In this document: piece after piece, positions 1 to 64,000 of the stretch
Layout of the letters: the number at the start of each line of letters is the position of its first letter
Position numbering within the stretch: position 1 is the stretch's first letter
Assembly: GCA_026397015.1 (NCBI GenBank)
Contig: JAPLVR010000006.1
Coordinates: 156,081-220,080 of the forward strand
DNA length: 64,000 bases
Origin: Candidatus Iainarchaeum sp.
Lineage (GTDB): Archaea; Iainarchaeota; Iainarchaeia; Iainarchaeales; JAAZKV01
Direction of reading: 5' to 3'
Translations under genes and position numbers: made by a program
The notes under the pieces: model-generated
The model's input: only the letters and a program-made list of their open reading frames with translations
The model's database searches: none
Told to the model about the DNA's origin: nothing

Positions 1-60
1 ACAATTTAAGCAAAGCGATTTTCACCGCGCACAAAAAATAGAGATTTAATTAAAATCGAA

Positions 61-255
61 TTATTGCTTTGCTTTTTGTTCTGCAAGCCTTGTGATGTAA
101 CCTGCGACAATATTCCTGCTCGGTTTTGAAAGGCCAAGCTCCATTGTATTCAGAAATTTTTTGTTCTTCTCATAGTCGCCGCCGACCTTATCCGGGAATT
201 CCCTAAGCAGGACCTCAGAGCGGTATTTCAAAGACTTTGCAACAGATTTTCCCAT
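61..255 (-). CDS. rps17e: 30S ribosomal protein S17e
   Basis: 64 aa; D-Y-E-K-N-K and S-K-x-x-R-N-x-V-A-G-Y-I-T-R signature. Confidence 0.93.
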   Translation of the reverse strand: MGKSVAKSLKYRSEVLLREFPDKVGGDYEKNKKFLNTMELGLSKPSRNIVAGYITRLAEQKAKQ

Positions 256-280
256 GAAAACACCAAATTAAACTTGCCAA

Positions 281-487
281 TTATTCCAGGTCAATTACTC
301 TTGTTTTGCCGTTGGGATACTTCCTCAAAATGCTCAGGGGCAAAACATGCTCGTTGTATTCTTTCTCGGAAACTTCAAGCATTGACATTTCCCTAGTTCC
401 CTTTACCATCGGAGGCGCGCCCAGCGAAAGCTGAAGGCTCCTCGCGGATAAAACCCTTGTCATCTCAAAACGAGTTAATCTTACCAA
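281..487 (-). CDS. rpoK: RNA polymerase subunit Rpo6/K
   Basis: LTRFE..RV.SAR.LQL..GAP and LPL.I.R..P motifs; start moved to TTG at 487 after a GGTGA SD. Confidence 0.9.
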   Translation of the reverse strand: MVRLTRFEMTRVLSARSLQLSLGAPPMVKGTREMSMLEVSEKEYNEHVLPLSILRKYPNGKTRVIDLE

Positions 488-560
488 CGGCTCACCAACA
501 AGAATAGGTTCAAGAGAAGCTTTAAAAAAGTAATCCTGAAACAAGCCCAAATGACTGTTA

Positions 561-2063
561 TTATGCCCAACGGGAATTCCGTCTCTCAATTTTTGAGCTC
601 AAAGAAAAAGCCCTTATCTCCGGCTGAGGAAGGCAGTACTCCTTCGAAAAACTCTTTGCAAGTGCAAGAGAAGAAAAGCCCCTCACAAATGCCCCTTTTT
701 GGTCGGCATAAAGAACGCGATAACCGCGTTTTTCGGAAAACTCTTTAAACTTGCAGATCGTTGATTCCTGGACAGAGTTTATCGTGCCCGCAATTGAAGG
801 CGAGAAAAATTTTGAGTTGAGATTCATCAGTTGAAAAGGAATTTCCATTAAAATTCCGCCGAGCAACCTCGCTTGAATCATGGAAAACCAGTAAACGGGA
901 TCTGTTTTGGTGAAAAGAGAATGACCGGATTTTTCAACATAAGAATTTAGCGCGACAATTTCAGAATTTATCCCGGAAATTTCTTTTGAAAAAAAGCTTT
1001 CCTCGTTTTTGCAGAACCAGCTTAGCAAATGGTTCTTTCCAAACGACGCCTTTTCATTTGTGAGAAGGCGCTTTGCGTCGCCCAGAGGCACTAATTCTTT
1101 TTGCCCGTTAAAAAAAGGCCCGACAGGATAGTTTTTCAAAAAAAACTCCCTTCTTTTCTCCAAGCGAGCTTCATGGAACGGCTTTTCATCGTGAAATTTT
1201 TTTGAAAAATTGTTTGAAGAGCTCTCAAAAAAAACCGCGTCTTCATTAAATATTACTTCAATCATCGAATCCGGGTAAAGATTTTTGTCGTCAACTGTTA
1301 TTGGGGAACAGCAGGAACAATTCTTTGTCTCCAGACCAATATTGAAAAAATTTTTGGTGAACATTTGAGCCCACACCGGAGAAAAATCTATTTCAGAGAT
1401 ATTTTCATAGTGGCCGAGCGGGGCAAACTCTTTTACGGCATAAAATTTTTCATTTTCTTTGAATGTAAATGGCATGCCTGTTTTGAAATACATATTCTCC
1501 AGAAAAATTTCGGTGGCGTCCTTTGAAGATTCCGGTGCATTTTCCATTTTTACCGAAAGAATGCGTGAGAGCGCCGCTTTTTCCACGAGCGCGACCGTTC
1601 CGTCTTCATCAATTCGAACCGCTTCGCCGAAAGGAATTTTTTTTGTCAGAAAAAAACCGATATCGGAAAAATAATTTTTTGTTTTCATCGGGCCGAAATC
1701 TGTGAGTTCGAATTCGTCAAAAAATTTCCATTTATTTTCCAGCAAAAATTGCCTTTCCGGTTCGAGGAGCAGCGGCTTTTCTCCAAAGGCTCGTGCGAAA
1801 ACATTCGATATTTTTTTTAGTTCTGAAAATGAAACGGTTTCGATGCGCTTCTTCTCATTTTCCCCCGAAACCTTAAATTTTTTGATGCCAAGGGAGAGCA
1901 GCAAATCTTCAAGCTGTCCGTTCGAAAGCTTCGTGGAGAAATTAATGAAAGGAAAAAAGGTAAAGCGGTGCGCTGCCTTTTTGCTTTCGTCCGAGAACTC
2001 GGCAAGAACCTGCTGCTTCTCCTCGCGGTACGCTACATTAGTCAAGTAAGCGTGTGTTGGCAT
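561..2063 (-). CDS. Inactivated family B DNA polymerase (PolB2-like)
   Basis: Degenerate motif A EIDFSPVW...NIGLETKNCSCC; motif C reads VLYADQKG instead of YGDTDS. Confidence 0.7.
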   Translation of the reverse strand: MPTHAYLTNVAYREEKQQVLAEFSDESKKAAHRFTFFPFINFSTKLSNGQLEDLLLSLGIKKFKVSGENEKKRIETVSFSELKKISNVFARAFGEKPLLLEPERQFLLENKWKFFDEFELTDFGPMKTKNYFSDIGFFLTKKIPFGEAVRIDEDGTVALVEKAALSRILSVKMENAPESSKDATEIFLENMYFKTGMPFTFKENEKFYAVKEFAPLGHYENISEIDFSPVWAQMFTKNFFNIGLETKNCSCCSPITVDDKNLYPDSMIEVIFNEDAVFFESSSNNFSKKFHDEKPFHEARLEKRREFFLKNYPVGPFFNGQKELVPLGDAKRLLTNEKASFGKNHLLSWFCKNEESFFSKEISGINSEIVALNSYVEKSGHSLFTKTDPVYWFSMIQARLLGGILMEIPFQLMNLNSKFFSPSIAGTINSVQESTICKFKEFSEKRGYRVLYADQKGAFVRGFSSLALAKSFSKEYCLPQPEIRAFSLSSKIERRNSRWA

Positions 2064-2085
2064 GAAAAGTGGTTTATTTTCTTTT

Positions 2086-2122
2086 ATTTAAAAAGGCTTT
2101 GAGGGTTCCATGCCGGTGGAAC
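2086..2122 (-). promoter_or_regulatory. Conserved box (TTCCACCGGCATG) plus BRE/TATA of the polB-like gene
   Basis: Minus strand ttccaccggcatggaaccctcaaagcctttttaaat; same layout as at radA and nurA. Confidence 0.7.
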
Positions 2123-2477
2123 CGAAAAACCTGGTTCGGCGGATTTTGCCCCGCATCCTTCTTGTCGGCAGATGTTTCATCCGAAAAAGTCTTAGAGAAG
2201 CTTTTGGATCGGCAACATTTCTTGCAACGGTTTTGAAAACGGAGCCGCTTCTTCTGAGGCGGGCATCTTCTTTCGCTTTTCTCGCAAATTGTTCCCGAAT
2301 TGATTTTGAAAACAAATCAACTTTTTGTTCGCGCGACAACTTTGAAGGTTTTGTTCGAAATGGTGCAGCGTCGCGAGCCCGCCACGCGCCGAATACTTCC
2401 TTCACGGCGGCGTCTGCCCGCGCATGTTCACGAACGCTTTGATTAAGTCTTCTTCTGAAAAGCGCCCTTCTCACCAT
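2088..2477 (-). CDS. Arg/Lys-rich hypothetical protein
   Basis: ATG with aggag SD; fills the gap between herA and polB; very basic. Confidence 0.6.
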   Translation of the reverse strand: MVRRALFRRRLNQSVREHARADAAVKEVFGAWRARDAAPFRTKPSKLSREQKVDLFSKSIREQFARKAKEDARLRRSGSVFKTVARNVADPKASLRLFRMKHLPTRRMRGKIRRTRFFGSTGMEPSKPF

Positions 2478-2576
2478 TCAATCTCCTAATGAGAATTCGG
2501 TCTTTGAAGGATATAAATTTTTTGGGTGCCGCTTAAATGGGTTTTTAATCCGAATAAAAAAATGTCAAGCCAAAAA

Positions 2577-4157
2577 TCACAAAAAAGTGTCCGCCTCATC
2601 TTCCGCCGATTCCTGCGAGGCGGCATACATTTTCGCGGCTTCCTCAAGCGAAAACTCGTGCTTGCTCGGCTGCGACTTTCTGTTGCGCACCCTGAAAAAG
2701 GTCGGCGCATTAACTGCCTCGCCCAAAAGCAACGCTTCACCTACACGAAGGGAAGAGACAAGGTCCATGCTAGATTTGTCAAGGGCTTCGCTGCTCTGTG
2801 CAATATGATCCAAATCGTAGGGATTGGTTATTCGCAAAATTACATTAGTATTGCAGTTTGCAAGAGTTGTAGTGTCAAGGTGCTTTGGGCGCTGGGAAAT
2901 TATCACAAGAGAGGCGCCGAACTTCCTTCCTTCTCTTGCAATCGTCCGCAGTATTCCCTTTGCAATCGCATGCTCTTCCCCCGTTTTTTCAGGGATGAAG
3001 TTATGCGCCTCTTCAAGGAAAAGAGAAAAGGGCGGAACTCTTTTGGAACGCCTTGAATGGAACAATTTGTGCGCAAAGTAAGCGACAATTATCTGTTTCT
3101 TGCGCTGTGAAATAATCCCGCTTAAGTCGATTACCGTTAACTGCCCGGATTTAACCAAATCTAAAACGCTTGGGTTGTCAATCTTTGAAAACAAATCCAA
3201 GTCTTCGAGCTCGCCGACGGTTGCCAAAATCGTTGAAGCGGTTTTTTCATTCAAATCCGACTGCATCACCTCTGTTTTAATTGTGTTTAAATCGAAGGGA
3301 CCGACACCAGATTTCATCTCCGAAGAAAGTTTTGAAATTATTGAGGAAAGGTCGCGCCTTTGGGGCGTTGAAAGTTTCGGCAAAATCATTGAGAGAAACG
3401 CAGAGTCAAGTTTTGAAGCCGCAATCTTAACTTTTGAAGCGTCAACAATCCGCGTTTTCGAAGAAAAATCAACATATTTTTTATCCTTCACGGGCTCGCC
3501 GAAACACGTGTACTCGCCGTGAATATCAAAAACAATTACTGCCACCTGCCCCTGTTCTTTTTTCCGCGAAAGCAATTCTTCTATCAGCGACGCGGCGAAA
3601 ACAGATTTTCCTGCTCCGCTCAACGCAAGGACTGCAAGATGCTTTTGCAGCAAACGGGAGAGATTTGGCGAAACTTCAACGTTGTGAAATTGCATCGTTC
3701 CAAGCTTCAATCCCTCGTTGTCGAAACCCAAAAATTCTGTCAACCGCGAATCATCAGCCTTGAAAACTTTTGTTCCGGGAGAAGGGGGAAAGGTGGTGCG
3801 CTCAACAATAACTTTTCCTTCGGAATTTTTTTTGAACACACCGAGCGGCTTCGCCTTTCCGAGCAAAAACTCCCATTCGGCGGTCGGAAACTTCCTCTCC
3901 AACTCCTCTCCGATTTCTTTAACGGAATCAGGGCGCTCAAAATACTTATTCGTTTTTATCACATCATTTATGCGGCAAATCATTGTGCCCTCCGAATACT
4001 CGAGCTCGACAAACATCCCTTTGTGCGCCTTTCCGTTGTTAACGACAAAATCGACGGTTGAGGGCGAAGGGCCTTCGAAAGTGGAAACCACTGTTCCCAA
4101 AACTTCCCTTGCACCTTCAGCATTTTTGCCACTCGTTTCTTTTACTTTCACAACCAT
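2577..4157 (-). CDS. herA: HerA DNA helicase/ATPase
   Basis: HAS barrel, HLAVLALSGAGKS Walker A, DIHGEY, EEAHNF, AREGRKFG, SQRP. Confidence 0.92.
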   Translation of the reverse strand: MVVKVKETSGKNAEGAREVLGTVVSTFEGPSPSTVDFVVNNGKAHKGMFVELEYSEGTMICRINDVIKTNKYFERPDSVKEIGEELERKFPTAEWEFLLGKAKPLGVFKKNSEGKVIVERTTFPPSPGTKVFKADDSRLTEFLGFDNEGLKLGTMQFHNVEVSPNLSRLLQKHLAVLALSGAGKSVFAASLIEELLSRKKEQGQVAVIVFDIHGEYTCFGEPVKDKKYVDFSSKTRIVDASKVKIAASKLDSAFLSMILPKLSTPQRRDLSSIISKLSSEMKSGVGPFDLNTIKTEVMQSDLNEKTASTILATVGELEDLDLFSKIDNPSVLDLVKSGQLTVIDLSGIISQRKKQIIVAYFAHKLFHSRRSKRVPPFSLFLEEAHNFIPEKTGEEHAIAKGILRTIAREGRKFGASLVIISQRPKHLDTTTLANCNTNVILRITNPYDLDHIAQSSEALDKSSMDLVSSLRVGEALLLGEAVNAPTFFRVRNRKSQPSKHEFSLEEAAKMYAASQESAEDEADTFL

Positions 4158-4169
4158 AAAAAACCCCTC

Positions 4170-4838
4170 TCATTTTTTGTTAAGCTCTCCCAAAATTCTG
4201 AAAATTTCATCCAAAGACTTTATTCTGAACTCGGCTTTTATGCCGTGATCACTTTGAATGCGAACCTTCCTTTCAATAATACAATTATGCATGCCGACAG
4301 CACCAGCACCCCCCGCATCCGAAGCCGGAGTATCGCCAACCATCAGACATTCATTTGGTTTAACGCCAAAATGGTTCATTACAAATTCAAAATTTTTTGT
4401 GCTGGGTTTCAAGTCTCCGACAACAAAGCTATACGCTAAAAGGTCAAAATAATCCTTCAAATGGAGTTTTTCTTCGACTTCTTTCATATTGAAGCTTTCA
4501 GTATTGGACAATAAAGCCAACTTGTAGCCCTGTTTCTTAATTTTTTTAAGAGCATTTTCAACATCTGGAAAATAATAAATCTTATCAAACCGGTTGAAAT
4601 AAATTTCATAGAGGGCTTCTTCCAATAACACATTGTCTGCTTCGCCGAATTCCACAAAAAAATCCCTCCGAAGTTCTTCAAACGAACCATATTTTTTTAA
4701 CTGCACCGCACGCTCATAACGCAAAATAAAATCATCTATATCAAAACTCCCTTTTTTCAGAAGAAACCGCAAATGCACGAAATCAATCGTTGGAGGAATG
4801 AGCGTATTCCACAAATCAAAAATCACAACCTTAATCAT
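4170..4838 (-). CDS. HAD-superfamily hydrolase
   Basis: FDLWNTL motif I, LSN, KP, MVGD...D. Confidence 0.9.
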   Translation of the reverse strand: MIKVVIFDLWNTLIPPTIDFVHLRFLLKKGSFDIDDFILRYERAVQLKKYGSFEELRRDFFVEFGEADNVLLEEALYEIYFNRFDKIYYFPDVENALKKIKKQGYKLALLSNTESFNMKEVEEKLHLKDYFDLLAYSFVVGDLKPSTKNFEFVMNHFGVKPNECLMVGDTPASDAGGAGAVGMHNCIIERKVRIQSDHGIKAEFRIKSLDEIFRILGELNKK

Positions 4839-4872
4839 TTTTTCACCATCAGCTGCCTGCCAAAAAATTTTT

Positions 4873-5964
4873 TCACCCGAAGGGGCGCGCATTCCTGCGG
4901 AGCATAATCTTCGCTCCGACCTTATCGATTAATTTCTCGTAAATAATATTAATCTCATTTGGGCTAAGCCGCGCCCTCAAATCCGCCTCAATCAAAACAC
5001 TTGGAAAAACATACTCCTTGTGCAAAGCACTCAAAGAAAAAACAACTTCGGCAATTTCGTCCGCACAACCCTTCAAATCCGCTATAGAATTTTTTTTGCA
5101 AATGAACTCGACCCTCAGAGGCTTGTCAAATTTCGAAACCTTCAGGTAAAAAACAAAAATGCTTTCAGACCATTCCTTTGAATAATCCTTCAGAATTGCA
5201 TGGTTATCAGTATTTTTTGTGTAAGGGAAAGCGAATGTTCTTTCGCCCTCGTTCAAAAAATAATCCAAAAAAATCGAGTCGAAGGTTTTTTCGAGCGTAT
5301 TCGGTGCAACTGAAACTCCCTTGGCTTTCGGAAGGATTTCCTCGCGCATTATTTGATTAAACCTTGAGCCCCTCGAATCCTCAACACACGCAATCAAAGT
5401 GCAGCTGTTTTTCTCCGCAATCTTGTAGAGGATTTGAAAGTGTTCGACAATCGATTTGTAATCTTCATTTATTGCGGATTCCCTGCGCGGCTTGTCCTGG
5501 TACTGCGGAACGATTGAGCCGTCGATGAAAAAATATTTTGGCTTAAATTTTTCAATCACCTCGATTGAAAGGGAAACTTCCTTGCGCAAACGCTCTAAGG
5601 AAGTGCTCTGCCCGACCTCGTCATTTTCAAGCGAAGAGCGGAGCATAATCGGTTCGGGAAAGGAAACTATTTTCGGAAAATAAGCGGAGCTTTGAAGCAA
5701 CCCCTTATCATATTCAAAAACCACCCCTGCTGTTTTAATCAGCAGCAAATCAAGGAAAGCAAGTTTTTTCGGGGCGAAGCCGGAATCAACTCCCGCAACT
5801 ACTGCTGAAAGTTGCTCGCGCGCAACTGTTTCGACAATTTTTTCCCCGGAATTCGGCGCATTTTGAAATTTCAAATAAGAAAGTTTGTTTCCCAACGATT
5901 CGTGGAACGAATGATACTGCTGAATAGCAGAAACTGCCCTATCCATAAAATCGTTGATGGCCAT
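4873..5964 (-). CDS. nurA: NurA 5'-3' nuclease
   Basis: AGVDSG, E-R, FIDGS, P..L.EAD..AR; co-oriented with herA. Confidence 0.88.
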   Translation of the reverse strand: MAINDFMDRAVSAIQQYHSFHESLGNKLSYLKFQNAPNSGEKIVETVAREQLSAVVAGVDSGFAPKKLAFLDLLLIKTAGVVFEYDKGLLQSSAYFPKIVSFPEPIMLRSSLENDEVGQSTSLERLRKEVSLSIEVIEKFKPKYFFIDGSIVPQYQDKPRRESAINEDYKSIVEHFQILYKIAEKNSCTLIACVEDSRGSRFNQIMREEILPKAKGVSVAPNTLEKTFDSIFLDYFLNEGERTFAFPYTKNTDNHAILKDYSKEWSESIFVFYLKVSKFDKPLRVEFICKKNSIADLKGCADEIAEVVFSLSALHKEYVFPSVLIEADLRARLSPNEINIIYEKLIDKVGAKIMLRRNARPFG

Positions 5965-6002
5965 GAAGTCAGCCAATAAAAACAATATAGAAGGAATTCT
6001 TT

Positions 6003-6040
6003 AATATAAAAAGGTTTGGAAGGGTGCGTGCCAGTGGAAA
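6003..6040 (-). promoter_or_regulatory. Conserved box (TTTCCACTGGCACG) plus BRE/TATA of nurA-HAD-herA
   Basis: Minus strand tttccactggcacgcacccttccaaacctttttatatt. Confidence 0.7.
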
Positions 6041-6061
6041 AATCTAATGGTTTTGCCAGGG

Positions 6062-6112
6062 CTTTTTTCGCCGGCCCTTGTTTTTCGCCAGCCTTTTTCG
6101 AAAAAAGGCTGA
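6062..6112. repeat. Palindromic mini-element (GCC-T5-loop-A6-GGC + GGCGAAAA), intergenic copy
   Basis: Minus strand cagccttttttcgaaaaaggctggcgaaaaa; matches the 5' part of both tRNA-Gly introns. Confidence 0.65.
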
Positions 6113-6146
6113 TAAGAAGATTTGCAGGGAGACGTGCCGGTGGAAA

Positions 6147-6395
6147 CTAAAAACCAATTTCTCTTAAAATTTCCTTGGCCTTTTCAGGGGTTAAGCCGTG
6201 CCCCAAAAGATAGCTTTCTACGTAACCCTTCGAAACCCCCTTCCGCCTAAAAAAGCCAGCATCAATCTTTCTTCTCAAAAGAGTTTTTGCAGGGTCTTTG
6301 GTACGAATGGCTCGTACCAAAATCCTGGAAACAGGCGACCCTCCATGATGCGGCTTACCGCCGGGAAACCCTCTTGGTTTTACTACAGGACACAT
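6147..6395 (-). CDS. Small basic hypothetical protein
   Basis: 82 aa ORF with its own boxed promoter at about 6461-6496. Confidence 0.55.
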   Translation of the reverse strand: MCPVVKPRGFPGGKPHHGGSPVSRILVRAIRTKDPAKTLLRRKIDAGFFRRKGVSKGYVESYLLGHGLTPEKAKEILREIGF

Positions 6396-6502
6396 ATGAG
6401 ATAACCACTGTAGAGGAAATATAAATGCTTTTCCATTCTGTTAGCCCTAACTAATTTTCAATAAAAAAAGGTTTCCGGGCGGCGTGCCGGTGAAATCCCA
6501 AA

Positions 6503-7255
6503 TTAACTCCGAGTTGAAATCGCCCTTTTCCTAATTTCAAGTATTTCTGTCCACGTCGTTGGATTCTCGGTAACCAGACGCGCCAAAAAACTTTTCGAAC
6601 ATTTTTGTCCCCATTCCATCTTAAGCCGCACAGCTACAAGAGCTGAACGGAGCCCCAAAATAGCTTCAGCTTTATAATTTTTTACTGGAAAAAACGGCCC
6701 AAACTCAAGATCTTTTATTTTTTTTGATTCGTAGCTTCCGGTCAAAAAATTACTTTGCGCAAACGGATTAAGGCGATTAACGAATAAATCTTGGAAAGTA
6801 AAAGCATAAGCGGCGACTTCATTTCCGCCAAGAATATGAACAAACTCGTGATTCAATAACTCAATAGTCTCAGGGCGCCTCAAAGACCTTTCAGGAACAA
6901 AAATGTGCATACCTTTATTAGTCCGAAATCCGGCCGCTTCCATTTCGCCAGATGCAAACGACAAAGTTGAAAAAATATCGTCAGGAACGATACAAACCCT
7001 TTGAATTAATTTCTGCACTAACACTTTATTATTGCCCAAACCGAGAACCGAAAGAACGCTTCTCGCCTCTTTTCGAAGAGGCGCCGAGAAAGGGCGCCTG
7101 TATCTTTCACGACCATATTTTTGCAAAACCTTGGCCCTTATCCCATTCTGTGCAGCCGATAGGGGATTCATTAGTAATGGATTTTTGGGCTCACGCTTAC
7201 CCATTACTGCTAAAAACTTTTTCGCCCCTTGGGAAGAGCGAGCCGTTGAAACCAT
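6503..7255 (-). CDS. Basic hypothetical protein with HExxH (zincin-like) motif
   Basis: LNHEFVHILGGNEVAAY; start moved to MVSTARS because the longer ORF overlaps a tRNA. Confidence 0.6.
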   Translation of the reverse strand: MVSTARSSQGAKKFLAVMGKREPKNPLLMNPLSAAQNGIRAKVLQKYGRERYRRPFSAPLRKEARSVLSVLGLGNNKVLVQKLIQRVCIVPDDIFSTLSFASGEMEAAGFRTNKGMHIFVPERSLRRPETIELLNHEFVHILGGNEVAAYAFTFQDLFVNRLNPFAQSNFLTGSYESKKIKDLEFGPFFPVKNYKAEAILGLRSALVAVRLKMEWGQKCSKSFLARLVTENPTTWTEILEIRKRAISTRS

Positions 7256-7302
7256 GTTTAATTTATGCAAAAGGGCATATTTATTGATTTGTATCCAAAA
7301 AA

Positions 7303-7373
7303 TGGACCGTGCGGGAATCGAACCCACATCGAATCAATGCCATTGATCCAGCCTACCTTTGGCAGAACGGCCC
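7303..7373 (-). tRNA. tRNA-Ala(GGC)
   Basis: Acceptor GGGCCGT/ACGGTCC with G3:U70; anticodon stem GATCA/TGATT, loop ATGGCAT; T-loop TTCGATT. Confidence 0.85.
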
Positions 7374-7475
7374 CGACACGAAAAATAATCTGGGAAAAAT
7401 TATTAAAGCACACCAATCAACACATTCCCGGCCGCACCAAACCATTTAAATACCTTCATATGAAGAATAATTCAT

Positions 7476-7796
7476 ATGAAAGTGGAGTCATTTGAACAGG
7501 CCTGCGGGCTCAACTGCTTCGAGATCTTGGGGAACAAACTCAGGGTTTCAATAATAAAATCCCTCATAAAAAAACCGAAAACAGTGCAGAAACTTTGCGA
7601 CGAGCTCAAAAGGGAACAGAGCGCGGTCAGCCACGCGCTCGCGCAGCTGAGGGAATGCAATTTTGTGGATTACAAAAGAAAGGGAAAAGAGAAAGAATAC
7701 TTTCTCAAAAGCGGAATCTTCACCAAAAAAATGAACAAACCGCTGTTCGAAGCCATTGAAGAGCACGCAAAGAAACACTGCAGAGTGAGACGATGA
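7476..7796 (+). CDS. ArsR-family transcriptional regulator
   Basis: F..LGN..R..I, QSAVSHAL..L...FV...R.GK...Y; first gene of the iscSU operon. Confidence 0.88.
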   Translation: MKVESFEQACGLNCFEILGNKLRVSIIKSLIKKPKTVQKLCDELKREQSAVSHALAQLRECNFVDYKRKGKEKEYFLKSGIFTKKMNKPLFEAIEEHAKKHCRVRR

Positions 7797-8989
7797 AAAA
7801 ACCGAAGGAAATTTACCTGGATTACAGTGCAACGACGCCTGTGCGCGAAGAAGTGCTGAAAGAGGCGCTGCCTTACTTTTCGGAAAAATTCGGGAACCCG
7901 AGCAGTTTCCATTCACGAGGATTAGAAGCGAAAAATGCGATTGAAAGCGCGAGAAAAAGAATCGCGAAGATTTTGAATTGCGAAGCGGAGGAAATAATTT
8001 TCTGCGGAAGCGGAACAGAAAGCATAAACCTTGCAATAAAAGGAATTGCTTTCCGCGAGCTGGCGAAAGGAAAAAGAGGGCATTTTATTACGCAAAAAAC
8101 GGAGCACGAAGCGGTTCTAAAAACTATGGACTGGCTCAAGAGAATTGGATTTGAAATCACTTACCTCAATGTTGATGAAAACGGATTAATTGATTTGGGA
8201 GAATTGACGCGGAGCATAAAGGAAGACACTTTGTTAGTTTCAATAATGTATGCGAACAACGAAGTGGGAACAATCCAGCCAATAAAAGAAATTGCCGAAA
8301 TTTGCCACAAAAAAAATACTTTACTTCATACAGATGCATGTCAGGCGTCAGAATATTTGGATTTGAACGTAAAAAAACTGGGCGCTGATTTGATGACACT
8401 GAACGGAAGCAAGGTTTATTCGTTCAAAGGAACGGGACTGCTTTACAAAAGAAAAGAAATTGAAATTGAAGCGCTGATACACGGCGGGGGGCAGGAAAGT
8501 GGGGCGAGGTCTGGAACGGAAAATGTGCCGGGAATAGTTGCGCTTGCAAAGGCGCTTGAAATTGCGGAGTGGGAGAAAAAAAAGGAAGCAAAACGTATTA
8601 CGGCGCTGAGGGATTATTTCATTAAAAGAGTGGAAAAGGAAATTCCGAAGGCGAAGCTGAACGGGCACAGGACAAAAAGGCTTCCCAACAACGTCAACTT
8701 TTCATTCGAAGGGATTGAGGGAGAATCGCTCATACTTTACATGAATGAGGAAGGAGTAAGACTCAGCACTGGCTCCGCTTGCAGCTCAAAATCGCTGGAC
8801 CCGAGCCACGTGCTAACAGCAATGGGCATAGACCACGGAACTGCGCACGGAAGCATCAGGTTTTCGCTCGGAAAAGAAACGACAAAAAAAGAATTGGATT
8901 TTGTAATTGGAAAACTCAAGGAAAAGGTAGAATTCTTGAGGAGAATTTCCCCGGTTTGGAAAAAAGGAAAAGGAGTGAGGAAAAAATGA
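7793..8989 (+). CDS. iscS: Cysteine desulfurase IscS/NifS
   Basis: YLDYSATTP, FGNPSS, ANNEVGT, HTDACQ, GGGQE..RSGTEN, STGSACSS. Confidence 0.95.
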   Translation: MKKPKEIYLDYSATTPVREEVLKEALPYFSEKFGNPSSFHSRGLEAKNAIESARKRIAKILNCEAEEIIFCGSGTESINLAIKGIAFRELAKGKRGHFITQKTEHEAVLKTMDWLKRIGFEITYLNVDENGLIDLGELTRSIKEDTLLVSIMYANNEVGTIQPIKEIAEICHKKNTLLHTDACQASEYLDLNVKKLGADLMTLNGSKVYSFKGTGLLYKRKEIEIEALIHGGGQESGARSGTENVPGIVALAKALEIAEWEKKKEAKRITALRDYFIKRVEKEIPKAKLNGHRTKRLPNNVNFSFEGIEGESLILYMNEEGVRLSTGSACSSKSLDPSHVLTAMGIDHGTAHGSIRFSLGKETTKKELDFVIGKLKEKVEFLRRISPVWKKGKGVRKK

Positions 8990-9423
8990 AAGTTGAAGGG
9001 CAGGATTGGTTCTATTCAAAAACAGTTAAAGAACATTTTATGAAACCGAAAAACTTCCTGAATGATTTGAAAGAAGTCAAAGGTTTCAACGGGTACGGAA
9101 AAACCGGCAATATGAAATGCGGGGACGTAATGGAAATGTGGATAAAAGTTGCTGACGGAAGGATAAAGGGGTGCAAATGGCGGACTTTTGGGTGCGCCTC
9201 TGCAATTGCGTCCACTTCAATTCTTTCCGAAATGGTTACGGAAAAAGGCGGAATGAAAATCGAGGATGCGTTAAAAATAACGGGAAAAGAAATAATGGAA
9301 AGGCTCGGCGGATTGCCCGCGGTGAAGGTTCATTGCTCCGTGCTTGGGGACCAGGCGCTAAGAGAAGCGATAAAGGATTATGAGAAAAAACAAAGCAATA
9401 AAAAAACAAAGCAGAACAAATAA
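8986..9423 (+). CDS. iscU: Fe-S scaffold IscU/NifU
   Basis: EHF..PKN, CGD, FGCASAIAS, LP..K.HCS; ATG overlaps the iscS stop. Confidence 0.95.
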   Translation: MKVEGQDWFYSKTVKEHFMKPKNFLNDLKEVKGFNGYGKTGNMKCGDVMEMWIKVADGRIKGCKWRTFGCASAIASTSILSEMVTEKGGMKIEDALKITGKEIMERLGGLPAVKVHCSVLGDQALREAIKDYEKKQSNKKTKQNK

Positions 9424-9443
9424 TTCAAAAGAAGGGATTTGAA

Positions 9444-9785
9444 ATGGGGTCCGTGCAATACATAATTGTAAACAAAGGAATAAACATGAAAAATGGGAAA
9501 ACCTGTGCTCAGGTTGCACACGCTTCTCTTGAAGTGCTTGACAAGGTCGACCCCGAAATAATCAAGGCGTGGAGGCTTCAGGGAATGAAAAAGGTTGTAC
9601 TGAAAGTTAAGGGTGACATGGAACTGCTCGAATTGTTTGAAAGGGCAAAAAAGGAACTGCCCTGCGCGCTGATAACTGACGCGGGGCACACACAAGTTGC
9701 TGCAGGGTCGAAAACCTGTTTCGCCTGCGGGCCGGTGGAAGAGGCGAAAGGCGCGAAATATTTTAAGCACTTAAAACTGCTTTAG
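9444..9785 (+). CDS. pth2: Peptidyl-tRNA hydrolase Pth2
   Basis: GK..AQVAHAS, KKVVLKV, DAGHTQ...GS.T. Confidence 0.95.
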   Translation: MGSVQYIIVNKGINMKNGKTCAQVAHASLEVLDKVDPEIIKAWRLQGMKKVVLKVKGDMELLELFERAKKELPCALITDAGHTQVAAGSKTCFACGPVEEAKGAKYFKHLKLL

Positions 9786-9794
9786 ATATTTTAT

Positions 9795-10346
9795 TTAACC
9801 CCTCAATTGTTTGTTCAACTCAGCAACTCTCTTTTTGAGCGATTCAGCCCTTTCTTTTTCAACTATTTTTTTTCTTTTTGCCTGATCTAATTCACGCCGC
9901 TTTTCAATCTGCAATCTTCTTTCTCTTGGCTTGACAGAGGACAAATCGCGAAGGGTGGTAAGTGTATACATTGAAATTGGTTCGTATTCGAACCTATTGT
10001 TAACAACCCCTGTTACCCCAAGTTTTTGCAATTCACCAAGCCTAGCTTCAATTTTTTCATATGCCTTTAAACCATGCTCCCTAACCAAAGATGCCATGAG
10101 TGAAGTATCTGCTGGACTAATTGTGGCATGCCCTTCAAAAGCAATTATAGTCGGATTAAATACCCTGTTCAAATTTGCTTGATATTTTTTAAGCCTCTTA
10201 AGCCTTGATTTAACGGCGACAGGGGCAGAAACCTTTCTAATAAATCCCTTCACACCACTGCTTCTTTTTTCCATCTCTCTTATCGGCAAATAACCTTCCG
10301 AAATCTCCCGATTAACTTTCTTCCTAAAACTAAATCTTCTTACCAC
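9795..10346 (-). CDS. Basic hypothetical protein
   Basis: Likely GTG start (MVRRFSFRKK) after a GGGGTG SD; coiled-coil-like C-terminus. Confidence 0.55.
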   Translation of the reverse strand: MVRRFSFRKKVNREISEGYLPIREMEKRSSGVKGFIRKVSAPVAVKSRLKRLKKYQANLNRVFNPTIIAFEGHATISPADTSLMASLVREHGLKAYEKIEARLGELQKLGVTGVVNNRFEYEPISMYTLTTLRDLSSVKPRERRLQIEKRRELDQAKRKKIVEKERAESLKKRVAELNKQLRG

Positions 10347-10488
10347 AAAAACACCCCTTACCAGAAGATATTCGGCGCAAGAACAATATAAACTTTTCCA
10401 AATGCCCACACAATGAGAATTACTACATAACTTGTTTTTGTTTCATTTGTAGAATGATTTAATAAAAACAAACGAAAATATTTGTTTC

Positions 10489-11259
10489 ATGAAAAAAAGC
10501 TTTATCCAGCAGATAGACAAGTTAATACAGGAAAGCGACATACTGCTGGAAATACTTGACTCGCGGTTTCCTGACAAAACGAGAAACGAAAACCTTGAAA
10601 GAAAAATAATTCGAAAAGGGAAGAAACTGATTGTTGTTCTGAATAAGGCCGATTTGCGGAGCAAGGAAGAGCTTGAAAGCGTGAAAAAAGAAGTTACGGG
10701 GCAAGTAAAGGCAAGGGTTGTTTTCCTCTCAGCAAAGGAAAGGAAAGGAATAAATCTGTTAAAAAAAGAAATCGAAAATGCAAAAGGAAAAAATGGAAAA
10801 GCCATAATCGGCTTGATTGGTTATCCGAATTGCGGAAAAAGCACGCTCATAAATGCGCTCGCTGGAAGCGGAAGGGCACGGGTTGGAGTTTCAAGGAAAG
10901 CGGGTTTCACACGCGGACTGCAAAGAATAAAAATTGATGAGGGCGTTTATTTGATTGATGCACCCGGAATAATCCCAATTGATAAGAAAGACGAATTTGA
11001 TTTGTTCTTGGTAAGCGCAAGGAATCCGAACCAATTGAATGACATGGAAACAATTGCGGTAAAGTTGGTTCAATTTTTGGGAAAGGAAAAAATCGCCGCA
11101 AAATTTGAAATTAAGTTGAGTGAAATTAATGAGGCGGATGAAGAGGAAATCCTTGAGATGATTGCGATAAAAAAAGGGTGGCTCGCAAGCGGCGGAAAGG
11201 GAAACATTGAAAGGGCTTCGAGGGAACTTTTGGAAATATTTCAAAGAAATGAGATTTAA
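10489..11259 (+). CDS. Circularly permuted GTPase, YlqF/RbgA-like
   Basis: NKADL precedes GYPNCGKSTLIN, then GFTR and DAPG. Confidence 0.92.
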   Translation: MKKSFIQQIDKLIQESDILLEILDSRFPDKTRNENLERKIIRKGKKLIVVLNKADLRSKEELESVKKEVTGQVKARVVFLSAKERKGINLLKKEIENAKGKNGKAIIGLIGYPNCGKSTLINALAGSGRARVGVSRKAGFTRGLQRIKIDEGVYLIDAPGIIPIDKKDEFDLFLVSARNPNQLNDMETIAVKLVQFLGKEKIAAKFEIKLSEINEADEEEILEMIAIKKGWLASGGKGNIERASRELLEIFQRNEI

Positions 11260-11288
11260 ATATTTAAATAATAAGAATGCCAGCAGAA

Positions 11289-11405
11289 CTACAATTGCGA
11301 AATATTCTCAATTATTTTTTTCAACAAAACCTTTTTTTTAAGGGATTTTTCCTTTGAGAGGCGAAGCTTGAGTTCCTCCAAAATATCCTCATTTGACAAT
11401 TTCAT
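11289..11405 (-). CDS. Small hypothetical protein (38 aa)
   Basis: MKLSNEDILEELKLRLSKEKSLKKKVLLKKIIENISQL read by eye; below the ORF-track cutoff. Confidence 0.35.
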   Translation of the reverse strand: MKLSNEDILEELKLRLSKEKSLKKKVLLKKIIENISQL

Positions 11406-11500
11406 AAAAAATCAATTCCCTAAAAATCAAATCCTTACTAGAAAATTTCTGAAATGAATTGTTTTTAAAGCAACCTCAAAACAAAAAAATGCGCAAAAAA

Positions 11501-11917
11501 TTAACCCTTAGCAAGCTTGAGCTGCGACTGCGTTCCAAGGATTACGCCCAAATCAACTGAGTGAAGCTTCGCATCGTGCAAAGAAATCATAAAATTTTTT
11601 CCGGCTTTGTGAAAGGCATCCGCGCGGACAAAAAGCCAGCCGTGATTTGGAATCTTCCATGCAATAAAAAACTCTGCGCCCGCCGTTTCAGCCCAGCCGA
11701 CTTCTTCGGCCATATTTATGTGAGGGATTGCGAGGTGCTTTCCCTTCCATGCCTTGCATTCAAAGGCAATAATACGCCCTTTTTTTAGGGCGATAACATC
11801 CGGGCAGGGAAGCGGATTTACCCCTGAACCGGCTACGCGCGTAACGGCAAAACCAGCCCTGAAAAGCTCCTTAATGAGCTCCCTTTCCGCATTTGCACCC
11901 TTATTGTAGTGAGTCAT
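11501..11917 (-). CDS. hjc: Holliday junction resolvase Hjc
   Basis: KG..AEREL, GF.V.R.AGSG, PD.IA, ECK. Confidence 0.92.
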   Translation of the reverse strand: MTHYNKGANAERELIKELFRAGFAVTRVAGSGVNPLPCPDVIALKKGRIIAFECKAWKGKHLAIPHINMAEEVGWAETAGAEFFIAWKIPNHGWLFVRADAFHKAGKNFMISLHDAKLHSVDLGVILGTQSQLKLAKG

Positions 11918-11985
11918 TTTGCACCGCCAAAAATGGATAAATTTATATACACTTTATTGGGAAGGTCTTTTATACATAGGCAGAA

Positions 11986-12267
11986 TTGTTTGTGTTTGAA
12001 GTGGAAACAATAATAAGTTTGAGAGTTTCAGCGGGCAGAGGAAAATTCTCCATGCGCTGGAACGATGAAAAAAAAGTTTTGTTTATCGAAACTAAAGGAA
12101 AGGCTTTGAAAGGAAAAGCCAATATTGAAATTTTGAAAGAAACAAAAAAATTCTTCAAAACTGAAACGCAGATTGTTTCCGGCGAAAAAAGCAAAAATAA
12201 AAAATTGAAAATAACGGCTTCCAATGAAGAAGCCATGAACAGGCTTATCACAACTAATTCTGCATAA
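11986..12267 (+). CDS. DUF167/YggU-family protein
   Basis: GKAN.EI, IVSGEKS..K motif. Confidence 0.75.
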   Translation: MFVFEVETIISLRVSAGRGKFSMRWNDEKKVLFIETKGKALKGKANIEILKETKKFFKTETQIVSGEKSKNKKLKITASNEEAMNRLITTNSA

Positions 12268-12428
12268 GTAAAAAAATAAAGTGGAAAAATTGCGGCGCAA
12301 ATTTTTACAAAATAAAGGTGCTGCAAAATTTCAAAAATAAAAGTACAGTACAAAAATAAAAATCGAAGAAATTCGAAAATAAAAAAAGCATTTTAAAAAA
12401 TGCAAAAAAATAAAGGAGATGATTAGCT

Positions 12429-13862
12429 ATGGCTAAAACATATTTAGGAACTGTAAAATACGAAATACAGGCGAACTACGAAGTTAGCGGAGTGGTTGAA
12501 AAGCCTGACATTGTAGGGGCAATATTCGGACAGAGCGAAGGGCTGCTCGGAGAGGACATGGATCTCAAAGAACTGCAGCAGAACGGAAAAATAGGCCGAA
12601 TAGAAATAACCGTAAAAAAAGGAAAAGGCACAACACACGGGGAAATAATAATTCCGAGCTCGCTTGACAGGGTAAAGACAAGCATCCTTGCAGCGGCAAT
12701 GGAAACCGTTGAAAAGGTTGGGCCGTGCGAAGCGAAAGTAAAGGTCAACAAAATAGTCGACACGCGAAAAGAAAAAAGGGAGATTATAACGGATAGGGCA
12801 CAGCAACTCCTCAAACAAATGATGAAATTTGAGGGGGCTGAAAGCGGCGAGCTCGCGGAAACAATCAAGGCGGGAGTCAGAACCGAAAAAGTAATCAACG
12901 TTGATGGAATGGCTGCTGGGCCGGAAGTTGAGGAGAGCGACTCAATAATAGTGGTTGAGGGAAGAGCGGATGTTCTAAAACTTTTGAGTTACGGAATAAA
13001 AAACGCGGTTGAAATGAACGGAAGCAATATTTCAAAATCACTAATTGATTTGTGCAAATCAAAAACTGTGACTGTTCTTACCGACGGCGACCGTGGAGGA
13101 GAGCTTAACGCGAAAAAACTTTCACAGCTTACGAAAGTGGATTTCGTTGCAAGCGCACCCGACGGAAAAGAAGTCGAAGAACTAACCCAAAAAGAAATCC
13201 TTCAGGCGCTGAAAAAAAGGAGGCCCGCCGAGGAAATACTCGGAAAAGAATTCAGACCATACAGAGAAACAAGGGAGGGGAGTTATCAAAGGGAATACGA
13301 ACCAAGATACGGGGAAGAAAGGCGCTATGAAAGGCCGAGAAACCCTTACGGGCACAGAGGTTATGACGGCGGGCATGAAAGGCCTTATGGGAGAGCGCAC
13401 GAAAACAGAGGCTATGACAGACCCTTCCATTCAAGAGAAAGAGACAATTTTGGAAGAGGGGCCCCAAGGCACTTCGACCGCAGAGAAAGAAGGCCGCACT
13501 TCGGAGGAGACTTTAGAGGCGGATTCAGGGATCAGTTCTTTGAACCAAGGCCAATGCCCCAATATGAGGCGCCGCAGGAGATTCCCAAGGACATCCTCGC
13601 ACTCAAAAAAGACCTTAATTCGCTCAAAGGAAAACTGAAGGCAAGGCTTTTTGATGAAAAGAAAAAGAAAATCAAGGACGTTGCCGTAAAAGAAATGCTC
13701 GAGGCCCTGAAAAAGACGAAGAAAAAAGTCGACACAATAGTTTTCGACGGAATAATAACTTCGAGAGTAATAGAAGCAGCCGAAGAAAAAGGCGTGAAAA
13801 ATATTGTCGGAGTCAGGAAAGCAAACGTGCATTCAAAAACAATAAAGATGTACACGCTGTAA
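12429..13862 (+). CDS. dnaG: Archaeal DnaG
   Basis: GVVEKPDIVGAIFGQ, TOPRIM VVEGRADV, DGDRGGE; RG/Y-rich insert. Confidence 0.95.
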   Translation: MAKTYLGTVKYEIQANYEVSGVVEKPDIVGAIFGQSEGLLGEDMDLKELQQNGKIGRIEITVKKGKGTTHGEIIIPSSLDRVKTSILAAAMETVEKVGPCEAKVKVNKIVDTRKEKREIITDRAQQLLKQMMKFEGAESGELAETIKAGVRTEKVINVDGMAAGPEVEESDSIIVVEGRADVLKLLSYGIKNAVEMNGSNISKSLIDLCKSKTVTVLTDGDRGGELNAKKLSQLTKVDFVASAPDGKEVEELTQKEILQALKKRRPAEEILGKEFRPYRETREGSYQREYEPRYGEERRYERPRNPYGHRGYDGGHERPYGRAHENRGYDRPFHSRERDNFGRGAPRHFDRRERRPHFGGDFRGGFRDQFFEPRPMPQYEAPQEIPKDILALKKDLNSLKGKLKARLFDEKKKKIKDVAVKEMLEALKKTKKKVDTIVFDGIITSRVIEAAEEKGVKNIVGVRKANVHSKTIKMYTL

Positions 13863-13944
13863 AACAGCTACACGGAAAAAGAGCAAAAAAATTAAAAGCC
13901 GAAAACGGAAAAGGAAAGCGATTGCTTTCCTTTTCAAAAAAGAT

Positions 13945-14412
13945 TTACCTCTTTCTTCTTCTGGCGAATCCTGATTCTACCGTTAATTCTTCAATCGGAA
14001 TCACTATTGAAGGATTTGCCCACGCAAACAGCCCTAACAACAGAACTATCGCCCAAACAAAGAACTGGCTAATCGGCCCTATTAATGCCGTCCAGAATTG
14101 CCTCTGCGTCAGCCCGGAATGGTCGCTCAAAACCTGCGCACCACTAAGCTGATACAATGTGTTCCTGCAATCCTGATACCTCAGCTCGGCTGAAATGTAA
14201 TCCGGATTGTTTTCCATCGGCAAATCCCTTACCCCTGAGGTTTCAACGCACGTGCTGAATCCCTTGAGGGCGTTCCAAGAGTCAAACATCACCGCACCCG
14301 ATTTTATGAGCATCAAAACTGATAGCACAATCAGGAAGGCGCCTATGAGCCTTGGCAGCTGGGCATTCTTAGAACCTATTCTCAAAAAAACCATCTGCCT
14401 CAAAACGATCAC
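13945..14412 (-). CDS. Membrane protein, 2 TM with Cys-containing loop
   Basis: Two hydrophobic helices around a C...C loop. Confidence 0.65.
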   Translation of the reverse strand: MIVLRQMVFLRIGSKNAQLPRLIGAFLIVLSVLMLIKSGAVMFDSWNALKGFSTCVETSGVRDLPMENNPDYISAELRYQDCRNTLYQLSGAQVLSDHSGLTQRQFWTALIGPISQFFVWAIVLLLGLFAWANPSIVIPIEELTVESGFARRRKR

Positions 14413-14544
14413 CTGATTCTAATAAGAAAACCTACTATTTAAATGTTCGTTTCGCCAAAAAATTCCTTGAAATAAGGGTTTCCCATCTGAAGGTTTAAAA
14501 AAACAGCGCAACAGTTTTTATTTTATAAAGCAAATTAATAGCCA

Positions 14545-14618
14545 ATGCCGAGCAAAGCGAGGCATACTTTGTCGAGCGCAGCGAAGACAATGCTCAAGTG
14601 CCAGCTGATTGAGCAGCT
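14545..14618. repeat. Multi-hairpin element in the tRNA-Val leader
   Basis: tgccgagcaaagcgaggca, ttgtcgagcgcagcgaagacaa, ccagctg-cagctgg. Confidence 0.55.
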
Positions 14619-14690
14619 GGGCCGGTGGTCTAGCGGTATGACATCACCCTTACAAGGTGAGAGTCGACGGTTCGAATCCGTCTCGGCCCA
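14619..14690 (+). tRNA. tRNA-Val(TAC)
   Basis: Cloverleaf; anticodon arm TCACC-CTTACAA-GGTGA; T-loop TTCGAAT. Confidence 0.95.
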
Positions 14691-14739
14691 TTTTTCATAA
14701 TAAGCATTTTAACTATTTTTTGAAACGCGGCGAAAAAAA

Positions 14740-15420
14740 ATGAAAAAACTCGTTTATGTGATGCCTCACAAATCCGGCATTTTGTATCTTAACTTCGGGG
14801 CGGAATGCCTGAATAATTGCAGGTTCTGCATAAAGAGGTTCGAAAATTTTTACGGAAATGCTCTGGAAACGAATTATTCTCCAAAATTGATAATTGAAAT
14901 AAAAGAGGAATTAAAAAAAATTAAAATTGCCAATAAAAAAACCAAAGAAATCGTTTTTTGCGGAATCGGCGAACCTTTTCTGCACTATGAAACCTTAATA
15001 GAAATTGCGAAATTTTGCAGAAAATTGTTTGGCGAAGGGATCCAAATAAGGGCAGACACCGCGGGCCTTTGGTGGGGCGCAAACAAAAACCTTTCATTTC
15101 TCGATTACATAACAGGATTGAGCGTCAGCCTGAATGCCGAATCGGAAGAAAAATACGAACAAATGTGCCAGCCGAAAATTCAAAACGCTTACGGCATTCT
15201 GATGGATTTCCTAACGACATTGTCAAAAGAAAAAAAGAAAAGAAAAAAGTTTCCGAAAATAAGGCTGACAATAGTTGATACCTCGGACAAAAAATCAATG
15301 CCTGAAAGAAAAAAAGGCGACCGAGCAGGGGATTGCCCTGTTCCAAATTTTGAAAAGTGCGAAAAAATTGCCGAAAACCTCGGATTTCCACTGGAAGTAA
15401 GAAAATTATTTAAAAAATAG
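14740..15420 (+). CDS. Radical SAM protein (TatD-associated-like)
   Basis: CxxxCxFC, EIVFCG.GEP, SVSLNA. Confidence 0.85.
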   Translation: MKKLVYVMPHKSGILYLNFGAECLNNCRFCIKRFENFYGNALETNYSPKLIIEIKEELKKIKIANKKTKEIVFCGIGEPFLHYETLIEIAKFCRKLFGEGIQIRADTAGLWWGANKNLSFLDYITGLSVSLNAESEEKYEQMCQPKIQNAYGILMDFLTTLSKEKKKRKKFPKIRLTIVDTSDKKSMPERKKGDRAGDCPVPNFEKCEKIAENLGFPLEVRKLFKK

Positions 15421-15508
15421 CAAAGAAATTATTTAAAAAATCCGATTAAGAGCGAAATCTAATCGAAGCGCTTTTATATATCTTTAATATAATCTATGTG
15501 TCTTTGCC

Positions 15509-17302
15509 ATGAAACTTTGCACAAACAATACAGCCGGGAAACTGATTGCACTGCTTTTATTTATTGTACTCGCGGCGCCGGTTTTTGCGGCGGATACCGC
15601 GAGCAATTTCTACCCAACCACCATCGGAAATCTTACCGCAAATGTAAGGGTATATGGCTGGGGAATGGTAAGCGGTTTGAAAGACGGGCAGGAAACCACA
15701 GTGCAGGTGCTTACTTTCCAAGAATCGCCGCTGCAAAGCATGGAATTAATCAGGGAAGCACTTTACATAAACGGAAAAGTCATTCTGCCAAAAAGAATAA
15801 CCGACGAATTCGGGAACAACTACGCAAAATTCACAATAACTGAAAATGGGGATTTTAATTATGAACTGATTGCAAAAATAAATGTATCATCATTGATTTA
15901 CAAATTGGAGGACTTTAATTTAAGCGACGCCCCTCAAATCCCGGAAAATGAAAAAATTTACATAGCACCAAGCCAAAAAATTGAGAGCGATTCGAGCGAG
16001 ATAAAAACGCTCGTAAAAAACAAGCTGCTTGAAAAAGGATTCATTGAAACACTGAACAAAACGGTTTCATGGGTGAATGATTATGTGCAGTACGCCGAGG
16101 GAAAAGACTTTCAGGAGTATTACGTTCTGCAAAAATCCGCAATTGAAACCCTGCGCAACAAAAAAGGAGTCTGCGATGAATTCGCAAACCTGGGCGCGGC
16201 AATGCTGAGGGCAAAAGGAATTCCCACGAAAATAATAATAGGCATAACTTTCGACGGAAAAGAATGGGGAAACCACGCGTGGATAGAGGTAAAAAATAAC
16301 AAGGACGAATGGATACCATCGGATCCGACTTTCAGGGAAGCGGGTTTTGTGGATGCAACGCATATAAAGATGGGTTCATACAGCGACGTTACCCTTTCGC
16401 TTGCAAAGGCATTTTACCCGGCGAATTCAAACATTTTCTTCTACACCCAAACAATCCCGGAAGTGCGAATCCTTGACAAAAAATATTTTGACGCAGTCAA
16501 TGTTGAAATAGAAAATGCAGAACTAAAAGAAAAAAGATGGAACAACATTAAAGTAAGGGTAACAAATAAGACAAACGGCGAAATTATTGCACCTGTTTCC
16601 ATGCCGGAAAAGTTTTCAAGCCTTTATGTCAGGGAAACCAGCAAAGTCGTTTTTCTTAATCCGAATGAAACAAAAGAAGTTGATTTTCTGATATACCCTG
16701 ACATAATCTTAAACAATCAAGTTGCAACAGCAAAACTGAGAATAAACAGCCTCTCAGAACCAATTGAAAAGGACTTTACAATTGTTTCATCACTCCCGTT
16801 GGAAAACGGCGAAGTAAAAGTAAATGATTTAACGCCGATAATTTCCGGAAATGATTTGAAAGTTAATATTGAGATTGCCAATTATTTTACAAAATACTCT
16901 TATGTGAATGTAACTATTTACGATGGCGATTCAAACCTTTCCTCGAAAGAAAGCGTTCTGCCATTCATTTTATCCGACAACAATAGGACGCCCGCCGTTC
17001 AAAACATAATAAAGGAAATAAAATCATTCAAAGAACAAGCATACAGCATAAAAGTTGAAACGCCAACTGAAATATACCTTCAATCGGTTTATCCGGTGAA
17101 AACAAACAGCGTTTCTCCAAACGAAAAAGACAAAAATGAGAGCGGAGGCGAAAACGCGATAATCCAGCACATAACGCCGCAAAAGGAAGAAACACTCATT
17201 GAATACCTTACAGGACACCCTGCGATTCCCCTGGGAATAATTCTGTTCGGAATACTTTCCGCGCTGCTAATAGTAGTTGGAAGAAACAAAAGATACATAT
17301 AG
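15509..17302 (+). CDS. Surface-anchored transglutaminase-like protein
   Basis: Signal peptide, GVCDEFA / NHAWIE / DPT triad, C-terminal TM. Confidence 0.85.
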   Translation: MKLCTNNTAGKLIALLLFIVLAAPVFAADTASNFYPTTIGNLTANVRVYGWGMVSGLKDGQETTVQVLTFQESPLQSMELIREALYINGKVILPKRITDEFGNNYAKFTITENGDFNYELIAKINVSSLIYKLEDFNLSDAPQIPENEKIYIAPSQKIESDSSEIKTLVKNKLLEKGFIETLNKTVSWVNDYVQYAEGKDFQEYYVLQKSAIETLRNKKGVCDEFANLGAAMLRAKGIPTKIIIGITFDGKEWGNHAWIEVKNNKDEWIPSDPTFREAGFVDATHIKMGSYSDVTLSLAKAFYPANSNIFFYTQTIPEVRILDKKYFDAVNVEIENAELKEKRWNNIKVRVTNKTNGEIIAPVSMPEKFSSLYVRETSKVVFLNPNETKEVDFLIYPDIILNNQVATAKLRINSLSEPIEKDFTIVSSLPLENGEVKVNDLTPIISGNDLKVNIEIANYFTKYSYVNVTIYDGDSNLSSKESVLPFILSDNNRTPAVQNIIKEIKSFKEQAYSIKVETPTEIYLQSVYPVKTNSVSPNEKDKNESGGENAIIQHITPQKEETLIEYLTGHPAIPLGIILFGILSALLIVVGRNKRYI

Positions 17303-17336
17303 CCTTTTAAACAATAACAACAAAAATTATTTTTAT

Positions 17337-17513
17337 GCGACCGTAGTCTAACGGTTATGATTCAACCTTGCCAACGGCCTTTTTAGAAAAAAGGCCGGCG
17401 AAAAAAACTGGCGAAAATGCTTCGCACCAGCAGTCTTTATGAAAAAGATCAACAAAAAAATTAGAAAAAAGAGCAACCAGGTTGAGGCCCGGGTCCAATT
17501 CCCGGCGGTCGCA
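17337..17513 (+). tRNA. tRNA-Gly(GCC) with 105-nt intron at 37/38 (17374-17478)
   Basis: Acceptor GCGACCG/CGGTCGC; CAACC-TTGCCA|intron|A-GGTTG; TTGC/GCAA splice helix. Confidence 0.88.
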
Positions 17514-17697
17514 TTACTCAAAAAAATTGGTGGTTAAATGCAGAAAAAATTTGTCAAAATCTGCTCGAAGTGCAGAAGCGAAAACATAAAGCAAAGACTT
17601 CCGCAAATCACGAATTCTTGGATATGCAACAACTGCGGAAACACAAATTTTAGCCCAATTGAAATAAAGAAAGGAAAATAAGTGAAAAAGTGATTGA

Positions 17698-18354
17698 ATG
17701 AGAACAAAAATAGCATTAATTTTCGGGCTTGTCCTGCTTTCATTCGCCATCGCAATTTATTCATACCAATTCATGCCGGACCAAATGGCTTCCCACTGGG
17801 GAATAAGCGGCGAGGCGAACGGCTATTCGGACAAAATGTTCGCGACATTTTCAATCCCTGTGCTTATCGCTGTTTTTACGGCGATTTTTTTGCTTCTGCC
17901 AAAAATCGACCCCATGAAGGAGAACATAAAAAAATTCTATTCTTATTATGAAAAATTTGTAATTGTTTTTATCGGGTTCATGCTTTTTTTGCAAATAATG
18001 ATGCTGCTGTGGAATGCCGGCATGAAAATAAGCTTTAATTTAATCCTTCCGATTGCGATGGGCGCGCTATTTTACTTTTTGGGAATTCTGCTCGAAAAGG
18101 CGAAAAGAAACTGGACTATAGGGATAAGGACTCCGTGGACGATGAGCAGCGAAAAAGTTTGGAACAAGACGCACAAGCTGGCGGGAAAGGTGTTTCGCGC
18201 AGCCGGAATAATTTCCATAATCGGAGTGCTAATTCCGGTATATTCATTCCTTTTCGTAATATTTCCCGTAATGCTGGCTGCGACATATCTGATAATTTAT
18301 TCATGTTTGGAATACAAGAAGGAACCGAAAGGGAAACGCAGAACTAAACGATAG
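17698..18354 (+). CDS. SdpI/DUF1648-family membrane protein
   Basis: HWG..G..NG, DP..EN, N..IGIRTPWT.....VW.KTH. Confidence 0.9.
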   Translation: MRTKIALIFGLVLLSFAIAIYSYQFMPDQMASHWGISGEANGYSDKMFATFSIPVLIAVFTAIFLLLPKIDPMKENIKKFYSYYEKFVIVFIGFMLFLQIMMLLWNAGMKISFNLILPIAMGALFYFLGILLEKAKRNWTIGIRTPWTMSSEKVWNKTHKLAGKVFRAAGIISIIGVLIPVYSFLFVIFPVMLAATYLIIYSCLEYKKEPKGKRRTKR

Positions 18355-18883
18355 ATATCTGAATTTTTTTGTTTACATCAAAAGATCCCGGAACGTCCAA
18401 GGAAGCTGCGAGTTCCCACCTTATCGGACCGGGAGACTGGGAAAATGGCTGAAGGGCTTTCAAAACATTTATGACGCCGTTTTGTGGCACATTTCCCTGA
18501 TTAAGCGCGGGAGCGCTAATTTCAAACGAATACTCTGAAAAACCCGAATATTCCTTTTCTCCGTCAAGAACAGCCTTGAACTCATAAACAACAACATCCT
18601 TGATATCGTATTCCATTGAATACCTTCCCTGATTTCTGGAGGACTGTGAATTTATTCCAAAATCACGAGGCCCCATCGGGTCGAGTCCACTGCCGGCTCT
18701 TCTGTCTGTAACGGTCCTGACGACCTGCTGTTTTTGCGTTCCAGAAAGGGCCACTCTCAACTCGCGGGCCTTTTTCGGGGAATTCAATGTCAACAAAAGC
18801 TTTCCCGTTATCAATTCGCCGGAAGAATAATTCTGCTTCGGAAGTTGAATTTCAATTTTTCCTTCGCCAAACCCAAAAACCAT
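18344..18883 (-). CDS. Arrestin-N/SpoOM-like beta-sandwich protein
   Basis: IEIQL....Y..GE.ITG.L.L.L..P.KAR.LRV, Y.F.I..P, I.W.L.A.LD.P; start at MVFGFG. Confidence 0.55.
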   Translation of the reverse strand: MVFGFGEGKIEIQLPKQNYSSGELITGKLLLTLNSPKKARELRVALSGTQKQQVVRTVTDRRAGSGLDPMGPRDFGINSQSSRNQGRYSMEYDIKDVVVYEFKAVLDGEKEYSGFSEYSFEISAPALNQGNVPQNGVINVLKALQPFSQSPGPIRWELAASLDVPGSFDVNKKIQISIV

Positions 18884-18911
18884 CAAATTCCCCCTAAAAA
18901 AATAAATTTTG

Positions 18912-19874
18912 TTACCTGCTTCTTTTTTTTCCAAAATTTTTTGCCTTTCCAGCTTTTTTCCTAACGCGCCCGCGCCCAAGTTTTTTCGGGTAAAGGACCC
19001 TCCATGCAAGGATCCTCTTTATCCTAGTTGAAGAATCGTGATGCTTTACAACCTGCAAATAAATTTTTGAGATTGCAAACCAGTAGCCCACAATGAAAAC
19101 AGAAACGCCGAAAGCGGCTCCAATGTGCCTCGCCAACTCAAGGTCAGCACTAAGCGAAGAACCCAAAATCGCGTGAAGCCCGAAAAAAAGCAAAATTATA
19201 TTTGCAACGGCGCCCGCGAAAAATGAAGTGATCGCGCAAAGCACGAATAAGAACAGCAGCACGAACACGAGCGCAATAAAAATTTCTTTTTCCCTTTGAT
19301 GGGTGAGGCGCCACGACTCGAGAATTGCATCTTTAATTTTTATCCCTTTATTAATCAAAATAAGCGTCGGAAAAAGCAGCCTAATGGAACTATACAAGAC
19401 GCACAAAAAGTAAATAATTGAAAGGAAAATAAGAGAATACGCGAGAAGCTCCGACCGCACAACTGAGGCGGCGTAATTCGTAAGCAAAATCCCCATTAGG
19501 GAAAGAAGCTGAATAACCCTGTATCGCTTTTCAAGATTCCAAACAAGAAGATACCAAAGCTCTAAAATTTGAAGAAAAAAAACATCAACGATTTTGAAAA
19601 CCGAAATTTTTATTGATTGAAAGCCGGAGTTTTTAAGCGAAACCCTGATTAGGCAAACCATTCCCGCAAAGACAAGTGCCTGTGCAACGTAATAAATGTC
19701 GCTGAAAATCGCTTCGGCTTCATAAGAGAAATAAAACTGCCCCCAAAAAATTTCGACCATTCTTTCAAGGACGAAAATAAGCAGGAACATTATGAAAAAG
19801 AAAAGCAGGTACATTTTCGCTTTTCCATGGAGAACCCACTTGTATGTGGATTCAATAACCGCCTCGTAATCCAT
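18912..19874 (-). CDS. Multi-pass membrane protein
   Basis: About 7 TM helices; DA..ESW.LT motif; basic tail. Confidence 0.75.
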   Translation of the reverse strand: MDYEAVIESTYKWVLHGKAKMYLLFFFIMFLLIFVLERMVEIFWGQFYFSYEAEAIFSDIYYVAQALVFAGMVCLIRVSLKNSGFQSIKISVFKIVDVFFLQILELWYLLVWNLEKRYRVIQLLSLMGILLTNYAASVVRSELLAYSLIFLSIIYFLCVLYSSIRLLFPTLILINKGIKIKDAILESWRLTHQREKEIFIALVFVLLFLFVLCAITSFFAGAVANIILLFFGLHAILGSSLSADLELARHIGAAFGVSVFIVGYWFAISKIYLQVVKHHDSSTRIKRILAWRVLYPKKLGRGRVRKKAGKAKNFGKKRSR

Positions 19875-19932
19875 GCTTAAATAACACTTTTCTTATTATT
19901 AAGAATTACCTTAAACCAAAATTGCAAAAAAT

Positions 19933-20568
19933 CTAGTGAAGGGCTTCATCCAAAAAAGGCTTTATTTGGGCAAAAACCTCCTCAATCGGGACATTCGCGT
20001 CAATCACCTTTATATTTTCCTCCGGAAGAAGCTTTGGTTGCCCCAAAAAAAGCCCCCTCAAATTTGAAATGAACCCAATGCTTCGAAATTTGTCGGATTC
20101 TTTTCTTTTTTCCGACTTTTCGGAATGCATGCGCCTATGGGCTTCTTTCGGATTAACGTCAAGAATCAGGGCTAAATCGGGCGCCAAAAAGTTTTTGTGT
20201 GCGGCAAAAACTTTGTTAAAATCTTTTCCCTGTGCTGTTTGGTAGGCAATGCTCGAATATTTGTAGCGGTCGCAAATCACGACAAAATTTTTTTCCAAAG
20301 AAGGTTTGATGATATTTTCAATATGCCACTTTCTGTCATCCACAAAAAGCTGGAATATTTCTTCGGCATAATCCGCCGAAGATTTCTGCTTTTTGAAATA
20401 TTCTCTCAATTTTAATCCGTGCGGGCCGCGCGTGGGCTCATCCGTTATGAGAATATTGTCATACTTTTTGCTTTTATCATAAATGTATTCGAAAGTTTTC
20501 TTCACCATGGTTCCTTTGCCGCAGCCTGAAATGCCGTCAAAAACAATAAAAGTCCCCTTCCTCATCAA
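19933..20568 (-). CDS. tmk: Thymidylate kinase
   Basis: FIVFDG..GCGKGT, EPT, DR..H, CDRY..SS.AYQ, PDL. Confidence 0.9.
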   Translation of the reverse strand: MMRKGTFIVFDGISGCGKGTMVKKTFEYIYDKSKKYDNILITDEPTRGPHGLKLREYFKKQKSSADYAEEIFQLFVDDRKWHIENIIKPSLEKNFVVICDRYKYSSIAYQTAQGKDFNKVFAAHKNFLAPDLALILDVNPKEAHRRMHSEKSEKRKESDKFRSIGFISNLRGLFLGQPKLLPEENIKVIDANVPIEEVFAQIKPFLDEALH

Positions 20569-20592
20569 ACCACTGCCAACGCAATATCCTCT

Positions 20593-21237
20593 TTATTTGT
20601 CCAAAACCCTTTTTACCCCTTTCCAAACCATTTCGTGAATTGCTTCAATTGAAAGAAGCTTTTCCTTTTCAACACAGGAAATTTTTTTCCAACCCAACTT
20701 TTCAGTATTGCGTTCGTACTCCCCGAAAATCGCGCGCTGAAAATTAGAATCCGATTCATGCTGGTCTTTTTTTTGATTTCTGCCATTCATTAATTTTTCA
20801 GCGATATTCGGCGGAACGGAAAGAACCAGCACCAAATCCGGTTTTGGCAATTTTTTACAAACAAAATTAATCCACTCCCGCAAAGAATCTTTTTCGTTTT
20901 CTTTTGCAAGCGCGACCTGATAAGTAAGGGTCGAGGTAAAATACCTGCTCATCAAAACGGTTTTTCCTTCAGAGAGCGCATTTTCAATCTGTTTTTTTGA
21001 TTCATAAAAATCGGCCATATAAAGCAGGGAGATGAATTCTGCCGGCAAATCCTCTTTTCTGCCAAATTTTCCTTCCAAGTAATCGTCGACAACCTTTCCG
21101 AAAGAAACTCCGTGCTTCGGAAAATGCATTTGAACAAGCCGGGCGCCTTCTTTTTGCAAATGTTCCGCAAGAAGATTTAGCTGAGTTGTTTTGCCGGAAG
21201 CATCCGTGCCTTCCAAAACAATTAATTTTCCTTTCAT
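20593..21237 (-). CDS. tmk: Thymidylate kinase-like paralog
   Basis: LIVLEG.DASGKTTQ, FP, SRYF.S...YQ, PKPDL, D.HE. Confidence 0.85.
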   Translation of the reverse strand: MKGKLIVLEGTDASGKTTQLNLLAEHLQKEGARLVQMHFPKHGVSFGKVVDDYLEGKFGRKEDLPAEFISLLYMADFYESKKQIENALSEGKTVLMSRYFTSTLTYQVALAKENEKDSLREWINFVCKKLPKPDLVLVLSVPPNIAEKLMNGRNQKKDQHESDSNFQRAIFGEYERNTEKLGWKKISCVEKEKLLSIEAIHEMVWKGVKRVLDK

Positions 21238-21349
21238 CTGGAATCCAAAAAGCAGTGAAGCTCCATCCCCTTAAAAAACCATTTCTTGAATTTCACGCCC
21301 GAGAGACAAATTTAAAAAAGAAACCAAAGCTAATCTATCTGATGCAAGT

Positions 21350-21470
21350 CGACAGCTTCGCTGTCAAAGTGTCATTGCGAAGCAATGGCGCGTGTAATGC
21401 ATGATTCGGATGCATACACACCAAGAAAGTGCCATCGACGTACGATGGCACGCGTAACGCATATGCAATA
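21350..21470. repeat. Multi-hairpin element in the tRNA-Gly(TCC) leader
   Basis: gacagcttcgctgtc, cattgcgaagcaatg, gtgtaatgcat..atgcatacac, gtgccatcg..cgatggcac. Confidence 0.55.
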
Positions 21471-21472
21471 GC

Positions 21473-21639
21473 GCGTCCGTGATGTAACGGTAGCATGAAA
21501 GCCTTCCATCGGCCTTTTTCAAAGGCCGGCGAAAAGCACTGTCTTCGCCTTCGGCTCGACAGAGCGTGCTTCGCAGGTTTTGATTTAAAAAAAGGATTGA
21601 AGAAAGCTTTCCGTTGGGGTTCAAATCCCCACGGGCGCA
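21473..21639 (+). tRNA. tRNA-Gly(TCC) with 96-nt intron at 37/38 (21509-21604)
   Basis: Acceptor GCGTCCG/CGGGCGC; AAAGC-CTTCCA|intron|A-GCTTT; CTTC/GAAG splice helix. Confidence 0.9.
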
Positions 21640-21696
21640 TATAATTGGAAATAATTGAACGACTGCCAAGACTTTATCAAAAGTCGCAACATTAAA

Positions 21697-22428
21697 TTAC
21701 AAGTCATACAAAAGTATTGTCTTTGTTTCAGGAATGTAAAACATATTGTGCGTCCCAATATCACAATATACCGGGAGCTTTGCAGATTCCACCGCTTTTT
21801 TAAGCTTCAACATTGCCATGAAAGCCGGCACGAATCTGATTTTGCTGTCGCGTAGTTGGACAACCTCACCTTTGTTAAAAAAATCAGTCACGAAATACAT
21901 CGACCCTCCGCCCCTACCATAAATTACATTGGGTTTTATTGTACGAATATTGATTTTCCCGATTCTGTGATTAATACTTTCCAATACCCCTTCCATTTGC
22001 AAATACGCATTTGCTGTCCTTTCCACATCCATTCCCGGAGGATATGTTTTGACAAAAAACTCTTTATTGCCCGCAGTTACTTTAAGAAGCATTTCATGCA
22101 TCGACCCAAGATCGGTGCCAGTGGCGCCGTGTTGAATTTTAATGCCCCTTTTTCGATCGGAAATTATTTCGCCTTTTTCCAGACGTTTTTTATTTTTTTC
22201 AATCAATCGGTATGTTGGTATCAGAATCCCTTTGTTTTTTCTAACAAAATCTTTCATTTCTGGGGAATATGCAAATAAATTTTTTTTGGGAAGTGCGTAC
22301 CGGCCCCTCTTTCGCGTTATTCTCAAATTGGTTTTATTCATTGCAACATTTGAGGCAACTACTTTTGGTGCAGTAACCAATGTTTTAAGCCGTTTTCTGA
22401 GCCATTTTTTAATCCCAGTAAATGCCAT
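21697..22428 (-). CDS. Protein-kinase-like fold protein with basic N-terminus
   Basis: EFFVK, then DIGTHN (DxxxxN) and LLYD; paralog of 44923-45708. Confidence 0.6.
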   Translation of the reverse strand: MAFTGIKKWLRKRLKTLVTAPKVVASNVAMNKTNLRITRKRGRYALPKKNLFAYSPEMKDFVRKNKGILIPTYRLIEKNKKRLEKGEIISDRKRGIKIQHGATGTDLGSMHEMLLKVTAGNKEFFVKTYPPGMDVERTANAYLQMEGVLESINHRIGKINIRTIKPNVIYGRGGGSMYFVTDFFNKGEVVQLRDSKIRFVPAFMAMLKLKKAVESAKLPVYCDIGTHNMFYIPETKTILLYDL

Positions 22429-22570
22429 GTAATAATTTATGGACTGGTTGCTTTTATTGTTTTCGTTTATGATGCAAACTGCATTAATGCACAAACCCAG
22501 AAACCAAAAGCCTAATAAACGCCCAAAGCCATACTTATTTCACAGTGCTGCAAATTGACATGGTGAAAAA

Positions 22571-23068
22571 ATGAGGCCCAAAATCATGAAACGCGTTTTA
22601 CGGACCAAACCTGAAGCGGCAAAACAGCCGACTCCGGGAAAATGGGCCGAATTTGAAAGGGCAAGCGAAATTGCGGAAAGACGGCTCATTGGAAAAATTG
22701 CGCTGAGCCGCGCGGGCATAAAGAAAATTCCGAAATGGGAACAGCTCATGGGTTCAATTCAAAAATTCGAAGCGAGCAGAAAAACAGCGGCGTCAAGGTA
22801 TTCGCGCGGGAAGCTAAAAGCCAGAAGCCTGGCGGATGCATATGCGAAAGAGCGGACCAAGTTTGAAAGGGATGTCTGCTCCGTTTTGGGAACGGAAAAG
22901 GGCAAAAAATTCCTCAGGCGATTTGACAAAATAAAAAAAGAAATGGAAAAAATAAAATGGGAAATTCACAAGAGCGAAATTAATGGATTCATTAAAGCGA
23001 CCGGAAGGAACCCCTATCCTGAAGCAAAAAAACGAAATAATAACCCTAATAAACCCCCGAAGCGCTAA
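22571..23068 (+). CDS. Basic hypothetical protein
   Basis: 165 aa, K/R-rich; GGTG SD. Confidence 0.65.
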   Translation: MRPKIMKRVLRTKPEAAKQPTPGKWAEFERASEIAERRLIGKIALSRAGIKKIPKWEQLMGSIQKFEASRKTAASRYSRGKLKARSLADAYAKERTKFERDVCSVLGTEKGKKFLRRFDKIKKEMEKIKWEIHKSEINGFIKATGRNPYPEAKKRNNNPNKPPKR

Positions 23069-23082
23069 TTTGTCTGATACTG

Positions 23083-24219
23083 ATGAGTTTGAAAGCGAGG
23101 GGGTTGGTGGATTACTTCAAAAACAAGCAGGCGCTTTCAAGAAGGCTTAACGCACTCGGACTGAACAAAAAAATTGTAAATACGAGAAAGAGAAGCGTTT
23201 CAAAAAAAGAGCTCATTCTTGAAAGAATTAAAAGGGCGCAGGCGGCAGGCAGACAAATGAGAAAAGGAACGATTACGCCAGAAGAGCTTTCAATAAGAAT
23301 CGGGGCGGAAGTGAAAGGCGCAAAAAAAAGCCAGATTCAAAAACATGGAATAAGGCTGCTTGGATATAAAGTGGGAACGGACCCGATTGAAAGAGTTGCG
23401 TTTGAAGAAAGATTTAGGCGGCTGAAAAGAGAAACCAAACTAAGCGACAGGCAGATAAGGCTCCTTCTTGGAAAAGAACGGATGTACGGAAGGCAGCTTA
23501 AAAGAAGCGACTTTCAAAAGGAGCACTGGCGGACTGTAAGGGAAGGAATAAATTTTGCAGTTAACCTAATGACACAGCACCTCCCGCCGGCTGAAAGGAA
23601 AAAAATAATTGAGCAGGCCAAAAAAAAGAAGCTTTATCTGCTTTCGGCGCGGGATTTTTTAACCGAAGCAACTTCCAAGGGGGTCCTGAGGGAATTAAAG
23701 ACCACGCTCGGAGAAATTAAGAACGAACATTTAACGGACACCATGCACACCCCGAGGTATGGAAAAATAAGTTTTTCACAGGATTGGCTAGGGTACATCA
23801 AATCCGATGAATACTATGAAAAAAAGGATATTTACAATGTGGTGCATGAAACCATGCACTGGCTGAACAACAAAATTGACATTAAGGATGTTCCGTTCGG
23901 AGAAGCAGCCGCGGTGGCATGGGGAATGGAAAAAGGAATTTGGAAATTCGACAAAAAAATCGGCGAGCCGACCAAAGAAACATTCGACCGCGTACCAAAA
24001 GAGGAACCTGACTGGAGCTACGATGCAGGAATAAAAATCGGGCAATGGGCATACACCAACATGGAAAAAAACTGGCCGAATTACCTCTATCTGCGCTCCG
24101 TCGGAAATTCGCATGAACACGCGATAAGAATAATTGGGAACGGAAAAATGAAAGAAGCGGTTGAAGCGGCCAGACAGAAATATTTGAAGAAGAAAAGAGA
24201 AGGAAAAATAAAAATTTGA
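23083..24219 (+). CDS. Basic protein with HExxH zincin-like motif
   Basis: VVHETMHWL followed by GEAAA. Confidence 0.65.
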   Translation: MSLKARGLVDYFKNKQALSRRLNALGLNKKIVNTRKRSVSKKELILERIKRAQAAGRQMRKGTITPEELSIRIGAEVKGAKKSQIQKHGIRLLGYKVGTDPIERVAFEERFRRLKRETKLSDRQIRLLLGKERMYGRQLKRSDFQKEHWRTVREGINFAVNLMTQHLPPAERKKIIEQAKKKKLYLLSARDFLTEATSKGVLRELKTTLGEIKNEHLTDTMHTPRYGKISFSQDWLGYIKSDEYYEKKDIYNVVHETMHWLNNKIDIKDVPFGEAAAVAWGMEKGIWKFDKKIGEPTKETFDRVPKEEPDWSYDAGIKIGQWAYTNMEKNWPNYLYLRSVGNSHEHAIRIIGNGKMKEAVEAARQKYLKKKREGKIKI

Positions 24220-24241
24220 AAAAAACAATCTGGGCGGGAAA

Positions 24242-24853
24242 ATGGGTCCGAGAAAAGGCAAGCTGAAAATTTTGAAAGGAAAATTTGGCGGCAGGGGAGA
24301 GCCGCGCTATATCCTCGCCATTACAAGACCGGGGGAAATAGCCGAAGGGAGAGCGCTTGAGGAAAAAATCAGGAAAAGGCCGCTCTTTCAGAAAAAATTT
24401 CCCAGACAAATGTGGACGCCCGAAGTGGTTGAGGGCTGCATGAACCCCGGGCAGAAGCGATTGAATGAAATGTTTGCAAAGCTTTTCCCTTCAAAAAAAT
24501 TATGGAAAAGCATTGCAAAAGGACGCTGGTACCCGGACACCAATCAAATCGGCGAAGTAGAATGTTTTGCAACAATCCATGCTATGAAATCACTTCCCGG
24601 AATAACCGAAATGCAGCGAAAAAAAATAATCAAATTTGCAAATCTGCAAAAAAAAGAGCAGATGCTGCTGCCGATGCAAAAAGCCGCGGCAATACTCGAA
24701 ATGGAAATAGGGAAGGAATATTATAACGAATTGATGGCGAGGAGAAACGAGGTTGCAAATTGGATGCTTGACGTTATGCGAATCAAAGTATGGGAAATCG
24801 CAAAGGAAAAAGAGGTCTCGTACAGGCAGCCTTTGTTGGGCAGGGGATATTAA
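24242..24853 (+). CDS. Basic hypothetical protein
   Basis: 203 aa; MGPRKGKLK N-terminus; co-oriented in the cluster. Confidence 0.65.
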   Translation: MGPRKGKLKILKGKFGGRGEPRYILAITRPGEIAEGRALEEKIRKRPLFQKKFPRQMWTPEVVEGCMNPGQKRLNEMFAKLFPSKKLWKSIAKGRWYPDTNQIGEVECFATIHAMKSLPGITEMQRKKIIKFANLQKKEQMLLPMQKAAAILEMEIGKEYYNELMARRNEVANWMLDVMRIKVWEIAKEKEVSYRQPLLGRGY

Positions 24854-24924
24854 CAAAACAAAAAAGGCAGGCGGCTTTTTTCAGACAGGCAAGTATTATA
24901 AAGGATTGAAGCGGGAATATTTGT

Positions 24925-26268
24925 ATGGGCCCGAGAAGTAGAACCAATTTGCCAAATCTAAGGTTTTCAGGCGGGAGGAAGAGAAGCGTCCGCTGGATAA
25001 GAACCCCGATGTACAAAGCGTGGGCGAGAAAGGCGGGCGCGGCGGCAGAAAAAAGGGCACTTCAATCGCTCCCGAAAAGGATTCAAACATTGCCGGGAAC
25101 GAAGGGAATCGATGCCATAAGAACTGGAAAACCGATTTCTGCGGAAAAACTTTCTGAAATAAGAAGGATTGCTGTGAGCAAAGCGCTGACTCCGGAACAA
25201 CAGGTTGCAGGCGTGAAAAGAATCGTTTCGGAAATAGACCCGCGGGCGAAACTTGAACAATACAAATATGACCCGCGCGGCCACCTGACAAAAACTGTTT
25301 CGATAAAAGTCATATTTAAGGATGGAAAGTGGCACCTTTCAAGCGGAAAAATGGCGAACGCATATATTTACATTACAAAGGACGGAATAATAAAAATAAA
25401 TGCAAATGAACTTGAAAGAGAAATAAGAAAGAATTTCCATCCGGGAAATCCCGAAATGAACAACGGAAAAATACATTCCTCCTTCACCGCAGGTTCAAGC
25501 GGAAAAAAATGGGTTGTAAGAATACCTTATGTCGGGGAAAATAAAAGCAGGGCAATACAATCAATACTCTGGGATGACGTGCGAAGAGATGTGTTAAAAG
25601 CATCAAAAAAAGCAGGAATAAAACTCGACAAGCCTTACCATGAATGGAGCGAAGGCGAAAGAAAAAAATATTTTGACATACTTAAAAAGACAAAAAAGGA
25701 ATCTAGAAAAGGCGATAAGAAAGCGAGAAAAATACAAAGCGAGTGGCTGAATAAACAACAGGCATTCCAGAGCAAACTCATCAAGGAATCGGAGAGAATG
25801 GTCAGGAAACTGCAAAGAATGCAGAAACACCACTATGAGACGCGGATTCCAAAATACCCTTTACATGAAATACTCAGAATGGAAGAAGCGCTGAAGACTC
25901 TCAGAAACACAACCCTTGCGAATCCAAAAAGCGTTCCAGGGGCGGAAGCAAGAGGGTGGATCGACTGGACACTGCCGAAAATGAGAAGCCTGCGAAGGAA
26001 ACAAAGGGCGGCATATAAAATAGAAAAAAGAATCGAGAAGGCGAGAAAAATGATCAGTGCCGCTGAAAAGACGAAAAATCCGGCAAAGATTAAGGAGTAC
26101 AACGCAAAATTAGTAAGGGGGGTGAGGGTGCTAAACCGCATTTCAAGCGATTTAACAAAAGACACCAGACTGATACAGCAGGGAATAAACAACACCGCCC
26201 AATTTGTTTCCATGATAAAATACCGCGGCGGGGAAAGACAGAACGAAATAATTCAAAATAATCAATAA
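24925..26268 (+). CDS. Large basic hypothetical protein
   Basis: 447 aa; MGPRSR N-terminus; helical K/R-rich C-half. Confidence 0.7.
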   Translation: MGPRSRTNLPNLRFSGGRKRSVRWIRTPMYKAWARKAGAAAEKRALQSLPKRIQTLPGTKGIDAIRTGKPISAEKLSEIRRIAVSKALTPEQQVAGVKRIVSEIDPRAKLEQYKYDPRGHLTKTVSIKVIFKDGKWHLSSGKMANAYIYITKDGIIKINANELEREIRKNFHPGNPEMNNGKIHSSFTAGSSGKKWVVRIPYVGENKSRAIQSILWDDVRRDVLKASKKAGIKLDKPYHEWSEGERKKYFDILKKTKKESRKGDKKARKIQSEWLNKQQAFQSKLIKESERMVRKLQRMQKHHYETRIPKYPLHEILRMEEALKTLRNTTLANPKSVPGAEARGWIDWTLPKMRSLRRKQRAAYKIEKRIEKARKMISAAEKTKNPAKIKEYNAKLVRGVRVLNRISSDLTKDTRLIQQGINNTAQFVSMIKYRGGERQNEIIQNNQ

Positions 26269-26312
26269 AAAAAGAAAAATAAAAAAAGAGCTTACTTTTT
26301 TTCTAAAAGACC

Positions 26313-27692
26313 TTATTCTTTTCTCCCTTTCAAAAGGTTTTTGAAGGAAATGTAGTCGTTTTCAATAATCTCAAAATTTTCCTTTTTCTCGGCAACTCCT
26401 TTCAAGCACGGGTGAAGAGCGGGCTTAATGTTCAAAAGCGCTTCAATTTCTTCCGGAAATTTCGAAGGGTGCGCCGTTTCAAGCGAAACCAATTTTTCCT
26501 CAACCTTGCCGCCGCTCTTTTCCAAAAAAACTTCCAGCCCTTTCCACGCAACAGCGCCATGAGGTTCCAAAAGAAGCATATGCTTGTTATAAGCATCAAT
26601 TATTGTTTTTTTGGTTTCGTTGTCTGAAACGGCGACTGAAAAAATTTCGCCGCGCATTTTTTCCAGGTCGGGAAGCTTAATTATTTTTCCGTTTTCATCC
26701 ATCTGACCGTTGTAAAAATCAATCAAGCGCGAAAGGTTGCTCGGATGCCCGACGTTCATTGCGTTGGAAACGCATTTCTTCGAAGGAACAATTTTTTTGT
26801 ATCTTCCCGTTTCCAAAAAAATCGGAAATTCGTCATTCTCATTGACAGCCGCAACAAATTTCTTAACTGGCAACCCCATCCTTTGCGCAATCAATCCGCC
26901 GCAGAGGTTTCCGAAATTGCCGCAGGGAACAGAAAAAATAATTTTTTCCCAAAAAGAATCGGCGACGCGCGAATAACTGTAAAAGTAATAAACCGACTGG
27001 GGGATTAATCTGCCGAGATTTATCGAATTTGCGGAGGAAAAATTATATTCGCACAAATCAGAATCCGCAAAGGCGCGCTTAACCATCGCCTGGCAATCAT
27101 CAAATTTTCCTTTTACAGCCAAAACGGAAATATTTTTTCCGAGGGTTGTCATCTGCCTCCTCTGATTTGAAGTAACTTCTTTTTCCGGGAAAAGAACAAT
27201 GACTTCGATATTTTCCAATCCGTAAAAAGCGTTTGCAACCGCGCTCCCGGTATCGCCGCTCGTTGCAACAAGAATTGTCAGCTTCTTTTCATCCGAACGC
27301 ATGAAATAATCCATGAGGCGTGCCATGGTACGCGCGGCAAAATCCTTGAAAGAAGCGGTTGGGCCGCCGTCGAGGCGCAGCACATATGTCCCGCTCCCGA
27401 CGCCCCTTACCTTTTCAATCGGCACACTAAAATTATATGTGTCTTCAACAATTTTCCTCAAATCTTTTTCCGGAATTTCCTTTCCGATAAATTTTGAGAA
27501 AATTGTAAAAGCGATTTCTGGATATTTCTTTTCTTTAAAGCCGAAAATTTCTTTCTGCGAAAGCCTCGGGATTACTTCGGGCATGAAAAGCCCCTTGTCT
27601 TCTGCGATGCCCTGCAACAGGACCTCCCTGAAAGAGGATTTTTGCGAAACGCCGTTGGTGCTGTAATACTTCATATTCTCTGACATATTCAA
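26313..27692 (-). CDS. thrC: Threonine synthase
   Basis: GPTASFKD, ATSGDTGSA, G.FDDCQ, SANSIN.GR, PCGNFGN, TAHPSKF. Confidence 0.95.
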   Translation of the reverse strand: MNMSENMKYYSTNGVSQKSSFREVLLQGIAEDKGLFMPEVIPRLSQKEIFGFKEKKYPEIAFTIFSKFIGKEIPEKDLRKIVEDTYNFSVPIEKVRGVGSGTYVLRLDGGPTASFKDFAARTMARLMDYFMRSDEKKLTILVATSGDTGSAVANAFYGLENIEVIVLFPEKEVTSNQRRQMTTLGKNISVLAVKGKFDDCQAMVKRAFADSDLCEYNFSSANSINLGRLIPQSVYYFYSYSRVADSFWEKIIFSVPCGNFGNLCGGLIAQRMGLPVKKFVAAVNENDEFPIFLETGRYKKIVPSKKCVSNAMNVGHPSNLSRLIDFYNGQMDENGKIIKLPDLEKMRGEIFSVAVSDNETKKTIIDAYNKHMLLLEPHGAVAWKGLEVFLEKSGGKVEEKLVSLETAHPSKFPEEIEALLNIKPALHPCLKGVAEKKENFEIIENDYISFKNLLKGRKE

Positions 27693-27734
27693 GAAAAAAC
27701 AGATTTTTTAACCTGATTGCAGCCAAAAGAAGTT

Positions 27735-28019
27735 ATGGAAAAAAAATTGAAGCCGAACCAGAAACTGGCGCTGGAAAGGATTTACAGGCTTTTTGAGCTG
27801 GCTGAAGAGGACAACACAAAAAGAAAGGGCAAATACTCCAAACGCTACCTAAAATTAATGGTTGAAATCGGAAAAAAAGTTAATGTGCCGGTGCCAAAAG
27901 AACTGAAGAAAAAGTTCTGCAAAAAATGCTTTTCCTTAAATGTTGACGGAAGAGAAGAAAAACCATTTTTGATTGTGAAATGCGGGGAATGCGGATTTGA
28001 GAAAAAATTTTCGGCTTAA
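27735..28019 (+). CDS. rnp4: RNase P protein component 4 (Rpp21/Rpr2)
   Basis: ALERI..LFELA, RY, FCKKC...C.ECG. Confidence 0.9.
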   Translation: MEKKLKPNQKLALERIYRLFELAEEDNTKRKGKYSKRYLKLMVEIGKKVNVPVPKELKKKFCKKCFSLNVDGREEKPFLIVKCGECGFEKKFSA

Positions 28020-28111
28020 ACCCATAAAATACGCGGCAATTCACAAAATGCAGGGTTTTTAATTTTGGAAAGGAATAAAAACTGCGGAAACGGATATTTA
28101 TACGTGAAAGA

Positions 28112-29164
28112 ATGAACTTGCAGAAAACCCCGAAAAAAAGGGCAAGGCATAATCCGAAACTTCTGCGAAGGAGACGCAAATTATACAAAAATCTCACGAG
28201 CAGCGCGAGAGAGGCATTCGCAATAAGGTGCGTTTTTTATGAAAATCCAGTGCTGCCTCTTGGGGGTATTTTAAAAAAAGCATCAGAAAATCTCGGGAGA
28301 AAAAAACAAAGCTGGAATTTCAATGCGAGAGATTATGCAAAAACTTTGAAAAAAAATGCCAGGCGCACAAAAAGTGGCATGATGCGCCTTCTTTCCGCAC
28401 ACCACAACAATCCGGGCGAACTTTTTGCGCACATTTCAGGGTTCACTCCAAAACACCCTGTAAAAGTTTTAATTCATCATTTGGCAAACTATTTTCAACT
28501 CGCGCCGGAGGACATGGCGGAATTCGCGAATATGTCCGGGGTGAAGGGTTCGCTTGGAATCAGAATTGCTGGCAACGGGATTTGCGCGGGAATAGAAAGG
28601 CCGGACGTATTTTTGCACGAAATCGAACATTCCCACAGCTGGCTGATAAAAAATAAGGAAATTGAAAAAATAAAAAAAATACGCGCGATGCAGCGAAAAA
28701 GGGGAAAGGACATAAAGGTTGAAAGAGCCGATTTTGTCTGGGACACTTCGGTCGGAAGGGCATACAGGACGCTTACATGGTCGGCAAAAAGCGAGCTGGT
28801 TGCACATCTCGCCGAAAGCATGCACACAGGTGTAATAAAAAACCCGCTTGCCGGAGCATCTCTGCCGTTCAAAGGAAGAAATTTTTATGAATCAATGGAA
28901 ACACTGAAAAAATACACAAAAATGAGAATCAAAGATCCGGAAGAAAGGCAGAAACTTTTGGATTATCTCGGCAAAATGGAAAAAATACATGAGAAAAACA
29001 GGGAAGCGCTTGTTCCTGCAATCAAACGCATTCCGGTAGAAGACCTTATTTACATAATAAACGCGACAGAATACCACAGGCTCGCACCCCGACTGGCTTA
29101 TCTCACAAAAAAATACGCGCGCGAAGATGCCAGAAAAACGGCTGAGAAAAAACAAAACAAATAA
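28112..29164 (+). CDS. Basic protein with HExxH zincin-like motif
   Basis: FLHEIEHSH and downstream SELVAH; Arg-rich N-terminus. Confidence 0.65.
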   Translation: MNLQKTPKKRARHNPKLLRRRRKLYKNLTSSAREAFAIRCVFYENPVLPLGGILKKASENLGRKKQSWNFNARDYAKTLKKNARRTKSGMMRLLSAHHNNPGELFAHISGFTPKHPVKVLIHHLANYFQLAPEDMAEFANMSGVKGSLGIRIAGNGICAGIERPDVFLHEIEHSHSWLIKNKEIEKIKKIRAMQRKRGKDIKVERADFVWDTSVGRAYRTLTWSAKSELVAHLAESMHTGVIKNPLAGASLPFKGRNFYESMETLKKYTKMRIKDPEERQKLLDYLGKMEKIHEKNREALVPAIKRIPVEDLIYIINATEYHRLAPRLAYLTKKYAREDARKTAEKKQNK

Positions 29165-29497
29165 AATTATAAACCCAAAAAGCAAAAAGATTATTATGAA
29201 GCCGAAAAGGGAAAAGTGGCGGCCGATTGCAAAACGGATTCAGACATTCAGGTGGATAGTGAATCCGGCGGTGAGCGAAAATAGAACAGCCACCCAGAAG
29301 CGGTAAAAAGAATTAGGGAAAGAAAGGCAAGGAACAAAGGCAAATCAAAGCTGCAAAAAAATGGCGGCAGTAAGAGAATTTTTAAAGGTTATTGATTAGA
29401 GAATACTTAGAAACTTTTTTTGGCTCCTCGAAAGGGTAGAGCCGAAAAGCGCCGGAAGGCGGTTTCAAAGGAAAAAGAATTCAAAATAGTGATGGAT

Positions 29498-30079
29498 ATG
29501 GCTATACAGGATGTGCCTCCGGGCTATGTGGTTGAAGAGGCGGGAAAAAAACTGTTGCCCGAACTTGAGGAACCGAAATTCGCCAGCTATGTTAAAACAG
29601 GGATGCATCGCGAAAGGAGCCCTGAAAGGGAAGACTGGTTCCCGATAAGATGCGCAAGCATATTGTACAGGGCTTACAAGGAAGGAGTAATAGGAACAGA
29701 AATGCTCAGGTCATACTACGGCGGAAAGAGAAACAGGGGAAGAAAAAAGGAACACTTTTACAAGGCAAGCGGAAAAGTGATCAGGACATGCGTACAGCAG
29801 CTTGAGAAAAAAGGGTACTTGAAAAAAGCGGAACCAAAAGGGAGAAAAATAACGCAGAAAGGAATGCAGTTGCTGGACAGTGCAGCGAAAATCGCGCAAG
29901 AAAACTGGAAACAGGGCAAGTACGTGAAAAAAGTCAGAATGGTCGTTGAAGACAAGGTGAAGAGGGAAGTTGAACAGGCACTAAGGGCGCAGGACAAAAG
30001 AGAAAAGGACAAACACGCCAAGCCGGAAAAAGTTCATCAGGCAAAGAGGGCTGAAAAGAAAGCCGAAGTTACAGAGTAA
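29498..30079 (+). CDS. rps19e: 30S ribosomal protein S19e
   Basis: VKTG.H.E.SP...DW...R.ASI, YGG, SG.VIR..QQLE. Confidence 0.95.
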   Translation: MAIQDVPPGYVVEEAGKKLLPELEEPKFASYVKTGMHRERSPEREDWFPIRCASILYRAYKEGVIGTEMLRSYYGGKRNRGRKKEHFYKASGKVIRTCVQQLEKKGYLKKAEPKGRKITQKGMQLLDSAAKIAQENWKQGKYVKKVRMVVEDKVKREVEQALRAQDKREKDKHAKPEKVHQAKRAEKKAEVTE

Positions 30080-30099
30080 AAAGAAAGAAGTGGGCAAAA

Positions 30100-30342
30100 A
30101 TGGGCAGCAACAAGGAAAAGGAATTCAAGGATTTCCAAATCAGCGAGAGAAAAAAGATAGGGTCGGGGCTGACGAACGCGCCGGTGTGGCTCATGCAAAA
30201 AGCCGGGAAAAGAATCTGGAACTCTAGGCAAAAAAGAACATGGAAAAATATAGAGCTTAAAGACAGGTTCGAAAGGCATAAAAGAAAACAGGCAAAAAAA
30301 ACGACTAAAACTGGAGACCACAAGACAAAGAAAAAAAATTGA
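30100..30342 (+). CDS. rpl39e: 50S ribosomal protein L39e
   Basis: N.PVW...K....R.W motif; position in the S19e operon. Confidence 0.8.
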   Translation: MGSNKEKEFKDFQISERKKIGSGLTNAPVWLMQKAGKRIWNSRQKRTWKNIELKDRFERHKRKQAKKTTKTGDHKTKKKN

Positions 30343-30380
30343 CAATAAAAAATTTGTTTTTTTGAAAAACGGTGAAGAAA

Positions 30381-30791
30381 ATGGCAAAAGAGTTTAAGGA
30401 AAAAACGATTACTGTAAATCTCAAGAAGGCATTTTTTAAGCCGACCTCCAAGAGGGCGAAATCGGCGCTCTTTTTCGTAAAAGAAGCCGTAAAAAAAGAA
30501 TCAAGAAAAAAGGAAGTCGCAATAAGCAACGGAATCAACGAAAGCCTCTGGGCGAGAGGGCTTTACAAAATCCCGAGAAGGATTGTCGTGAAAATTATTG
30601 CGGAAAAAGAAAGGGCATTCGTCTGCCTGCCGAATGAAAAAATTACGAAGAAAGAGGAAAAAAAAGGCGAAGCAAAAGTGATAAGGGAAAGCACGTCCGA
30701 AAAAATACAGGAAAAACTGAAAGAAGTTATTGAAGAAAAAAAAGAAGAAAGAAAAAAACGGAAGGCAAAGAAAAAAATGAGTCGAAGCTGA
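30381..30791 (+). CDS. rpl31e: 50S ribosomal protein L31e
   Basis: TVNL, KRA..A, INE.LWARG...PRRI.V. Confidence 0.92.
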   Translation: MAKEFKEKTITVNLKKAFFKPTSKRAKSALFFVKEAVKKESRKKEVAISNGINESLWARGLYKIPRRIVVKIIAEKERAFVCLPNEKITKKEEKKGEAKVIRESTSEKIQEKLKEVIEEKKEERKKRKAKKKMSRS

Positions 30792-30854
30792 AGGAAACAG
30801 CTGGAAAGAAAACGGAAGCAAAAAAATAATTTTTTCGGCAAATTACTTATTCTT

Positions 30855-31523
30855 ATGAAAGTTGAAATACTCAAGGTGCTGGGTTCGCCGTACGTAGGAT
30901 TATTCGGGGTGGCAAACGATTCGATCTGCTTCGTGCCGAACGGCATAGACAACTCGGCGGCAAAAAAAATAGAAGAAACGCTCGACGTAAAAACATTGAA
31001 AGTGAGCGTCTATGAAAGCTCGCTGCTCTCCGTGTTCGGCTGCATAAACAACAAAAAAATATTTCTGCCGTCAAATACGTCGGCGAGGGAAATCGAGGCG
31101 ATTGAAAAGGAAATGAAGGTTGAAATTATCAATACTGGAAACGCGCTCGGGAATCTGGTTGCAATAAACGATTTCGGCGCGGTAATATCAAAAACTCTGC
31201 CAAGCGAAATCGCAATGCAGATAAAATCAAGCGGGCTGAATGTGGCGCACATGAATGTGGCCCAAAGCGAAGTAGTTGGATCGTCAATAGTGGCAACAAG
31301 CACCGGATTCGTGATGAATCCGAATTCATCGAAAGAAGAGGTTAAAAAGGTTCAGGAAACACTTAATGTTAGCGGAGGATTCTCCACGGCAAACGCCGGG
31401 GACGTATTCATAAGAAACTCCATAATTGCAAATGCGAAAGGGTTTGTTGCTGGAAGCTTAACGACCGGGCACGAACTCAACAGAATTGAAGAGGCGCTGG
31501 GTGAGAAAAAATGGCACAAATGA
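30855..31523 (+). CDS. eif6: Translation initiation factor 6
   Basis: GSPYVGLF, GNLVA.ND.GA, VGS, TAN.G, G..TTG.EL.RIEEAL. Confidence 0.95.
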   Translation: MKVEILKVLGSPYVGLFGVANDSICFVPNGIDNSAAKKIEETLDVKTLKVSVYESSLLSVFGCINNKKIFLPSNTSAREIEAIEKEMKVEIINTGNALGNLVAINDFGAVISKTLPSEIAMQIKSSGLNVAHMNVAQSEVVGSSIVATSTGFVMNPNSSKEEVKKVQETLNVSGGFSTANAGDVFIRNSIIANAKGFVAGSLTTGHELNRIEEALGEKKWHK

Positions 31524-31708
31524 AACAATTCGAAGTGAAGGGAATATTCGAGAAAAACGGGAAAAAAGAAAAATTTGCAAAAATGGCCAGATGCGGAAGT
31601 GAAAAACTTGCGCGGGAAAGCGTTCTCAGCCAAATAGGCGGAAAACAGAGAATCAAAAGGGTAAACATTGAAATAACGGAAATAAAGGAATTCGAAGAAA
31701 AAAAATAG
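31511..31708 (+). CDS. rpl18a: 50S ribosomal protein L18a/LX
   Basis: F.VKG.F, F.K, A.E.V.S.IG..Q.IKR..I.I. Confidence 0.88.
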   Translation: MAQMKQFEVKGIFEKNGKKEKFAKMARCGSEKLARESVLSQIGGKQRIKRVNIEITEIKEFEEKK

Positions 31709-31718
31709 GGGAATAAAA

Positions 31719-32150
31719 ATGCCGCAATTTGAATTTTCAGAACAACAATTGCTTGAAATGGCAAGAGAGGCGGAAGCGGAAACGAACGGAAGAAGAATGG
31801 CGCTCGAAAGAATGAATGTGGCGCTGAGAGAAACCAACTCTACGATAGAATCGCTTGAAGAATTAAAGAAAAACAAGGAAACAATAGCTGTGAGGCTTGG
31901 TGCCGGCGTGATGATTGACGTGGAAGCAAAAGAAATTAAAAAATGCAAAAGAGCATTTTCGGAAAGCGGCTATCTGGAGGAAAGCGTTGATGACGCGGCA
32001 AAATGGCTGGGCGACAGAAAAAAAGAACTTATCACACAAATCGGAAAAATCGAGCAGGAACTCGCTGTCTCAAACAAAAAGCTCTCTGACCTTATAAGCA
32101 TCCTCAACCAAATAGAAGCTGAAAAAAGAAAAAACTTCAGCAGGCAATGA
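31719..32150 (+). CDS. pfdA: Prefoldin alpha subunit
   Basis: Coiled coils around V.LGAG; conserved position before ftsY. Confidence 0.85.
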   Translation: MPQFEFSEQQLLEMAREAEAETNGRRMALERMNVALRETNSTIESLEELKKNKETIAVRLGAGVMIDVEAKEIKKCKRAFSESGYLEESVDDAAKWLGDRKKELITQIGKIEQELAVSNKKLSDLISILNQIEAEKRKNFSRQ

Positions 32151-33715
32151 ATATGTTCGGATTCTTAAAGAAAAAAATCGCCGGCTTCAGCGAAAAGCTA
32201 AAGCAGACGCTTGAAAAAAAAACTCCCGCGGAAGCCAAAACTGTTTCTGAAGAATCGAAAAAAGCGGAAGAAGAAAAACAAAAAAAGGAACAACCGGTTC
32301 AAACCGTCCAAAGTTCGGAAAAGGAACAAAAAGAGGCGGCAAAAAAGGAAGAAGCTGAAAAACCAAAATCAAAAAAAGAGGAAAAAGCCGGGGAAATGGA
32401 AAAAAAACTTTTTGAAGAAATAGGGGCTGAAATAGAGGAAGAGGAAAAAAAAGAGCAAACGACCGGAAGCGCGGAAGGAGCCGAACCGCATGAAAGGATG
32501 AGAAGGCACCGCGGAAAAAAAATTGAAGGGATTCCAGAAAAAACAGGCGCGGAAAAAATTCCTGAGGGCGGAGAAGAAGAGGTCGGCGCGGAAGAACTCG
32601 AGGAAATCGGCGAAGCAATCGAAGAAGAAAAAAAAGGCGAAGGCGGAGACAAAGAAATCGAAGAGGCGATGGAAGAGGAAAAAGAAAAAACAAGGGAAGG
32701 TAAAATCGAAGAAATAAAAAGGGAAATGGGCGAAAGAGCTGCAGCGGTTGAAATTAAAAGGGAAGAAAAACAAAAAAAGAAATTTGAAATAAAAAAAGCC
32801 GGGGAAGACAAGCGCGAATTAAAAGCCAAGGTGGGCGTGAAGGGAAATATCTTTGGAAGAATTTTCGGCGGCGTCGCGATAAAAGAAAGCGAAGTAAGTG
32901 AATTGCTCTCGGAGCTCGAACTGAGTTTAATTGAAAGCGACGTTGAACAGGGTGCGGCGCGTGAACTCGTCGCAAAAATAAAGGAAAGAATTGTCGGACA
33001 AAAAGTTTCGCTGAAAAGCATCGACGAGTTTCTGAAAGAACAAATAAAAGAAATTTTAGTGGAAATGATGAAAACGGAGGAAATCGATCTTTTGCAGAGG
33101 ATAAAGGAGAAAAAAAAGCAGGGAAAGCCCTACAAAATACTTATGCTCGGGCCGAACGGGGCGGGAAAAACCACTACCATTGCCAAACTCGCCAACCACT
33201 TTCAAAAAAACAATTTGAGCGTAATAATAGCCGCTGGAGATACCTTTAGGGCGGCTGCAATCGACCAAATAGAAGTGCATGCAAAAAGGCTTGGCGTTAG
33301 GCTGGTTAAACACAAATACGGGGGGGATCCAACGGCTGTTGCTTTTGACGCGGTAAAGGCGGCGGAGGCGAACAAAATTGATGTTGTAATGATTGATTCG
33401 GCAGGAAGGCAGGAAACCAACAAAAATTTAATGGAAGAACTCAAAAAAATGGGTCGCGTAGTAGAACCGGATTTAAAATTATATGTGGGAGAAGCGTACG
33501 CCGGGCAGGGATTATTGGAACAGGCGAAAGAATTTGACGATGCTGTCGGGCTCGACGGATTCATACTGACAAAAATTGATACGGACGCGAAAGGCGGAAC
33601 AACAATTTCGCTGCTTTACAAATTGAAGAAGCCGATTCTTTATGTTGGAACCGGGCAGGGGTATGATGATTTCCAAAAGTTCACTCCGGAGTTTGTGCTG
33701 AACAGGATAATTTGA
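32147..33715 (+). CDS. ftsY: SRP receptor FtsY
   Basis: Acidic N-region, GPNGAGKTTTIAKL, DTFRAAA, DSAGR, TKID.DAKGG. Confidence 0.96.
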   Translation: MNMFGFLKKKIAGFSEKLKQTLEKKTPAEAKTVSEESKKAEEEKQKKEQPVQTVQSSEKEQKEAAKKEEAEKPKSKKEEKAGEMEKKLFEEIGAEIEEEEKKEQTTGSAEGAEPHERMRRHRGKKIEGIPEKTGAEKIPEGGEEEVGAEELEEIGEAIEEEKKGEGGDKEIEEAMEEEKEKTREGKIEEIKREMGERAAAVEIKREEKQKKKFEIKKAGEDKRELKAKVGVKGNIFGRIFGGVAIKESEVSELLSELELSLIESDVEQGAARELVAKIKERIVGQKVSLKSIDEFLKEQIKEILVEMMKTEEIDLLQRIKEKKKQGKPYKILMLGPNGAGKTTTIAKLANHFQKNNLSVIIAAGDTFRAAAIDQIEVHAKRLGVRLVKHKYGGDPTAVAFDAVKAAEANKIDVVMIDSAGRQETNKNLMEELKKMGRVVEPDLKLYVGEAYAGQGLLEQAKEFDDAVGLDGFILTKIDTDAKGGTTISLLYKLKKPILYVGTGQGYDDFQKFTPEFVLNRII

Positions 33716-33780
33716 TTCGACACAGGGCAAAAACTCATTAGAAAGCAATAAATATTCCGCAAGCATATATTTTGTTCGAA

Positions 33781-35724
33781 ATGGACAAAAAAATTATTCT
33801 CTTTTTTCTTCTGCTTTTGATATTTATTCCTGCTTTCTGCTACGCAAAAAGTTATTCAATCCCAAACGCAAAAGTGGAATTCACGATAAATGGAAACGGG
33901 TCAATAAGCGCAACCGAATACATTACGTTTAGTTTCAGCGGAAGCTTCACATTTGCGTACAGATATCTTCCGAAAGGAAGCTGGCAGTACGAAAACTTCC
34001 GCGTCTTTGATGGCGCCAAAGAATTAACATTTGAAACTGACGAAGAATGGAACAGAACAAAATACACGTGGTACTACTCCGCAACAAACGAACAAAAAAC
34101 ATTCAAAATGCAATACACAATAAAAAACGCGGTTATGGCGTACAACGATGTAGGGGACTTTTACTGGAAAGTTTGGCAGGAAGGATGGGAAAAAGAGGTA
34201 GGAAACCTGGAAGGATTTATACTTCTGCCCGGAAAAGTGAATGACTCAAAAGAAGTCTATTCCTGGGGTTATCCGAATTTGAACGGAAAAATCGGTTTGG
34301 TTGATAATCAAAAATTAATTTTCCAGGTTCTGAATGTGCCGGCAAATAATTGGGTGGAAATAAGGGTTGCATTTCCAAGGACGCTGCTGAAAAGCACTAA
34401 TTTTGCGATTGAAGAAAACACAGACGGGTTGGAAAAAATAATTTCAGAGGCGGCAAACTATTCGCCGATGACTAACCAAATGTCATCATTATTCGAATCA
34501 ATAATTCCATTATTGATAGTGCTCTTTGTTGGAATACTCATGTACCTCTTAATCATAAAATTTAGAAAAGTCACAATTTTAATTTTTCCAGCAATACTAG
34601 TCGGGGCAATATTGCTTCCAATTTTTTTTGAGACCTTAACCGCCCAAACAACAAATCTTATTATTTCTATTTTAATCTTTGGAGGAATCCAAGTTGTAAT
34701 ATTCATAATTTGCTGGCATTTTTGGGGCAGAGAACCAAAAACAGATTACAACGCAGTATACGAAAGGGAACCACCATATGAATATTCTCCCACAATAGTA
34801 AAAATGCTGACCAAGGGGGGCATAATAAAAGGCGCAAGTGCAGAAGACATAACTGGGGAAATTCTAGTGCTTGCGCTGAAGGGAAAAATCGCAATCGAAA
34901 AAAAAGACAAAACTTATATAATACACATAAAGAATGGAGACTCCGCGGGAATTACCGAAAGCCAAACAATGATTTTGGATTTGTTGGGCGGAGCAGCTGG
35001 CTATGATTACCAATCGTTTTGGGAAAAATATATCTTGCGAAGGAAACTGGAACCAACACCATATTTGGCAACAATCAAAGATATTCAAAAATATTTGGAA
35101 AACACTCCGTCCTACAGCAGGGAATGGTATGAAGACTGGAAAAACGCCGCATCGGAAGAATATCAAAATGAAAATTTTGACGGAGAAAGTAATGGAATAA
35201 TTCCTTACATAATATTGAGCATAATAAATTTGTATATATCAATAAATATATCTGCCACCATAATAGTTGCGCCAAATCAATGGCTCGCCCCTTTAACAAT
35301 TTCAATTGCCTGCTATTTACTTTTTCCGCAAGCCCTTGCAGTCAGAACGCAAAAAGGTGCCCTCCACTATGAAAGGTGGATAAAATTCAAAAAATTCCTT
35401 CACGATTTTTCCGCACTCAAAGAGGTGCCGCCGACCGCAATTGCACTTTGGGAAAAATACCTTGTTTATGCAATTCCATTGGGCGAAGCAAAAAATGTTG
35501 AGAAGGCGATGAAATTCGCATTCAAAGATTATCATATGGAAGTGCATTCATCAATATTTATTGGAAGCGCAATGGGAAGCTTTTCCGTTGGAGACCTCTC
35601 CGGAATATCCTCGGGCTTCTCTTCCGCATTCTCCTCCGCAATGGCAACCTCCGGAGGCGGAGGATTTGGGGGCGGGGGTGGCGGCGGTGGAGGGGGAGGC
35701 GGAGGCGGCGGGGGAGCGGGTTAA
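33781..35724 (+). CDS. DUF2207-family membrane protein
   Basis: Signal peptide, REPP, F.KFL.DFS, LWE.YLVYA..LG, Gly-rich tail. Confidence 0.9.
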   Translation: MDKKIILFFLLLLIFIPAFCYAKSYSIPNAKVEFTINGNGSISATEYITFSFSGSFTFAYRYLPKGSWQYENFRVFDGAKELTFETDEEWNRTKYTWYYSATNEQKTFKMQYTIKNAVMAYNDVGDFYWKVWQEGWEKEVGNLEGFILLPGKVNDSKEVYSWGYPNLNGKIGLVDNQKLIFQVLNVPANNWVEIRVAFPRTLLKSTNFAIEENTDGLEKIISEAANYSPMTNQMSSLFESIIPLLIVLFVGILMYLLIIKFRKVTILIFPAILVGAILLPIFFETLTAQTTNLIISILIFGGIQVVIFIICWHFWGREPKTDYNAVYEREPPYEYSPTIVKMLTKGGIIKGASAEDITGEILVLALKGKIAIEKKDKTYIIHIKNGDSAGITESQTMILDLLGGAAGYDYQSFWEKYILRRKLEPTPYLATIKDIQKYLENTPSYSREWYEDWKNAASEEYQNENFDGESNGIIPYIILSIINLYISINISATIIVAPNQWLAPLTISIACYLLFPQALAVRTQKGALHYERWIKFKKFLHDFSALKEVPPTAIALWEKYLVYAIPLGEAKNVEKAMKFAFKDYHMEVHSSIFIGSAMGSFSVGDLSGISSGFSSAFSSAMATSGGGGFGGGGGGGGGGGGGGGGAG

Positions 35725-35778
35725 AAAAACTGCTTGGTTAAAATTAGATTTTTTTTGTCCACGCAAGATTGCAATTCT

Positions 35779-35814
35779 GTCACCGGCATTTAAGTCTAGA
35801 AAACAATAAATATT
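35779..35814 (+). promoter_or_regulatory. Conserved box (CACCGGCAT) plus BRE/TATA-like element of the Mrr-like gene
   Basis: gtcaccggcatttaagtctagaaaacaataaata; spacing matches the other copies. Confidence 0.45.
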
Positions 35815-35833
35815 GAAAAAACTTATTTATGCA

Positions 35834-36876
35834 ATGGAATATCCTCTTCTATTTTATTGCGGAAAGAGACCTGACAACTGTCAAAGCCAAATGAAAAAGG
35901 ATTTAATAAAATACGTCAAAGAGGAAAGCAAAAAACACCATTTTCCATCTCGGAGAGAACTTCAAAACAAATTTCACTTTCGACTAGACCCCTTTTCAAT
36001 GGAATCGAAGAACTATATGCTTTTGCTGGGCTGGCATACAAACTCGCCCCAGACCAAAATGAAAAAGTTATAAAGGCAACAATGTTATTAGAACTAATTC
36101 TCAATAACTTATACAAGCTTGATTTAACCTTAATTAAATACAGGACAGCAACTGAAAGGGGTATAGATATAGTTGCCAAAAAAAATAATGCATTAGTTGG
36201 CATTGAATTGAAGGCATATAATTCTGGCGAAGCACTTAAAACCAAAGACTTTAAGCAAGTCAAAAAAGCCATTGTAAATGAAAACCTTGATAAAGCACTT
36301 ATCATAACTACCACAAGCAAAGTAAACAAACAAGTTAAACCAAATAACCAAATTCAGATAATAAATTACGACCAACTGAGTTATTTGCTTGGAGAAACGG
36401 CACTTGAAACACTTAATTATATTCGAAATTCTTCAGTAAATAAAATCAGCATTACAAGGGAAATAAACAAGAAGAGAATACTCAATTATATTTTTACAGA
36501 ATATTCCACAAATGGCAGAAAGCCCTGTTGCAACGACATAGCCAAAGATTTACGATTGCATATTTATACTTATTTTGATAGTCTTTTTACTATTTATAAA
36601 ACACTAAACATTTTGCCGCCAACAACAAAAATGAAAGGAACTCGATCCAAACAACCTGATAAAGAACTTATTGAGATGTGGAAAACCGAATTTAAGAAAT
36701 ACATTCTAGAAGAAGTAAAATATGACAGATACCCCTCAGGAGAAAAAGTTGGAAAACACTTAGGAGTATCGCACATATGGAACATAGTTAAGATTTCTGA
36801 CTTATACAAGGAACTTGGTTTAATACCATATAGAGAACGGTCAAAAAGAAAACTCACTCTCCGCGCAGAATCTTGA
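35834..36876 (+). pseudogene. Mrr-like restriction endonuclease gene split by a -1 frameshift near 35995
   Basis: GIDIVA..GIELKAY (PD-D/ExK); the -1 frame reads FNGIEELYAFAGL into ORF 36082; repeated PS...LY..GL modules. Confidence 0.7.
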
Positions 36877-37774
36877 TGCGCAGATTAATATCGGGGTGAG
36901 TTGAGAACAAAGACTTCATCCAAAGCTTCTGACCCTTCAAAGGATTTGCGATATACAAATGGGCGGTTGCCTTGTTCGCGGCTTCCAAAGGTTCGGTATC
37001 TTTTGAGATTGTTTCGAGCGCGGAAGCGAGACCCTCCGGATTTCGCGTCATTTCAACCGCGGAAGCGTCGGCGACAAATTCCCTTTTTCTTGAAATGGCG
37101 AATTGAATCATCTGCGCAATTATGGGCGTGAGAATTGCAAGAATAACTGCAACAACAATTATTATAATAAAAAATATTCCCGAACCTTTCGAATCGCTGT
37201 CGCCGCTTGGGCGCGAATAAAAAATGAAGCGAATCATGAAATCAGAAATTAAAACAGCTATTCCGACAAGAACCGTTGCAAGAGTCATTGTTCTGATATC
37301 ATAATTTTTTATGTGAGAAAGTTCGTGAGCAATCACCCCTTGTAGTTGATCCCTGTTAAGGCGAGTAAGACAACCTGTGGTAACACAAACAACAGCGTGT
37401 GCGGGGTCGCGGCCGGTGGCGAAAGCATTAATTGCAGAATCATTAATTGTGAAAATCCTCGGCTTAGGAATTCCAGAAGCAATCGCCAACTCTTCAACAA
37501 TATTATGAAGCTTTTTGTAATCTTCTATGGGGGCTTCTTTCGCGCCTGAAATGGCGGTAACAATCCTGTCAGAAGCATAGTATGAAATTATTGCGAACAA
37601 AATTGTGAGGACTCCGAAAATTGTGAAAAAAAATGCGAAGCCGCCGCCGGAATAAATATTGAGGACAAAAGACATCAAATAAGCAAGGGTCCCTATCAAA
37701 ACGAAGAACATGAAAAAAAGGACATAAGTCATGCGCTTATTCTTCGAAACCTGCTCGTAAAAATCAATCATCAA
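36854..37774 (-). CDS. htpX: Zn protease HtpX
   Basis: NAFATGRDP, AHELSH, ISR.REF.AD, STHP. Confidence 0.95.
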   Translation of the reverse strand: MMIDFYEQVSKNKRMTYVLFFMFFVLIGTLAYLMSFVLNIYSGGGFAFFFTIFGVLTILFAIISYYASDRIVTAISGAKEAPIEDYKKLHNIVEELAIASGIPKPRIFTINDSAINAFATGRDPAHAVVCVTTGCLTRLNRDQLQGVIAHELSHIKNYDIRTMTLATVLVGIAVLISDFMIRFIFYSRPSGDSDSKGSGIFFIIIIVVAVILAILTPIIAQMIQFAISRKREFVADASAVEMTRNPEGLASALETISKDTEPLEAANKATAHLYIANPLKGQKLWMKSLFSTHPDINLRIKILRGE

Positions 37775-37829
37775 AACTCACCAACTATCTTAATTCAAAC
37801 GAAGAACAGAAAAAAAATAAAAAAAAGCG

Positions 37830-38411
37830 TTATTTGTCGAGATCAGAGAAATCAACTTTAACGCTTTTCTTTGCTTCATCTTCAACTTCAAAGTATTCTC
37901 TCTCCTTGCCCATTCCGAACATGGAAGCAACTATATTTGAAGGAAAAACCGCAATCTTGGTGTTCCAAACCATTACAACATCATTGTAAAACTGCCTGGC
38001 GAAAGCAACCTTGTTCTCTGTTGAAGAAAGCTCTTCCTGCAAAGCGATGAAATTCTCGTTGGCTTTCAAAGAAGGATAAGCCTCCGCAACAGCAAAAACA
38101 GACTTCAACGCGCCGGCAAGCATGTTTTCCCCCCTAGCCGCTTCCCTTGGGGATTTGGCAGAAAGAATCGCTGTTCTTGCCTTCGTTACTTCTGTAAGGA
38201 CGCTCTTTTCGAATTTGGCGTAACCCTTAACGGTTTCAAGCAAATTCGGAATAAGGTCGGCTCTTCGTTTCAACTGAACATCAATCTGTGCCCATGCGTT
38301 ACCCACCCTCTTTGACAGGGAAATAATCGAGTTGTACATTGCAATAATTGCAAACACCAGAACGGCAACTATAACTATGAGCGCGATTCCAACCATTGTA
38401 AGTGGATCCAT
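37830..38411 (-). CDS. lemA: LemA-family protein
   Basis: AWAQIDVQLKRRADLIPNL, EAYP.LKANENF. Confidence 0.95.
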   Translation of the reverse strand: MDPLTMVGIALIVIVAVLVFAIIAMYNSIISLSKRVGNAWAQIDVQLKRRADLIPNLLETVKGYAKFEKSVLTEVTKARTAILSAKSPREAARGENMLAGALKSVFAVAEAYPSLKANENFIALQEELSSTENKVAFARQFYNDVVMVWNTKIAVFPSNIVASMFGMGKEREYFEVEDEAKKSVKVDFSDLDK

Positions 38412-38527
38412 AAAAAAACCTCCTATCCAATAATTGTCCAATATACCTTAAAAAGGTTGCTCGATAGGAGCTGGTTGACAGTCAACAAAAAGAAAGGTTA
38501 ATAAGGTTTGGAAGGGGAATTATTCGT

Positions 38528-39088
38528 ATGGCGGCTGCAAGAAGAAGGCTGAAGATTGCTGAATTGGGATGGAAGGTAGAAGCGCTAAAAATCTCCGGTC
38601 TGAACGCGGGAAAAAGAAAGGAAACTTTTCCTGTTAAGCGGAGGGTTGCTGCAGGAAAAAGGCGGCGGGCAATTATTTTTGGAGACCAGAAAACGGTGAA
38701 ACTTATCGAATCGCTTCCGAAAAGGGAGAAGGGTTGGGCGAAAAGGCTCTCATCAAACGACTGGCGGGCCAGAAGGGGCGCAATCTGGGGGCTCTATACC
38801 TGCGTGTCGCCCAATTTCCTGAAAAGCCGCCCGAAATTGGCGCCGAAGGCAATCGCTTTGATGGAACAGATGCTGAAAGACGATGAAGCAGAGGTGAGGC
38901 TGGAAACGGTGGTAAGGCTTGGCTATCTGGATGCAAAACAGAGCGCCGCAAAAGTGAAACCGCTTCTGAAAGATGCAGATTATTTTGTCCGCGGAAATGC
39001 CGAATGGGCGCTCGGAATGTTTGCGCGTAAAAAGGGCGAAAATAGGGTATTGACCCTGGACGAAATCAGAAAAGCCAAAAAGCCCTGA
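38528..39088 (+). CDS. HEAT-repeat protein with Arg-rich N-terminus
   Basis: L.D.D..VR..A..AL repeats. Confidence 0.75.
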   Translation: MAAARRRLKIAELGWKVEALKISGLNAGKRKETFPVKRRVAAGKRRRAIIFGDQKTVKLIESLPKREKGWAKRLSSNDWRARRGAIWGLYTCVSPNFLKSRPKLAPKAIALMEQMLKDDEAEVRLETVVRLGYLDAKQSAAKVKPLLKDADYFVRGNAEWALGMFARKKGENRVLTLDEIRKAKKP

Positions 39089-39092
39089 AAAA

Positions 39093-39218
39093 TCAGCGCT
39101 TGAAAATTATTTCCAGCAGGACAAAAATAATCGCCAGGGCGACAACGGCTGCGACCATGAGCTCGAAAACGAGCGAACTCATGCTTCCTTTTTCGCCGAA
39201 AATTCTTTTCAAATTCAT
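39093..39218 (-). CDS. Mini protein with class III (pilin-type) signal peptide
   Basis: MNLKRIFGEKG|SMSSLVFELMVAAVVALAIIFVLLEIIFKR read by eye (41 aa). Confidence 0.5.
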   Translation of the reverse strand: MNLKRIFGEKGSMSSLVFELMVAAVVALAIIFVLLEIIFKR

Positions 39219-39292
39219 TACAACCACAAAAGCCCTGCTTGAATTACATTTGGAATTTAATGTTTAAAACCCTTTGGGAACGTAATTTTGGC

Positions 39293-40645
39293 ATGGGACT
39301 CGGGGACGCGCTGAGAAAAGCGATTGACAAGATACAAGGGGCGGGAACAGTCGATAAGGAAGCGGTAAAAGAAGCCGTCAAGGAAATACAAAGGGCGCTA
39401 ATTTCATCAAATGTGGATACGCAAACGGTTTTCGACCTCTCAAAAAAAATCGAGGAAAAAGCATTCGAAGAAATAAAGGGAGAGATGACAAGACGGGAAC
39501 ACATAGTAAAAATAACTTATGATTCGCTTGTAGAAATGCTCGGCGGAAAAGAAACTCCGCAGGCGCCGAAAAAAATTCTTCTTTGCGGATTATTTGGTTC
39601 CGGAAAAACAACCGGCGCTGGAAAACTCGGGCTCTATTACACAAAAAGGGGAAAAAAAGTAGCGGTAATTGCGGGCGATGTTTACAGGCCTGCTGCATAC
39701 GAACAGCTGGAAACGAATGCGAAACAAGCCGGCATAGATTTTTTTGGAATAAAAGGGGAGAAAAATGCGGCGAAAGTGGTGAAAGAAGCGCTGAAAAAAC
39801 TGAAAGGATACGATTTGCTGATTTGCGACAGCGCCGGAAGAAGCGCGCTTGATAATGCGCTCGTAAAAGAAATAAAAGAAATTGACGGCGTATTTGAGGC
39901 GGAAGAAAAATGGCTCGTAATAGGTGCGGATATAGGAAATTTGGCGAAAAAACAGGCGCAGGCATTCCACAACGCGGTTGGAATAAACGGAGTAATAATT
40001 ACGAGAATGGACGGAAGTTCCAAGGGTGGAGGAGCACTGGTTGCGTGCAACGAAACGGGTGCAAGCGTTTACTTCATTTCAACCGGAGAAAAGCTGAATG
40101 ATTTTGAGGCGTTCGATGCGAACAGATATTTATCAAGAATAATGGGATACGGGGATTTGGAAGGCTTATTGGAGAAAGCAAGGGAAGCGGAAATAGAACA
40201 AATGAGCCCTGAACAAATGCTGAGCGGCAACTTTAATTTCAGAATATTTTACGAACAATTGAAAGCGACCAAAAAAATAGGCCCGTTGAACAAAATCGCG
40301 GAAATGCTCGGGCTGAGCGTAAAAATGCCGAAAGAAATGCTTGAAATGGGCGAAGAAAAACTCGAGGGATTCAAAGTAATAATTGATTCGATGACGGAAA
40401 AAGAAAGGCTGGATCCGGAGCTGCTTAGCAGGACACGCGTTGAAAGAATCGCAAAAGGAAGCGGGAAAAAAATCGAAGAAGTGCGGGAACTGGTAAAACA
40501 ATTCAAAACCATGAAAAAAATGTTCAAAAAATTCAAAGGATTTGCGAACGAAAGAACAATGAAAAAAATGGGCGAAAGGGATTTGGCAAAAATGATGCAG
40601 CAGATGCAGGGAAAGAAAGCGATGAAAAAATTCAGGCTTAAATGA
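39293..40645 (+). CDS. srp54: Signal recognition particle protein Srp54
   Basis: GLFGSGKTT, DVYRPAAYEQL, DSAGR, G.GD, SMT..ER M domain. Confidence 0.96.
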   Translation: MGLGDALRKAIDKIQGAGTVDKEAVKEAVKEIQRALISSNVDTQTVFDLSKKIEEKAFEEIKGEMTRREHIVKITYDSLVEMLGGKETPQAPKKILLCGLFGSGKTTGAGKLGLYYTKRGKKVAVIAGDVYRPAAYEQLETNAKQAGIDFFGIKGEKNAAKVVKEALKKLKGYDLLICDSAGRSALDNALVKEIKEIDGVFEAEEKWLVIGADIGNLAKKQAQAFHNAVGINGVIITRMDGSSKGGGALVACNETGASVYFISTGEKLNDFEAFDANRYLSRIMGYGDLEGLLEKAREAEIEQMSPEQMLSGNFNFRIFYEQLKATKKIGPLNKIAEMLGLSVKMPKEMLEMGEEKLEGFKVIIDSMTEKERLDPELLSRTRVERIAKGSGKKIEEVRELVKQFKTMKKMFKKFKGFANERTMKKMGERDLAKMMQQMQGKKAMKKFRLK

Positions 40646-40823
40646 AAGGATTATTAACCACTTAACGTGGAACATGTGCCCGAAAAGAGAAAAAAATGCT
40701 TGTCAAAAAAAGGGCCGAGATTAGAAAACCGAAGAGGTTTCGATACCTTTAAATAACAAAAATACCTTCTTCTAGAAGAGAAGCGGTGATGTGAATCACT
40801 GCAAGGCAAAGGGGGGAGAAAAC

Positions 40824-41528
40824 ATGCTTGGAAAAATATTTAATTTCTTTTTTAATCCAGAAACAGAGGTTGCAGGTGAAATAAAAAACGCAAACATCTT
40901 GCGCGGAATAAAGAATTACAACATAATGCCACTAATTTTTGCAATATTGATAGGCATAGTGGTAAGCGCCTTTGCTGTAACGATAGGGCCTGCTATCCTG
41001 TCAAACCCATTACTGAATTCGAATCCCGCAGTGCCGATGCTACTGTCTATCGGAACGCTCGCAATAGTGATTTTGCCAATATTGTCACTAATATTAGTAA
41101 CTGTTATCACACTGATCGGAGGTTTGTTAATCTGGGCATCAACAAAAATTCTCGGCGGAAAAGCGACATTCACCCAAATATACTACGTCTCGTCAGTGCT
41201 TGCCATCGCATATGTAATAATCGCAGGAATCCCGTTTATTATAGGCACTATCATGCAGAACATGCCGCTCTTGGCATTAATTTTCCCATCAATGACAACT
41301 GTCCTACAAATAGTGTCAATAGCTTCATTAATTTTCCTGATACCCGCATACGCAATAATGACTTATTTCGGGTATGCCAGTTGGTTAATCTTAAAGCGCC
41401 TAACCGGACTGAGCAATAAAAAACTAATCATTTCAACAATCATTACCATAATACTTGCAATTATTTTGATTATTATCATCGGTGCATTGATTGTATTGAT
41501 GGCTAGTGCAGCAACCGCCGGCAGATAA
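40824..41528 (+). CDS. Yip1-like membrane protein
   Basis: Multiple TMs; K.LGG.ATF motif. Confidence 0.65.
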   Translation: MLGKIFNFFFNPETEVAGEIKNANILRGIKNYNIMPLIFAILIGIVVSAFAVTIGPAILSNPLLNSNPAVPMLLSIGTLAIVILPILSLILVTVITLIGGLLIWASTKILGGKATFTQIYYVSSVLAIAYVIIAGIPFIIGTIMQNMPLLALIFPSMTTVLQIVSIASLIFLIPAYAIMTYFGYASWLILKRLTGLSNKKLIISTIITIILAIILIIIIGALIVLMASAATAGR

Positions 41529-41549
41529 ACCAAAAAAAATTTTCTTTTT

Positions 41550-42169
41550 TTATTTTCTTATTCGCCTCGGCCGTGCCGGCTTAATTTGCGACAAAACACG
41601 TTTTTTTAAAAACCTGCCCCTGTTTCTGCTGAACCTATAACCTGACATCGGGATATGCGCTCTTCTAAAATTAACGTTGTGGTGCTTGAATATGCGCTTC
41701 AATTTTTCTGAAGCGGCAACAAAAGTTATTTCTTTCCCGAAATTTTTCTGTGCATTAACCCATGCATTGAAATTTTCCCAAACTTTTGAAAATTCTTTTT
41801 GGGAAAGCGGTTTGCTGAGAGTAAAACCGGCATAACCGACAACATTTGCCTTATAGTTTATGCCTGCAATTATTCCTACTTCTGCCCTCTTTATCAGCAT
41901 CAAATCCGAAAGAATTTCGAGGTCATCACCGGAAGGCATCATGTACGGGGATCTTTCCCTTCCGATTGGAAGATGGGTGTGAATGAAGTAATGCGACTTC
42001 GGAAAAACCCTTAGGCTTGGAAGCGCAAAAGAATCAATCGCGCTTCCGGCCAATCTTACCAATTGAAGTTTTTTTTATGAAGTTTTTCGGCAGACCAAAC
42101 TTTTTCGCCCTTCATTAAGCCCGGTGTTTGTTCGATTTGCATATGAACGGGAATTTTCTTTTCAGCCAT
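41550..42169 (-). CDS. JAB/MPN+-like metalloenzyme split by a -1 frameshift at an A8 run (42069-42076)
   Basis: IHTH.....PSGDD motif; upstream ATG 42169 frame joins by a -1 shift at A-AAA-AAC. Confidence 0.55.
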
Positions 42170-42237
42170 ATAATCGCACAGGTATTAGCGTCAGTTGGAA
42201 TTAATATTACTTTTCCTGCTTAATTTTTTAGATTTAA

Positions 42238-43053
42238 ATGATTCAACTGGTTCAAAGCGGGGCCTTGCTTATCGGAACACTTGCCGGCGCCATAACGGAC
42301 GCGAAAAGCGGCTACATTTACGACTGGATAACTGTTCCGATGATTTTATTTGGCGCCTTGATAAGCATATTTTTTGGGCAATGGAACAACCTTCTTGTCG
42401 GTGCAGCGGTTTTCGCCGCGCTCTATATTTCTTACTGGCTTGGGAAAATAGGCGGGGGGGATGTGAAAATATTTACTGCGATTGCGCTGCTGAATCCATT
42501 CAATAATTACGGATTTTTTTTCGGGGCAGCATTCTTCGCGGCAATGAGCTCAATCGTGTTCTATTCGGTTTATTACACGCTAAAATACTCGAAAAAAGGG
42601 GTTGATTTTGAGGAAAATAAAGAAGGAATAGTACAGGCGATTTTGTTGGGAATATTTCTGGCGGCGTATTTTGTTGCCGCAATTAAATTCGGGCTTTTTG
42701 GAAAAACCGTCGTTTTCATGCTTGGATTCCCGCTCTTTTGCGGACTTATTTTCTTCGCCCTGCAAAAAGGAATAAAAAAAAATTTCTTCCGAAAAAAAGT
42801 TCCATTAAAAAATTTGGAAGAGGACGAAATAATTTCAACCGAAGGAAATTCCGAAAAGATTTTGAAAATCTTTATGGTAAAGGGAGTGATGAAAAAGGGC
42901 GTAATCGGGGAAAAAGAAATTGCAAAATTAAAAAAAATGAAAATCAAAAACATTTACGTTCTGAGGGGGTTGCCGCCTTTCGGACCATTTATTTTTGCAG
43001 GAGTTGCAATTGCGCTCCTAGCGCCGGATTTCTTCACGCTTTTATCCGCCTGA
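42238..43053 (+). CDS. A24 prepilin/preflagellin peptidase
   Basis: TD...G.I.D, GGGDVK, PF.PF. Confidence 0.88.
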   Translation: MIQLVQSGALLIGTLAGAITDAKSGYIYDWITVPMILFGALISIFFGQWNNLLVGAAVFAALYISYWLGKIGGGDVKIFTAIALLNPFNNYGFFFGAAFFAAMSSIVFYSVYYTLKYSKKGVDFEENKEGIVQAILLGIFLAAYFVAAIKFGLFGKTVVFMLGFPLFCGLIFFALQKGIKKNFFRKKVPLKNLEEDEIISTEGNSEKILKIFMVKGVMKKGVIGEKEIAKLKKMKIKNIYVLRGLPPFGPFIFAGVAIALLAPDFFTLLSA

Positions 43054-43126
43054 AAAAATCATGAAAAAAAGGCAAAAAAGAGAAGCAACAGCATTAATTT
43101 AAAACAACTTAAACTATTTTATCCTT

Positions 43127-44014
43127 ATGAGAATTCTTGTAACCGGATCAAGCGGCATGGTCGGAAGGTTCCTTGTGGCGGAACTCAAAAACAGAAAACA
43201 CTCTGTGAAGGAATTTGACGCCACGAACGGGCACGATGTTCTGGACATGGAAGAGGTTCAGAAGGCGGTAAAAGGCGCAGACGCCGTTTTTCACCTTGCG
43301 GCGGTTATTGAAAATGAAAATCCAAAACTTTGGGAAGTGAATGTAAAGGGAACGGAAAATTTAATCGGGGCGGCAATAAAGGCGAAAGTGCGAAAATTTG
43401 TTTTACTGAGCTCGACGGGGGTTTATGGATTTACAAAAAAAACGGTGGACGAGAAAAGCCCGCTAAATCCGGAAAACAAATACGAAGAAAGCAAACTGGC
43501 CGCAGAACGGGCTGTTTTTTTGCATAAAAACGAAATTGATGCTTTTGTAGTTAGAAGCGCGATGATACTTGGGCCGAACAAATACTGGGCAAAAATGTTC
43601 AAGATGATAAGAAAAAAAATGCCCCTGCCCTGTGACGGAAAAAATTCTTTCCAGGTAATTCACGTGAAGGATGTTGCAAACGGCCTCATAGCTGCAATGC
43701 AAAAAGGAAAAAGCGGGGAAATTTACCTCCTCGGAGGCGACGAAAAAATAACGCTGAATGAGTTCTGCGAAATTGTTCAGGAAAAATTCGGGCTGAAAAA
43801 AGGAATGAAGCACATTCCTGAAATCATTGCCCTAATAATTGGAAAAATTTTGAGAATAGATGTTTTGACGCGGGAAAACATAGGGCATATTTCAAGGGAA
43901 AAAAACTATTCTCTCGCGAAAATAAAAAAGATTGGCTGGAAACCGAAAGCGGCAATGAAAAAAAGAATCTGGGAAACGATTGAAGAGCTGAAAGAAGAAC
44001 TTCTTCTGGAATAA
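43127..44014 (+). CDS. NAD-dependent epimerase/dehydratase
   Basis: VTGSSGMVG, HLAA, YEESK. Confidence 0.9.
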   Translation: MRILVTGSSGMVGRFLVAELKNRKHSVKEFDATNGHDVLDMEEVQKAVKGADAVFHLAAVIENENPKLWEVNVKGTENLIGAAIKAKVRKFVLLSSTGVYGFTKKTVDEKSPLNPENKYEESKLAAERAVFLHKNEIDAFVVRSAMILGPNKYWAKMFKMIRKKMPLPCDGKNSFQVIHVKDVANGLIAAMQKGKSGEIYLLGGDEKITLNEFCEIVQEKFGLKKGMKHIPEIIALIIGKILRIDVLTRENIGHISREKNYSLAKIKKIGWKPKAAMKKRIWETIEELKEELLLE

Positions 44015-44035
44015 ATTTTGTGTGGGCAAAAAAAA

Positions 44036-44812
44036 CTATTGCTTCGCCTTCGCTCCGCGCCTAACGGCCGAAACCATTTTTTTCAGGCGTGATTCAATTT
44101 CTTTGCCAGATTTCGCGCTTTCAATCGCGGAGCCTACCTGAACGACATCTGCGCCTGAAAAAATGCAGTCGTAGGCAAATCTCGGAGTCCGCACGCCGCC
44201 CGCAATAAGCAAAGGAATCTCAATAGATTTTTTGGTATAGGAAATCATTTCTTTCGGAACCGGCTGCGGAGCGCCGCCGCCGGACTCCAAAATAACGAGC
44301 TTCGAACCCATGTACTCGCCGGCGAGCGCGTTCGCAGCGGCAAGATAAGGGAGATTTCGCGGAATCAACTGGGCGCGGCCCATAAAGCCGACCGCCCTTC
44401 CCGGCTTAACGATAATATAAGAAGTCGGAATAACTTCAATGCCCATTCGCTTTATTGGAAAAGACGCGACTGTTTGTGCGCCTGAAATATAATAAGGGTC
44501 GTTGCTGTTCATCATCGTCATAAAATAAACTGCGTCCGCGAACTCGGAGAGCGTTGCAACGTTTCCGGGAAACAAAATAACGGGAAGGGAAGAACTGCGC
44601 TTCATCTCCAAAATAGTGTCGTCAAGAAGCTTTCCCTGTGCGCCGAGGGAACCGCCGACGGCAATTGCGTTTGCGCCCGCTTTCTCCGCTATTTTGGCAA
44701 TTTTTCCTGCCTGTTCAGGGGCCTGGTTGGGGGGATCAACAACCAAAAAGAGCTGTCCCGCTTCCTCTTTTAACTGTGCAATCAATTTTGAATACACTTT
44801 TCCAGGTTTCAT
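44036..44812 (-). CDS. Geranylgeranylglyceryl phosphate synthase
   Basis: VDP, VGGS, PVILFPGN, NS.DP..I.GAQ, LESG.GA..PVP, GGVR. Confidence 0.9.
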   Translation of the reverse strand: MKPGKVYSKLIAQLKEEAGQLFLVVDPPNQAPEQAGKIAKIAEKAGANAIAVGGSLGAQGKLLDDTILEMKRSSSLPVILFPGNVATLSEFADAVYFMTMMNSNDPYYISGAQTVASFPIKRMGIEVIPTSYIIVKPGRAVGFMGRAQLIPRNLPYLAAANALAGEYMGSKLVILESGGGAPQPVPKEMISYTKKSIEIPLLIAGGVRTPRFAYDCIFSGADVVQVGSAIESAKSGKEIESRLKKMVSAVRRGAKAKQ

Positions 44813-44922
44813 AAGCTTCACTATTGCCCCAAATACAGCTGCAAATATTCTGGGAAAATGGGTATAAAAAGGAATTGTTTTTTTGGAAAAGCAAAATACA
44901 AATATGCTGATTTTGCCAAATT

Positions 44923-45708
44923 TCAGTACGCCCATTCCGCCCACTCAGGCAACACGATATCGAGCAAAAAAATAGTGTTTGATTTTGGATGATACGCACA
45001 ATTTTCACCGCGTATATCGCCGACGCGTCCCCTAGTCTTCTTATGCAAAAGGTCATTAAGTTTGTCAATAACTTCTATCTGTTTTTTGTACTTCCTGCTG
45101 TAATCCCCAAAGTAAACAAATTCGCCTTTTTTTAAAAAATCTGTCACCATCCAAAGAGGATTATCGTCCACAAAAATATTCTTCCTCACCCGTACTTCCC
45201 TGTCCGAAAGCTCCTTCTCGTAAATCAAGTGCGGTTTCAACAACCTTATGTTAAATCCGCTGATACGATTGTGATGGACAGCCAAATATTTTTCAACCGG
45301 CCCGATTGCATGCAACCACATTTCCGCGTCCTCCGCATTTGTGCGCTTTACAAAAAATTCTTTTCCGCGAAAAGTGACCTTTAAGCGAATGGTTCCGTGC
45401 CATGTTTTCCAACCGGTCCCCCTGCCGCCGGTTCTTGCCTTTTGAATTGTTATTCCACTTTTTCTATCAACTACCGGCTTCCCGGAATTGAGAAGCTTGA
45501 GATTATCTTCAATTAATTTGTAAGTTGGAATAAGAACTCTGCGGTTTCTTCCAACAAACCGCTTAAATTCCGGCGAATATGCCAAGTAGGCAAAAGTCAT
45601 TCTTTGACGCCCTGCTCCCTTGAATCTGATTTTTGTAACCCTTTGTTTCGCCAGAAAAGGCTTTGAATAATCGGCCAACTGCCTTCTTGAAATTTTTTTA
45701 AGCACCAT
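44923..45708 (-). CDS. Protein-kinase-like fold protein with basic N-terminus
   Basis: EFFVK, DIRGEN, FLLD; shares AYSPE..F..N..LIPTY with 21697-22428. Confidence 0.6.
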   Translation of the reverse strand: MVLKKISRRQLADYSKPFLAKQRVTKIRFKGAGRQRMTFAYLAYSPEFKRFVGRNRRVLIPTYKLIEDNLKLLNSGKPVVDRKSGITIQKARTGGRGTGWKTWHGTIRLKVTFRGKEFFVKRTNAEDAEMWLHAIGPVEKYLAVHHNRISGFNIRLLKPHLIYEKELSDREVRVRKNIFVDDNPLWMVTDFLKKGEFVYFGDYSRKYKKQIEVIDKLNDLLHKKTRGRVGDIRGENCAYHPKSNTIFLLDIVLPEWAEWAY

Positions 45709-45801
45709 GCACACAAATCAGTTTTTGTTGCTTTTAATTCTTCCTTTCCTTACATCAACAATAAAAATTGTTGTGGGTTTCAATAGAATGCCGTGTGTTG
45801 A

Positions 45802-47058
45802 ATGAAAGAAGAGCCTACTGAAAAAATTGTTTCCGAAATCGCGAAAAAAAGCGGAAAAAGCGAAATTGAAGTAAGCAGGCTCATCGCAGAAAAGGTGGAA
45901 AAATTTTCAGGACTGTTGACGGAACAGGGCGCCGCCTACATGGTGGGAAAAGCACTCGGCGTTGGCGGAAAAGCGGCGGAATACTCCCTTATTTCAGAAT
46001 TGGAAGAGGGGATGCGCGGAGCGGAATTAAGGGGCGAAGTCAAAGCGGTTTTTCCGGCAAAAGAATTTGATAAGGGCGGAAAGAAAGGAAAAGTGCAGTC
46101 AATAATAATTGAGGATGAAAGCGGGGAAATAAGACTGAGCCTCTGGAACGACCAGGTTGACAAATATAAACTAACAAAAGGAAGCCGAGTGGAAATAACA
46201 AATGCCATAATCTCAACCTACAACGAAAAAAAACAATTAAGCCTGGGCTTCAACGGAACCATTACAGTTACAAAAAAAGCGGAGGAAAAATTTGAAAAAC
46301 TCGCGAATTTAAGAGGCGGGTTAAGTTCTGTTAATGTCGCGGGAAAACTGCTTAGAAGGTTTCCTGCAAAAGAATTTTCCTCGGGAGAAAGAAGAGGGAA
46401 GCTCTGCAACTTCCAGTTAGGAGATGAAACGGCTATTTTAAGGGCGACCGCGTGGAATGAAAAGGCGGATGAAATCGAAAAATACAACGAAGGGGAAAAC
46501 ATTGAAATCATAAACGGATACACAAAGGACGGGATGTTCGGCGTAGAACTGCACCTCGGTTACAGCGTGGAAATCAGGGTGAGCGGCATGCAAATGCCCG
46601 GGATAAAGGAAATTTTAAAAGAAGCGATTCCTGAAAAAAAAATAAACGAACTGGTGGACAATGAAAATTCATCAATAAGCGGAAAAATTTCAGAAATTTC
46701 ACGCGGAAACCTAAGGTACCTGATTTGCGGCAAATGCGGGAAAAAAATAAAGAAAATGGAAAACGGGGTTGTGTGCGAATCGTGCGGCGAGGTCGAGCCC
46801 AAAAGCAGGGCAATAATTTCAATCATTCTTGAGGACGAAACGGGAAAAATAAAAGTGACCCTTTTCGGCGAGGACGCGCTGAAAATATTTGGGATAACAC
46901 AGCAGCAATTCGAAAAGGAACTCGCCGAAAAAGAAGCGGAAACAATCTGCGAAGAGCTGAACGAAAAACTTGCGGGAGAAAGGATAGGCGCTTACGGTTA
47001 TACCAAAGAAAATTCATTCAGCGGCGAAAGGGAATTCATGGTAAAAGCACTTCTTTAA
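45802..47058 (+). CDS. rpa: Replication protein A (3 OB folds + Zn finger)
   Basis: DE.G.I...W repeats, C.KCGKK...C..CG; upstream of radA. Confidence 0.88.
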   Translation: MKEEPTEKIVSEIAKKSGKSEIEVSRLIAEKVEKFSGLLTEQGAAYMVGKALGVGGKAAEYSLISELEEGMRGAELRGEVKAVFPAKEFDKGGKKGKVQSIIIEDESGEIRLSLWNDQVDKYKLTKGSRVEITNAIISTYNEKKQLSLGFNGTITVTKKAEEKFEKLANLRGGLSSVNVAGKLLRRFPAKEFSSGERRGKLCNFQLGDETAILRATAWNEKADEIEKYNEGENIEIINGYTKDGMFGVELHLGYSVEIRVSGMQMPGIKEILKEAIPEKKINELVDNENSSISGKISEISRGNLRYLICGKCGKKIKKMENGVVCESCGEVEPKSRAIISIILEDETGKIKVTLFGEDALKIFGITQQQFEKELAEKEAETICEELNEKLAGERIGAYGYTKENSFSGEREFMVKALL

Positions 47059-47090
47059 TTGATTCATAAAAAAATAAAATCAGCCCCAAT

Positions 47091-47122
47091 CACCGGCACG
47101 AAAGCTGGAAAGCATTTAAAAA
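47091..47122 (+). promoter_or_regulatory. Conserved box (CACCGGCACG) plus BRE/TATA of radA
   Basis: caccggcacgaaagctggaaagcatttaaaa. Confidence 0.7.
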
Positions 47123-47208
47123 CTCTTGAAACACAATAATAACAGTTCAAGCAAAGGGCTGATGGCATGCCAAACCAAAAACCCAAAAAGCTGAACCGAG
47201 GTGAAAAA

Positions 47209-48156
47209 ATGGCGAAAAAAATTGAAAGCATCACTGATTTGCCGGGAGTAGGGGACATTGCGGCAAAGAAACTTGCCGAAGCAGGGTACAAATCATTAGA
47301 GGCGATAGCGGTATCAAGCCCGATGGAACTAAAAGAAATAGCAGGGCTGGGGGACGGAACCGCGGAAAAGGCGATAAAAGCGGCAAGAGATGCGTTGGAA
47401 ATGGGTTTTCAGACGGCAGACATATTGGCTGAAAAGAGAAAACAAGTTGGAAGGCTTACCACAGGATCAAAAGAATTAGACTCCCTTATCGGCGGCGGAA
47501 TAGAAACGCAAAGCATTACCGAAGTTTATGGAAAAATGGCATCCGGAAAAAGCCAATGGTGCTTTCAGACAGCGGTAACGGTGCAACTGTCAAAAGAACA
47601 GGGCGGTCTTGGAGGGGGCTGCTTGTACATTGATTCTGAAAATTCGTTCAGACCGGAAAGAGTAATACAAGTCGCAAAAAAGTTGGGGCTTGACACGGAT
47701 GCTGTTCTAAAAAATATTTTGGTTGCACGCGCATATAATGCGGACCATCAAATGCTTCTGGCGGAAAAAGCCGGAGAAATGGTAAAAGAAAACAACATCA
47801 AACTCGTAATAGTTGATTCGCTCACCGCACAATTCAGGGCGGAATATGTTGGGAGAGGAACGCTCGCAGAAAGGCAGCAAAAATTGAACAAACACATGCG
47901 AGTGCTGCAAAAACTGGCGGAAATGAACAATATCGCGCTTCTGGTAACGAACCAAGTAATAGAAAATCCGGCAATTTTATTCGGAGACCCAACATCGCCT
48001 GTTGGAGGAAATATTGTTGGGCACGCAAGCAAAACAAGGCTCTATTTGAGAAAGAGCAAGGACGACAAGAGAGTCGCAAAACTCATCGATTCACCGTCTT
48101 TGCCTGATGGGGAAGCGATTTATAGGATAACGGAAAACGGGATAGAGGACCTATAA
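47209..48156 (+). CDS. radA: DNA recombinase RadA
   Basis: HhH DLPGVG, GGGIETQSITE, SGKSQ, FRAEY.GRG.LAERQQ. Confidence 0.97.
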   Translation: MAKKIESITDLPGVGDIAAKKLAEAGYKSLEAIAVSSPMELKEIAGLGDGTAEKAIKAARDALEMGFQTADILAEKRKQVGRLTTGSKELDSLIGGGIETQSITEVYGKMASGKSQWCFQTAVTVQLSKEQGGLGGGCLYIDSENSFRPERVIQVAKKLGLDTDAVLKNILVARAYNADHQMLLAEKAGEMVKENNIKLVIVDSLTAQFRAEYVGRGTLAERQQKLNKHMRVLQKLAEMNNIALLVTNQVIENPAILFGDPTSPVGGNIVGHASKTRLYLRKSKDDKRVAKLIDSPSLPDGEAIYRITENGIEDL

Positions 48157-48393
48157 AACCTTAAAAAATTGGCCAAAAAGCCAGAGAAACAAAAGGGCAA
48201 AAGGGGGCCAAAAGAAGGAAAAAAGGCTGAAAGAAGGCAAAGTAGCGAAAAAATAGGAATGGTTTAAAAGGAGTTTTTGGGGGAAATAATTAATATGGAA
48301 AAAGAAGATGTGGGAGAGGCAAAGGAGAAATACGAAGAATTTTGCATCATGAATGGGCAGGAGTTCGTTCAGACGGACGCGTCGTAAAAAAAA

Positions 48394-49047
48394 TTATTCT
48401 CCAAATTCTTCAATAATTTCTTTTATTTCGCTCGCGGATTCCGCGTAAAAAACCCTTCCTCCGCAATCTTTTACATAGGTCTCAATCTCAAAAGGCAATT
48501 TCTTTTTAACGAAAGGCTTGTAAACAATAGTTGCAAAAGGGACTTTCGAACCTGCGACAACCTTCGGATGAATCTTTTCCTTCAAAACAGAAACATTCGG
48601 CTTCTTCCCCAAAAAAAGTTTATACAAATAATAACCATAAGACAGCTCACCCAACGCGCCGAGGCTCACGCCCAAAACAAGGACAACATCCCCAAAAAGA
48701 CAATGAGTCAAATCCTGCTTATACCAAGTACCAGTATCGATCTCCTCATCAACAATCTTCTTTCCATTAATCTCCGCATCAATAAATTCACGCAAATGCT
48801 TTATCCCAAAATCAGAATCCGACACGGGAACAGTTCCAAAAACCTTCCTCCCGCCTAACTCCTTATACTTTTTCGCAACTTCAAAAGAAACGCCCCTATT
48901 CGGAAGCAAAACAATTTCAGAACCAGAATTAACGAGCGACCCTGCAATCTCTTCAACATGCCTCTCAAAATCCGGCTTCTTCATTTTCAACAATTTAAAA
49001 TAATGAAAATCGACATCGGCTGCACCAATCAAACAAACACGGAGCAT
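48394..49047 (-). CDS. SLOG/LOG-like Rossmannoid protein
   Basis: VCLIG, GV...VA..Y...GG.KV.G.VP, D.V.V.G.S.G...EL. Confidence 0.55.
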   Translation of the reverse strand: MLRVCLIGAADVDFHYFKLLKMKKPDFERHVEEIAGSLVNSGSEIVLLPNRGVSFEVAKKYKELGGRKVFGTVPVSDSDFGIKHLREFIDAEINGKKIVDEEIDTGTWYKQDLTHCLFGDVVLVLGVSLGALGELSYGYYLYKLFLGKKPNVSVLKEKIHPKVVAGSKVPFATIVYKPFVKKKLPFEIETYVKDCGGRVFYAESASEIKEIIEEFGE

Positions 49048-49075
49048 GATAATCACTTCCAACAAACAAAATTTA

Positions 49076-50209
49076 TTACCTCTTATTCAAATTATTTAAA
49101 TTATTCGAATAATTCTTTTCAAATTCTTTCTTATATTTCTCAAACCGGTTCTCTTTCAGCGCCAAGCGGATTTCCTTCATCAAATTTGCCATAAAAAAAG
49201 TGTTGTGATAGCTGAGAAGCATCTGGCCGTTCTGCTCGTGAGTTTTGAATAGGTGGTGAAGGTAAGCACGCGAATGGTTTTTGCAAACGAAACACTCACA
49301 ATTCTTGTCGAGCGAAGCAAACGAATTCTTGCATGTTCCGCGGTCGATTTGCAAAACGCCTGCATGCGTGAAAATCTTTCCGTGGCGAGCCATTCTTGTG
49401 GGATAAGCAGAATCAAAAATATCAACCCCGAGAGAAACAAGCTCCAGAATTTCAAGCGGGGAACCAACACCCATCAAATAAATCGGTTTTTCTTTTGAAA
49501 CAAATTTTTTTGAATAAGAAGTTATCTTGTACATTTCGGAAGCGGGCTCGCCGATGCACAAACCGCCAAAAGCGAGGCCGTCAAAATTCATCTGGTCGAA
49601 AGCGAGAGCGGCTTTTTTTCTCAAATCCAAAAAAGTTCCTCCTTGCGTTATTCCGAATAAAAGCTGGTTCTTGTTTTTGTGGGCGGATTTGCAGCGCTGC
49701 GCCCACTCAATCGTTCGAATCAAAGCATCAATATGCTCCGCTCTTGAAGCGCCAAAGGGGGCGAGGTGGTCAAGGCACATTGCGACATCGCTGCCTAAAG
49801 AGTTTTGAATTTGAATTGCTTTTTCTGGTGTAATTAATTCGACGCTTTTATCAAAAGGATTTCTGAAATAAACACCTTTATCGTTAACATGATGGACAAA
49901 GTTTTTGCTCAATAATTGGAAACCGCCAGAATCCGTGAACATTGATTTGTCCCAAGAAATGAACTTGTGCAAGCCACCGGCTTTCTTTATTGTTTCAAGA
50001 CCGGGCTTCAAGTAATTTATAAAAGCGTTTGAAATCAAGCAATCAATGCCAAATTTTTTTAAGTCAGGGTGAGAAACGTATTTCACGGCGCCCTTGGTTG
50101 CAACCGGCATCAAAAAAGGGGTTTCGACATTGCCGTGAAAAGTGCGCAAAATTCCAGAACGAGCGGAAGAATTTTCTGATTCTGAAATTATTTCAAAGCA
50201 AGGCATCAA
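49076..50209 (-). CDS. tgt: tRNA-guanine transglycosylase, bacterial (G34) type
   Basis: TP..MPVAT, DSGGFQ, QGG, GGL..GE, YLMGVG, C.C..C..H Zn site; no archaeal C-terminal PUA domains. Confidence 0.88.
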   Translation of the reverse strand: MMPCFEIISESENSSARSGILRTFHGNVETPFLMPVATKGAVKYVSHPDLKKFGIDCLISNAFINYLKPGLETIKKAGGLHKFISWDKSMFTDSGGFQLLSKNFVHHVNDKGVYFRNPFDKSVELITPEKAIQIQNSLGSDVAMCLDHLAPFGASRAEHIDALIRTIEWAQRCKSAHKNKNQLLFGITQGGTFLDLRKKAALAFDQMNFDGLAFGGLCIGEPASEMYKITSYSKKFVSKEKPIYLMGVGSPLEILELVSLGVDIFDSAYPTRMARHGKIFTHAGVLQIDRGTCKNSFASLDKNCECFVCKNHSRAYLHHLFKTHEQNGQMLLSYHNTFFMANLMKEIRLALKENRFEKYKKEFEKNYSNNLNNLNKR

Positions 50210-50260
50210 ACAAACGAAAAAATCAACAGGTTTTTAAACACTAAAACGCCTAATTACTTT

Positions 50261-50526
50261 GGACTAGGCCGGGCCGCTAGCGGTGGCTTGTTACCGGAAA
50301 CCCGCTTTATGCCGGGGCCGAAGCTGAGGAAGAGGTTTTGATGCCACTGCAAATGCAGTTTTGATGGCGTCGAAGCTCTGTCCTTACAGGTTCCGTCATA
50401 GGATGAAACCCGCCAGGCTGGGAACAGAGCAACGGTAGTTTTATGTGGGGCGCTGAAGGGCCAACAGAGTGGAGCCACCAAAGCCCAACAATTGCTTTGG
50501 CTAGAAATCCATTTCTTGGCGCGTCC
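50261..50526 (+). ncRNA. ffs: Archaeal SRP RNA (7S)
   Basis: 5' GGAC pairs with 3' GTCC; Alu domain; GCTGAGGAA/TTTCTTGGC helix; helix 8 CCGCCAGG-CTG-GGAA-CAG-AGCAACGG. Confidence 0.88.
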
Positions 50527-50550
50527 ACTTTAAAATCAATCAAGACCCTC

Positions 50551-50742
50551 TTAAAACAATTTTTTATAAAATTTCAAAAACATTGCCCTTAATGAGAAGA
50601 GTCCGGACTTTTTGCGTGCATTTCTTCTGAGGTTCTTTGCCGCTGCCCGCGCAGTCCAATCAGTTCTATTCCGCCCGCTCAACAAATATCTTTCCGGAGC
50701 ACCCCTCGGAACACTTCTCGGACAACTTCTTAGAGCAACCAT
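50551..50742 (-). CDS. Small Arg-rich hypothetical protein
   Basis: 63 aa; GGGG SD-like run before ATG. Confidence 0.4.
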   Translation of the reverse strand: MVALRSCPRSVPRGAPERYLLSGRNRTDWTARAAAKNLRRNARKKSGLFSLRAMFLKFYKKLF

Positions 50743-50933
50743 TACGAACCCCTAACAAAAAACACGCTTTTTAGTATAATAAACCTCCTAACCCGATGTA
50801 AACCTTATACATAATTTGCTCTTTTTGCCCAAAAACACTGCTTTTCAAGGGCGAAAAGGCGAAGGATTGCGATAAGCTTTTATGCATTTTATCTGATGTT
50901 TTGTCATAATCCAGTTTATCTGGGGGCTTAAAG

Positions 50934-51158
50934 ATGGTTTTTGAGAAGCGAATGTCGGTGAAAGAGCTAATTGAGCAAATGAGAAGGGAACTCCAAGAAG
51001 AAAGAGAAATGGCTGAGGGGATAAAAAAGAAGGCAAAAAAAGCCAAAAAAACGGTCAAAAAGGTGAAAAAACCCTCAAAAAAGAGGGCAAAAAGAAGTAA
51101 GAAATCTGCAAAAAAGAAAGCAAAAAAAACGACCAAGAAAAAGAAGAAGAAAAGATAA
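50934..51158 (+). CDS. Lys-rich small protein (histone H1-like tail)
   Basis: Helical N-part followed by KKAKK repeats. Confidence 0.65.
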   Translation: MVFEKRMSVKELIEQMRRELQEEREMAEGIKKKAKKAKKTVKKVKKPSKKRAKRSKKSAKKKAKKTTKKKKKKR

Positions 51159-51187
51159 AAGATTTTTTTTATTTGGCTCGAAATTCT

Positions 51188-51499
51188 TCAAATTTTTCTG
51201 CCGAACTTGCGGAACACTTCTTTCTTTAGGTGATCAAGCACTTTTTGAATAACCTCAATGAGTTGCCACCCATCATCGGAGGCAAAAACCAGTCTGCCGC
51301 CGACTAAAAGGCGTGCATGAACCTCGTGATGAATCTTTAGACCTTCGTGGCGATGCTCCTTAAAAGTAAGGTGAAGCTTGACATCTTCGCCGAAAGAAAC
51401 CTTTTTCAAAAAACGCTCAATGTTGCTCTTAATGATGGCGGCATCGACTTCGTCAATCTCGGGAAGTTTTGCAAACTCCACCCCCTCAATCCCAATCAA
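51188..51499 (-). CDS. HPF/RaiA-like ribosome hibernation domain protein
   Basis: beta-alpha-beta3-alpha pattern; HEVHARL....VFAS..GW.L...I...L..L; start uncertain. Confidence 0.55.
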   Translation of the reverse strand: MIGIEGVEFAKLPEIDEVDAAIIKSNIERFLKKVSFGEDVKLHLTFKEHRHEGLKIHHEVHARLLVGGRLVFASDDGWQLIEVIQKVLDHLKKEVFRKFGRKI

Positions 51500-51597
51500 C
51501 CAAAAACACCAAAAGCAAAAGAATGAATAAGTAATGCTTTTCAAGGTTAAAAAGGTTTTGGAACGCCTTTAAAAACGTTTTAAAGGAAAGATATTTT

Positions 51598-53439
51598 ATG
51601 GAAAATGAAAACCGAGAAAAAGAGGAGCTCCTGCAGGCGGCGCCAAAAGAGTGCAGAAAAGGCGTTGAAGAAGCCATTGATTTCCTTGAGGCGGTTTATT
51701 CCTCGGAAGGAGAAACCGGAAGAAAAAAAATAAAACACTTCATCAGAATAGGAAAAATGGATATTGAAAGAAATTTTGAAAGGGAAACGATACTTGGAAA
51801 TATGCTTTACGGGTCAATAGCGGAAAGAAAAACAAACGCCGAAGAAATAGAAAAAAGGTTCGGAAAAAAAACCGCGGAACTTGCAAAGGAAGCCGGAGAA
51901 ATACTTCAAATAATCGGAAGCAACTTCGGGAAAGTGCCGTCGGAAACGCTCAGCTCAATAATGCTTTCGATGACTGAAAATGTCCAAACAACAATGATTG
52001 GAATCGCGGCAATGCTTGACTGGCTCAGAAACATAGAAGAATTAAATGAAAATGAAAGAAAAAAAATAATCGGCATGACAAAAGAAATTTACATACCATT
52101 AGTGATGAAACTCGGGCTGCAAAGCATCACGTGGCAGCTTCAGGATTACTGCTTCAAGGCGGAAAATCCGAAAGCATACGAAAAAATAAAACAGCTGGTC
52201 GGAAAAACGAGGGAAGAAAGAGAAAAACTTGTTGAAGAGGTAAAAGAGGAACTTGGAAAACTGCTGAAGGGAAAAATCGAGGTGCAAATATTCGGGAGAC
52301 CGAAAAACTTCTGGGCAATAAACAAAAAAATGGAAAAAGTGCTGTTCAAAAACATCTACGACCTGTACGGAATCAGGATTATCTGCAATAAGGAAAGCGA
52401 ATGCTACGAAGCGCTCGGCTACATTCATTCAAAATACAAAATAATTCCAGGAACCTTTGACGATTATATTTCAAAACCAAAAGACGAGGGTTACCAAAGC
52501 ATCCATACCACTGTTGAGAGAGGAAACGACATCATTGAATTCCAAATAAGAACATGGGCGCAACACCTCAGGACGGAATCAAACCTTTACTGGAAATACA
52601 GGCGATTAACAAAGGACAGGGAATTCGAGAAAGAACTGAGCTGGGAAAGGCAGCTCATGGAATGGCAAAAAAGCGCGGGAAAGGAAGCGCAGATGAGAAG
52701 TTTCACCGGAAAAAAAATATTCACATTCACGCCGAAAAACGAAGTAATAGTTTTGCCAAAAGAGGCAACTGTTATTGATTTTGCCTTCGCAATACACACT
52801 GATCTTGGCAAAAGAATGGAAAAGGCAAAAGTGAACGGAAAACTCGTTCCGATAGAAATGGAACTAAAAAACCTCGACAGGGTCGAGATAATTGCGTCAA
52901 AACAACCCCGAATAAAAAGAAACTGGGTAAATTTTGCGAAAAGCAGCAAGGCAAAAACAAAAATAAAAGCTCATTTTGGAATCAAGGCGAAAAGGGTGAA
53001 AGCCGGAACGGAAAAAGAAACAATCGGAAAAACGAGAAAAACAAAAACAGCGGAATGCTGCAATCCGCTGCCCGGCGAAGAAGTTGTCGGGGTAAAAACC
53101 AGCAAGAGAAAAATAGTCATACACAGAAAGGATTGCATCAACCTGAAAAAAATTTCTCCGAAAAAAATAATCAAACTTGAATTTATGGGGGAAGAAGGAA
53201 AAACCAGGCTCAAAATAACGGCACTGGACAGAATAGGGCTGCTCGGAGAAATACTTTTAAAAATAAAAAAAAGCGGAGCAACAATAGTCTCAACCGACTT
53301 CAAAATAAAAAAATCGGGATACGTTGAATCAACATTTGAGATAAAAATCAAAAATATCGAGAAACTTGAAAAGCTGGCGGAAGAAATCGAAAAAATCCCG
53401 TCGGTTTACGGTGCCGAAAGGATATCGCAAAAGATTTAA
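51598..53439 (+). CDS. relA: Long RelA/SpoT homolog (pseudo-HD, synthetase, TGS, ZFD, ACT)
   Basis: GRPK, DLYGIRII, DYISKPK..GYQSIHT, EFQIRT, FTPK..DFAFAIHT, CCNPLPG, DR.GLL; HD replaced by LYGS. Confidence 0.88.
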   Translation: MENENREKEELLQAAPKECRKGVEEAIDFLEAVYSSEGETGRKKIKHFIRIGKMDIERNFERETILGNMLYGSIAERKTNAEEIEKRFGKKTAELAKEAGEILQIIGSNFGKVPSETLSSIMLSMTENVQTTMIGIAAMLDWLRNIEELNENERKKIIGMTKEIYIPLVMKLGLQSITWQLQDYCFKAENPKAYEKIKQLVGKTREEREKLVEEVKEELGKLLKGKIEVQIFGRPKNFWAINKKMEKVLFKNIYDLYGIRIICNKESECYEALGYIHSKYKIIPGTFDDYISKPKDEGYQSIHTTVERGNDIIEFQIRTWAQHLRTESNLYWKYRRLTKDREFEKELSWERQLMEWQKSAGKEAQMRSFTGKKIFTFTPKNEVIVLPKEATVIDFAFAIHTDLGKRMEKAKVNGKLVPIEMELKNLDRVEIIASKQPRIKRNWVNFAKSSKAKTKIKAHFGIKAKRVKAGTEKETIGKTRKTKTAECCNPLPGEEVVGVKTSKRKIVIHRKDCINLKKISPKKIIKLEFMGEEGKTRLKITALDRIGLLGEILLKIKKSGATIVSTDFKIKKSGYVESTFEIKIKNIEKLEKLAEEIEKIPSVYGAERISQKI

Positions 53440-53512
53440 ACAAAACCCACAACAAGTAATAAAAAAACATTAAAGAATCAGTAAAAAGAAACTGGCGGCA
53501 GGCGAACCAAAA

Positions 53513-54205
53513 ATGGAAAAAAAACCGATAATTGAAGTGCAAAATGTGAGCAAAATATATAAAATGGACGAGGTGGATGTGGTTGCGCTTGACGGCGTAA
53601 GCCTGAAAATTTATCCCGGAGAATTTGTTTCAATAATGGGCCCATCCGGCTCCGGAAAAACAACCCTGCTGGATGTATTAAGCGTTCTCATGAGGCCGAC
53701 TCAAGGAAAAATAATTATAAACGGAAAAGACGTTTCAACGCTGAACGACAACGAACTCGCAATAATAAGGGGAAAAACAATAGGATTTGTTTTTCAAACA
53801 TTCAATTTAATTCCAAAATTGAGTGCACTTGAAAACGTAATGATGCCGATGTGGTTCAGGGGAGTTCCATTAAAGGAAAGAAAAGCGAGAGCGGAAGAGG
53901 TGTTAAGGGAAGTCGGACTTGAAGACAGAATGACCCATAAACCAAGCGAACTAAGCGGCGGTCAGAGGCAGAGGGTGGCGATAGCAAGGGCTCTTGCAAA
54001 CGAACCGGAGGTTATTGTAGCGGATGAACCGACCGGAAACCTCGACTCGAAAGCCGGAAAACAGGTTCTGGGAATACTTAAGGAGCTCAATGAGAAGCAA
54101 GGAAAAACTATTTTAATGGTTACTCACAATAAGACTATAGGAAATCTGGCGAAAAGAAGAATAAAACTTTTTGACGGAAAAATATGCAGGGGGGATAAAA
54201 TATGA
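53513..54205 (+). CDS. ABC transporter ATP-binding protein (LolD/MacB-like)
   Basis: GPSGSGKTT, LSGGQRQR, ADEPTGNLD. Confidence 0.95.
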   Translation: MEKKPIIEVQNVSKIYKMDEVDVVALDGVSLKIYPGEFVSIMGPSGSGKTTLLDVLSVLMRPTQGKIIINGKDVSTLNDNELAIIRGKTIGFVFQTFNLIPKLSALENVMMPMWFRGVPLKERKARAEEVLREVGLEDRMTHKPSELSGGQRQRVAIARALANEPEVIVADEPTGNLDSKAGKQVLGILKELNEKQGKTILMVTHNKTIGNLAKRRIKLFDGKICRGDKI

Positions 54206-55407
54206 AAACAAAAATATTACTTGTAATTTTGGTTTTGATAACGGGATTTGCGTTTGCAGCAAATCCAACGCCAACACAATTCAACTACAACCCGAGTCCG
54301 GCGGTGCCAGGTTCCACAATAACAATTCTCATTCAGGTTGAGAATGCCGATAATTATGCAAAAGAAGATGTAATGGTTAAAATTGATGAAAAATATCCTT
54401 TCACAGTAAAGGGGCAAAATGAACAAAACTTAGGAACACTGGAAAAAAACGGGAAAAAACTTGTAGAATACACAATATACGTTGACCCAACCGCGCAAAA
54501 TCAAACTTATCCTATCGATGTCATGACAAAATCAAAAAGCGAACCTAATTGGGTCACAACCCCAAAATCAATAGTTATTGCCGGAAAAAAACCAATTGTA
54601 AAAGTAATGAATATATCGGAAACAAAACTCGTTCCGGGGCAAGAAAAAGAAATAATTTTCACCCTTCAAAATGTTGGAACAAGCGCCGCATACGACATTT
54701 TAGTCGAGCTTGAAGAAGACAGGACTGTAACTGCTACTGGAGTTATTGTTGAAAGGGAAATACTCCCGCTGGGCGCTGCAACCGCGCACATGAGTTCTTT
54801 ACTCCCAGGCGACCAGGAAAGCGTCACAATGAAAGTAAGTGTAAACAAAGAAGCAAGTTTGAAAAATTACACCCTGCCGGTTACGGTTTCATACAGGGAT
54901 TCTGCGGGAACAATAGAAACTGAAACCTCTTACATAGGATTCAAAGTTTCCGGGTTGGTGGAAATCGACGCGACAATAAAAGACGGCGGAACACAGCTGA
55001 TTGCCGGAAAAAGCAACGAAATAACAATAGAAATGTTCAACAAAGGAAACGGAAAAGCTGATTTCATAATTGCGCAAATTGAAGCCGACTGCGGAGAGGC
55101 TGCAAAGACAAAGCAATTCATCGGAACGCTTGAACCAAATGATGTTGATTCTTTTAAGACAACAATAAACTTAGGCCAAAGCGCAAAGTCGGGGCCGTGC
55201 AAAATAAAAGTTGTTTTGAACTACCAGGACGCGGACGCATCCCCAAAAAACAAGGAAATTGAACTTAGCGCGCCGGCATATTCGATTGAGGACGCTGCGG
55301 CACTGGCCGGGGGCGGAATAAATCCATTATTTGTACTTGTAATGTTGGCTATCATTGGATTTGTTGGATACCAAGTTTGGAAAAAAATGAAAAACAAAAG
55401 CAAGTAA
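54202..55407 (+). CDS. COG1361-like S-layer domain protein
   Basis: Signal peptide, P.P..PG, N.G..A Ig-like repeats, C-terminal TM. Confidence 0.8.
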   Translation: MKTKILLVILVLITGFAFAANPTPTQFNYNPSPAVPGSTITILIQVENADNYAKEDVMVKIDEKYPFTVKGQNEQNLGTLEKNGKKLVEYTIYVDPTAQNQTYPIDVMTKSKSEPNWVTTPKSIVIAGKKPIVKVMNISETKLVPGQEKEIIFTLQNVGTSAAYDILVELEEDRTVTATGVIVEREILPLGAATAHMSSLLPGDQESVTMKVSVNKEASLKNYTLPVTVSYRDSAGTIETETSYIGFKVSGLVEIDATIKDGGTQLIAGKSNEITIEMFNKGNGKADFIIAQIEADCGEAAKTKQFIGTLEPNDVDSFKTTINLGQSAKSGPCKIKVVLNYQDADASPKNKEIELSAPAYSIEDAAALAGGGINPLFVLVMLAIIGFVGYQVWKKMKNKSK

Positions 55408-55468
55408 ACAAACGGCACGACCAACAAAAACTTAATAAACAACCAACAACTACTATATTGTGAACACT

Positions 55469-56203
55469 ATGCGAAGAATAAGCAGCGGAATAGCCGGGTT
55501 TGATGAACTCGTTGAAGGAGGCTTTCCCGAAGGGAGAAGCTTCTTAATAAGCGGGAGCACCGGAACAGGAAAAACTATTTTTGCAATCCAATTCGTAGTT
55601 CAAGGCGCAATGAAAGGCGAACCTGGAATATACCTGACACTTGACGAGCGCCCGGAACTGATAAGAGAAGACATGCTAAGATTCGGATGGAATCTGAGGG
55701 AACTTGAAGACAAAGGCCTGATGCAAATAATCGACGGAACAATCGCAAAAGTCGGCATACCAAGCGATGAAGAATTTTCACTCCCTGTAACAGGATTCGA
55801 TTTGGACAAACTATTGCTTGAATTGATGAAGGCAATAAAAAAAATAAGGGCGAAAAGAGTGGTAATTGATTCTATTCCCGCATTGGGAATAAACTTTGAA
55901 AACGAACATGAAGTCAGAAAGGCAATATTAAAAACAATTTATTTCCTTTCAAGAGCGGGAGTGACGACCATGCTCACAACCGAAGTCGAAGAAGGCTCAA
56001 AAAGATTCAGCAAATACGGGGTAGAAGAATATGTTGCTGACGGAGTTATAATGCTCCATTACATGGGAATCGGAACACAGAGCAACAGAACGATGCACAT
56101 AAGAAAAATGAGGGCAACAAAGCCGAGCGAAGACCTGCACCCGATGGAAATAACCAATAGCGGAATAAAAATACACAAAGTTGAAGAGGATTATAATTTA
56201 TAA
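55469..56203 (+). CDS. KaiC/RAD55-like RecA-superfamily ATPase
   Basis: GI.GFDEL..GGFP, GTGKT, VIDS, EEYVADGVI, KMRAT. Confidence 0.92.
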   Translation: MRRISSGIAGFDELVEGGFPEGRSFLISGSTGTGKTIFAIQFVVQGAMKGEPGIYLTLDERPELIREDMLRFGWNLRELEDKGLMQIIDGTIAKVGIPSDEEFSLPVTGFDLDKLLLELMKAIKKIRAKRVVIDSIPALGINFENEHEVRKAILKTIYFLSRAGVTTMLTTEVEEGSKRFSKYGVEEYVADGVIMLHYMGIGTQSNRTMHIRKMRATKPSEDLHPMEITNSGIKIHKVEEDYNL

Positions 56204-56416
56204 AAAAAACAAAGCAGCAAATTTCTAAAAAAATCCGCAATTTTTTTCTAAATTCTTTTGAAAAAAATTTCAAATCTGCGCGCAAAACAAATTTTTAAAA
56301 AAATTCAAAAAAAAGGAAATAACAAAGCTTAAATATCAGAAAAGCGTTAATACAATAAACATTTATCAATTAAAATGATAAAGAAAAAATAAGAAATGGC
56401 GAAGGAGGGGATAAAA

Positions 56417-56461
56417 ATGGCAAAGAAAAAGAAGAAAAAAGCAAAGAAAAAAAGAAGGTAA
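56417..56461 (+). CDS. Putative Lys-rich micropeptide MAKKKKKKAKKKRR
   Basis: Strong GGAGG SD and upstream TATA-like ttaaata; in-frame ATG also at 56396. Confidence 0.35.
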   Translation: MAKKKKKKAKKKRR

Positions 56462-56589
56462 CCGCTTTTTGTGAAAAAAATTTAAAGTTTGGCGCGATTG
56501 TGTTCAGTTGCGCCAAGAATTATTTTTGTGAAACTGATTCTCGAACAAGTTTTCAATATCGGTTGTTGAGAGACAAATAAAAAAAATAA

Positions 56590-56702
56590 TGGAGACGGCG
56601 AGATTTGAACCCGCGACACACCGGTCTTCAGCCGATTGCTTGTGGGCGAAAAAAACATAAAAAAAATGCTTAAATTCGTCTCCCAGGCTGAGCTACGTCT
56701 CC
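56590..56702 (-). tRNA. tRNA-Phe(GAA) with 39-nt D-arm intron at 22/23 (56641-56679)
   Basis: Acceptor GGAGACG/CGTCTCC; loop CTGAAGA; BHB with TGGG/CCCA helix. Confidence 0.9.
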
Positions 56703-56730
56703 ATCAAGTAGAATTTCATAAGAAAAGTTT

Positions 56731-57469
56731 TTAATATCTGCTCAAAATGAAAATAGCTCTGTTTTGCTTATTAGCATCACAAAATCCAACAATATTTACA
56801 TATTTTAAAAAATCAGCATGTTTCCTTATTTTAATTCTGACCGCCCGTGTTATTCCTTTTTTTCTTTTGTTCCTTTGCTTTGGAAAATACGGCCCCAAAA
56901 CCTTGATTCCAAAATATTCGTCTAACAAAAAAACAATTTGTTTCATAAATTTAGCCCCACTTTGCAAATTTTCACTTAACTTCCACTGTTCCAGCATTAT
57001 TGACTTTGTTTGCTCAACATTAGCTTCACATGAAAAATAAGCCCTGATGAACGCTCTAAAAAATATTTTTTCTTCAATTATCCAATTAGGAATTAGAAAA
57101 TCTTGAGAAACTTTGGCACCAACTGGAACGCCGCATAAATAAAGTGTTCTTGCCAAGGGTTTAGAATTTATTCCCAAATTAAAAGTCCCATACTTGTTTG
57201 TTGAGCACGGTCTTATTTTGCCTTCAACTGAAAAAATTTTTTTAATGAGACTATTGAAATATTTTAAGGTTTTGAAATCGTTTGAAGTAAAATCAATCCT
57301 CCAACGAGGATGACCTTGAATGTATCGTCACCAATTAGAAAGCCGCAAATCTCCGCACAAGTTCAATAGAAGGACGTAAAGGAAACCAACCTCTAAAGAA
57401 TTCGATGGGTGCTTGAGAAGGCGACCTATAAAAAGACAACAAATCCTCTAATTTCAGAATTGATTTCAT
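56731..57469 (-). pseudogene. LAGLIDADG endonuclease-like gene, doubly frameshifted
   Basis: Reconstructed AEICGFLIGD(G)YI..FTSND, second motif FIRAYFSCEA; two shifts near 57325-57358. Confidence 0.7.
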
Positions 57470-57559
57470 TATAAAAAAAATAATTTATGGCAATAAAAAC
57501 GCTTCGAGGGTTCCCTGCTGGTGAAAAATTTTCAGAGTAAACAACTCAATAAGAATGAG

Positions 57560-57632
57560 CGAGCCCAGGGGGATTCGAACCCCCGACACCCAGATTAAGA
57601 GTCTGGTGCTCTACCAACTGAGCTATGGGCCC
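57560..57632 (-). tRNA. tRNA-Lys(CTT)
   Basis: CCAGA-CTCTTAA-TCTGG; canonical cloverleaf. Confidence 0.96.
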
Positions 57633-57674
57633 ATATTTTCTCTGACTTTTCCACAAAAAATTATTGCGGAGCAT

Positions 57675-57790
57675 AGTCTATCGAGCACTAAGCAAAAGCT
57701 CAAAGCTTTTGCGATGTGTGACAAACCTCGAGTTTGCCACATCAGCGAAGATAGACTTTTTCGCCACAAAGCAAAAGCAAAGCTTTTGCG
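57675..57790. repeat. Nested hairpin element between the tRNA-Lys genes
   Basis: agtctatcgagc...gcgaagatagact enclosing gcaaaagc/gcttttgc and gatgtg/cacatc; second gcaaaagc-gcttttgc hairpin. Confidence 0.55.
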
Positions 57791-57837
57791 TGCATGACAA
57801 AACTTTGTTTTGCCATGTCCTTTATAAAAGGCTGAAG

Positions 57838-57910
57838 CGAGCCCGAGGGGATTTGAACCCCTGACACCTGGATTAAAAGTCCAGTGCTCTACCAACTGAG
57901 CTACGGGCCC
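57838..57910 (-). tRNA. tRNA-Lys(TTT)
   Basis: CTGGA-CTTTTAA-TCCAG; canonical cloverleaf. Confidence 0.96.
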
Positions 57911-58072
57911 ATTTGTGCATTGCTACTAACCAATTGCAAGCTGAAAAATTTTTAAAGGGTTGCAAAAGTCTTTTACTCCCATAAAATTCTACAAATGGGA
58001 TCTTTTATATTAAATTAAGCTTTTTTGAGGAAAGCTTTTCAAAACAATTGACAGATAATTGATTGGAATAAT

Positions 58073-58606
58073 ATGAAAAAAGAGCTTATTGTGTTCAGGC
58101 ATGGGCACAGGATAGTCAGAGATTACAGAGTTACGAGCCATTGCTGCCTAGTGGCAAGGGCGCTGGGGGCGAACAGAATAATTATCTGCGGAGCAAGGGA
58201 TGAGAGCGTTGAAAGAAGCGTTGCAGACGTAAACAAAAGATGGGGCGGGCAGTTTGGGATTGAATTCATAGAAGATTGGAAAAAAGAACTGAAAGAATTG
58301 AAGAAAAAAAAGTTCAAACTGGTTCATCTGACAATGTATGGTTTGCCGGTGCAAAAAGTTGGAAAAAAGCTGCAAAAACTTGGAAAAATTGTTGCGATTA
58401 TTGGATCGCAAAAAGTTGAAAGGGAAATATACGAATTGGCCGATTTTAATGTGAGCGTTACCCAGCAGCCCCACAGTGAAATAGCGGCACTCGCGGTGTT
58501 CCTAGACAGGCTACAAAACGGAAAAGAACTTGCCAAAAAATTTGGGGGCGCCAAAATAAGGGTTGTGCCTTCAAAGAAGGGCAAAAATGTAGTAAATTTA
58601 AAATAA
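58073..58606 (+). CDS. trm56: tRNA (cytidine-56-2'-O)-methyltransferase aTrm56
   Basis: GHR..RD.R.T.H..LVARALGA, VHLTMYG, G..KV, QPHSE.AALAVFLD. Confidence 0.95.
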   Translation: MKKELIVFRHGHRIVRDYRVTSHCCLVARALGANRIIICGARDESVERSVADVNKRWGGQFGIEFIEDWKKELKELKKKKFKLVHLTMYGLPVQKVGKKLQKLGKIVAIIGSQKVEREIYELADFNVSVTQQPHSEIAALAVFLDRLQNGKELAKKFGGAKIRVVPSKKGKNVVNLK

Positions 58607-58627
58607 CTTCCTTGTGGAAGGATATAT

Positions 58628-59164
58628 ATGCCTTTCAAATCGATTACCAACCTGATGTTAGTCAAAGATTTTTTGGACATAGTAGGGGGTCAGGACGCGG
58701 CAACACTTGTTAAATTGTGTGAAAAGAACCGAAAAGGCACAACAGACGAGGAAATATCAAAGAAAATGAAGTTAAGGGTAACTGAAATAAGAACAATTCT
58801 TAATAAGCTGCATTACAGAGGCATTGCTGAATACCAGAAGACCAGAAACCCGAAAACCGGGTGGTATAATTACACTTGGGAAATAAAGAAAAAAAGGATA
58901 GCTAATCTGATAATTGAACAGCAAAATGAAGTTCTTGAAAGATTGGCGAAGAAAAAAAATCTTGAAACAGAATACAGCCTTTTTGACTGTATAAAGTGCA
59001 GTGAAAGGGCGCCATTTGAAATTGCCGCAGAATACAATTTTATCTGCCCAAACTGCGGAAACTCAATGGAATCGGCAAATAACCCAAAAAGAATTAAAGA
59101 AATTAATTCAAAGATGAAAAAAATTGAACAGGAATTGGAAATTTTGAAGAAAACAAATGAATGA
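58628..59164 (+). CDS. tfe: Transcription factor E
   Basis: TDEEI, IR..L.KL, GWY.Y.W, F..A.E..F.CP.CG. Confidence 0.93.
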   Translation: MPFKSITNLMLVKDFLDIVGGQDAATLVKLCEKNRKGTTDEEISKKMKLRVTEIRTILNKLHYRGIAEYQKTRNPKTGWYNYTWEIKKKRIANLIIEQQNEVLERLAKKKNLETEYSLFDCIKCSERAPFEIAAEYNFICPNCGNSMESANNPKRIKEINSKMKKIEQELEILKKTNE

Positions 59165-59362
59165 AAAACACAAATTCCTGGACAACGGAAAGAGCTAAAA
59201 TTGAAATTATTTAAAGTAATAAAAAAGGATTTTTTATTAAACTAAGCCAATAGTAAGTTTTTTTGGAACAAATAAGGTGAAATAGGCTTTTTTTTATTAA
59301 AAAGAGCAAATTATTATCTTAAAGTTGCGCTTTTAAAGATTTTGCAATAGAAGGAAATATAG

Positions 59363-59437
59363 AGCGGGGTAGGGCAGCCAGGAGTGCCCGTCGGGCTCAT
59401 AACCCGAAGGTCGGAGGTTCAAATCCTCTCCCCGCTA
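59363..59437 (+). tRNA. Initiator tRNA-Met(CAT)
   Basis: A1:U72, GGG/CCC anticodon stem, loop CTCATAA. Confidence 0.95.
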
Positions 59438-59989
59438 TTTTTTGAATAAAATGGGGATTTTCGCCGATTTTTGGCAAGAAAATGCACAAATTCATATACA
59501 TAATAGCTGTTTTTTCAAAATTTTTTCATGCACACCTTTTAACTAAATTTGACAAAAATAAACAATAAAACAAAGTTAACCTCAGAGAGCCAAAATTAGC
59601 CAAAAATAAGGACATCACTTTGACCCCCTTTGATCTAAAATTATCGATTATGGCCTATCGAACCAAATAACACGAAAGAATCATGGGATTGCCAAATGAG
59701 GAGGCCACACAAAAACAAGGCAAAGTTGAGTTGAGCGCACCAAATATCAAAAATCTCAAAAATAGAGACAAAGGGACAAATTAGCAAAAAAATGAAAAAA
59801 TACAATGCCCTAACTCTGGCAAACAATTGCAACCAAAATCCATATTTTCAATCTCAAATTAAATCTTTCAAAAAATTCTTAAACAAGGCATCTCACTTCA
59901 ACTAAAAATAGTGCAAGTTGAGCAAATTTAGTAATTACCAGTAACTACGGTCATTAACTATCATTACAGTAAAGATTATAAAGGATTAT

Positions 59990-60008
59990 GGTCATTATAG
60001 TAATGACC
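59990..60008. promoter_or_regulatory. Palindromic operator GGTCATTA-N3-TAATGACC
   Basis: Perfect 8-bp inverted repeat between the TATA and the ATG of the wHTH gene; extra GGTCATTA half-site at about 59949. Confidence 0.55.
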
Positions 60009-60012
60009 AAAA

Positions 60013-60447
60013 ATGGCAGGGATACTTGATTTTATAAAAAATTTGTTTAAGGGTGTCAATAAGCCAAAAGAGGCGATTGAGCAAGCGAGCAAAATATACG
60101 CCGAACCGGAAAAGAGAAAAATAGAGATTCATTCAATCTGGGATTTCTTAAAAATTAACGAAAATACACAAGTGATTTACCTAATAAGTGTAATAAGGTT
60201 TGATGAGTGGGTTACAATGGACGAAATAAGGCAAAGAATATTCGATTTGTTTCAGGTAAATTACCAAAATGAGCGAAGCCTTTACCCCTATTTGAAAACA
60301 ATGGTTGATTTGGGCTTAATGGAGATAAACAACGTTGGCGGAAAAAGAAAATGGCGAAAAAGAGATTTGCTCATAAAAATAGAACAAAAGAAAAAAAGTG
60401 AGGAAGAGAAAGAAGAAATCGCTGTTTCCAGTGAAACAACTGTTTAA
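60013..60447 (+). CDS. Winged-helix DNA-binding protein
   Basis: W.T..EI...I, SLYPYLK.MVDLGL.E....G..R.W pattern. Confidence 0.6.
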   Translation: MAGILDFIKNLFKGVNKPKEAIEQASKIYAEPEKRKIEIHSIWDFLKINENTQVIYLISVIRFDEWVTMDEIRQRIFDLFQVNYQNERSLYPYLKTMVDLGLMEINNVGGKRKWRKRDLLIKIEQKKKSEEEKEEIAVSSETTV

Positions 60448-60467
60448 AAAGCACGATTTCTTGGACA
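60446..60467 (+). repeat. 22-bp inverted repeat, left copy
   Basis: aaaaagcacgatttcttggaca; exact reverse complement at 61250-61271. Confidence 0.85.
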
Positions 60468-60534
60468 CCCCTTACAGCCAAGCGCTAAATTTATTAAAAT
60501 GAATATAATGCGTTTAAAGGCCAAATTCGGCAGT

Positions 60535-61137
60535 TTATTGACTCTTTAAATCTCTAAATGTTTTATAAAAATCGGAAAGCTGCTTAGACTGTGAGTAAAC
60601 CGAAACGAACCAGTCGAGCTCCGCAATCGAACTTGCCCCCTTGACAAGCAGTGCCTTGCTTCCTGCTTCGGGCTTTTTTTCAATTGCTCTTTTCATTTCA
60701 TCAAAAAGACTTGATGGGCCGTCTTTCTTTTCTACAAACCTTCTGGAAATCAATTCTTCAAGAGCAGAAATAACGGCCTTTTCTTCAACATCCTTTTCAT
60801 TCAAAAAATAAGTGCATTTCCAATCTCCTTTTACCCTCCATTTGTGAGTCGGATTATTCCCTGTTTCGAAAAAATTTTGCAGGGATTGGAAGGCGGATTG
60901 CGGAACAATCACGCAATTTTTTCCCGGTCGGATGAAAGGATATCCCGAAAGAACTCCTGGTCTGTAGTAGTGATAAACTTTTCCGCTTGATTTATACACT
61001 GCCTGGGTGTAACCATAAATTGCTCTAAAAAGTTTTTGATAAGTGTAAGACGAGTGCTTAACCGATTCAGGAATTATGAATCTGTATTGAATAAAATAAG
61101 CCTTTATGCCCACACCCCCCACTTCCATTAATAACAA
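60535..61137 (-). CDS. Hypothetical protein enclosed by the inverted repeats
   Basis: 200 aa; LFRAIYGY...Y.YYR.GVL...P motif, tentatively Cas2/VapD/PaaX-like fold. Confidence 0.6.
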   Translation of the reverse strand: MLLMEVGGVGIKAYFIQYRFIIPESVKHSSYTYQKLFRAIYGYTQAVYKSSGKVYHYYRPGVLSGYPFIRPGKNCVIVPQSAFQSLQNFFETGNNPTHKWRVKGDWKCTYFLNEKDVEEKAVISALEELISRRFVEKKDGPSSLFDEMKRAIEKKPEAGSKALLVKGASSIAELDWFVSVYSQSKQLSDFYKTFRDLKSQ

Positions 61138-61249
61138 TAAATAAATATAAAAAACTCTTTATGTATAATAATAATACATAAGTATCTACTATCTTTATTT
61201 AAATTTAATTGCGAGAAATTTTTTATTTCATTAGGTTTTAAGCTGCGAA

Positions 61250-61271
61250 TGTCCAAGAAATCGTGCTTTTT
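61250..61271 (-). repeat. 22-bp inverted repeat, right copy
   Basis: tgtccaagaaatcgtgcttttt. Confidence 0.85.
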
Positions 61272-61425
61272 TCCTTTGTTTATTGCCGTCCATTTTTTGA
61301 AATCCCTGAATGTGATTTGATTAACGGAAGTGGGGTGCCTGGGTAACTATTAAAAAACAGAAAATTGCGGAGACTGCGCTCCGCGCAGAGCAAAAATAAA
61401 AAAAAGGAGAAATTGAAAATAGTTC

Positions 61426-61749
61426 CTACCTTTTGTATCTTCCCGGTCTCAAACTTCCTGGTCTGTAAATTGGGCCCCTTTGTGGTTCTTCTTCAGGTTC
61501 TTCCATAATTGGTGCCCTTCCGTCTACAACGATTATGTCCTTGGCAGACTTTACAGTCCTGTAAGAAATGCTTTTCTCGCTCAGGATTTTCTTTGCTTCC
61601 GCCTTTGACTTTACTTTCAAAGGTTCAGTAGTTATTTTCTCCAATCTCCCCTTTTCCAGGTCGATTATGATATCGTACACCTTTCCCTTGTAGCCACCGT
61701 CAGCGTCGTAAACATCCATTCCGAATAGTTTTGACAATCTCATGCTCAT
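61426..61749 (-). CDS. PRC-barrel domain protein
   Basis: LS.L.GM.VY..DG.Y.GKV.DIIID...G, I.Y..V....DIIVV. Confidence 0.88.
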   Translation of the reverse strand: MSMRLSKLFGMDVYDADGGYKGKVYDIIIDLEKGRLEKITTEPLKVKSKAEAKKILSEKSISYRTVKSAKDIIVVDGRAPIMEEPEEEPQRGPIYRPGSLRPGRYKR

Positions 61750-62051
61750 CTTTAATCACCCGCTTTTACTATACGAATAACAAAGAAGTATTTAAATCTT
61801 TTTATGATGGAAAGAAAACTCAAATTTCCCATTTCATCTTTATTATTAGAATTATGGGGCCACTTTCACACTTCTACATACCGACTTTTTTCGGTTTTTT
61901 TGGCGAAATAAAAATATTTTTGAGGTTTGAAAATTGAAAAAATATTTTCAAAATGAGAATCGATGAAAGTGGAAGAAAAGATAATGTAAAATCTAAAAAG
62001 TGACAATTTTGTAAGAATTTTTTATTATTTTTTTATTTAATGTTTTTTCTT

Positions 62052-63173
62052 TTAGAGTTTGTCCAGCGGGCTAACAATTTTTTTGAGCTGCTCACTTGCA
62101 ACATTCGTATAAATTTGCGTCGTGCTCAAGCTGCTGTGGCCAAGAAGCGACTGAATATATCTGATATTTGTTCCCCCTTCAAGTAAATGCGTTGCATAAC
62201 TGTGACGCAATGAGTGCGGCGTAACGTGTTTTGTTATTCCCGCTTTTTTCGCCGAATCCCTGACGATTCTTTGAACCGTATCCGTCGTTATTGATTTGCC
62301 GTTTTTCTTCGAGAAAACGAATTCGCTGGGGATTTTTTTGTGCTTTAAGTATTTTTTAAATTCCTTGGTCCAGTCTTTTGAGAGAATAATCAATCTGTCT
62401 TTGCTTCCTTTTCCGAACCTTATCATCGCGGTTCTTTCTTTCAAATTAATGTCCTCAATTTTGAGCCTTACAACTTCCGAAACTCTGCACCCCGAGCCGT
62501 ACATGAGTTCCAGCATCAATCTGTTTCTTCCAAATCGCGTCGCGTGAAACAAAATCCTTATTTCATCCCGTGTCAAAACCTTTGGAAGGGCCTTACTTTT
62601 TTTCGGAATATTGATGTCGTCAAGAATTTTTCTTTTTAGCATCTTTTCAAATAAGTATTTTAGCGCCGCATGGATAAGGGACAACGTGGCATTTGAACAG
62701 TTTTTCTCCTTCTTATACGCCAAATAGGATGTTATATCACGTTTATCCACAACTTCAGCCGGTTTGTTCATGTGATAGAGCCCTTCCCTCGCATAAATCA
62801 AATACATTTTAAGCGTCTTCGGCGAGTAGCCGCTAATTAACAGTTCCTGCCTGAATTCTTTCAATAATCTCTCGAATTCAGGGTTCTCTTTTCGCGGAGC
62901 ACCGTTATTTTTTTGAGCTTGGTTTTGCCCAGTTGAAGCGGAAGTCTGCGGAGCATACAGTTTTTGAGCTTCAAAATTTTGATTTTCAGAAATTGGTTGC
63001 GGAGCAAAAGGTTCAGAACTTTTCTGATCCCCATTTCGCGGAGCATTGTTTTCTGGATTTTCTGGATTTAGTTGTGATGGGCTGTTTTGCGTAGCAAGTG
63101 TTTCCGGATTTTCCGCATCAGTAGTGCCCGATTTGTTCGCCCCAGACAGAGGATTATCCTGCATTTCGTTCAT
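62052..63173 (-). CDS. xerA: Tyrosine recombinase XerA-like
   Basis: GCRVSE, GKG.KDR, TPH.LRHSYATHLL, LLGH....TT.IY; long disordered N-terminus. Confidence 0.9.
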   Translation of the reverse strand: MNEMQDNPLSGANKSGTTDAENPETLATQNSPSQLNPENPENNAPRNGDQKSSEPFAPQPISENQNFEAQKLYAPQTSASTGQNQAQKNNGAPRKENPEFERLLKEFRQELLISGYSPKTLKMYLIYAREGLYHMNKPAEVVDKRDITSYLAYKKEKNCSNATLSLIHAALKYLFEKMLKRKILDDINIPKKSKALPKVLTRDEIRILFHATRFGRNRLMLELMYGSGCRVSEVVRLKIEDINLKERTAMIRFGKGSKDRLIILSKDWTKEFKKYLKHKKIPSEFVFSKKNGKSITTDTVQRIVRDSAKKAGITKHVTPHSLRHSYATHLLEGGTNIRYIQSLLGHSSLSTTQIYTNVASEQLKKIVSPLDKL

Positions 63174-63426
63174 GGCAGTATTAGGGCTTTAAGGGTTAAT
63201 AAGTTTTTGCGAATCAGGGCAAATCCTATAAGGCAGTCAAGCTTCGAAATGTCCGTGCAAATAAAGAATTCGGAAAAGTTTTACCGGAAGATTTTTTGGG
63301 GCTGTTTTGGCACAAAGCCAATACACTAATCTGGGAAAAAGACCCGAAAATCCGTGTTATTTGGAAAAAAAGCAATCCGACTCATGTTATATTAGAAAAA
63401 TAATTTAAATTGGGTTCAGGGTTTCA

Positions 63427-63786
63427 TTACCTTCTCTTTCTATTGATTCCACCAGTTTTCTTTACAAAGCTTATTCCCACTTTAGGCAATTTCCTTGAAT
63501 GTGCTCTGTCCCGCATACGCCTGGCAATCTTTAACTCTGCATCAAATAACGCTTTTTTCACCATCCGTTTCCTTATCTCCGGGCTCGCGTCTTCGAAATG
63601 TACAGGTTCCGTTCCCGCAGGTTTATAGACTGGCAAAAGTTTAAGGTGTTCAAATACCTGTTCCGGGCTCGATCCAATAAGAACACCCAGCCGCCTTATC
63701 TCTGCAGGGGTTAACCCGCCCAAGCCGAGGTGATTTAAACTCCTTTTTGTAAGTCCCTTAATTTCCCACTCTGCTTTTTCTACCAT
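63427..63786 (-). CDS. Hypothetical protein with basic C-terminus
   Basis: GGTTGTG SD before MVEKAEW; ends NRKRR. Confidence 0.55.
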   Translation of the reverse strand: MVEKAEWEIKGLTKRSLNHLGLGGLTPAEIRRLGVLIGSSPEQVFEHLKLLPVYKPAGTEPVHFEDASPEIRKRMVKKALFDAELKIARRMRDRAHSRKLPKVGISFVKKTGGINRKRR

Positions 63787-64000
63787 TTTTTCACAACCTT
63801 TGCAACTGAAACAAATATTATATTGCAGTTCGGAAGTATAAAAATGTTTGCCCACAAAAGACTCTGGGACAAAAGTATATAAAGGGCTTATTTTTTTGTT
63901 TTTGGGATGATGACGTAGGCTGTTTTTCCCAAGTGTTCTTTTAAGCAGTCGATTTTTGCGCCAGTCCCGTATTTAGTTACTATTTTGATATAATATCCTT

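Follow-up and report, generated by a model that had tools for sequence, protein, structure and literature searches.

The 64-kb window, the whole stretch of DNA analysed here, comes from the genome of a DPANN archaeon of the Iainarchaeota and carries several copies of a short directional box placed ahead of core promoters. On the minus strand, the gene for a conserved, weakly PolB-like protein of 500 aa (561..2063) has its ATG 55 nt after the start of a 16-nt promoter box (CACCGGCA followed by TGGAACCC; 2103..2118, minus strand; TATA at ~2085-2094), which obtained the top matrix score of 40.0 bits. The adjacent minus-strand set consists of nurA (NurA domain; 4873..5964), with orthologs in 39 of 41 genomes, a gene for a HAD-family hydrolase (4170..4892) and, as the final gene, herA (DUF87/HerA helicase; 2577..4157), and is preceded by a 16-nt box of the CACTGGCA variant (6021..6036, minus strand; TATA at ~6003-6012; 37.0 bits). 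Two more minus-strand boxes lie farther upstream, a tandem copy 106 nt from the nurA box and just behind an 82-aa ORF (6127..6142) and a third copy with a TATA at ~6459-6468 (6477..6492), so that three direct copies upstream of nurA form the sole box cluster. The third box is predicted to drive either the unconserved 82-aa ORF (6147-6395) or a non-coding transcript; this ORF, counted as a gene in the original prediction, has no match in 5 related genomes, including one of the same genus, nor in Pfam, NCBIfam or Rfam, and is a putative gene at most. On the plus strand, a box at 35781..35796 (TATA at ~35805-35814; 29.4 bits) stands ahead of a 79-aa ORF (35834-36073) and the gene for a Mrr_cat/Mrr_cat_2 restriction-endonuclease-like protein (36082..36876), and another at 47091..47106 (TATA at 47115-47122; 36.7 bits) ahead of radA (Rad51 family, HhH N-terminus; 47167..48156).

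All six boxes proposed in the original prediction are present, their 8-mers occupying positions 2111-2118, 6029-6036, 6135-6142 and 6485-6492 on the minus strand and 35781-35788 and 47091-47098 on the plus strand, although the copy at 6135-6142 has no convincing TATA. An extra promoter-type site overlooked at that time is formed by the one-letter variant CACCAGCA (57516-57523, minus strand), which, together with GGGAACCC and a TATA, makes up a box just below tRNA-Lys (57508..57523; 31.0 bits). It is followed by short ORFs of 44 aa and 148 aa (56731-57177), and the latter appears LAGLIDADG-like by eye, without a Pfam match. The CACYGGCAY pattern has 8 matches in the window, compared with a mean of 0.78 and a maximum of 4 in 100 dinucleotide shuffles, none of which reached 8. 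The exact 9-mers at 22115-22123 (8-mer at 22116..22123, minus strand, in a coding region) and 27885-27893, as well as the 8-mer at 58344-58351, lie inside long ORFs, have no TATA and were taken as chance occurrences.

Across the genome, exact CACCGGCA occurs 45 times, compared with 5-25 times in 10 Markov shuffles, and TTWWAW is found 15-21 nt after 17 of the 45 copies (background, 0.0285; binomial P = 2.8e-15), a strong positional bias of the kind expected from the original prediction. The reverse-complement orientation is accompanied by a TATA in only 4 of the 45 cases, and among the one-mismatch variants of the 8-mer, 20 of 682 have a TATA at this spacing. A matrix scan with a threshold of at least 14 bits returned 38 sites, versus 4-8 in 5 shuffles, and the regulon comprises roughly 30 promoters in this 0.9-Mb genome with roughly 900 ORFs. 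A directional element of 16 nt, (t)TTC-CACCGGCA-YGNAACYC, contains the 8-mer as its 5' half. Alignment of 20 sites placed TATA (TTWWAWA) at +26..+32 from the first C of the box in 20/20 cases and A-rich BRE positions at +20/+21, with 11-12 nt between the box end and the BRE AA, as had been claimed, and 17-18 nt between the 3' end of the box and the TATA box; matrix information is confined to the box and TATA. The box is a conserved, directional upstream promoter element of approximately 16 nt, fixed in position and orientation directly upstream of BRE/TATA, the placement recognised from the outset as typical of archaeal activator sites. In the studied genome, about 11 sites have an ORF start at +52..+56 from the box, as do 39 of the 80 sites retrieved from related genomes. 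An ATG at +53..+56 makes leaderless mRNAs probable; counted from their start, the box would occupy about -55 to -40.

Targets were named by Pfam on crude ORF calls in the annotated part of the genome. As in the original prediction, repair genes are among them, and promoter-spaced matches precede radA, rad50, a mre11-like gene, nurA-HAD-herA, hef, recJ/GAN, nreA, a Cas4-like nuclease gene, mcm and the degenerate PolB-like gene, with a degenerate form of the box at the hef, rad50, nreA and mre11-like promoters. Double-strand-break, recombination and fork-rescue genes are the core members of the regulon. Selfish and defence genes also carry the box, namely, those for LAGLIDADG homing endonucleases, HicAB, ribbon-helix-helix, MazE-like, PIN, Mrr-like and Bro-N proteins, as do some genes without a link to DNA (PPDK, a metallophosphoesterase and small unknown ORFs). 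One of the targets, mcm, is a replication gene. No box was found at the genes for PCNA (2 genes), the large and small RFC subunits, PriL, GINS51, TopoVI, Topo I, RPA, the DnaG-like protein, both Orc1 proteins or thymidylate kinases, and the genome's own PolB has a weak variant only.

The box with its TATA is present in 31 of 41 related genomes, with a box-TATA gap of 16-19 nt; a reversed-pattern control gave no matches in 39 genomes and 1 match each in 2 genomes. At orthologous promoters, the box was found in 23/27 cases for RadA, 20/28 for PolB-like, 15/28 for MCM, 14/29 for Hef and 13/28 for NurA, so that the element predicted at the radA and nurA promoters recurs in relatives, whereas the same strict pattern was absent from the control promoters of RFC-S (0/29) and Orc1-b (0/10), and the reversed sequence gave 0 in each set. 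Numerous orthologous promoters (15/28 for NurA, for instance) escape the strict pattern but show degenerate TCGGCA or CTGGCA by eye; the family-wide minimal form is YCGGCA-N4-RCYY. At RadA loci of a public collection, the box accompanies 29 of 36 with at least 79% identity, 18 of 30 with 60-79% and 1 of 39 with less than 60%. The kinds of genes behind the box repeat in 20 other genomes, with PolB-like in 10 of them, and further boxed kinds in those 20 genomes are Hef, XPD, Rad50, NurA, RecJ, a radical-SAM repair protein, Bro-N, LAGLIDADG and toxin-antitoxin. We are highly confident that this is a real, conserved repair regulon. No published description of a box-marked DNA-repair regulon in tiny uncultivated archaea was found.

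The likeness of the box to the origin recognition box (ORB), part of the original prediction, held up by eye against the printed Pyrococcus ORB oligonucleotides (PMC1904270) and is stronger in sister families, where the box reads CASYGGAAATGMACYC. The printed P. furiosus oligonucleotides have GAGTTT(C/T)ATTTCCACTGGA in common, the opposite strand being TTCCAGTGGAAAT(G/A)AAACTC (PMC1904270). The boxes of one relative, G036, read CAGTGGAAATGAACCC and, in many cases, CACCGGAAATGCACCC; by eye, the sister-family CAGTGGAAATGAACCC is identical to the lower strand of the printed ORB over 13 consecutive letters, whereas the studied genome has GGCA instead of GGAA as the second half-dyad. Judged by eye, the box has in common with those oligonucleotides (PMC1904270) the core TTCCA-S-Y-GG-M-A, one of the two flanks (Pyrococcus, ATGAAACTC; here, YGNAACYC or ATGMACYC) and an asymmetric site of ~16-20 nt, but is 1 nt shorter, with GGAAAT changed to GGCAYG in the studied family. 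The arrangement also differs from that of the published ORBs, since the box occurs in single copies, or three direct copies upstream of nurA, TATA-spaced over ~30 promoters, and not in arrays of inverted copies that flank an AT-rich stretch next to orc1 (PMC1904270). No clustered copies lie beside the orc1 genes of the studied genome and 7 relatives; in 7 genomes, the 1.6 kb upstream of either orc1-a or orc1-b contain neither a box nor an ORB cluster, and the candidate origin region adjoining orc1-a has different repeats.

Because the box resembles a single ORB in its core and 3' flank, the most likely binder would be an Orc1/Cdc6 protein, of which the studied genome has two paralogs, both kept in nearly all 41 genomes; it would act in an Orc1-2-like mode with a different motif and gene set. 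We make this putative assignment only tentatively, the one apparent tie between Orc1/Cdc6 and the box being a sequence likeness judged by eye. That the same regulon has another regulator, a dedicated winged-helix or other factor, with the ORB likeness due to convergence or chance, is a serious possibility: the genome encodes about 12 winged-helix proteins, as well as ribbon-helix-helix proteins and one protein each of the Lrp/AsnC and TrmB types, and candidate factors occur within the regulon itself (a HVO_A0114-type wHTH protein behind DUF7718, a ribbon-helix-helix protein and, in G018, ArsR). Moreover, G026 retains both Orc1 paralogs, yet the loose box pattern has no matches there, and the orc1 genes themselves have no nearby box. 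Dimeric wHTH, TrmB and Lrp factors, however, typically bind palindromes, whereas the box is asymmetric and bipartite, and both its core and its 3' flank follow the ORB as printed.

The best overall explanation, to which we assign a probability of roughly 0.6, is a damage-type repair regulon with an ORB-like activator box. A sequence-specific protein would bind every box as a single oriented unit and, at the usual archaeal activator position, would help TBP/TFB load, so that the gene set would be switched on jointly, most likely upon DNA damage or fork stalling. Fixed phasing upstream of BRE/TATA is expected for TBP/TFB recruitment and is seen in archaeal activator sites of the Ptr2, TFB-RF1 and GvpE type, which, unlike the box, are mostly dyad-symmetric and serve small metabolic or single-operon regulons. 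The opposite sign, namely, a repressor holding the repair genes down from an operator-like box until it leaves, as LexA does, would suit the SOS-like gene content: as in bacterial SOS, a recombinase, nucleases and a specialised polymerase-like protein are accompanied by toxin-antitoxin and selfish elements and by DinD-like Bro-N. Yet in SOS a self-cleaving repressor binds a palindromic operator that overlaps the promoter, and repressors in archaea tend to sit across TATA/BRE or the start site, whereas here an asymmetric box lies entirely upstream of BRE/TATA at a single distance and in a single orientation, and the fixed helical phase between the box and TATA fits recruitment. We therefore regard repression as unlikely and the bound protein as probably an activator.

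As to the signal, damage or fork stress is slightly favoured; no RNA run is listed as containing this DNA. An E2F/MCB-like regulon tied to the cell cycle or to replication could draw on mcm and recJ/GAN as members and on Orc1/Cdc6 being a cell-cycle protein, but appears rather improbable, given that PCNA, RFC, PriL, GINS51, RPA, both orc1 and other replication genes have no box, PolB has its weak variant only, the RFC-S orthologous promoters are all without it, and most members act in end resection, recombination and fork rescue. Very improbable is a constitutive promoter-strength element without a switch, or a sequence spread by mobile genes, as might be suspected from the many boxes at homing-endonuclease and toxin-antitoxin genes and the one adjoining a tRNA 3' end, because the box is retained at the same chromosomal orthologs across the family and order despite diverged flanks, is restricted to ~30 of roughly 900 ORFs with other housekeeping promoters lacking it, and is, with TATA, the only source of matrix information.

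One of the closest parallels to the activator reading is in Sulfolobales, where an Orc1/Cdc6 protein is a damage-response activator on a promoter motif and PolB2 is damage-induced (PMC6061795). In both systems, a short conserved element lies just ahead of the core promoters of numerous co-regulated genes, and an odd family-B polymerase (Dpo2/PolB2) there has a weakly PolB-like protein as its counterpart here; the damage gene set, positive action and an Orc1/Cdc6 paralog carrying wH and ISM domains belong to the Sulfolobales system (PMC6061795). The motif given there is ANTTTC, within the 20-bp AATAGTTTCRGWDTACTCWS, versus CACCGGCA-N4-ACYC here (PMC6061795). Box and ANTTTC share no more than a loose, T-rich TTC flank on the 5' side. 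The regulon described here is known from sequence, belongs to a DPANN lineage and has radA, rad50, mre11-like, nurA-herA and hef as its core, whereas the Sulfolobus Orc1-2 set reportedly comprises ups pili, ced DNA import, tfb3 and dpo2 and does not include recombination genes.

The "polB-like" label of the original prediction finds weak support, from profile comparisons only. The motif A region (DxxSLYPS) of the 500-aa protein aligns with 5mdn_A and with the genome's own PolB, which has 840 aa, albeit weakly (E = 0.04; hhalign probability, 15%), and a broader profile lowers the PolB match to E = 0.74. No Pfam or NCBIfam family matches the protein, DNA_pol_B and exonuclease domains included, and ADQKG stands in place of the catalytic DTD of motif C. 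A parallel to this putative PolB relative is offered by the "inactivated" archaeal family-B polymerases PolB2/Dpo2, PolB-related members of a damage regulon with degenerate catalytic motifs (PMC8764526; PMC6061795). The 500-aa protein differs from them in having no Pfam DNA_pol_B match and no exonuclease domain, in its weak match to PolB, in a conserved Cys4 signature and in its confinement to Diapherotrites-labelled records.

The 64-kb window contains 8 matches to the motif CACYGGCAY, whereas 100 dinucleotide shuffles averaged 0.78 and never reached 8. The 6 promoter sites of the original prediction were recovered at the same coordinates, each oriented towards its downstream gene; the 8-mers at 22116-22123, 27886-27893, and 58344-58351, which lie within long open reading frames (ORFs) and lack a TATA, are taken as chance matches. 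Alignment of 20 promoter-type sites of the source genome, that of Candidatus Iainarchaeum sp. (GCA_026397015.1), revealed that the 8-mer is the 5′ half of an extended directional element, the box, in which a weak T-rich TTC flank is followed by the core CACCGGCA and then by Y, G, N, A, A, C/G, Y, and C. In the same alignment, an A-rich BRE is found 3′ of the box at +20/+21 and TTWWAWA at +26 to +32. Because no conservation extends beyond the box and TATA, the sites do not represent copies of a repeat. In most cases the first ORF begins 53-56 nt past the start of the box, a spacing also seen in relatives (39 of 80 retrieved sites); this places it 27-28 nt past the TATA edge and points to leaderless or nearly leaderless mRNAs, in which case the box would lie at about −55 to −40. 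One further box, at position 9783 (minus strand) of contig C2, stands with a TATA-like stretch immediately past the 3′ end of a tRNA gene, reads antisense into that gene, and may represent what is left of an integration site.

The positional bias at stake in the original prediction is genome-wide. In the assembly (898,628 bp in 6 contigs, GC of about 0.42, 85% completeness), of which the window represents C1:156081-220080, CACCGGCA is present 45 times, compared to 5-25 times in 10 Markov shuffles, and 17 of the 45 copies are followed, after a gap of 15-21 nt, by a TATA-like hexamer (background probability 0.0285; binomial P = 2.8e-15). TATA at such a gap accompanies only 4 of 45 copies in the reverse-complement orientation and 20 of 682 one-mismatch variants of the box. 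A matrix scan combining box and TATA yielded 38 sites of at least 14 bits, versus 4-8 in five shuffled genomes.

Targets were assigned by Pfam searches of the downstream ORFs together with inspection of the upstream sequences; the proteome-wide Pfam search covered 150 of 915 ORFs and was complemented by family searches of the genome. Repair genes are indeed found behind the box: radA, nurA-HAD-herA, recJ/GAN (DHH-CID), and nreA follow an exact or near-exact copy, and hef (DEAD helicase, ERCC4, and HhH), rad50, and the gene for an mre11-like phosphoesterase follow the one-letter variants GACCGGCA, CAGTGGCA, and CACCGGCG, respectively. Exact or near-exact boxes also precede the gene for a conserved 500-aa protein immediately downstream of herA, an intein-containing mcm, a gene for a PD-(D/E)XK Cas4-like nuclease, a Bro-N-like 91-aa ORF followed by a KaiC/RadB-like ATPase gene, and an Mrr-like nuclease gene behind a 79-aa ORF. 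The remaining targets are 4 free-standing LAGLIDADG genes with a Pfam match, a LAGLIDADG remnant in the window recognized only by eye, HicB-HicA, a ribbon-helix-helix protein, DUF3800, DUF7718 with a wHTH, DUF488, a DUF2204 nucleotidyltransferase, a 72-aa conserved protein, a 160-aa ORF, a metallophosphoesterase and, possibly, PPDK. In this genome, the 110 nt upstream of the genes for RPA (directly upstream of radA), Hjc, a DnaG-like protein, UDG, two PCNAs, large and small RFC, PriL, GINS51, TopoVI, Topo I, both Orc1 proteins, two thymidylate kinases, and TFB contain no box, and the genome's own PolB gene has only a weak variant there. Given the genes that carry the box and the replication genes that lack it, the set is therefore one of break repair, recombination, and fork rescue rather than of general replication, with MCM as the exception.

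The intein of the source-genome MCM (locus L002) contains LAGLIDADG domains, the RadA proteins of two relatives, G025 and G033, are split by inteins (open frames of 1059 and 1196 aa), and genomes with RadA or MCM inteins also hold free-standing LAGLIDADG genes with the box. In MCM promoters, the box is preceded at a distance of 0-45 nt by another conserved element, YCCCAMHH, which in the source genome reads CTCCCACAC and abuts the box (position 43747 of C1, the contig containing the window, but outside the latter). Present in 22 of 29 MCM loci (L050-L079) versus 3-7 of 28-30 for RadA, the PolB-like protein, Hef, NurA, and RFC-S, this element is possibly a distinct site linked to replication. 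A half-size TBP-like ORF (106 aa, one repeat; C1:42363-42680, plus strand) is located some 1.1 kb upstream of mcm.

The pattern CACCGGCA-N16-19-TTWWAW was found in 31 of 41 related genomes, among them 22 of the 24 other genomes of the same family; a reversed-pattern control gave no match in 39 genomes and 1 match in each of two. Among usable loci, orthologous promoters were scored as positive when box and TATA lay on the sense strand no more than about 220 nt from the start. The box is present at orthologs of radA (23/27) and nurA (13/28), as the original prediction entailed, and also at those of the PolB-like protein gene (20/28), mcm (15/28), and hef (14/29), compared to 0/29 control promoters of RFC-S and 0/10 of Orc1-b; reversed sequences gave 0 in each set and reverse complements 0-1. 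Many box-negative orthologous promoters carry, as judged by eye only, TCGGCA, ACGGCA, or CTGGCA at the same spacing. The gene kinds recur as well. Among 80 box sites fetched from 20 other genomes, a first downstream ORF was identified in 74, and the 47 ORFs submitted to Pfam (one per obvious duplicate) included the PolB-like protein in 10 of the 20 genomes, Hef-like helicases in 3, Bro-N proteins in 3 (plus ORF6N), a radical-SAM "DNA modification/repair" protein in 2, and XPD/DEAD_2 at 2 loci of one genome (G020), along with Rad50, NurA, RecJ/GAN, LAGLIDADG, an RNase H-like exonuclease, an SSB-like OB fold, and MazE, ribbon-helix-helix, PIN, and ParE-like genes. We consider both the box and the repair regulon to be real and conserved (probability of about 0.9). 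No published description of the box, or of an Iainarchaeota/Diapherotrites regulon, was found in the literature searched, supplementary files apart. The result is a sharply defined cis-element, conserved through an uncultivated DPANN order, with a clear gene set spanning nearly the whole double-strand-break repair machinery, into which selfish genes are plugged, as they are into the bacterial SOS regulon.

The reach of the element was traced through public RadA loci, the closest of which bear titles such as "Candidatus Iainarchaeum archaeon" and "Candidatus Diapherotrites archaeon". Box and TATA were found at 29 of 36 loci with at least 79% RadA identity, 18 of 30 at 60-79%, and 1 of 39 below 60% (a group labelled Woesearchaeota, Nanoarchaeota, Thermoplasmata, Methanosarcinales, and others), counts that are not independent because some genomes sit in both retrieval sets. 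In sister families the wording of the box differs, being CACCGGAAATGCACCC and CAGTGGAAATGAACCC in G036, CACYGGAAATSTACTC in G034, and CACCGGAAAYGYACTC in G039, and a loose 16-mer pattern scored against its reversed control gave 72 versus 12 matches in G036, 23 versus 5 in G039, 25 versus 5 in G038, 16 versus 0 in G034, and 0 versus 0 in G026.

The 500-aa protein (window 561-2063, minus strand) is more constant than any other member of the regulon, with orthologs in 38 of 41 genomes, syntenic with nurA-herA. Its gene always lies near nurA-herA; it was not found in G030 and G031, two genomes that are also devoid of the exact box and TATA pattern. On its own, the protein has no sequence match in Pfam, NCBIfam, or PDB. 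The unannotated family comprises 194 representative clusters; the 51 annotated matches listed have no Pfam domain, are "hypothetical" wherever named, and bear Diapherotrites or plain archaeon labels. Cys249, Cys251, Cys252, and Cys351 (NCxCC...C) are invariant. As to the original label, polB-like, a 29-sequence profile reached family-B polymerases at E = 0.04 with motif A aligned, and the region of motif C also aligned, with its DTD not kept. Since the match weakened to E = 0.74 with a broader profile and hhalign against the genome's own PolB aligned the same motif A at 15% probability, the polymerase likeness is a lead, not a finding.

A second conserved protein of 72-82 aa (KIGxIEVAVWEN..KEGNKFFTTT..EEWKKT) stands behind the box in 5 genomes (C5:326290-326508, minus strand, in the source genome; loci L149, L154, L168, and L198). 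In four of them the gene sits 280-324 nt downstream of the box, and a structured leader or small RNA in the interval is possible. The 72-aa protein, which might be a PC4-like single-stranded DNA binder, has no PDB, meaningful Pfam, or other family match. For both this protein and the 500-aa family beside nurA-herA, a role in repair is likely.

The box probably acts in activation rather than repression, and we lean slightly towards DNA damage or fork stress as the signal. As to what binds it, Orc1/Cdc6 is a plausible candidate to which we would give somewhat less than even odds. The source genome encodes two paralogs, a (C5:311250-312563; about 437 aa, containing Cdc6_lid and a winged helix of the Cdc6_C type) and b (C1:98017-99084; 356 aa, matching TIGR02928 at 4.6e-75); because both are present in almost all 41 genomes, the phyletic profile of paralog b against box presence is not discriminating. 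The origin recognition box (ORB) oligonucleotides of the gel-shift assays in PMC1904270 share GAGTTT(C/T)ATTTCCACTGGA, the other strand of which reads TTCCAGTGGAAAT(G/A)AAACTC. Compared by eye, with no statistic, to the Pyrococcus ORB as given there, sister-family boxes agree in the core and 3′ flank, with CAGTGGAAATGAACCC having 13 consecutive letters in common with the ORB lower strand, and the source-genome box, TTC-CACCGGCA-YGNAACYC, fits with one gap and three core changes; by this comparison, the ORB likeness originally proposed is stronger in sister families.

Boxes resembling ORBs could instead mark replication origins, but none is located beside the orc1 genes of the source genome or of 7 relatives, and the sole cluster in the source genome consists of three direct-order copies within 460 bp upstream of nurA (window 6021-6492, minus strand). 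The ORF between these copies is not conserved, and an Rfam search of window 5900-6600 gave no match. Beside orc1-a, only unrelated repeats and no ORBs or origin were found, the spacer beside orc1-b is about 60 bp, and canonical ORB cores do not cluster in any intergenic region of the genome. Other regulators of the source genome comprise one Lrp/AsnC, one TrmB, an ArsR, and several weak winged-helix matches, with no WYL-domain regulator found in the 85% complete assembly; its basal factors are TFE, one normal two-repeat TBP (C5:17377-17877), and the half-size TBP-like ORF. A second TFB as regulator is rejected, the genome having one TFB gene only.

For Orc1/Cdc6 as the binder, the closest working precedent is found in Sulfolobales, where, according to PMC6061795, Orc1-2 binds ANTTTC in damage-gene promoters, Dpo2 (PolB2) among them, and activates them, although both motif and gene set differ from those of the Iainarchaeota box regulon. 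By the same account, archaea are without LexA-type SOS control and a damage-response network is established only in Sulfolobales. On the fullest version, which we regard as rather unlikely, single ORB-derived elements would have been co-opted as promoter switches, one Orc1/Cdc6 paralog binding the oriented box upstream of BRE/TATA and thereby activating an entire SOS-like regulon for recombination and break repair (radA, mre11-rad50, nurA-herA, hef, recJ, nreA, and a PolB2-like protein), in which homing endonucleases and toxin-antitoxin genes would be passengers. If true, Orc1/Cdc6-driven damage control would be an old and widespread archaeal principle, not a Sulfolobales speciality, and this would be the first archaeal regulon with the recombination machinery itself as its co-regulated core.

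Upstream elements that are specific to a lineage may be a widespread feature of archaeal radA promoters. The radA promoters of loci labelled Methanosarcinales or Methanocellales (L320, L321, L323, L324, and L327) have in common TACTTTCACCC(N)GC just upstream of TATA, which contains ACTTTC, a fit to the Sulfolobus ANTTTC, and three radA loci labelled Nanoarchaeota or Woesearchaeota (L303-L305) share TTCTACTCTTYTCACAC.

Elsewhere in the window, a tandem pair of thymidylate kinase genes is found at 19936-21237 (minus strand), and a full-length RelA/SpoT homolog (HD, RelA_SpoT, TGS, and ACT) of this DPANN archaeon is encoded at 51598-53436 (plus strand); such long RSH enzymes are uncommon in archaea. 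The region 56000-64000, in which GC falls to 0.36-0.38, contains three tRNA genes (57559-57910 and 59363-59437), a tyrosine integrase gene (62055-63173, minus strand), and several ORFs without a family, and is possibly an integrated element.

Follow-up and report, generated by a model that had tools for sequence, protein, structure and literature searches.

How introns arrive in archaeal tRNA genes is an open question. In the 64,000-nucleotide stretch of Candidatus Iainarchaeum sp. analysed here (the window), two tRNA-Gly genes are interrupted by introns of 105 and 96 nt, both of which start with one and the same hairpin unit, as a sequence-only reading of the locus had claimed. This raises the question of whether the shared unit reflects common ancestry of the two genes, a signal of the host or an element that was inserted into them.

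Results

Two tRNA-Gly introns open with the same hairpin unit

With introns allowed, ARAGORN placed the first gene at 17336-17514 with an intron of 105 nt, and the second at 21473-21639 with a shifted intron of 96 nt and the label SeC(tca). We dropped this label, as the bulge-helix-bulge (BHB) rule yields Gly(TCC) and an intron at 21509-21604 (Table 1). After excision of 17374-17478 in silico, ARAGORN called tRNA-Gly(gcc), and after excision of 21510-21605, the canonical reading shifted by one base to the right, it called tRNA-Gly(tcc); removal of either intron thus leaves a canonical tRNA, as is expected of archaeal BHB introns. Assigned by hand, the motif of tRNA-Gly(GCC) has a central helix of TTGC (17368-17371) and GCAA (17473-17476), a 5' bulge C-A/A and a 3' bulge C-C/A (slash, splice site), with which the minimum-free-energy (MFE) fold of the pre-tRNA is concordant, while that of tRNA-Gly(TCC) has a helix of CTTC (21503-06) and GAAG (21599-21602) and the bulges C-A/T and A-A/A. 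In both cases, two 3-nt bulges that contain the splice sites are separated by a 4-bp helix, and the MFE folds are compatible with this arrangement. On this evidence they are genuine canonical-position tRNA introns, which the archaeal splicing endonuclease would cut out.

From its second base on, each intron reads CGGCC-T5-(loop)-A-run-GGCCG-GCGAAAA. The underlying repeat unit of ~32 nt consists of a 5-bp GC stem, C-R-GCC/GGC-Y-G, with a T-run/A-run extension on top, and of a GCGAAAA tail behind this hairpin. Where the unit meets the 5' splice site, its hairpin occupies exactly the place at which the splicing motif has its outer helix (h'). In the window, the pattern GCCTTTTT N0-8 AAAGGCYGGCGAAAA has three matches (6082-6109 on the minus strand, 17377-17404 and 21512-21535 on the plus strand), and none of 100 shuffles of the window contained any. 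A covariance model, R1, a check that the sequence-only reading had proposed, returned the same three as the only full copies at E <=~1e-10: copy 1 at 17373-17406 (47.7 bits, E 1.2e-12), copy 2 at 21508-21537 (41.1 bits, E 1.4e-10) and copy 3 at 6080-6113 (48.1 bits, E 8.8e-13). The third is free-standing and lies between the NurA gene (4873-5985) and an 82-aa ORF (6147-6395, minus strand), according to the ORF list and Pfam; an intergenic copy had been noted at 6062-6112 and does exist there, with its strand corrected to minus. Hairpins of any stem with a T-run and an A-run occur at six sites in the window, and all three with an (A/G)GCC stem bear the tail. Rfam had no match to the element in the window (gathering score, or E up to 5) or in 20 of the loci described below (gathering score), and we found no description of the motif in the literature outside subscription journals.

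Table 1. Positions of the tRNA genes, unit copies and accompanying sequences in the window
Feature	Position	Strand	Details
tRNA-Gly(GCC) gene	17337..17513	+	exons 17337-17373 and 17479-17513; intron 17374-17478, 105 nt, position 37/38
tRNA-Gly(TCC) gene	21473..21639	+	exons 21473-21508 and 21605-21639; intron 21509-21604, 96 nt, position 37/38
Unit copy 1	17375..17407	+	hairpin CGGCC-T5-AG-A6-GGCCG, tail GCGAAAAAAA; begins at intron base 2
Unit copy 2	21510..21535	+	hairpin CGGCC-T5-C-AAA-GGCCG, tail GCGAAAA; begins at intron base 2
Unit copy 3, free-standing	6081..6111	-	hairpin CAGCC-T6-CG-A5-GGCTG, tail GCGAAAAA
Rest of intron 1 structured part	17408..17449	+	second GGCGAAAA 17410-17417, TGCTTCGCA 17418-26, T/A-run hairpin 17433-17449 (predicted)
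Intron 2 inner module	21528..21575	+	GGCGAAAAGCAC ... GTGCTTCGCA around hairpin CTGTC...GACAG
Second GGCGAAAA beside free copy	6062..6080 (8-mer 6065-6072)	-	GGCC just before
Diverged direct repeat, ~35 nt	6005..6146	-	flanks free copy; TTTCCACYGGCACG ... AAAYCTTYTTAT
tRNA-Phe(GAA)	56600..56712 (about)	-	non-canonical insert of ~39 nt, D-arm region
Hairpin-less AACG followed by CGGCGAAAAAA	14724..14738	+	33-47 nt past tRNA-Val; R1 E 0.035
Solo tail 8-mers close to tRNAs	7219-7226, 57758-57765, 59458-59465	-	

A shared ancestral intron-bearing tRNA-Gly gene, or chance similarity of low-complexity sequence, could in principle explain the likeness of the introns with no element at all; both genes are tRNA-Gly, and both introns are A/T-rich and located at 37/38. 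However, the two tRNA bodies are identical at 50 of 73 positions, compared with 30 of the first 40 aligned intron columns, in which the unit sits, and beyond the first ~36 nt the similarity of the introns is limited to TGCTTCGCA. Moreover, the local alignment scores (38 between the two introns; 43 and 30 between the free copy and each of them) exceed those of all 1000 dinucleotide shuffles, which disposes of the objection that the similarity is insignificant, and copies of the unit are also found in non-intronic positions and, in other phyla, in introns of tRNA-Leu. We therefore consider this explanation very improbable.

Other sequence parts around the copies gave a mixed picture. TGCTTCGCA, previously noted in the introns, is indeed present in both, but its three window matches are not significant on their own, as 9 of 100 shuffles reach this number. 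The second T/A-run hairpin that both introns were said to contain is predicted in intron 1, whereas the distal A-run of intron 2 lacks a local partner and pairs with the T-run of the first hairpin in the MFE fold. Within intron 1, GCGAA of the second GGCGAAAA pairs with TTCGC of TGCTTCGCA, and in longer versions of the unit the tail pairs with TTCGC downstream. Locus L082 contains a stretch homologous to the intron 2 inner module; there, the enclosed hairpin reads CTACC...GGTAG, amounting to two compensatory pairs (alignment A2). By eye, the Gly introns contain no C/D-type box motifs, and we rejected the idea of a C/D-box guide RNA in them. The sequence beside the free copy (6062..6080) resembles an incomplete tandem copy of the 3' half of the unit. 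The diverged repeat of ~35 nt, of which a third copy lies at 6455-6496, may go back to an early target duplication or to the duplication of a promoter/operator module.

The unit is spread over several archaeal phyla and concentrates at tRNA genes

A motif scan of public genomes, with at least 125 loci listed and 2-kb flanks for 80 of them, located the unit in at least 43 archaeal loci from at least 26 assemblies (counted by accession prefix), belonging to Iainarchaeum and to Woese-, Pace-, Micr-, Alti- and Undinarchaeota. The notion of a mini-element with copies beyond introns is borne out by the free copy in the window and by dozens in these other archaea. Its settings include the start of other tRNA introns, such as those of tRNA-Leu(CAA) in L083 and L093, positions just past tRNA 3' ends or, inverted, before 5' ends, and the space between housekeeping genes, which are its neighbours. 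A dynamic repeat is also indicated by the tandem arrays and inverted pairs of L083, L096, L117 and L028, with the arrays of L083 following tRNA-Leu, and by the occurrence of the unit in both orientations and in introns of different tRNAs. Apart from the element itself, the window and the fetched loci share no synteny.

Among the matches listed, 21 of 48 archaeal copies are located inside or at most 200 nt from a tRNA called by ARAGORN; these calls replaced a proximity test based on the T-loop motif (16 of 48, against ~15% expected). The hairpin points to the tRNA in all 11 listed copies that abut a tRNA part, and the abutted sites, namely 3' end, 5' end and 5' splice site, are processing sites; such uniformity is not what purely neutral scatter gives. 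In the listed matches, bases left free by the search pattern were conserved as well, with C at position -2 in 44 of 45 archaeal copies and a Watson-Crick -1:Y pair in 42 of 45; in alignment A3, with 47 distinct rows including the three of the window, this pair is AU in 29, GC in 15, GU in 1 and other in 2. Selfish repeats are normally lineage-specific, and the near-identity of the unit core across several archaeal phyla suggests that some conserved factor or function of the host constrains it.

It is thus conceivable, though on balance doubtful, that the unit is a host cis-element for tRNA gene expression which is read by a conserved archaeal factor, be it as a bidirectional oligo-T terminator or insulator, or as a hairpin marking the sites of RNase Z, RNase P and the splicing endonuclease; the intron copies would then be kept since the hairpin serves as the h' helix. 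Its concentration at tRNA gene borders would fit a host function, as would the conserved core and the abutment of processing sites. Further points in favour are runs of T4-6 on both strands, with several copies past tRNA 3' ends as in the L083 arrays, and a tail 8-mer within 100 nt of seven of the eight tRNA genes in the window. An 8-mer match is weak by itself, given 27 in the window, but in non-coding DNA eight of 12 matches lie near tRNA genes, in regions that make up 20% of the non-coding bases (P ~6e-4). This also bears on the Phe intron that was thought to carry the 8-mer on its opposite strand: the 8-mer is there (TTTTCGCC, 56645-56652), but the insert lies in the D-arm region and the match is a weak one.

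Several observations argue against such a host element. Both orientations relative to neighbouring genes occur, at variable distances, and in L040 the start of a coding gene is duplicated with the copy inside it. Copies are also intronic, where a T5 run at the intron start, if terminating, would counter tRNA synthesis, or sit between divergent genes with nothing ending there (L004, L010 and L071, by crude ORF calls). We rejected a general terminator, as the window holds only six sites with stem, T-run and A-run, and just three full copies in its 64 kb with ~70 genes and 8 tRNAs. A promoter was rejected for inconsistent orientation and distance (37-48 nt to three tRNAs, with others convergent); the likely promoters of the window differ from the unit, featuring AAACC and a T-rich box.

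The same motif is present in an unrelated-looking repeat family of Clostridia, without tRNA association; target duplications were found at none of the 81 bacterial copies among the matches listed. Phage and plasmid collections yielded one copy of the Clostridia type, on a faecal phage scaffold (E 7e-3), and their remaining matches (E 0.9 to 4) were judged to be chance.

Direct target duplications flank some copies

Among the matches listed, direct repeats of at least 10 nt abut four of 46 copies, compared with 73 of 5000 random positions. The insert of L011, made up of the hairpin and GGCGAAAAAA, has a CTTTTCCCAA repeat on either side. The start of a gene, from its ATG through the first codons, is perfectly duplicated over 23 nt in L040, with the gene preserved intact by the downstream copy, and the duplicated targets in L031 and L119 are 17 nt of a tRNA 5' end and 21-27 nt of a tRNA-Gln 3' end, respectively. 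The duplications vary in length (10, 17, 21-27 and 23 nt) and are absent at most copies; none is visible at either Gly intron. The inserts measure 32-45 nt in L011, L031 and L040. In L011 and L031, the second repeat copy is abutted by the tail or by the tail and a few bases; in L040, 14 nt more separate the two, unless the duplication extends upstream. Because direct target duplications of 10-23+ bases flank four copies, we conclude that the unit was inserted as a discrete block, in line with the mobility that had been proposed for it.

Partial tRNA duplications adjoin the unit in L031, L119 and L086. This would also be expected if the copies were scars of larger tRNA-targeting plasmids or viruses that integrate by means of a tyrosine integrase, in which hairpin and tail represent an element end or att-proximal part and the tRNA fragments are att repeats left after internal deletion. 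For Caldiarchaeum, it has been proposed that a mobile element integrated at a tRNA gene and left behind a tRNA fragment and new introns (PMC3293823), and the window contains a gene of the Phage_integrase family (62055-63173). This gene, however, is 40 kb away and may encode a chromosomal Xer-type enzyme, the 25 copies whose 2-kb flanks were analysed have no integrase beside them, the inserts are very short, and the duplicated targets of L011 and L040 are not tRNA sequence. Such an origin is accordingly quite unlikely.

A search for mobilising genes remained negative: no transposase, integrase or reverse transcriptase was detected among 101 ORFs beside 25 archaeal copies or, the distant Phage_integrase-family gene apart, among the 78 ORFs of the window. 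Likewise, neither set contained a RAYT-type gene or an RT domain.

Discussion

We favour the view, at a probability of about one half, that the unit is a REP/MITE-like copy-and-insert repeat which persists in those tRNA genes from whose transcripts it is spliced out. The family, scattered in the non-coding DNA of many DPANN-type archaea, would be a non-autonomous insertion element, and since it encodes nothing, it would have to be moved by machinery supplied in trans. New sites would receive it as a discrete block, at times with direct target duplications of 10-23+ nt, and it would persist only where harmless: between genes, flush with tRNA ends and inside spliced tRNA genes. As the hairpin takes the place of h', a copy at the 5' splice site could help to make a cleavable motif, or at least not spoil it. 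Splicing can reasonably be taken to hide the element from selection, and the window fits either creation of both Gly introns by insertion or colonisation of pre-existing ones.

REP and REPIN sequences are short extragenic imperfect palindromes with a short conserved single-stranded flank, the 5' tetranucleotide, which occur in many copies and are mobilised in trans by a cognate RAYT (Y1 transposase), whose gene resides in the same genome and is often flanked by the repeats. The unit is likewise a short, non-coding extragenic palindrome with many copies, inverted pairs and arrays, but its conserved flank is 3' (GCGAAAA), it is common to several phyla, and it has target duplications and a strong link to tRNA genes. 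With MITEs it shares its small size, its non-autonomous nature, flanking target duplications and, in some copies, inverted pairs, such as hairpin-GGCGAAAA-C-TTTTCGCG-hairpin in L028. Yet it measures only ~32 nt, has no terminal inverted repeats besides the hairpin, and its duplications range from 10 to 23+ nt instead of having a fixed length; we know of no parent transposon. Hairpin elements derived from IS200/IS605 produce no target duplication and insert 3' of a fixed tetra- or pentanucleotide, whereas here duplications accompany four of the 46 listed copies and the hairpin is preceded by variable bases.

Duplications this few and of such varying length are unlike the product of a transposase with fixed stagger. 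An alternative that we consider unlikely is a copy-and-paste mini-retroelement, or another element copied by a polymerase, with tRNA processing itself excising the source RNA. An RNA with the hairpin first and an A-rich tail would be freed by RNase Z behind a tRNA or mirror-image antisense tRNA and, at the 5' splice site, by the splicing endonuclease, and this RNA would be copied into new sites with variable target duplications. The constant orientation of the hairpin towards the tRNA would be accounted for by such a route, and in L011 and L031 an A-rich 3' tail does stand beside a target duplication of variable length, as in SINEs. 5' truncation, in turn, is not supported by the two hairpin-less GGCYGGCGAAA against 49 in full copies, nor by solo YGGCGAAAA (19) against solo RGGCGAAAA (15).

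In Thermoproteales, introns in tRNA genes of different identity are very similar (Fujishima et al. 2010, as cited in the review PMC4090602), and intron gain is described in this review as a DNA-level process of unknown mechanism that the requirement of a BHB motif restricts (PMC4090602). The unit occurs in introns of tRNA-Gly in the window and of tRNA-Leu(CAA) in other genomes. By comparison with the whole-intron likeness in that one crenarchaeal order, as the review presents it, the shared part is only the ~32-nt unit, plus a 9-mer in the two window genes, which are both Gly; the unit, moreover, spans several DPANN phyla, is also located away from introns, beside tRNA ends or between protein genes, and comes with target duplications. 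The model for Caldiarchaeum connects tRNA fragments and intron gain with foreign DNA inserting at tRNA genes (PMC3293823). Our findings resemble this model in linking tRNA fragments and introns to insertion at tRNA genes, but the element reported there is 1.8 kb long and codes for a recombinase (PMC3293823), as opposed to a non-coding block of ~32 nt.

A block of this size that is found in tRNA introns at the splice site, flush with tRNA ends and, elsewhere, freshly inserted with duplications provides a defined sequence that can be traced through populations, at the RNA level and in vitro. Should the mini-retroelement view be true, tRNA introns would be both product and source of the element, which would offer a concrete route to the de novo gain of archaeal tRNA introns. 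If the unit is a host signal instead, it would represent an undescribed conserved motif at the tRNA genes of a large and little-known part of the archaea.

Results

A hairpin unit shared by two tRNA-Gly introns

Five uninterrupted tRNAs are found in the window by default ARAGORN and Rfam. With introns allowed, ARAGORN also recovered both tRNA-Gly genes with the 105-nt and 96-nt introns that the sequence-only reading had proposed, and their excision yields tRNA-Gly(gcc), on removal of 17374-17478, and tRNA-Gly(tcc). The SeC(tca) label that ARAGORN gave to the second gene was rejected as the outcome of a shifted intron: the bulge-helix-bulge rule leads to Gly(TCC) with the intron at 21509-21604, and ARAGORN itself calls tRNA-Gly(tcc) upon removal of 21510-21605, one base off this canonical reading. 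Read by hand, four bases near the intron 3' end pair with bases 32-35 in both Gly genes (GCAA with TTGC, GAAG with CTTC), forming a helix flanked on each side by a 3-nt bulge that contains the splice site; the predicted folds are compatible with this arrangement. The tRNA-Phe(GAA) gene was missed by ARAGORN and by Rfam, which gives a spurious weak tmRNA match at the same site.

Positions of features within the window
Feature	Position	Strand	Details
CGTGCCRGTGGAAA-like boxes	6027-6040, 6133-6146, 6483-6496	+ (coordinates)	upstream of three consecutive minus-strand genes
Third, free copy of the unit	6081-6111	-	stem CAGCC/GGCTG; intergenic, with an 82-aa ORF and the NurA gene as its neighbours
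tRNA-Gly(GCC) gene	17336-17514		intron of 105 nt; ARAGORN with introns allowed
GCGAAGC sites in or beside the Gly genes	17419-17425, 21355-21361, 21377-21383, 21568-21574		
Thymidylate-kinase-family genes	19936-21237	-	tandem pair, just upstream of the tRNA-Gly(TCC) region
Hairpin-rich stretch	21335-21472	+	138 nt, directly 5' of tRNA-Gly(TCC)
Second tRNA-Gly gene	21473-21639		intron of 96 nt; ARAGORN with introns allowed
RelA/SpoT-type gene	51598-53436	+	full-length; HD, RelA_SpoT, TGS and ACT domains
tRNA-Phe(GAA) gene	56600-56712	-	~39-nt insert in the D-arm region, a non-canonical intron position
Tyrosine-recombinase gene	62055-63173		single such gene among 78 window ORFs (Pfam)

The unit is a ~32-nt repeat, which in both Gly introns begins one base past the 5' splice site and runs CGGCC, T-run, short loop, A-run, GGCCG, GCGAAAA. 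The claim that the hairpin also exists outside introns is borne out by the free copy. An explicit unit pattern matches three times in the window and in none of 100 shuffles, and the shared piece withstands shuffled controls, as none of 1000 dinucleotide shuffles reaches the local alignment score of the two introns with each other, or of either intron with the free copy. Generic hairpins with a stem, T-run and A-run occur at six sites, the tail being present at exactly three, those with an (A/G)GCC stem. A covariance model trained on 48 unit copies detects only the three known copies at E <=1e-10 in the window, where the next full-length match has an E of 0.035, and finds further, more diverged copies in archaeal loci. 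Could the unit be a relic of old common ancestry of the two Gly genes? The tRNA bodies are identical at 50 of 73 positions and the aligned introns at 30 of their first 40 columns, where the unit is located, so that this cannot be the sole explanation. The presence of TGCTTCGCA in both introns was confirmed, while its count in the window is by itself without significance; in the predicted folds of both, its TTCGC pairs with GCGAA of the tail region.

The free copy is flanked by a diverged ~35-nt repeat, also present upstream of the next gene, which resembles a promoter/operator module and is ambiguous in its meaning. The CGTGCCRGTGGAAA-like boxes of this region are each followed by AAACC and a T-rich box; with six matches at <=2 mismatches versus 0.77 expected, they look like a shared operator and promoter, and may resemble archaeal origin-recognition boxes. 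The stretch preceding tRNA-Gly(TCC) forms four tight hairpins, two with GC-TTC-GC / GC-GAA-GC tops (MFE -56 kcal/mol, z -4.6; none of 200 shuffles folds equally well), has no match in Rfam, and may represent a co-transcribed small RNA or else a further array of hairpin repeats. The 7-mer GCGAAGC, which forms an unusually stable DNA mini-hairpin, occurs 22 times on either strand of the window versus 10.6 expected, a number reached in none of 100 shuffles; four sites lie in or beside the two Gly genes.

With a G+C content of 41%, the window is ordinary archaeal chromosomal DNA that encodes the archaeal SRP RNA and, according to Pfam, domains of Hjc, RadA, TFE, aTrm56, the RNase P Rpr2 subunit, ribosomal proteins and HerA/NurA. 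No transposase or reverse transcriptase was found by Pfam among its 78 ORFs. RelA/SpoT-type genes, of which it carries one, are uncommon in archaea.

The unit forms a family in archaea

A scan of a species-representative genome collection with a relaxed unit pattern gave at least 125 loci; by arithmetic with equal base frequencies, about six chance matches would be expected in that collection. At least 43 loci from at least 26 assemblies (counted by accession prefix) are archaeal, with titles that refer to Iainarchaeum, Woesearchaeota, Pacearchaeota, Micrarchaeota, Altiarchaeota, Undinarchaeota, 'archaeon', and two MAGs bearing the labels Thaumarchaeota and Methanobacteriota. One of the copies (L097) belongs to a complete DPANN genome, CP010424.1. 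We found no description of the motif in Rfam or in the literature searched, which did not cover subscription journals. Among the archaeal loci listed, the position two before GCC, left free by the pattern, is C in 44 of 45 copies, and the next base (-1) pairs with Y across the stem in 42 of 45. In alignment A3 of unit copies (47 distinct rows, including the window's three), this pair is AU in 29, GC in 15, GU in 1 and other in 2. Conservation at pattern-free positions, together with a covarying stem pair, argues that the hairpin is selected as a hairpin; a fixed-spacing double-strand DNA site would be hard to reconcile with the variable loop length.

The bacterial loci, at least 82, nearly all belong to one high-copy, intergenic Clostridia repeat family (Oscillospiraceae and relatives), whose longer unit has several hairpins, the motif being one of them. 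This repeat (L012, L021, L025, L047, L076 and about 75 other loci) holds the hairpin and GGCGAAAA with the same stem covariation. A tRNA adjoins a copy at none of the 82 bacterial loci listed, where 212 kb contain three tRNAs, none next to a copy, and none of 81 bacterial copies is abutted by target duplications. The motif common to the archaeal unit and the Clostridia repeat may reflect convergence or a shared factor. A Clostridia-type hairpin copy with a TGGCAAAAAA tail was also seen in a non-coding stretch of a 6.5-kb faecal phage scaffold (L126, MT837614.1, 301-335, E 7e-3).

Position and polarity relative to tRNA genes

An ARAGORN tRNA lies within <=200 nt of, or around, at least 21 of the 48 copies (the window's three included), a lower bound given that many loci have 300-nt flanks only. 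The unit opens a canonical tRNA-Leu(CAA) intron in two unrelated assemblies (L083, L093), follows a tRNA 3' end by 1-2 nt at four loci (L029, L086, L096, L083) and, inverted, precedes a tRNA 5' end by 0-4 nt at three (L006, L082, L046). In 11 of 11 abutting cases among the loci listed and the window, including four intron starts, the hairpin points toward the tRNA part and the tail away from it. At L083, the tRNA with the unit in its intron is also followed by four hairpin-plus-tail units in an array. The 8-mer of the tail, which also occurs without the hairpin, is found <=100 nt from seven of the eight window tRNA genes; 3.8% of the window accounts for 8 of its 27 occurrences (P about 5e-6) and, within non-coding DNA, 20% of the bases for 8 of 12 (P about 6e-4).

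The remaining archaeal copies occupy gaps between housekeeping genes (aminoacyl-tRNA synthetases, ribosomal proteins, RNA polymerase, exosome, MCM), and none of 101 ORFs neighbouring archaeal copies encodes a transposase, integrase or reverse transcriptase. In two loci from different assemblies (L008, 2026-2090, and L017, 1935-2000, in element orientation), the unit precedes a hairpin that shows compensatory changes between the two, and this in turn precedes a common short ORF start (ATGGATAAT...); the unit has thus kept its place upstream of an orthologous small gene.

Insertion signatures and longer forms

At L011, the hairpin and GGCGAAAAAA (32 nt) lie between two copies of CTTTTCCCAA, a repeat that by eye reaches 14 nt with one mismatch. 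The unit at L040 is flanked by a perfect 23-nt repeat that takes in a gene's start codon and its first seven codons, and the gene continues intact from the downstream copy. At L031, the flanking repeat is 17 nt of a tRNA 5' end (one mismatch), and L119 has an inverted copy next to repeats of 21-27 nt and 11 nt that come from the 3' end of tRNA-Gln. Hairpin-abutting repeats of >=10 nt occur at 4 of 46 testable copies versus 73 of 5000 positions taken at random from the same DNA, those of >=12 nt at 3 of 46 versus 45 of 5000. The earlier notion of a mini mobile element is supported by these duplications and the discrete block; at the two Gly introns themselves, no duplication is visible.

TTCGC <=90 nt from the tail is located downstream in 15 of 48 copies versus upstream in 3, and CTTCGC near the tail in 10 versus 1. 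Many copies thus use the tail as the 5' strand of a further helix, inside which variable hairpins can lie. The inner module of the Gly(TCC) intron has a homologous stretch ahead of a tRNA-Ser at L082, the enclosed hairpin differing by two compensatory pairs, and L028 carries a head-to-head pair of the order hairpin, GGCGAAAA, C, TTTTCGCG, hairpin.

Discussion

The observations are best accommodated by a small non-autonomous insertion element, a reading to which we give an even chance, at a probability of about 0.5, the evidence for mobility coming from MAG assemblies. This reading is based on its form as a discrete block, the occasional target duplications, arrays, occurrence in both orientations and in many contexts, and its lack of coding capacity. 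An intron sequence common to different tRNA genes has been described in Thermoproteales (PMC4090602), intron gain via a mobile element has been proposed for Caldiarchaeum (PMC3293823), and no general arrival route was found for Asgard tRNA introns (2026 preprint). Inside tRNA genes, the unit occurs where the transcript is spliced, its hairpin filling the place of the splicing motif's outer helix at the 5' splice site, which may let insertions at this site survive.

It is also conceivable, if improbable, that the unit's RNA is freed by RNase Z and the splicing endonuclease and subsequently copied into new sites. Such a route would fit the A-rich tail adjoining variable-length duplications and the polarity rule, the two observations that speak for it; the 5'-truncated copies that it predicts were not seen, and no reverse transcriptase was found in the DNA examined (78 window and 101 neighbouring ORFs).

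A core that is near-identical across phyla, a tRNA enrichment beyond that of non-coding space and the strict polarity argue against an insertion element as the full explanation: the unit is read by a conserved host factor, or else its life cycle involves tRNA processing.

What the first reader, a model, noticed from the sequence alone, without database searches (positions are those of the whole stretch)
51188..53439. Full-length RelA-type RSH divergent from an HPF-like gene in an archaeon
Seen: synthetase motifs are intact, the HD site is lost, TGS/ZFD/ACT are retained, and it sits head-to-head (about 100 bp) with an HPF-like gene. Known: long ribosome-sensing RSHs are bacterial or plastid, archaea lack an established (p)ppGpp stringent response, and HPF is ppGpp-linked in bacteria. 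Inference: an archaeal alarmone plus ribosome-hibernation dormancy module. A separate hydrolase would be needed.
Basis: partly seen in the sequence, partly recalled or inferred. Interest (0 to 1): 0.75.

Follow-up and report, generated by a model that had tools for sequence, protein, structure and literature searches.

The report
Archaeal alarmone synthetase beside hibernation factor
A small archaeon carries a bacterial-style stress-alarm enzyme whose breakdown half is dead, placed head-to-head with a ribosome-parking protein gene; each part was already reported in such archaea, but the pairing and the enzyme's one-way build were not.

Summary
Window 51598-53439(+) encodes a 613-aa long RelA/SpoT homologue (RSH). 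Window 51188-51499(-) encodes a 103-aa protein with a confident HPF/RaiA fold. The two starts lie 98 bp apart, inside a solidly archaeal contig.

The RSH belongs to a large archaeal clade named Iainarchaeum/Diapherotrites by its sources. In trees this clade separates from all 74 sampled bacterial RSHs, including proteobacterial RelA. All 113 archaeal members keep 10 of 10 synthetase residues. None keeps all 7 hydrolase residues. All lack about 85 residues of the helical domain between TGS and the zinc finger.

The neighbour is a stand-alone member of the archaeal HibA/AHA hibernation-factor lineage described in 2026. An HPF-domain gene lies divergently upstream of the RSH in the one other archaeal locus I could read, and in two close relatives by inference.

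RelA/SpoT in DPANN was reported in 2021, and stand-alone archaeal HPF in 2026. I did not find in print the one-way design, the domain deletion or the linkage to HPF. Enzyme activity, a hydrolase elsewhere in the genome and functional coupling remain untested.

The parts
51598..53439 (+). Long RSH gene, 613 aa, with a dead hydrolase half and an intact synthetase half
   Evidence: ORF. Pfam HD_4, RelA_SpoT, TGS and ACT_4. NCBIfam TIGR00691 scores 396.8 bits, below its cut-off of 499.2. PDB relatives are RelA/Rel.
51673..52119 (+). Pseudo-hydrolase (HD-like) domain, residues 26-174
   Evidence: Pfam HD_4, 46.8 bits. HD..ED and DRLHN are replaced by YG..AE and AMLDW. 0 of 113 archaeal homologues keep all 7 scored residues, against 65 of 74 bacterial ones.
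52294..52602 (+). Alarmone synthetase domain, residues 233-335
   Evidence: Pfam RelA_SpoT, 99.7 bits. R234, K236, D255, R260, Y299, H303, E314, Q316, R318 and T319 are kept in 113 of 113 archaeal homologues.
52717..52893 (+). TGS domain, residues 374-432
   Evidence: Pfam TGS, 61.8 bits. The motif DFAxAxH..G (D394, F395, A396, H400, G404) is kept in 112-113 of 113 archaeal homologues; H400, F395 and G404 are invariant.
52894..53046 (+). Short linker in place of the helical (AH) domain
   Evidence: The spacing from the TGS end to the CC motif is 48-59 residues in 113 archaeal sequences. In 74 bacterial sequences the median is 139.5 and the range 77-173.
53047..53142 (+). Zinc-finger domain (CC..H..C), residues about 484-515
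   Evidence: C487, C488, H509 and C513 are invariant in all 187 aligned sequences. It aligns to RelA residues 609 onward.
53200..53421 (+). ACT (RRM-like) domain, residues 535-608
   Evidence: Pfam ACT_4, 50.8 bits.
51188..51499 (-). Stand-alone HPF/RaiA-like gene, 103 aa, TTG start; the ORF could extend to 51544
   Evidence: Pfam S30AE scores 18.4 bits, below the cut-off of 23.7. The AlphaFold model built with 32 homologues has pLDDT 91.7 and the order strand-helix-strand-strand-strand-helix. The 18 best Foldseek PDB rows (ranks 1-18, one left out by the tool as a further chain of a listed entry) are all HPF/pY/RaiA/RafH, with TM 0.63-0.73 and E down to 1.2e-6. The profile hits PDB chain 9sr9_H residues 284-373 (E 0.0021) and Listeria HPF.
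51500..51597 (.). Divergent intergenic region, 98 bp, A+T-rich, with TATA-like boxes
   Evidence: Sequence read directly. GGTG lies 8-11 nt upstream of the TTG. TTTAAAAA lies 22-29 nt upstream of the RSH ATG. Reading these as promoter elements is inference.
51566..51586 (.). Perfect 9-bp inverted repeat CCTTTAAAA-ACG-TTTTAAAGG over the TATA-like boxes
   Evidence: Found. It occurs once in the window, and 7 of 100 shuffles give at least one match. It is not seen upstream of the RSH in L001.

Best explanation
The plus-strand gene encodes a one-way long RSH. It is an alarmone synthetase, most likely transferring pyrophosphate from ATP to GDP/GTP to give (p)ppGpp. Its N-terminal hydrolase domain survives only as a scaffold. 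Its C-terminal sensor keeps TGS, the zinc finger and ACT but has lost the helical domain.

It belongs to an archaeal subfamily, named Iainarchaeum/Diapherotrites where the sources give a name. The sequences sampled form one group set apart from all sampled bacterial RSHs, which fits a single origin, presumably from a bacterium as Li 2021 proposed. Neither direction nor donor was tested here. The subfamily is not proteobacterial RelA.

The minus-strand gene encodes a stand-alone HPF/RaiA-type factor of the HibA/AHA lineage. By analogy it sits in the mRNA/tRNA channel of the small ribosomal subunit and parks idle ribosomes.

Shown: domain content, residue conservation, fold, clade structure, and gene order in two loci.

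Inferred: the product of the enzyme; activation by uncharged tRNA through TGS; ribosome binding of the HPF-like protein; co-regulation of the two genes from the shared 98-bp region as one starvation response.
For: RSH family and architecture.

The synthetase is under strict conservation. 10 of 10 scored residues are kept in 113 of 113 archaeal homologues, whereas 0 of 113 keep the 7 hydrolase residues (65 of 74 bacteria do). The guanine-stacking Tyr (Y299) and the TGS His (H400) are invariant; their roles are recalled, not tested.

Clade structure: archaeal versus bacterial split 100, window subclade 100 and nested among the more Rel-like archaeal sequences. This holds in FastTree (106 rows) and in IQ-TREE quick (46 rows).

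The gene is widespread. One search found 2120 hits. Every readable organism name among the best 120 is archaeal, and contigs reach 985 kb.

HPF fold: pLDDT 91.7 and Foldseek. The family spans stand-alone and 4xCBS-fused forms: of 100 representatives, 53 are at most 140 aa and 39 are 300-400 aa. This matches published HibA/AHA.

Linkage:
- L001 (Iainarchaeum) has a CBS-HPF gene at 4036-5145(-), then TIM(-), then the RSH at 5929(+).
- Homologues P0122/P0004 share a contig length of 2908, and P0123/P0003 share 31278.
- Only 1 of 79 bacterial RSH loci has an HPF within 6 kb.
Against: There is no activity data.

[quoted passage not shown] However, the species tested there were not DPANN.

No hydrolase (HD_4, Nudix or second RSH) lies in the 64 kb, and the rest of the genome is unseen.

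The helical domain that helps hold RelA on the bacterial ribosome is missing.

Gene-order evidence is thin. The flanking Rad51/RadA-family and KaiC genes are syntenic too, so adjacency may be plain inheritance.

0 of 8 more distant stand-alone HPF-like proteins with a known contig length share that length with any of the 120 listed RSHs. Five of those contigs are too short to hold an RSH gene.

Pfam S30AE is below its cut-off.

The bacterial route from ppGpp to hpf expression runs through bacterial RNA polymerase, which archaea lack (established knowledge).
Confidence: 0.6

Rival explanations
1. Both genes work as described, but independently. The head-to-head position is inherited local gene order in Iainarchaeota with no regulatory or functional coupling.
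For: The whole neighbourhood is syntenic between the window and L001: Rad51/RadA-family gene upstream and KaiC-like downstream, the latter 61% identical. In L001 a TIM gene lies between the two. The palindrome is not conserved in L001. HPF-only proteins occur in 814 archaeal species of 12 phyla (PMC13728122 passage), which is wider than the DPANN phyla in which Li 2021 reports RelA/SpoT (PMC8407392 passage).
Against: The arrangement survives although the RSHs are only 37% identical and the HPF domains only 23%. It also survives the loss of the CBS module and several insertions (Tgt, SRP RNA, ABC genes). Bacterial RSH loci rarely have an HPF nearby: 1 of 79.
Confidence: 0.45
2. The enzyme is active but does not make (p)ppGpp. 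It might make (p)ppApp, pyrophosphorylate another acceptor such as a tRNA 3' end, or act mainly as a ribosome-bound regulator.
For: Some RSH toxins make (pp)pApp or modify the tRNA CCA end (abstract of bioRxiv 10.1101/2021.04.30.441581, in the search listing). The window's subclade has a 2-residue deletion and a His-to-Tyr change after the catalytic strand (AAHW becomes YW). No hydrolase was seen.
Against: All 10 scored synthetase residues match bacterial (p)ppGpp-making long RSHs, including the Tyr of the YQS(I/L)HT motif. The known toxic forms are small single-domain proteins, not long RSHs (recalled).
Confidence: 0.15
3. It is a bifunctional Rel whose hydrolase is still active despite the divergent residues.
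For: The HD_4 domain is still recognisable at 46.8 bits. Some related archaeal sequences keep the HD pair: H in 25 of 29 and D in 14 of 29.
Against: The window keeps 1 of the 7 scored residues. No archaeal homologue keeps more than 5, and none of the 29 Rel-like ones has Asp at the DRLHN position.
Confidence: 0.04
4. The RSH is a bacterial contaminant or an assembly chimera.
For: None beyond its bacterial-type family.
Against: Archaeal genes and an archaeal SRP RNA lie within 1-2 kb on both sides. G+C is even. All names readable among the best 120 homologues are archaeal, with contigs up to 985 kb. Gene order is shared with an Iainarchaeum contig.
Confidence: 0.01

Closest known systems
E. coli RelA (monofunctional long RSH; PDB 5iqr, 5kps, 5l3p)
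   Same: The hydrolase is dead and the synthetase intact. TGS, zinc finger and ACT are present. It has an acidic xFDD motif where bifunctional Rel has RFKD. RelA is the best PDB sequence match, 6e-80.
   Different: It is not in the RelA clade. It scores 296.7 bits against the RelA equivalog cut-off of 728. It lacks about 85 residues of the helical domain. It is 613 aa against 744 aa. The host ribosome is archaeal. No SpoT partner was seen.
Bifunctional Rel of Firmicutes/Actinobacteria (PDB 1vj7, 6yxa; organism names recalled)
   Same: The overall domain order is the same and the similarity comparable: 6yxa_A at 3e-71 and 1vj7_A at 1e-45.
   Different: The hydrolase motifs HD..ED and DRLHN are lost, and the helical domain is missing.
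Archaeal HibA / AHA (4xCBS + HPF domain; Nat Commun 2026 PMC13324472; EMBO J 2026 PMC13728122)
   Same: The HPF domain is homologous. The family profile hits PDB chain 9sr9_H (deposited as 'Dehydrogenase', 392 aa; I take it to be HibA) at E 0.0021. It hits the CBS-HPF protein of L001 at E 4.9e-29. About half of the family representatives are CBS fusions.
   Different: The window protein has no CBS module, so it has none of the AMP sensing ascribed to HibA. It corresponds to the 'HPF/RaiA-like' or 'HPF-only' class that both papers list but did not test.
Bacterial short HPF / RaiA (YfiA, pY)
   Same: The fold is the same, with TM 0.63-0.73 to ribosome-bound HPF, pY, RaiA and RafH. The size is similar, about 100 aa.
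   Different: Sequence identity is 10-20%. Pfam S30AE scores 18.4 bits, below the cut-off of 23.7. The target would be an archaeal ribosome.

Membership tests
Long RSH (Rel/RelA/SpoT type) | N-terminal HD-type domain followed by a RelA_SpoT synthetase domain | tested here: met
   Pfam HD_4 at 26-174 and RelA_SpoT at 233-335.
Long RSH (Rel/RelA/SpoT type) | C-terminal TGS, zinc-finger and ACT domains | tested here: met
   TGS and ACT_4. CC..H..C is invariant.
Long RSH (Rel/RelA/SpoT type) | Helical (AH) domain between TGS and the zinc finger | tested here: not met
   The spacer is 48-59 aa in 113 archaeal sequences, against a median of 139.5 aa in 74 bacterial ones.
Long RSH (Rel/RelA/SpoT type) | Curated NCBIfam TIGR00691 score cut-off | tested here: not met
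   396.8 bits against a cut-off of 499.2.
RelA subfamily (beta/gamma-proteobacteria) | Hydrolase catalytic residues lost, synthetase kept | tested here: met
RelA subfamily (beta/gamma-proteobacteria) | Branches within the RelA clade | tested here: not met
   The archaeal sequences split from all bacterial ones with support 100. The clade of Polynucleobacter, Rhodanobacteraceae and Arenicellales sequences, three of which have lost the hydrolase residues, lies on the bacterial side.
RelA subfamily (beta/gamma-proteobacteria) | NCBIfam equivalog NF008124 cut-off | tested here: not met
   296.7 bits against 728.
RelA subfamily (beta/gamma-proteobacteria) | EXDD motif (recalled as RelA-typical, against RXKD in Rel) | tested here: inconclusive
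   The window has TFDD. Its subclade has A/S/T-F-D-D (D in 84 of 84 and in 82 of 84). 63 of 74 bacteria have K at the third position.
Bifunctional Rel | Intact HD..ED and DRLHN hydrolase residues | tested here: not met
   The window keeps 1 of 7, and 0 of 113 archaeal sequences keep all 7.
(p)ppGpp synthetase activity | Makes (p)ppGpp from ATP and GDP/GTP | not testable with these tools
   Only residue conservation could be scored.
HPF/RaiA (Pfam PF02482 Ribosomal_S30AE) | Pfam gathering score | tested here: not met
   18.4 bits against 23.7. 4 of 40 scanned family members pass the cut-off, and 16 of 40 hit at E <= 0.01.
HPF/RaiA (Pfam PF02482 Ribosomal_S30AE) | Strand-helix-strand-strand-strand-helix fold | tested here: met
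   pLDDT 91.7. Foldseek TM 0.63-0.73 and probability 1.00 to HPF/pY/RaiA.
HPF/RaiA (Pfam PF02482 Ribosomal_S30AE) | Binds the small ribosomal subunit and blocks translation | not testable with these tools
   No call bears on this.
HibA / AHA | N-terminal four-CBS module | tested here: not met
   103 aa with no CBS hit. No CBS protein is found in the window at E <= 1e-5.
HibA / AHA | C-terminal HPF domain homologous to that of HibA | tested here: met
   Profile against 9sr9_H gives E 0.0021. Against the L001 CBS-HPF it gives 4.9e-29. BLASTP gives 5e-9.

The most novel reading that the evidence does not exclude
Iainarchaeota-type DPANN archaea run a true archaeal stringent response. A synthetase-only long RSH, reshaped for the archaeal ribosome by loss of the helical domain, senses uncharged tRNA and makes (p)ppGpp. 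It is wired through a shared divergent promoter to an HPF-type factor that parks ribosomes. In the window's lineage the hibernation factor could shed its AMP-sensing CBS module because the alarmone pathway took over the sensing. Removal of the alarmone would need a non-RSH hydrolase or dilution.
Probability: 0.2. Interest if true: 0.85.

Novelty: new variant of a known kind. Interest (0 to 1): 0.55.

Why it matters
Two papers I read state that (p)ppGpp or comparable alarmones have not been detected in archaea. Here is a large, well-conserved archaeal clade of long RSHs whose synthetase site is under strict selection while the hydrolase site is gone. It sits next to the only archaeal hibernation-factor lineage with a bacterial counterpart.

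That makes the question 'do any archaea use (p)ppGpp?' directly testable with a defined protein. It also raises a second question: how does a bacterial ribosome sensor work on an archaeal ribosome without its helical domain, and what removes the alarmone?

The components were already in print, so this refines the picture and supplies a lead. It is not a new kind of system.

Tried and rejected
1. The genome-contig scan with an alignment of 14 archaeal RSHs picked patterns that bacteria share. The bacterial loci served as a control and as a tree outgroup.

2. Word-based homologue searches for the HPF-like protein found only 3 proteins and 11 proteins. The exhaustive representative search was needed, but it gives no genomic context.

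3. The listing of cluster members was meant to test adjacency through accession numbers.

It gave 0 among the 8 distant ones, which is mostly uninformative.

5. The single-sequence fold (pLDDT 65.7) gave only weak HPF matches. It was replaced by the alignment-based model.

6. The sequence search of the HPF-like protein against PDB found nothing real.

7. The ESM Atlas search on the Lys-rich 74-aa ORF gave nothing usable.

8. The palindrome in the intergenic region is single and not conserved in L001, so I give it little weight.

The RSH tree in the supplement of PMC8407392 and the HPF-only lists of the 2026 papers may bear on the novelty claim.
Full report
**What is there**

The window holds two divergent ORFs. 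One is 51598..53439(+), 613 aa. The other is 51188..51544(-), 118 aa at its longest. Three homologues of the minus-strand protein all start at the position of the TTG at 51499, giving 103 aa. A GGTG lies 8-11 nt upstream of that TTG. The two starts are therefore 98 bp apart.

The setting is archaeal.
- An archaeal SRP RNA lies at 50257-50530.
- Flanking genes include a Rad51/RadA-family recombinase, a replication-factor-A-type ssDNA-binding protein and KaiC-like.
- Further out lie HerA/NurA, Hjc, S19e, L31e, eIF6, prefoldin, SRP54, an SRP54-type GTPase (FtsY-like), PcrB, aTrm56 and TFE-alpha.
- G+C is even at about 0.40-0.41.

Contamination or chimerism is not a serious option.

**The RSH**

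Pfam finds HD_4 (26-174), RelA_SpoT (233-335), TGS (374-432) and ACT_4 (535-608). NCBIfam's RelA/SpoT subfamily model scores 396.8 bits, below its cut-off of 499.2. The RelA and SpoT equivalogs are far below theirs. The best solved relatives are:

| PDB chain | Depositor's name | E-value |
|---|---|---|
| 5iqr_8 | GTP pyrophosphokinase (E. coli RelA, recalled) | 6e-80 |
| 8fr8_I | GTP pyrophosphokinase RelA, 797 aa | 3e-78 |
| 6yxa_A | GTP pyrophosphokinase, 562 aa | 3e-71 |

I aligned 112 of the 120 best database homologues, dropping 8 shorter than 570 aa. I added 75 of the 80 RSHs from the fetched loci, dropping 5 shorter than 570 aa. That gave 187 rows. I split the archaeal rows by rank:
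- tier 1: 84 rows, 46-100% identical to the window;
- tier 2: 28 rows plus L001, 36-42% identical.

The 74 bacterial rows form the third group.

I scored seven positions of the bacterial hydrolase motifs: the H of HP, HD, ED, and the D and N of DRLHN. Their catalytic role is recalled from the Rel structure literature.
- All seven are kept in 65 of 74 bacteria.
- All seven are kept in 0 of 113 archaeal sequences. The maximum is 5; the commonest count is 0 in tier 1 and 3 in tier 2.
- The window keeps one.

Ten synthetase positions are kept in 113 of 113 archaeal sequences. These are R234, K236, D255, R260, Y299, H303, E314, Q316, R318 and T319.

So the whole archaeal clade, not only this gene, is synthetase-intact and hydrolase-degenerate.

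Tier 1 has an acidic A/S/T-F-D-D where most bacteria have R-F-K-D. It also has a 2-residue deletion with His-to-Tyr just after the catalytic strand.

The TGS motif with its His, and the CC..H..C of the zinc finger, are invariant in the archaeal rows. In the bacterial rows this invariance is partly by construction, because those two motifs were the scan patterns.

The distance from the TGS end to the CC motif is 48-59 residues in the archaeal sequences. In bacteria the median is 139.5 and the range 77-173. Most of the helical domain is therefore absent. In my recollection of the ribosome-bound RelA structures, this domain helps clasp the A-site tRNA and the A-site finger.

**Phylogeny**

| Tree | Rows | Archaeal vs bacterial split | Tier 1 as one group |
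|---|---|---|---|
| FastTree | 106: every 5th tier-1 row, every 2nd tier-2 row, all 74 bacteria | 100 | 100 |
| IQ-TREE quick, LG+G4 | 46 | SH-aLRT 100 | 100 |

In both trees tier 1 is nested among tier-2 sequences. A clade of Polynucleobacter, Rhodanobacteraceae and Arenicellales sequences sits well inside the bacterial side; I take it to be proteobacterial RelA, since three of its members have lost the hydrolase residues.

'RelA-type' is thus right as a description of the one-way design but wrong as family membership. The loss of the hydrolase is convergent.

The bacterial sample was chosen by similarity and has no plastid RSHs. No donor can be named.

Where the sources give a readable organism name, the close homologues are called 'archaeon', Candidatus Iainarchaeum or Diapherotrites. 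The window's KaiC-like neighbour is 61% identical to that of the Iainarchaeum locus L001.

**The neighbour**

Pfam S30AE scores 18.4 bits, under the cut-off of 23.7. Sequence search against PDB finds nothing.

An exhaustive profile search found 100 representatives at E <= 0.001. 53 are at most 140 aa and 39 are 300-400 aa. Of the 40 I scanned, 13 carry CBS domains and 16 hit S30AE at E <= 0.01, with 4 above the cut-off.

With an alignment of 32 stand-alone members, AlphaFold gives pLDDT 91.7 and pTM 0.82. The order is strand-helix-strand-strand-strand-helix. The 18 best Foldseek PDB rows (ranks 1-18, with one rank left out by the tool) are all ribosome-bound pY, HPF, RaiA or RafH, with TM 0.63-0.73 and E down to 1.2e-6. 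The family profile also hits PDB chain 9sr9_H (392 aa, residues 284-373, E 0.0021) and Listeria HPF (E 0.0061).

This matches the HibA/AHA family published in 2026. That family is four CBS domains plus a C-terminal HPF/RaiA domain, which sits in the mRNA/tRNA channel of the archaeal 30S. Both papers also list stand-alone forms:
- 'HPF/RaiA-like', in 8% of archaea, mostly DPANN and Nitrososphaerales, thought to arise by loss of the CBS module (PMC13324472, passages);
- 926 'HPF-only' proteins in 814 species (PMC13728122, passages).

The window protein is one of these stand-alone forms. They have not been tested experimentally.

**Is the pairing conserved?**

I could read DNA for only one other archaeal locus, because my single genome scan returned mostly bacteria. 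In L001 (Iainarchaeum, tier-2 RSH) the order is:
- intein-bearing RadA;
- CBS-HPF, 4036-5145(-);
- TIM, 5154-5828(-);
- RSH, 5929-7782(+);
- KaiC-like.

The window has the same frame: the Rad51/RadA-family gene, then the HPF-domain gene(-), then the RSH(+), then KaiC, with different insertions.

For two close relatives, the HPF-like and RSH clusters share contig lengths of 2908 and 31278. A 2.9-kb contig leaves room only for neighbours.

As a control, a profile of the family was run over 7303 ORFs of all 80 loci plus the window. It found an HPF within 6 kb of the RSH in 1 of 79 bacterial loci (L032). That hit is a true S30AE at 74.4 bits, which shows the profile can see bacterial HPF.

Against the pairing:
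- The neighbourhood as a whole is syntenic.
- The sample is tiny.
- Eight more distant stand-alone HPF-like proteins show no contig-length match to the 120 listed RSHs.

**Mechanism**

Most likely the RSH is a one-way alarmone synthetase. The TGS domain would read the uncharged 3' end of tRNA. The zinc finger and ACT domains would anchor it on or release it from the ribosome. The dead hydrolase domain would serve as a scaffold.

The HPF-like protein would occupy the decoding channel of idle small subunits, as the HibA C-terminal domain does.

The 98-bp A+T-rich spacer has TATA-like boxes for both directions. It also holds a perfect 9-bp inverted repeat at 51566-51586. This is compatible with shared control, but the repeat is not conserved in L001.

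Every functional step here is inference. What removes the alarmone is unknown. No HD_4, Nudix or second RSH lies in the 64 kb, and the contig is 220 kb, so most of it is unseen.

**Novelty**

Atkinson 2011 found no long RSH in archaea (PMC3153485, passages). Li 2021 reported RelA/SpoT in 69% of Diapherotrites, 41.7% of Woesearchaeota, 21.3% of Pacearchaeota and 19% of Nanoarchaeota, as a bacterial acquisition, in a single sentence (PMC8407392, passage).

My searches covered these term sets:
- Diapherotrites + ppGpp;
- archaea + RSH + ppGpp + long RSH;
- archaea + hibernation factor + CBS;
- archaea + ppGpp + DPANN;
- Iainarchaeota + stringent response, 0 papers;
- hibernation + SpoT + DPANN;
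- archaeal + alarmone synthetase + ppGpp.

None turned up a description of the hydrolase-dead state, the missing helical domain or the linkage to an HPF gene. The HibA paper has no occurrence of 'ppGpp'. I did not open supplements.

I rate this a new variant of a known kind, of moderate interest.

Noticed in passing
window 49076-50209 (-): The tRNA-guanine transglycosylase here scores as the bacterial queuine type. TIGR00430 gives 400.8 bits against a cut-off of 306.75. The archaeosine TgtA model gives 178.4 bits against 350. This is another bacterial-type gene, 1 kb from the RSH pair.
   Followed up: partly
window 48394-49065 (-): A 223-aa ORF with no Pfam or NCBIfam hit. The ESM Atlas places it with SLOG cluster4 / LOG-like clusters: 26 of 30 hits, scores 0.92-0.96. 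A LOG-family nucleosidase is a ppGpp target in E. coli (recalled), so this is a lead only.
   Followed up: partly
window 50934-51158 (+): A 74-aa ORF with an acidic helical head and a very Lys-rich tail, convergent with the HPF-like gene (their stops are 30 bp apart). It has no family, and the Atlas gave nothing usable. It could be a small nucleic-acid- or ribosome-binding protein, or no gene at all.
   Followed up: partly
window 53513-55407 (+): A LolD/MacB-type ABC ATPase and a 401-aa CARDB-domain membrane protein lie between the RSH and the KaiC-like gene. They are absent from that position in L001.
   Followed up: no
window 56000-63200: G+C drops to about 0.355. The stretch holds two tRNA-Lys, a tRNA-Met and a tyrosine-recombinase/integrase gene at 62052-63173(-). 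It may be an integrated element.
   Followed up: no
window 19933-21237 (-): Two thymidylate-kinase-family genes in tandem.
   Followed up: no
L001 3-3608 (+): The RadA gene of the Iainarchaeum locus runs to more than 1200 aa with intein-like insertions. The window's Rad51/RadA-family gene (47167-48156) has none.
   Followed up: no
L002 and L004 (bacterial RSH loci): The shortest bacterial TGS-to-zinc-finger spacers, 77 and 80 aa, belong to an unclassified 'bacterium UBA9089' and a Saccharibacteria MAG. Partial shortening of the helical domain also occurs in some small-genome bacteria.
   Followed up: no
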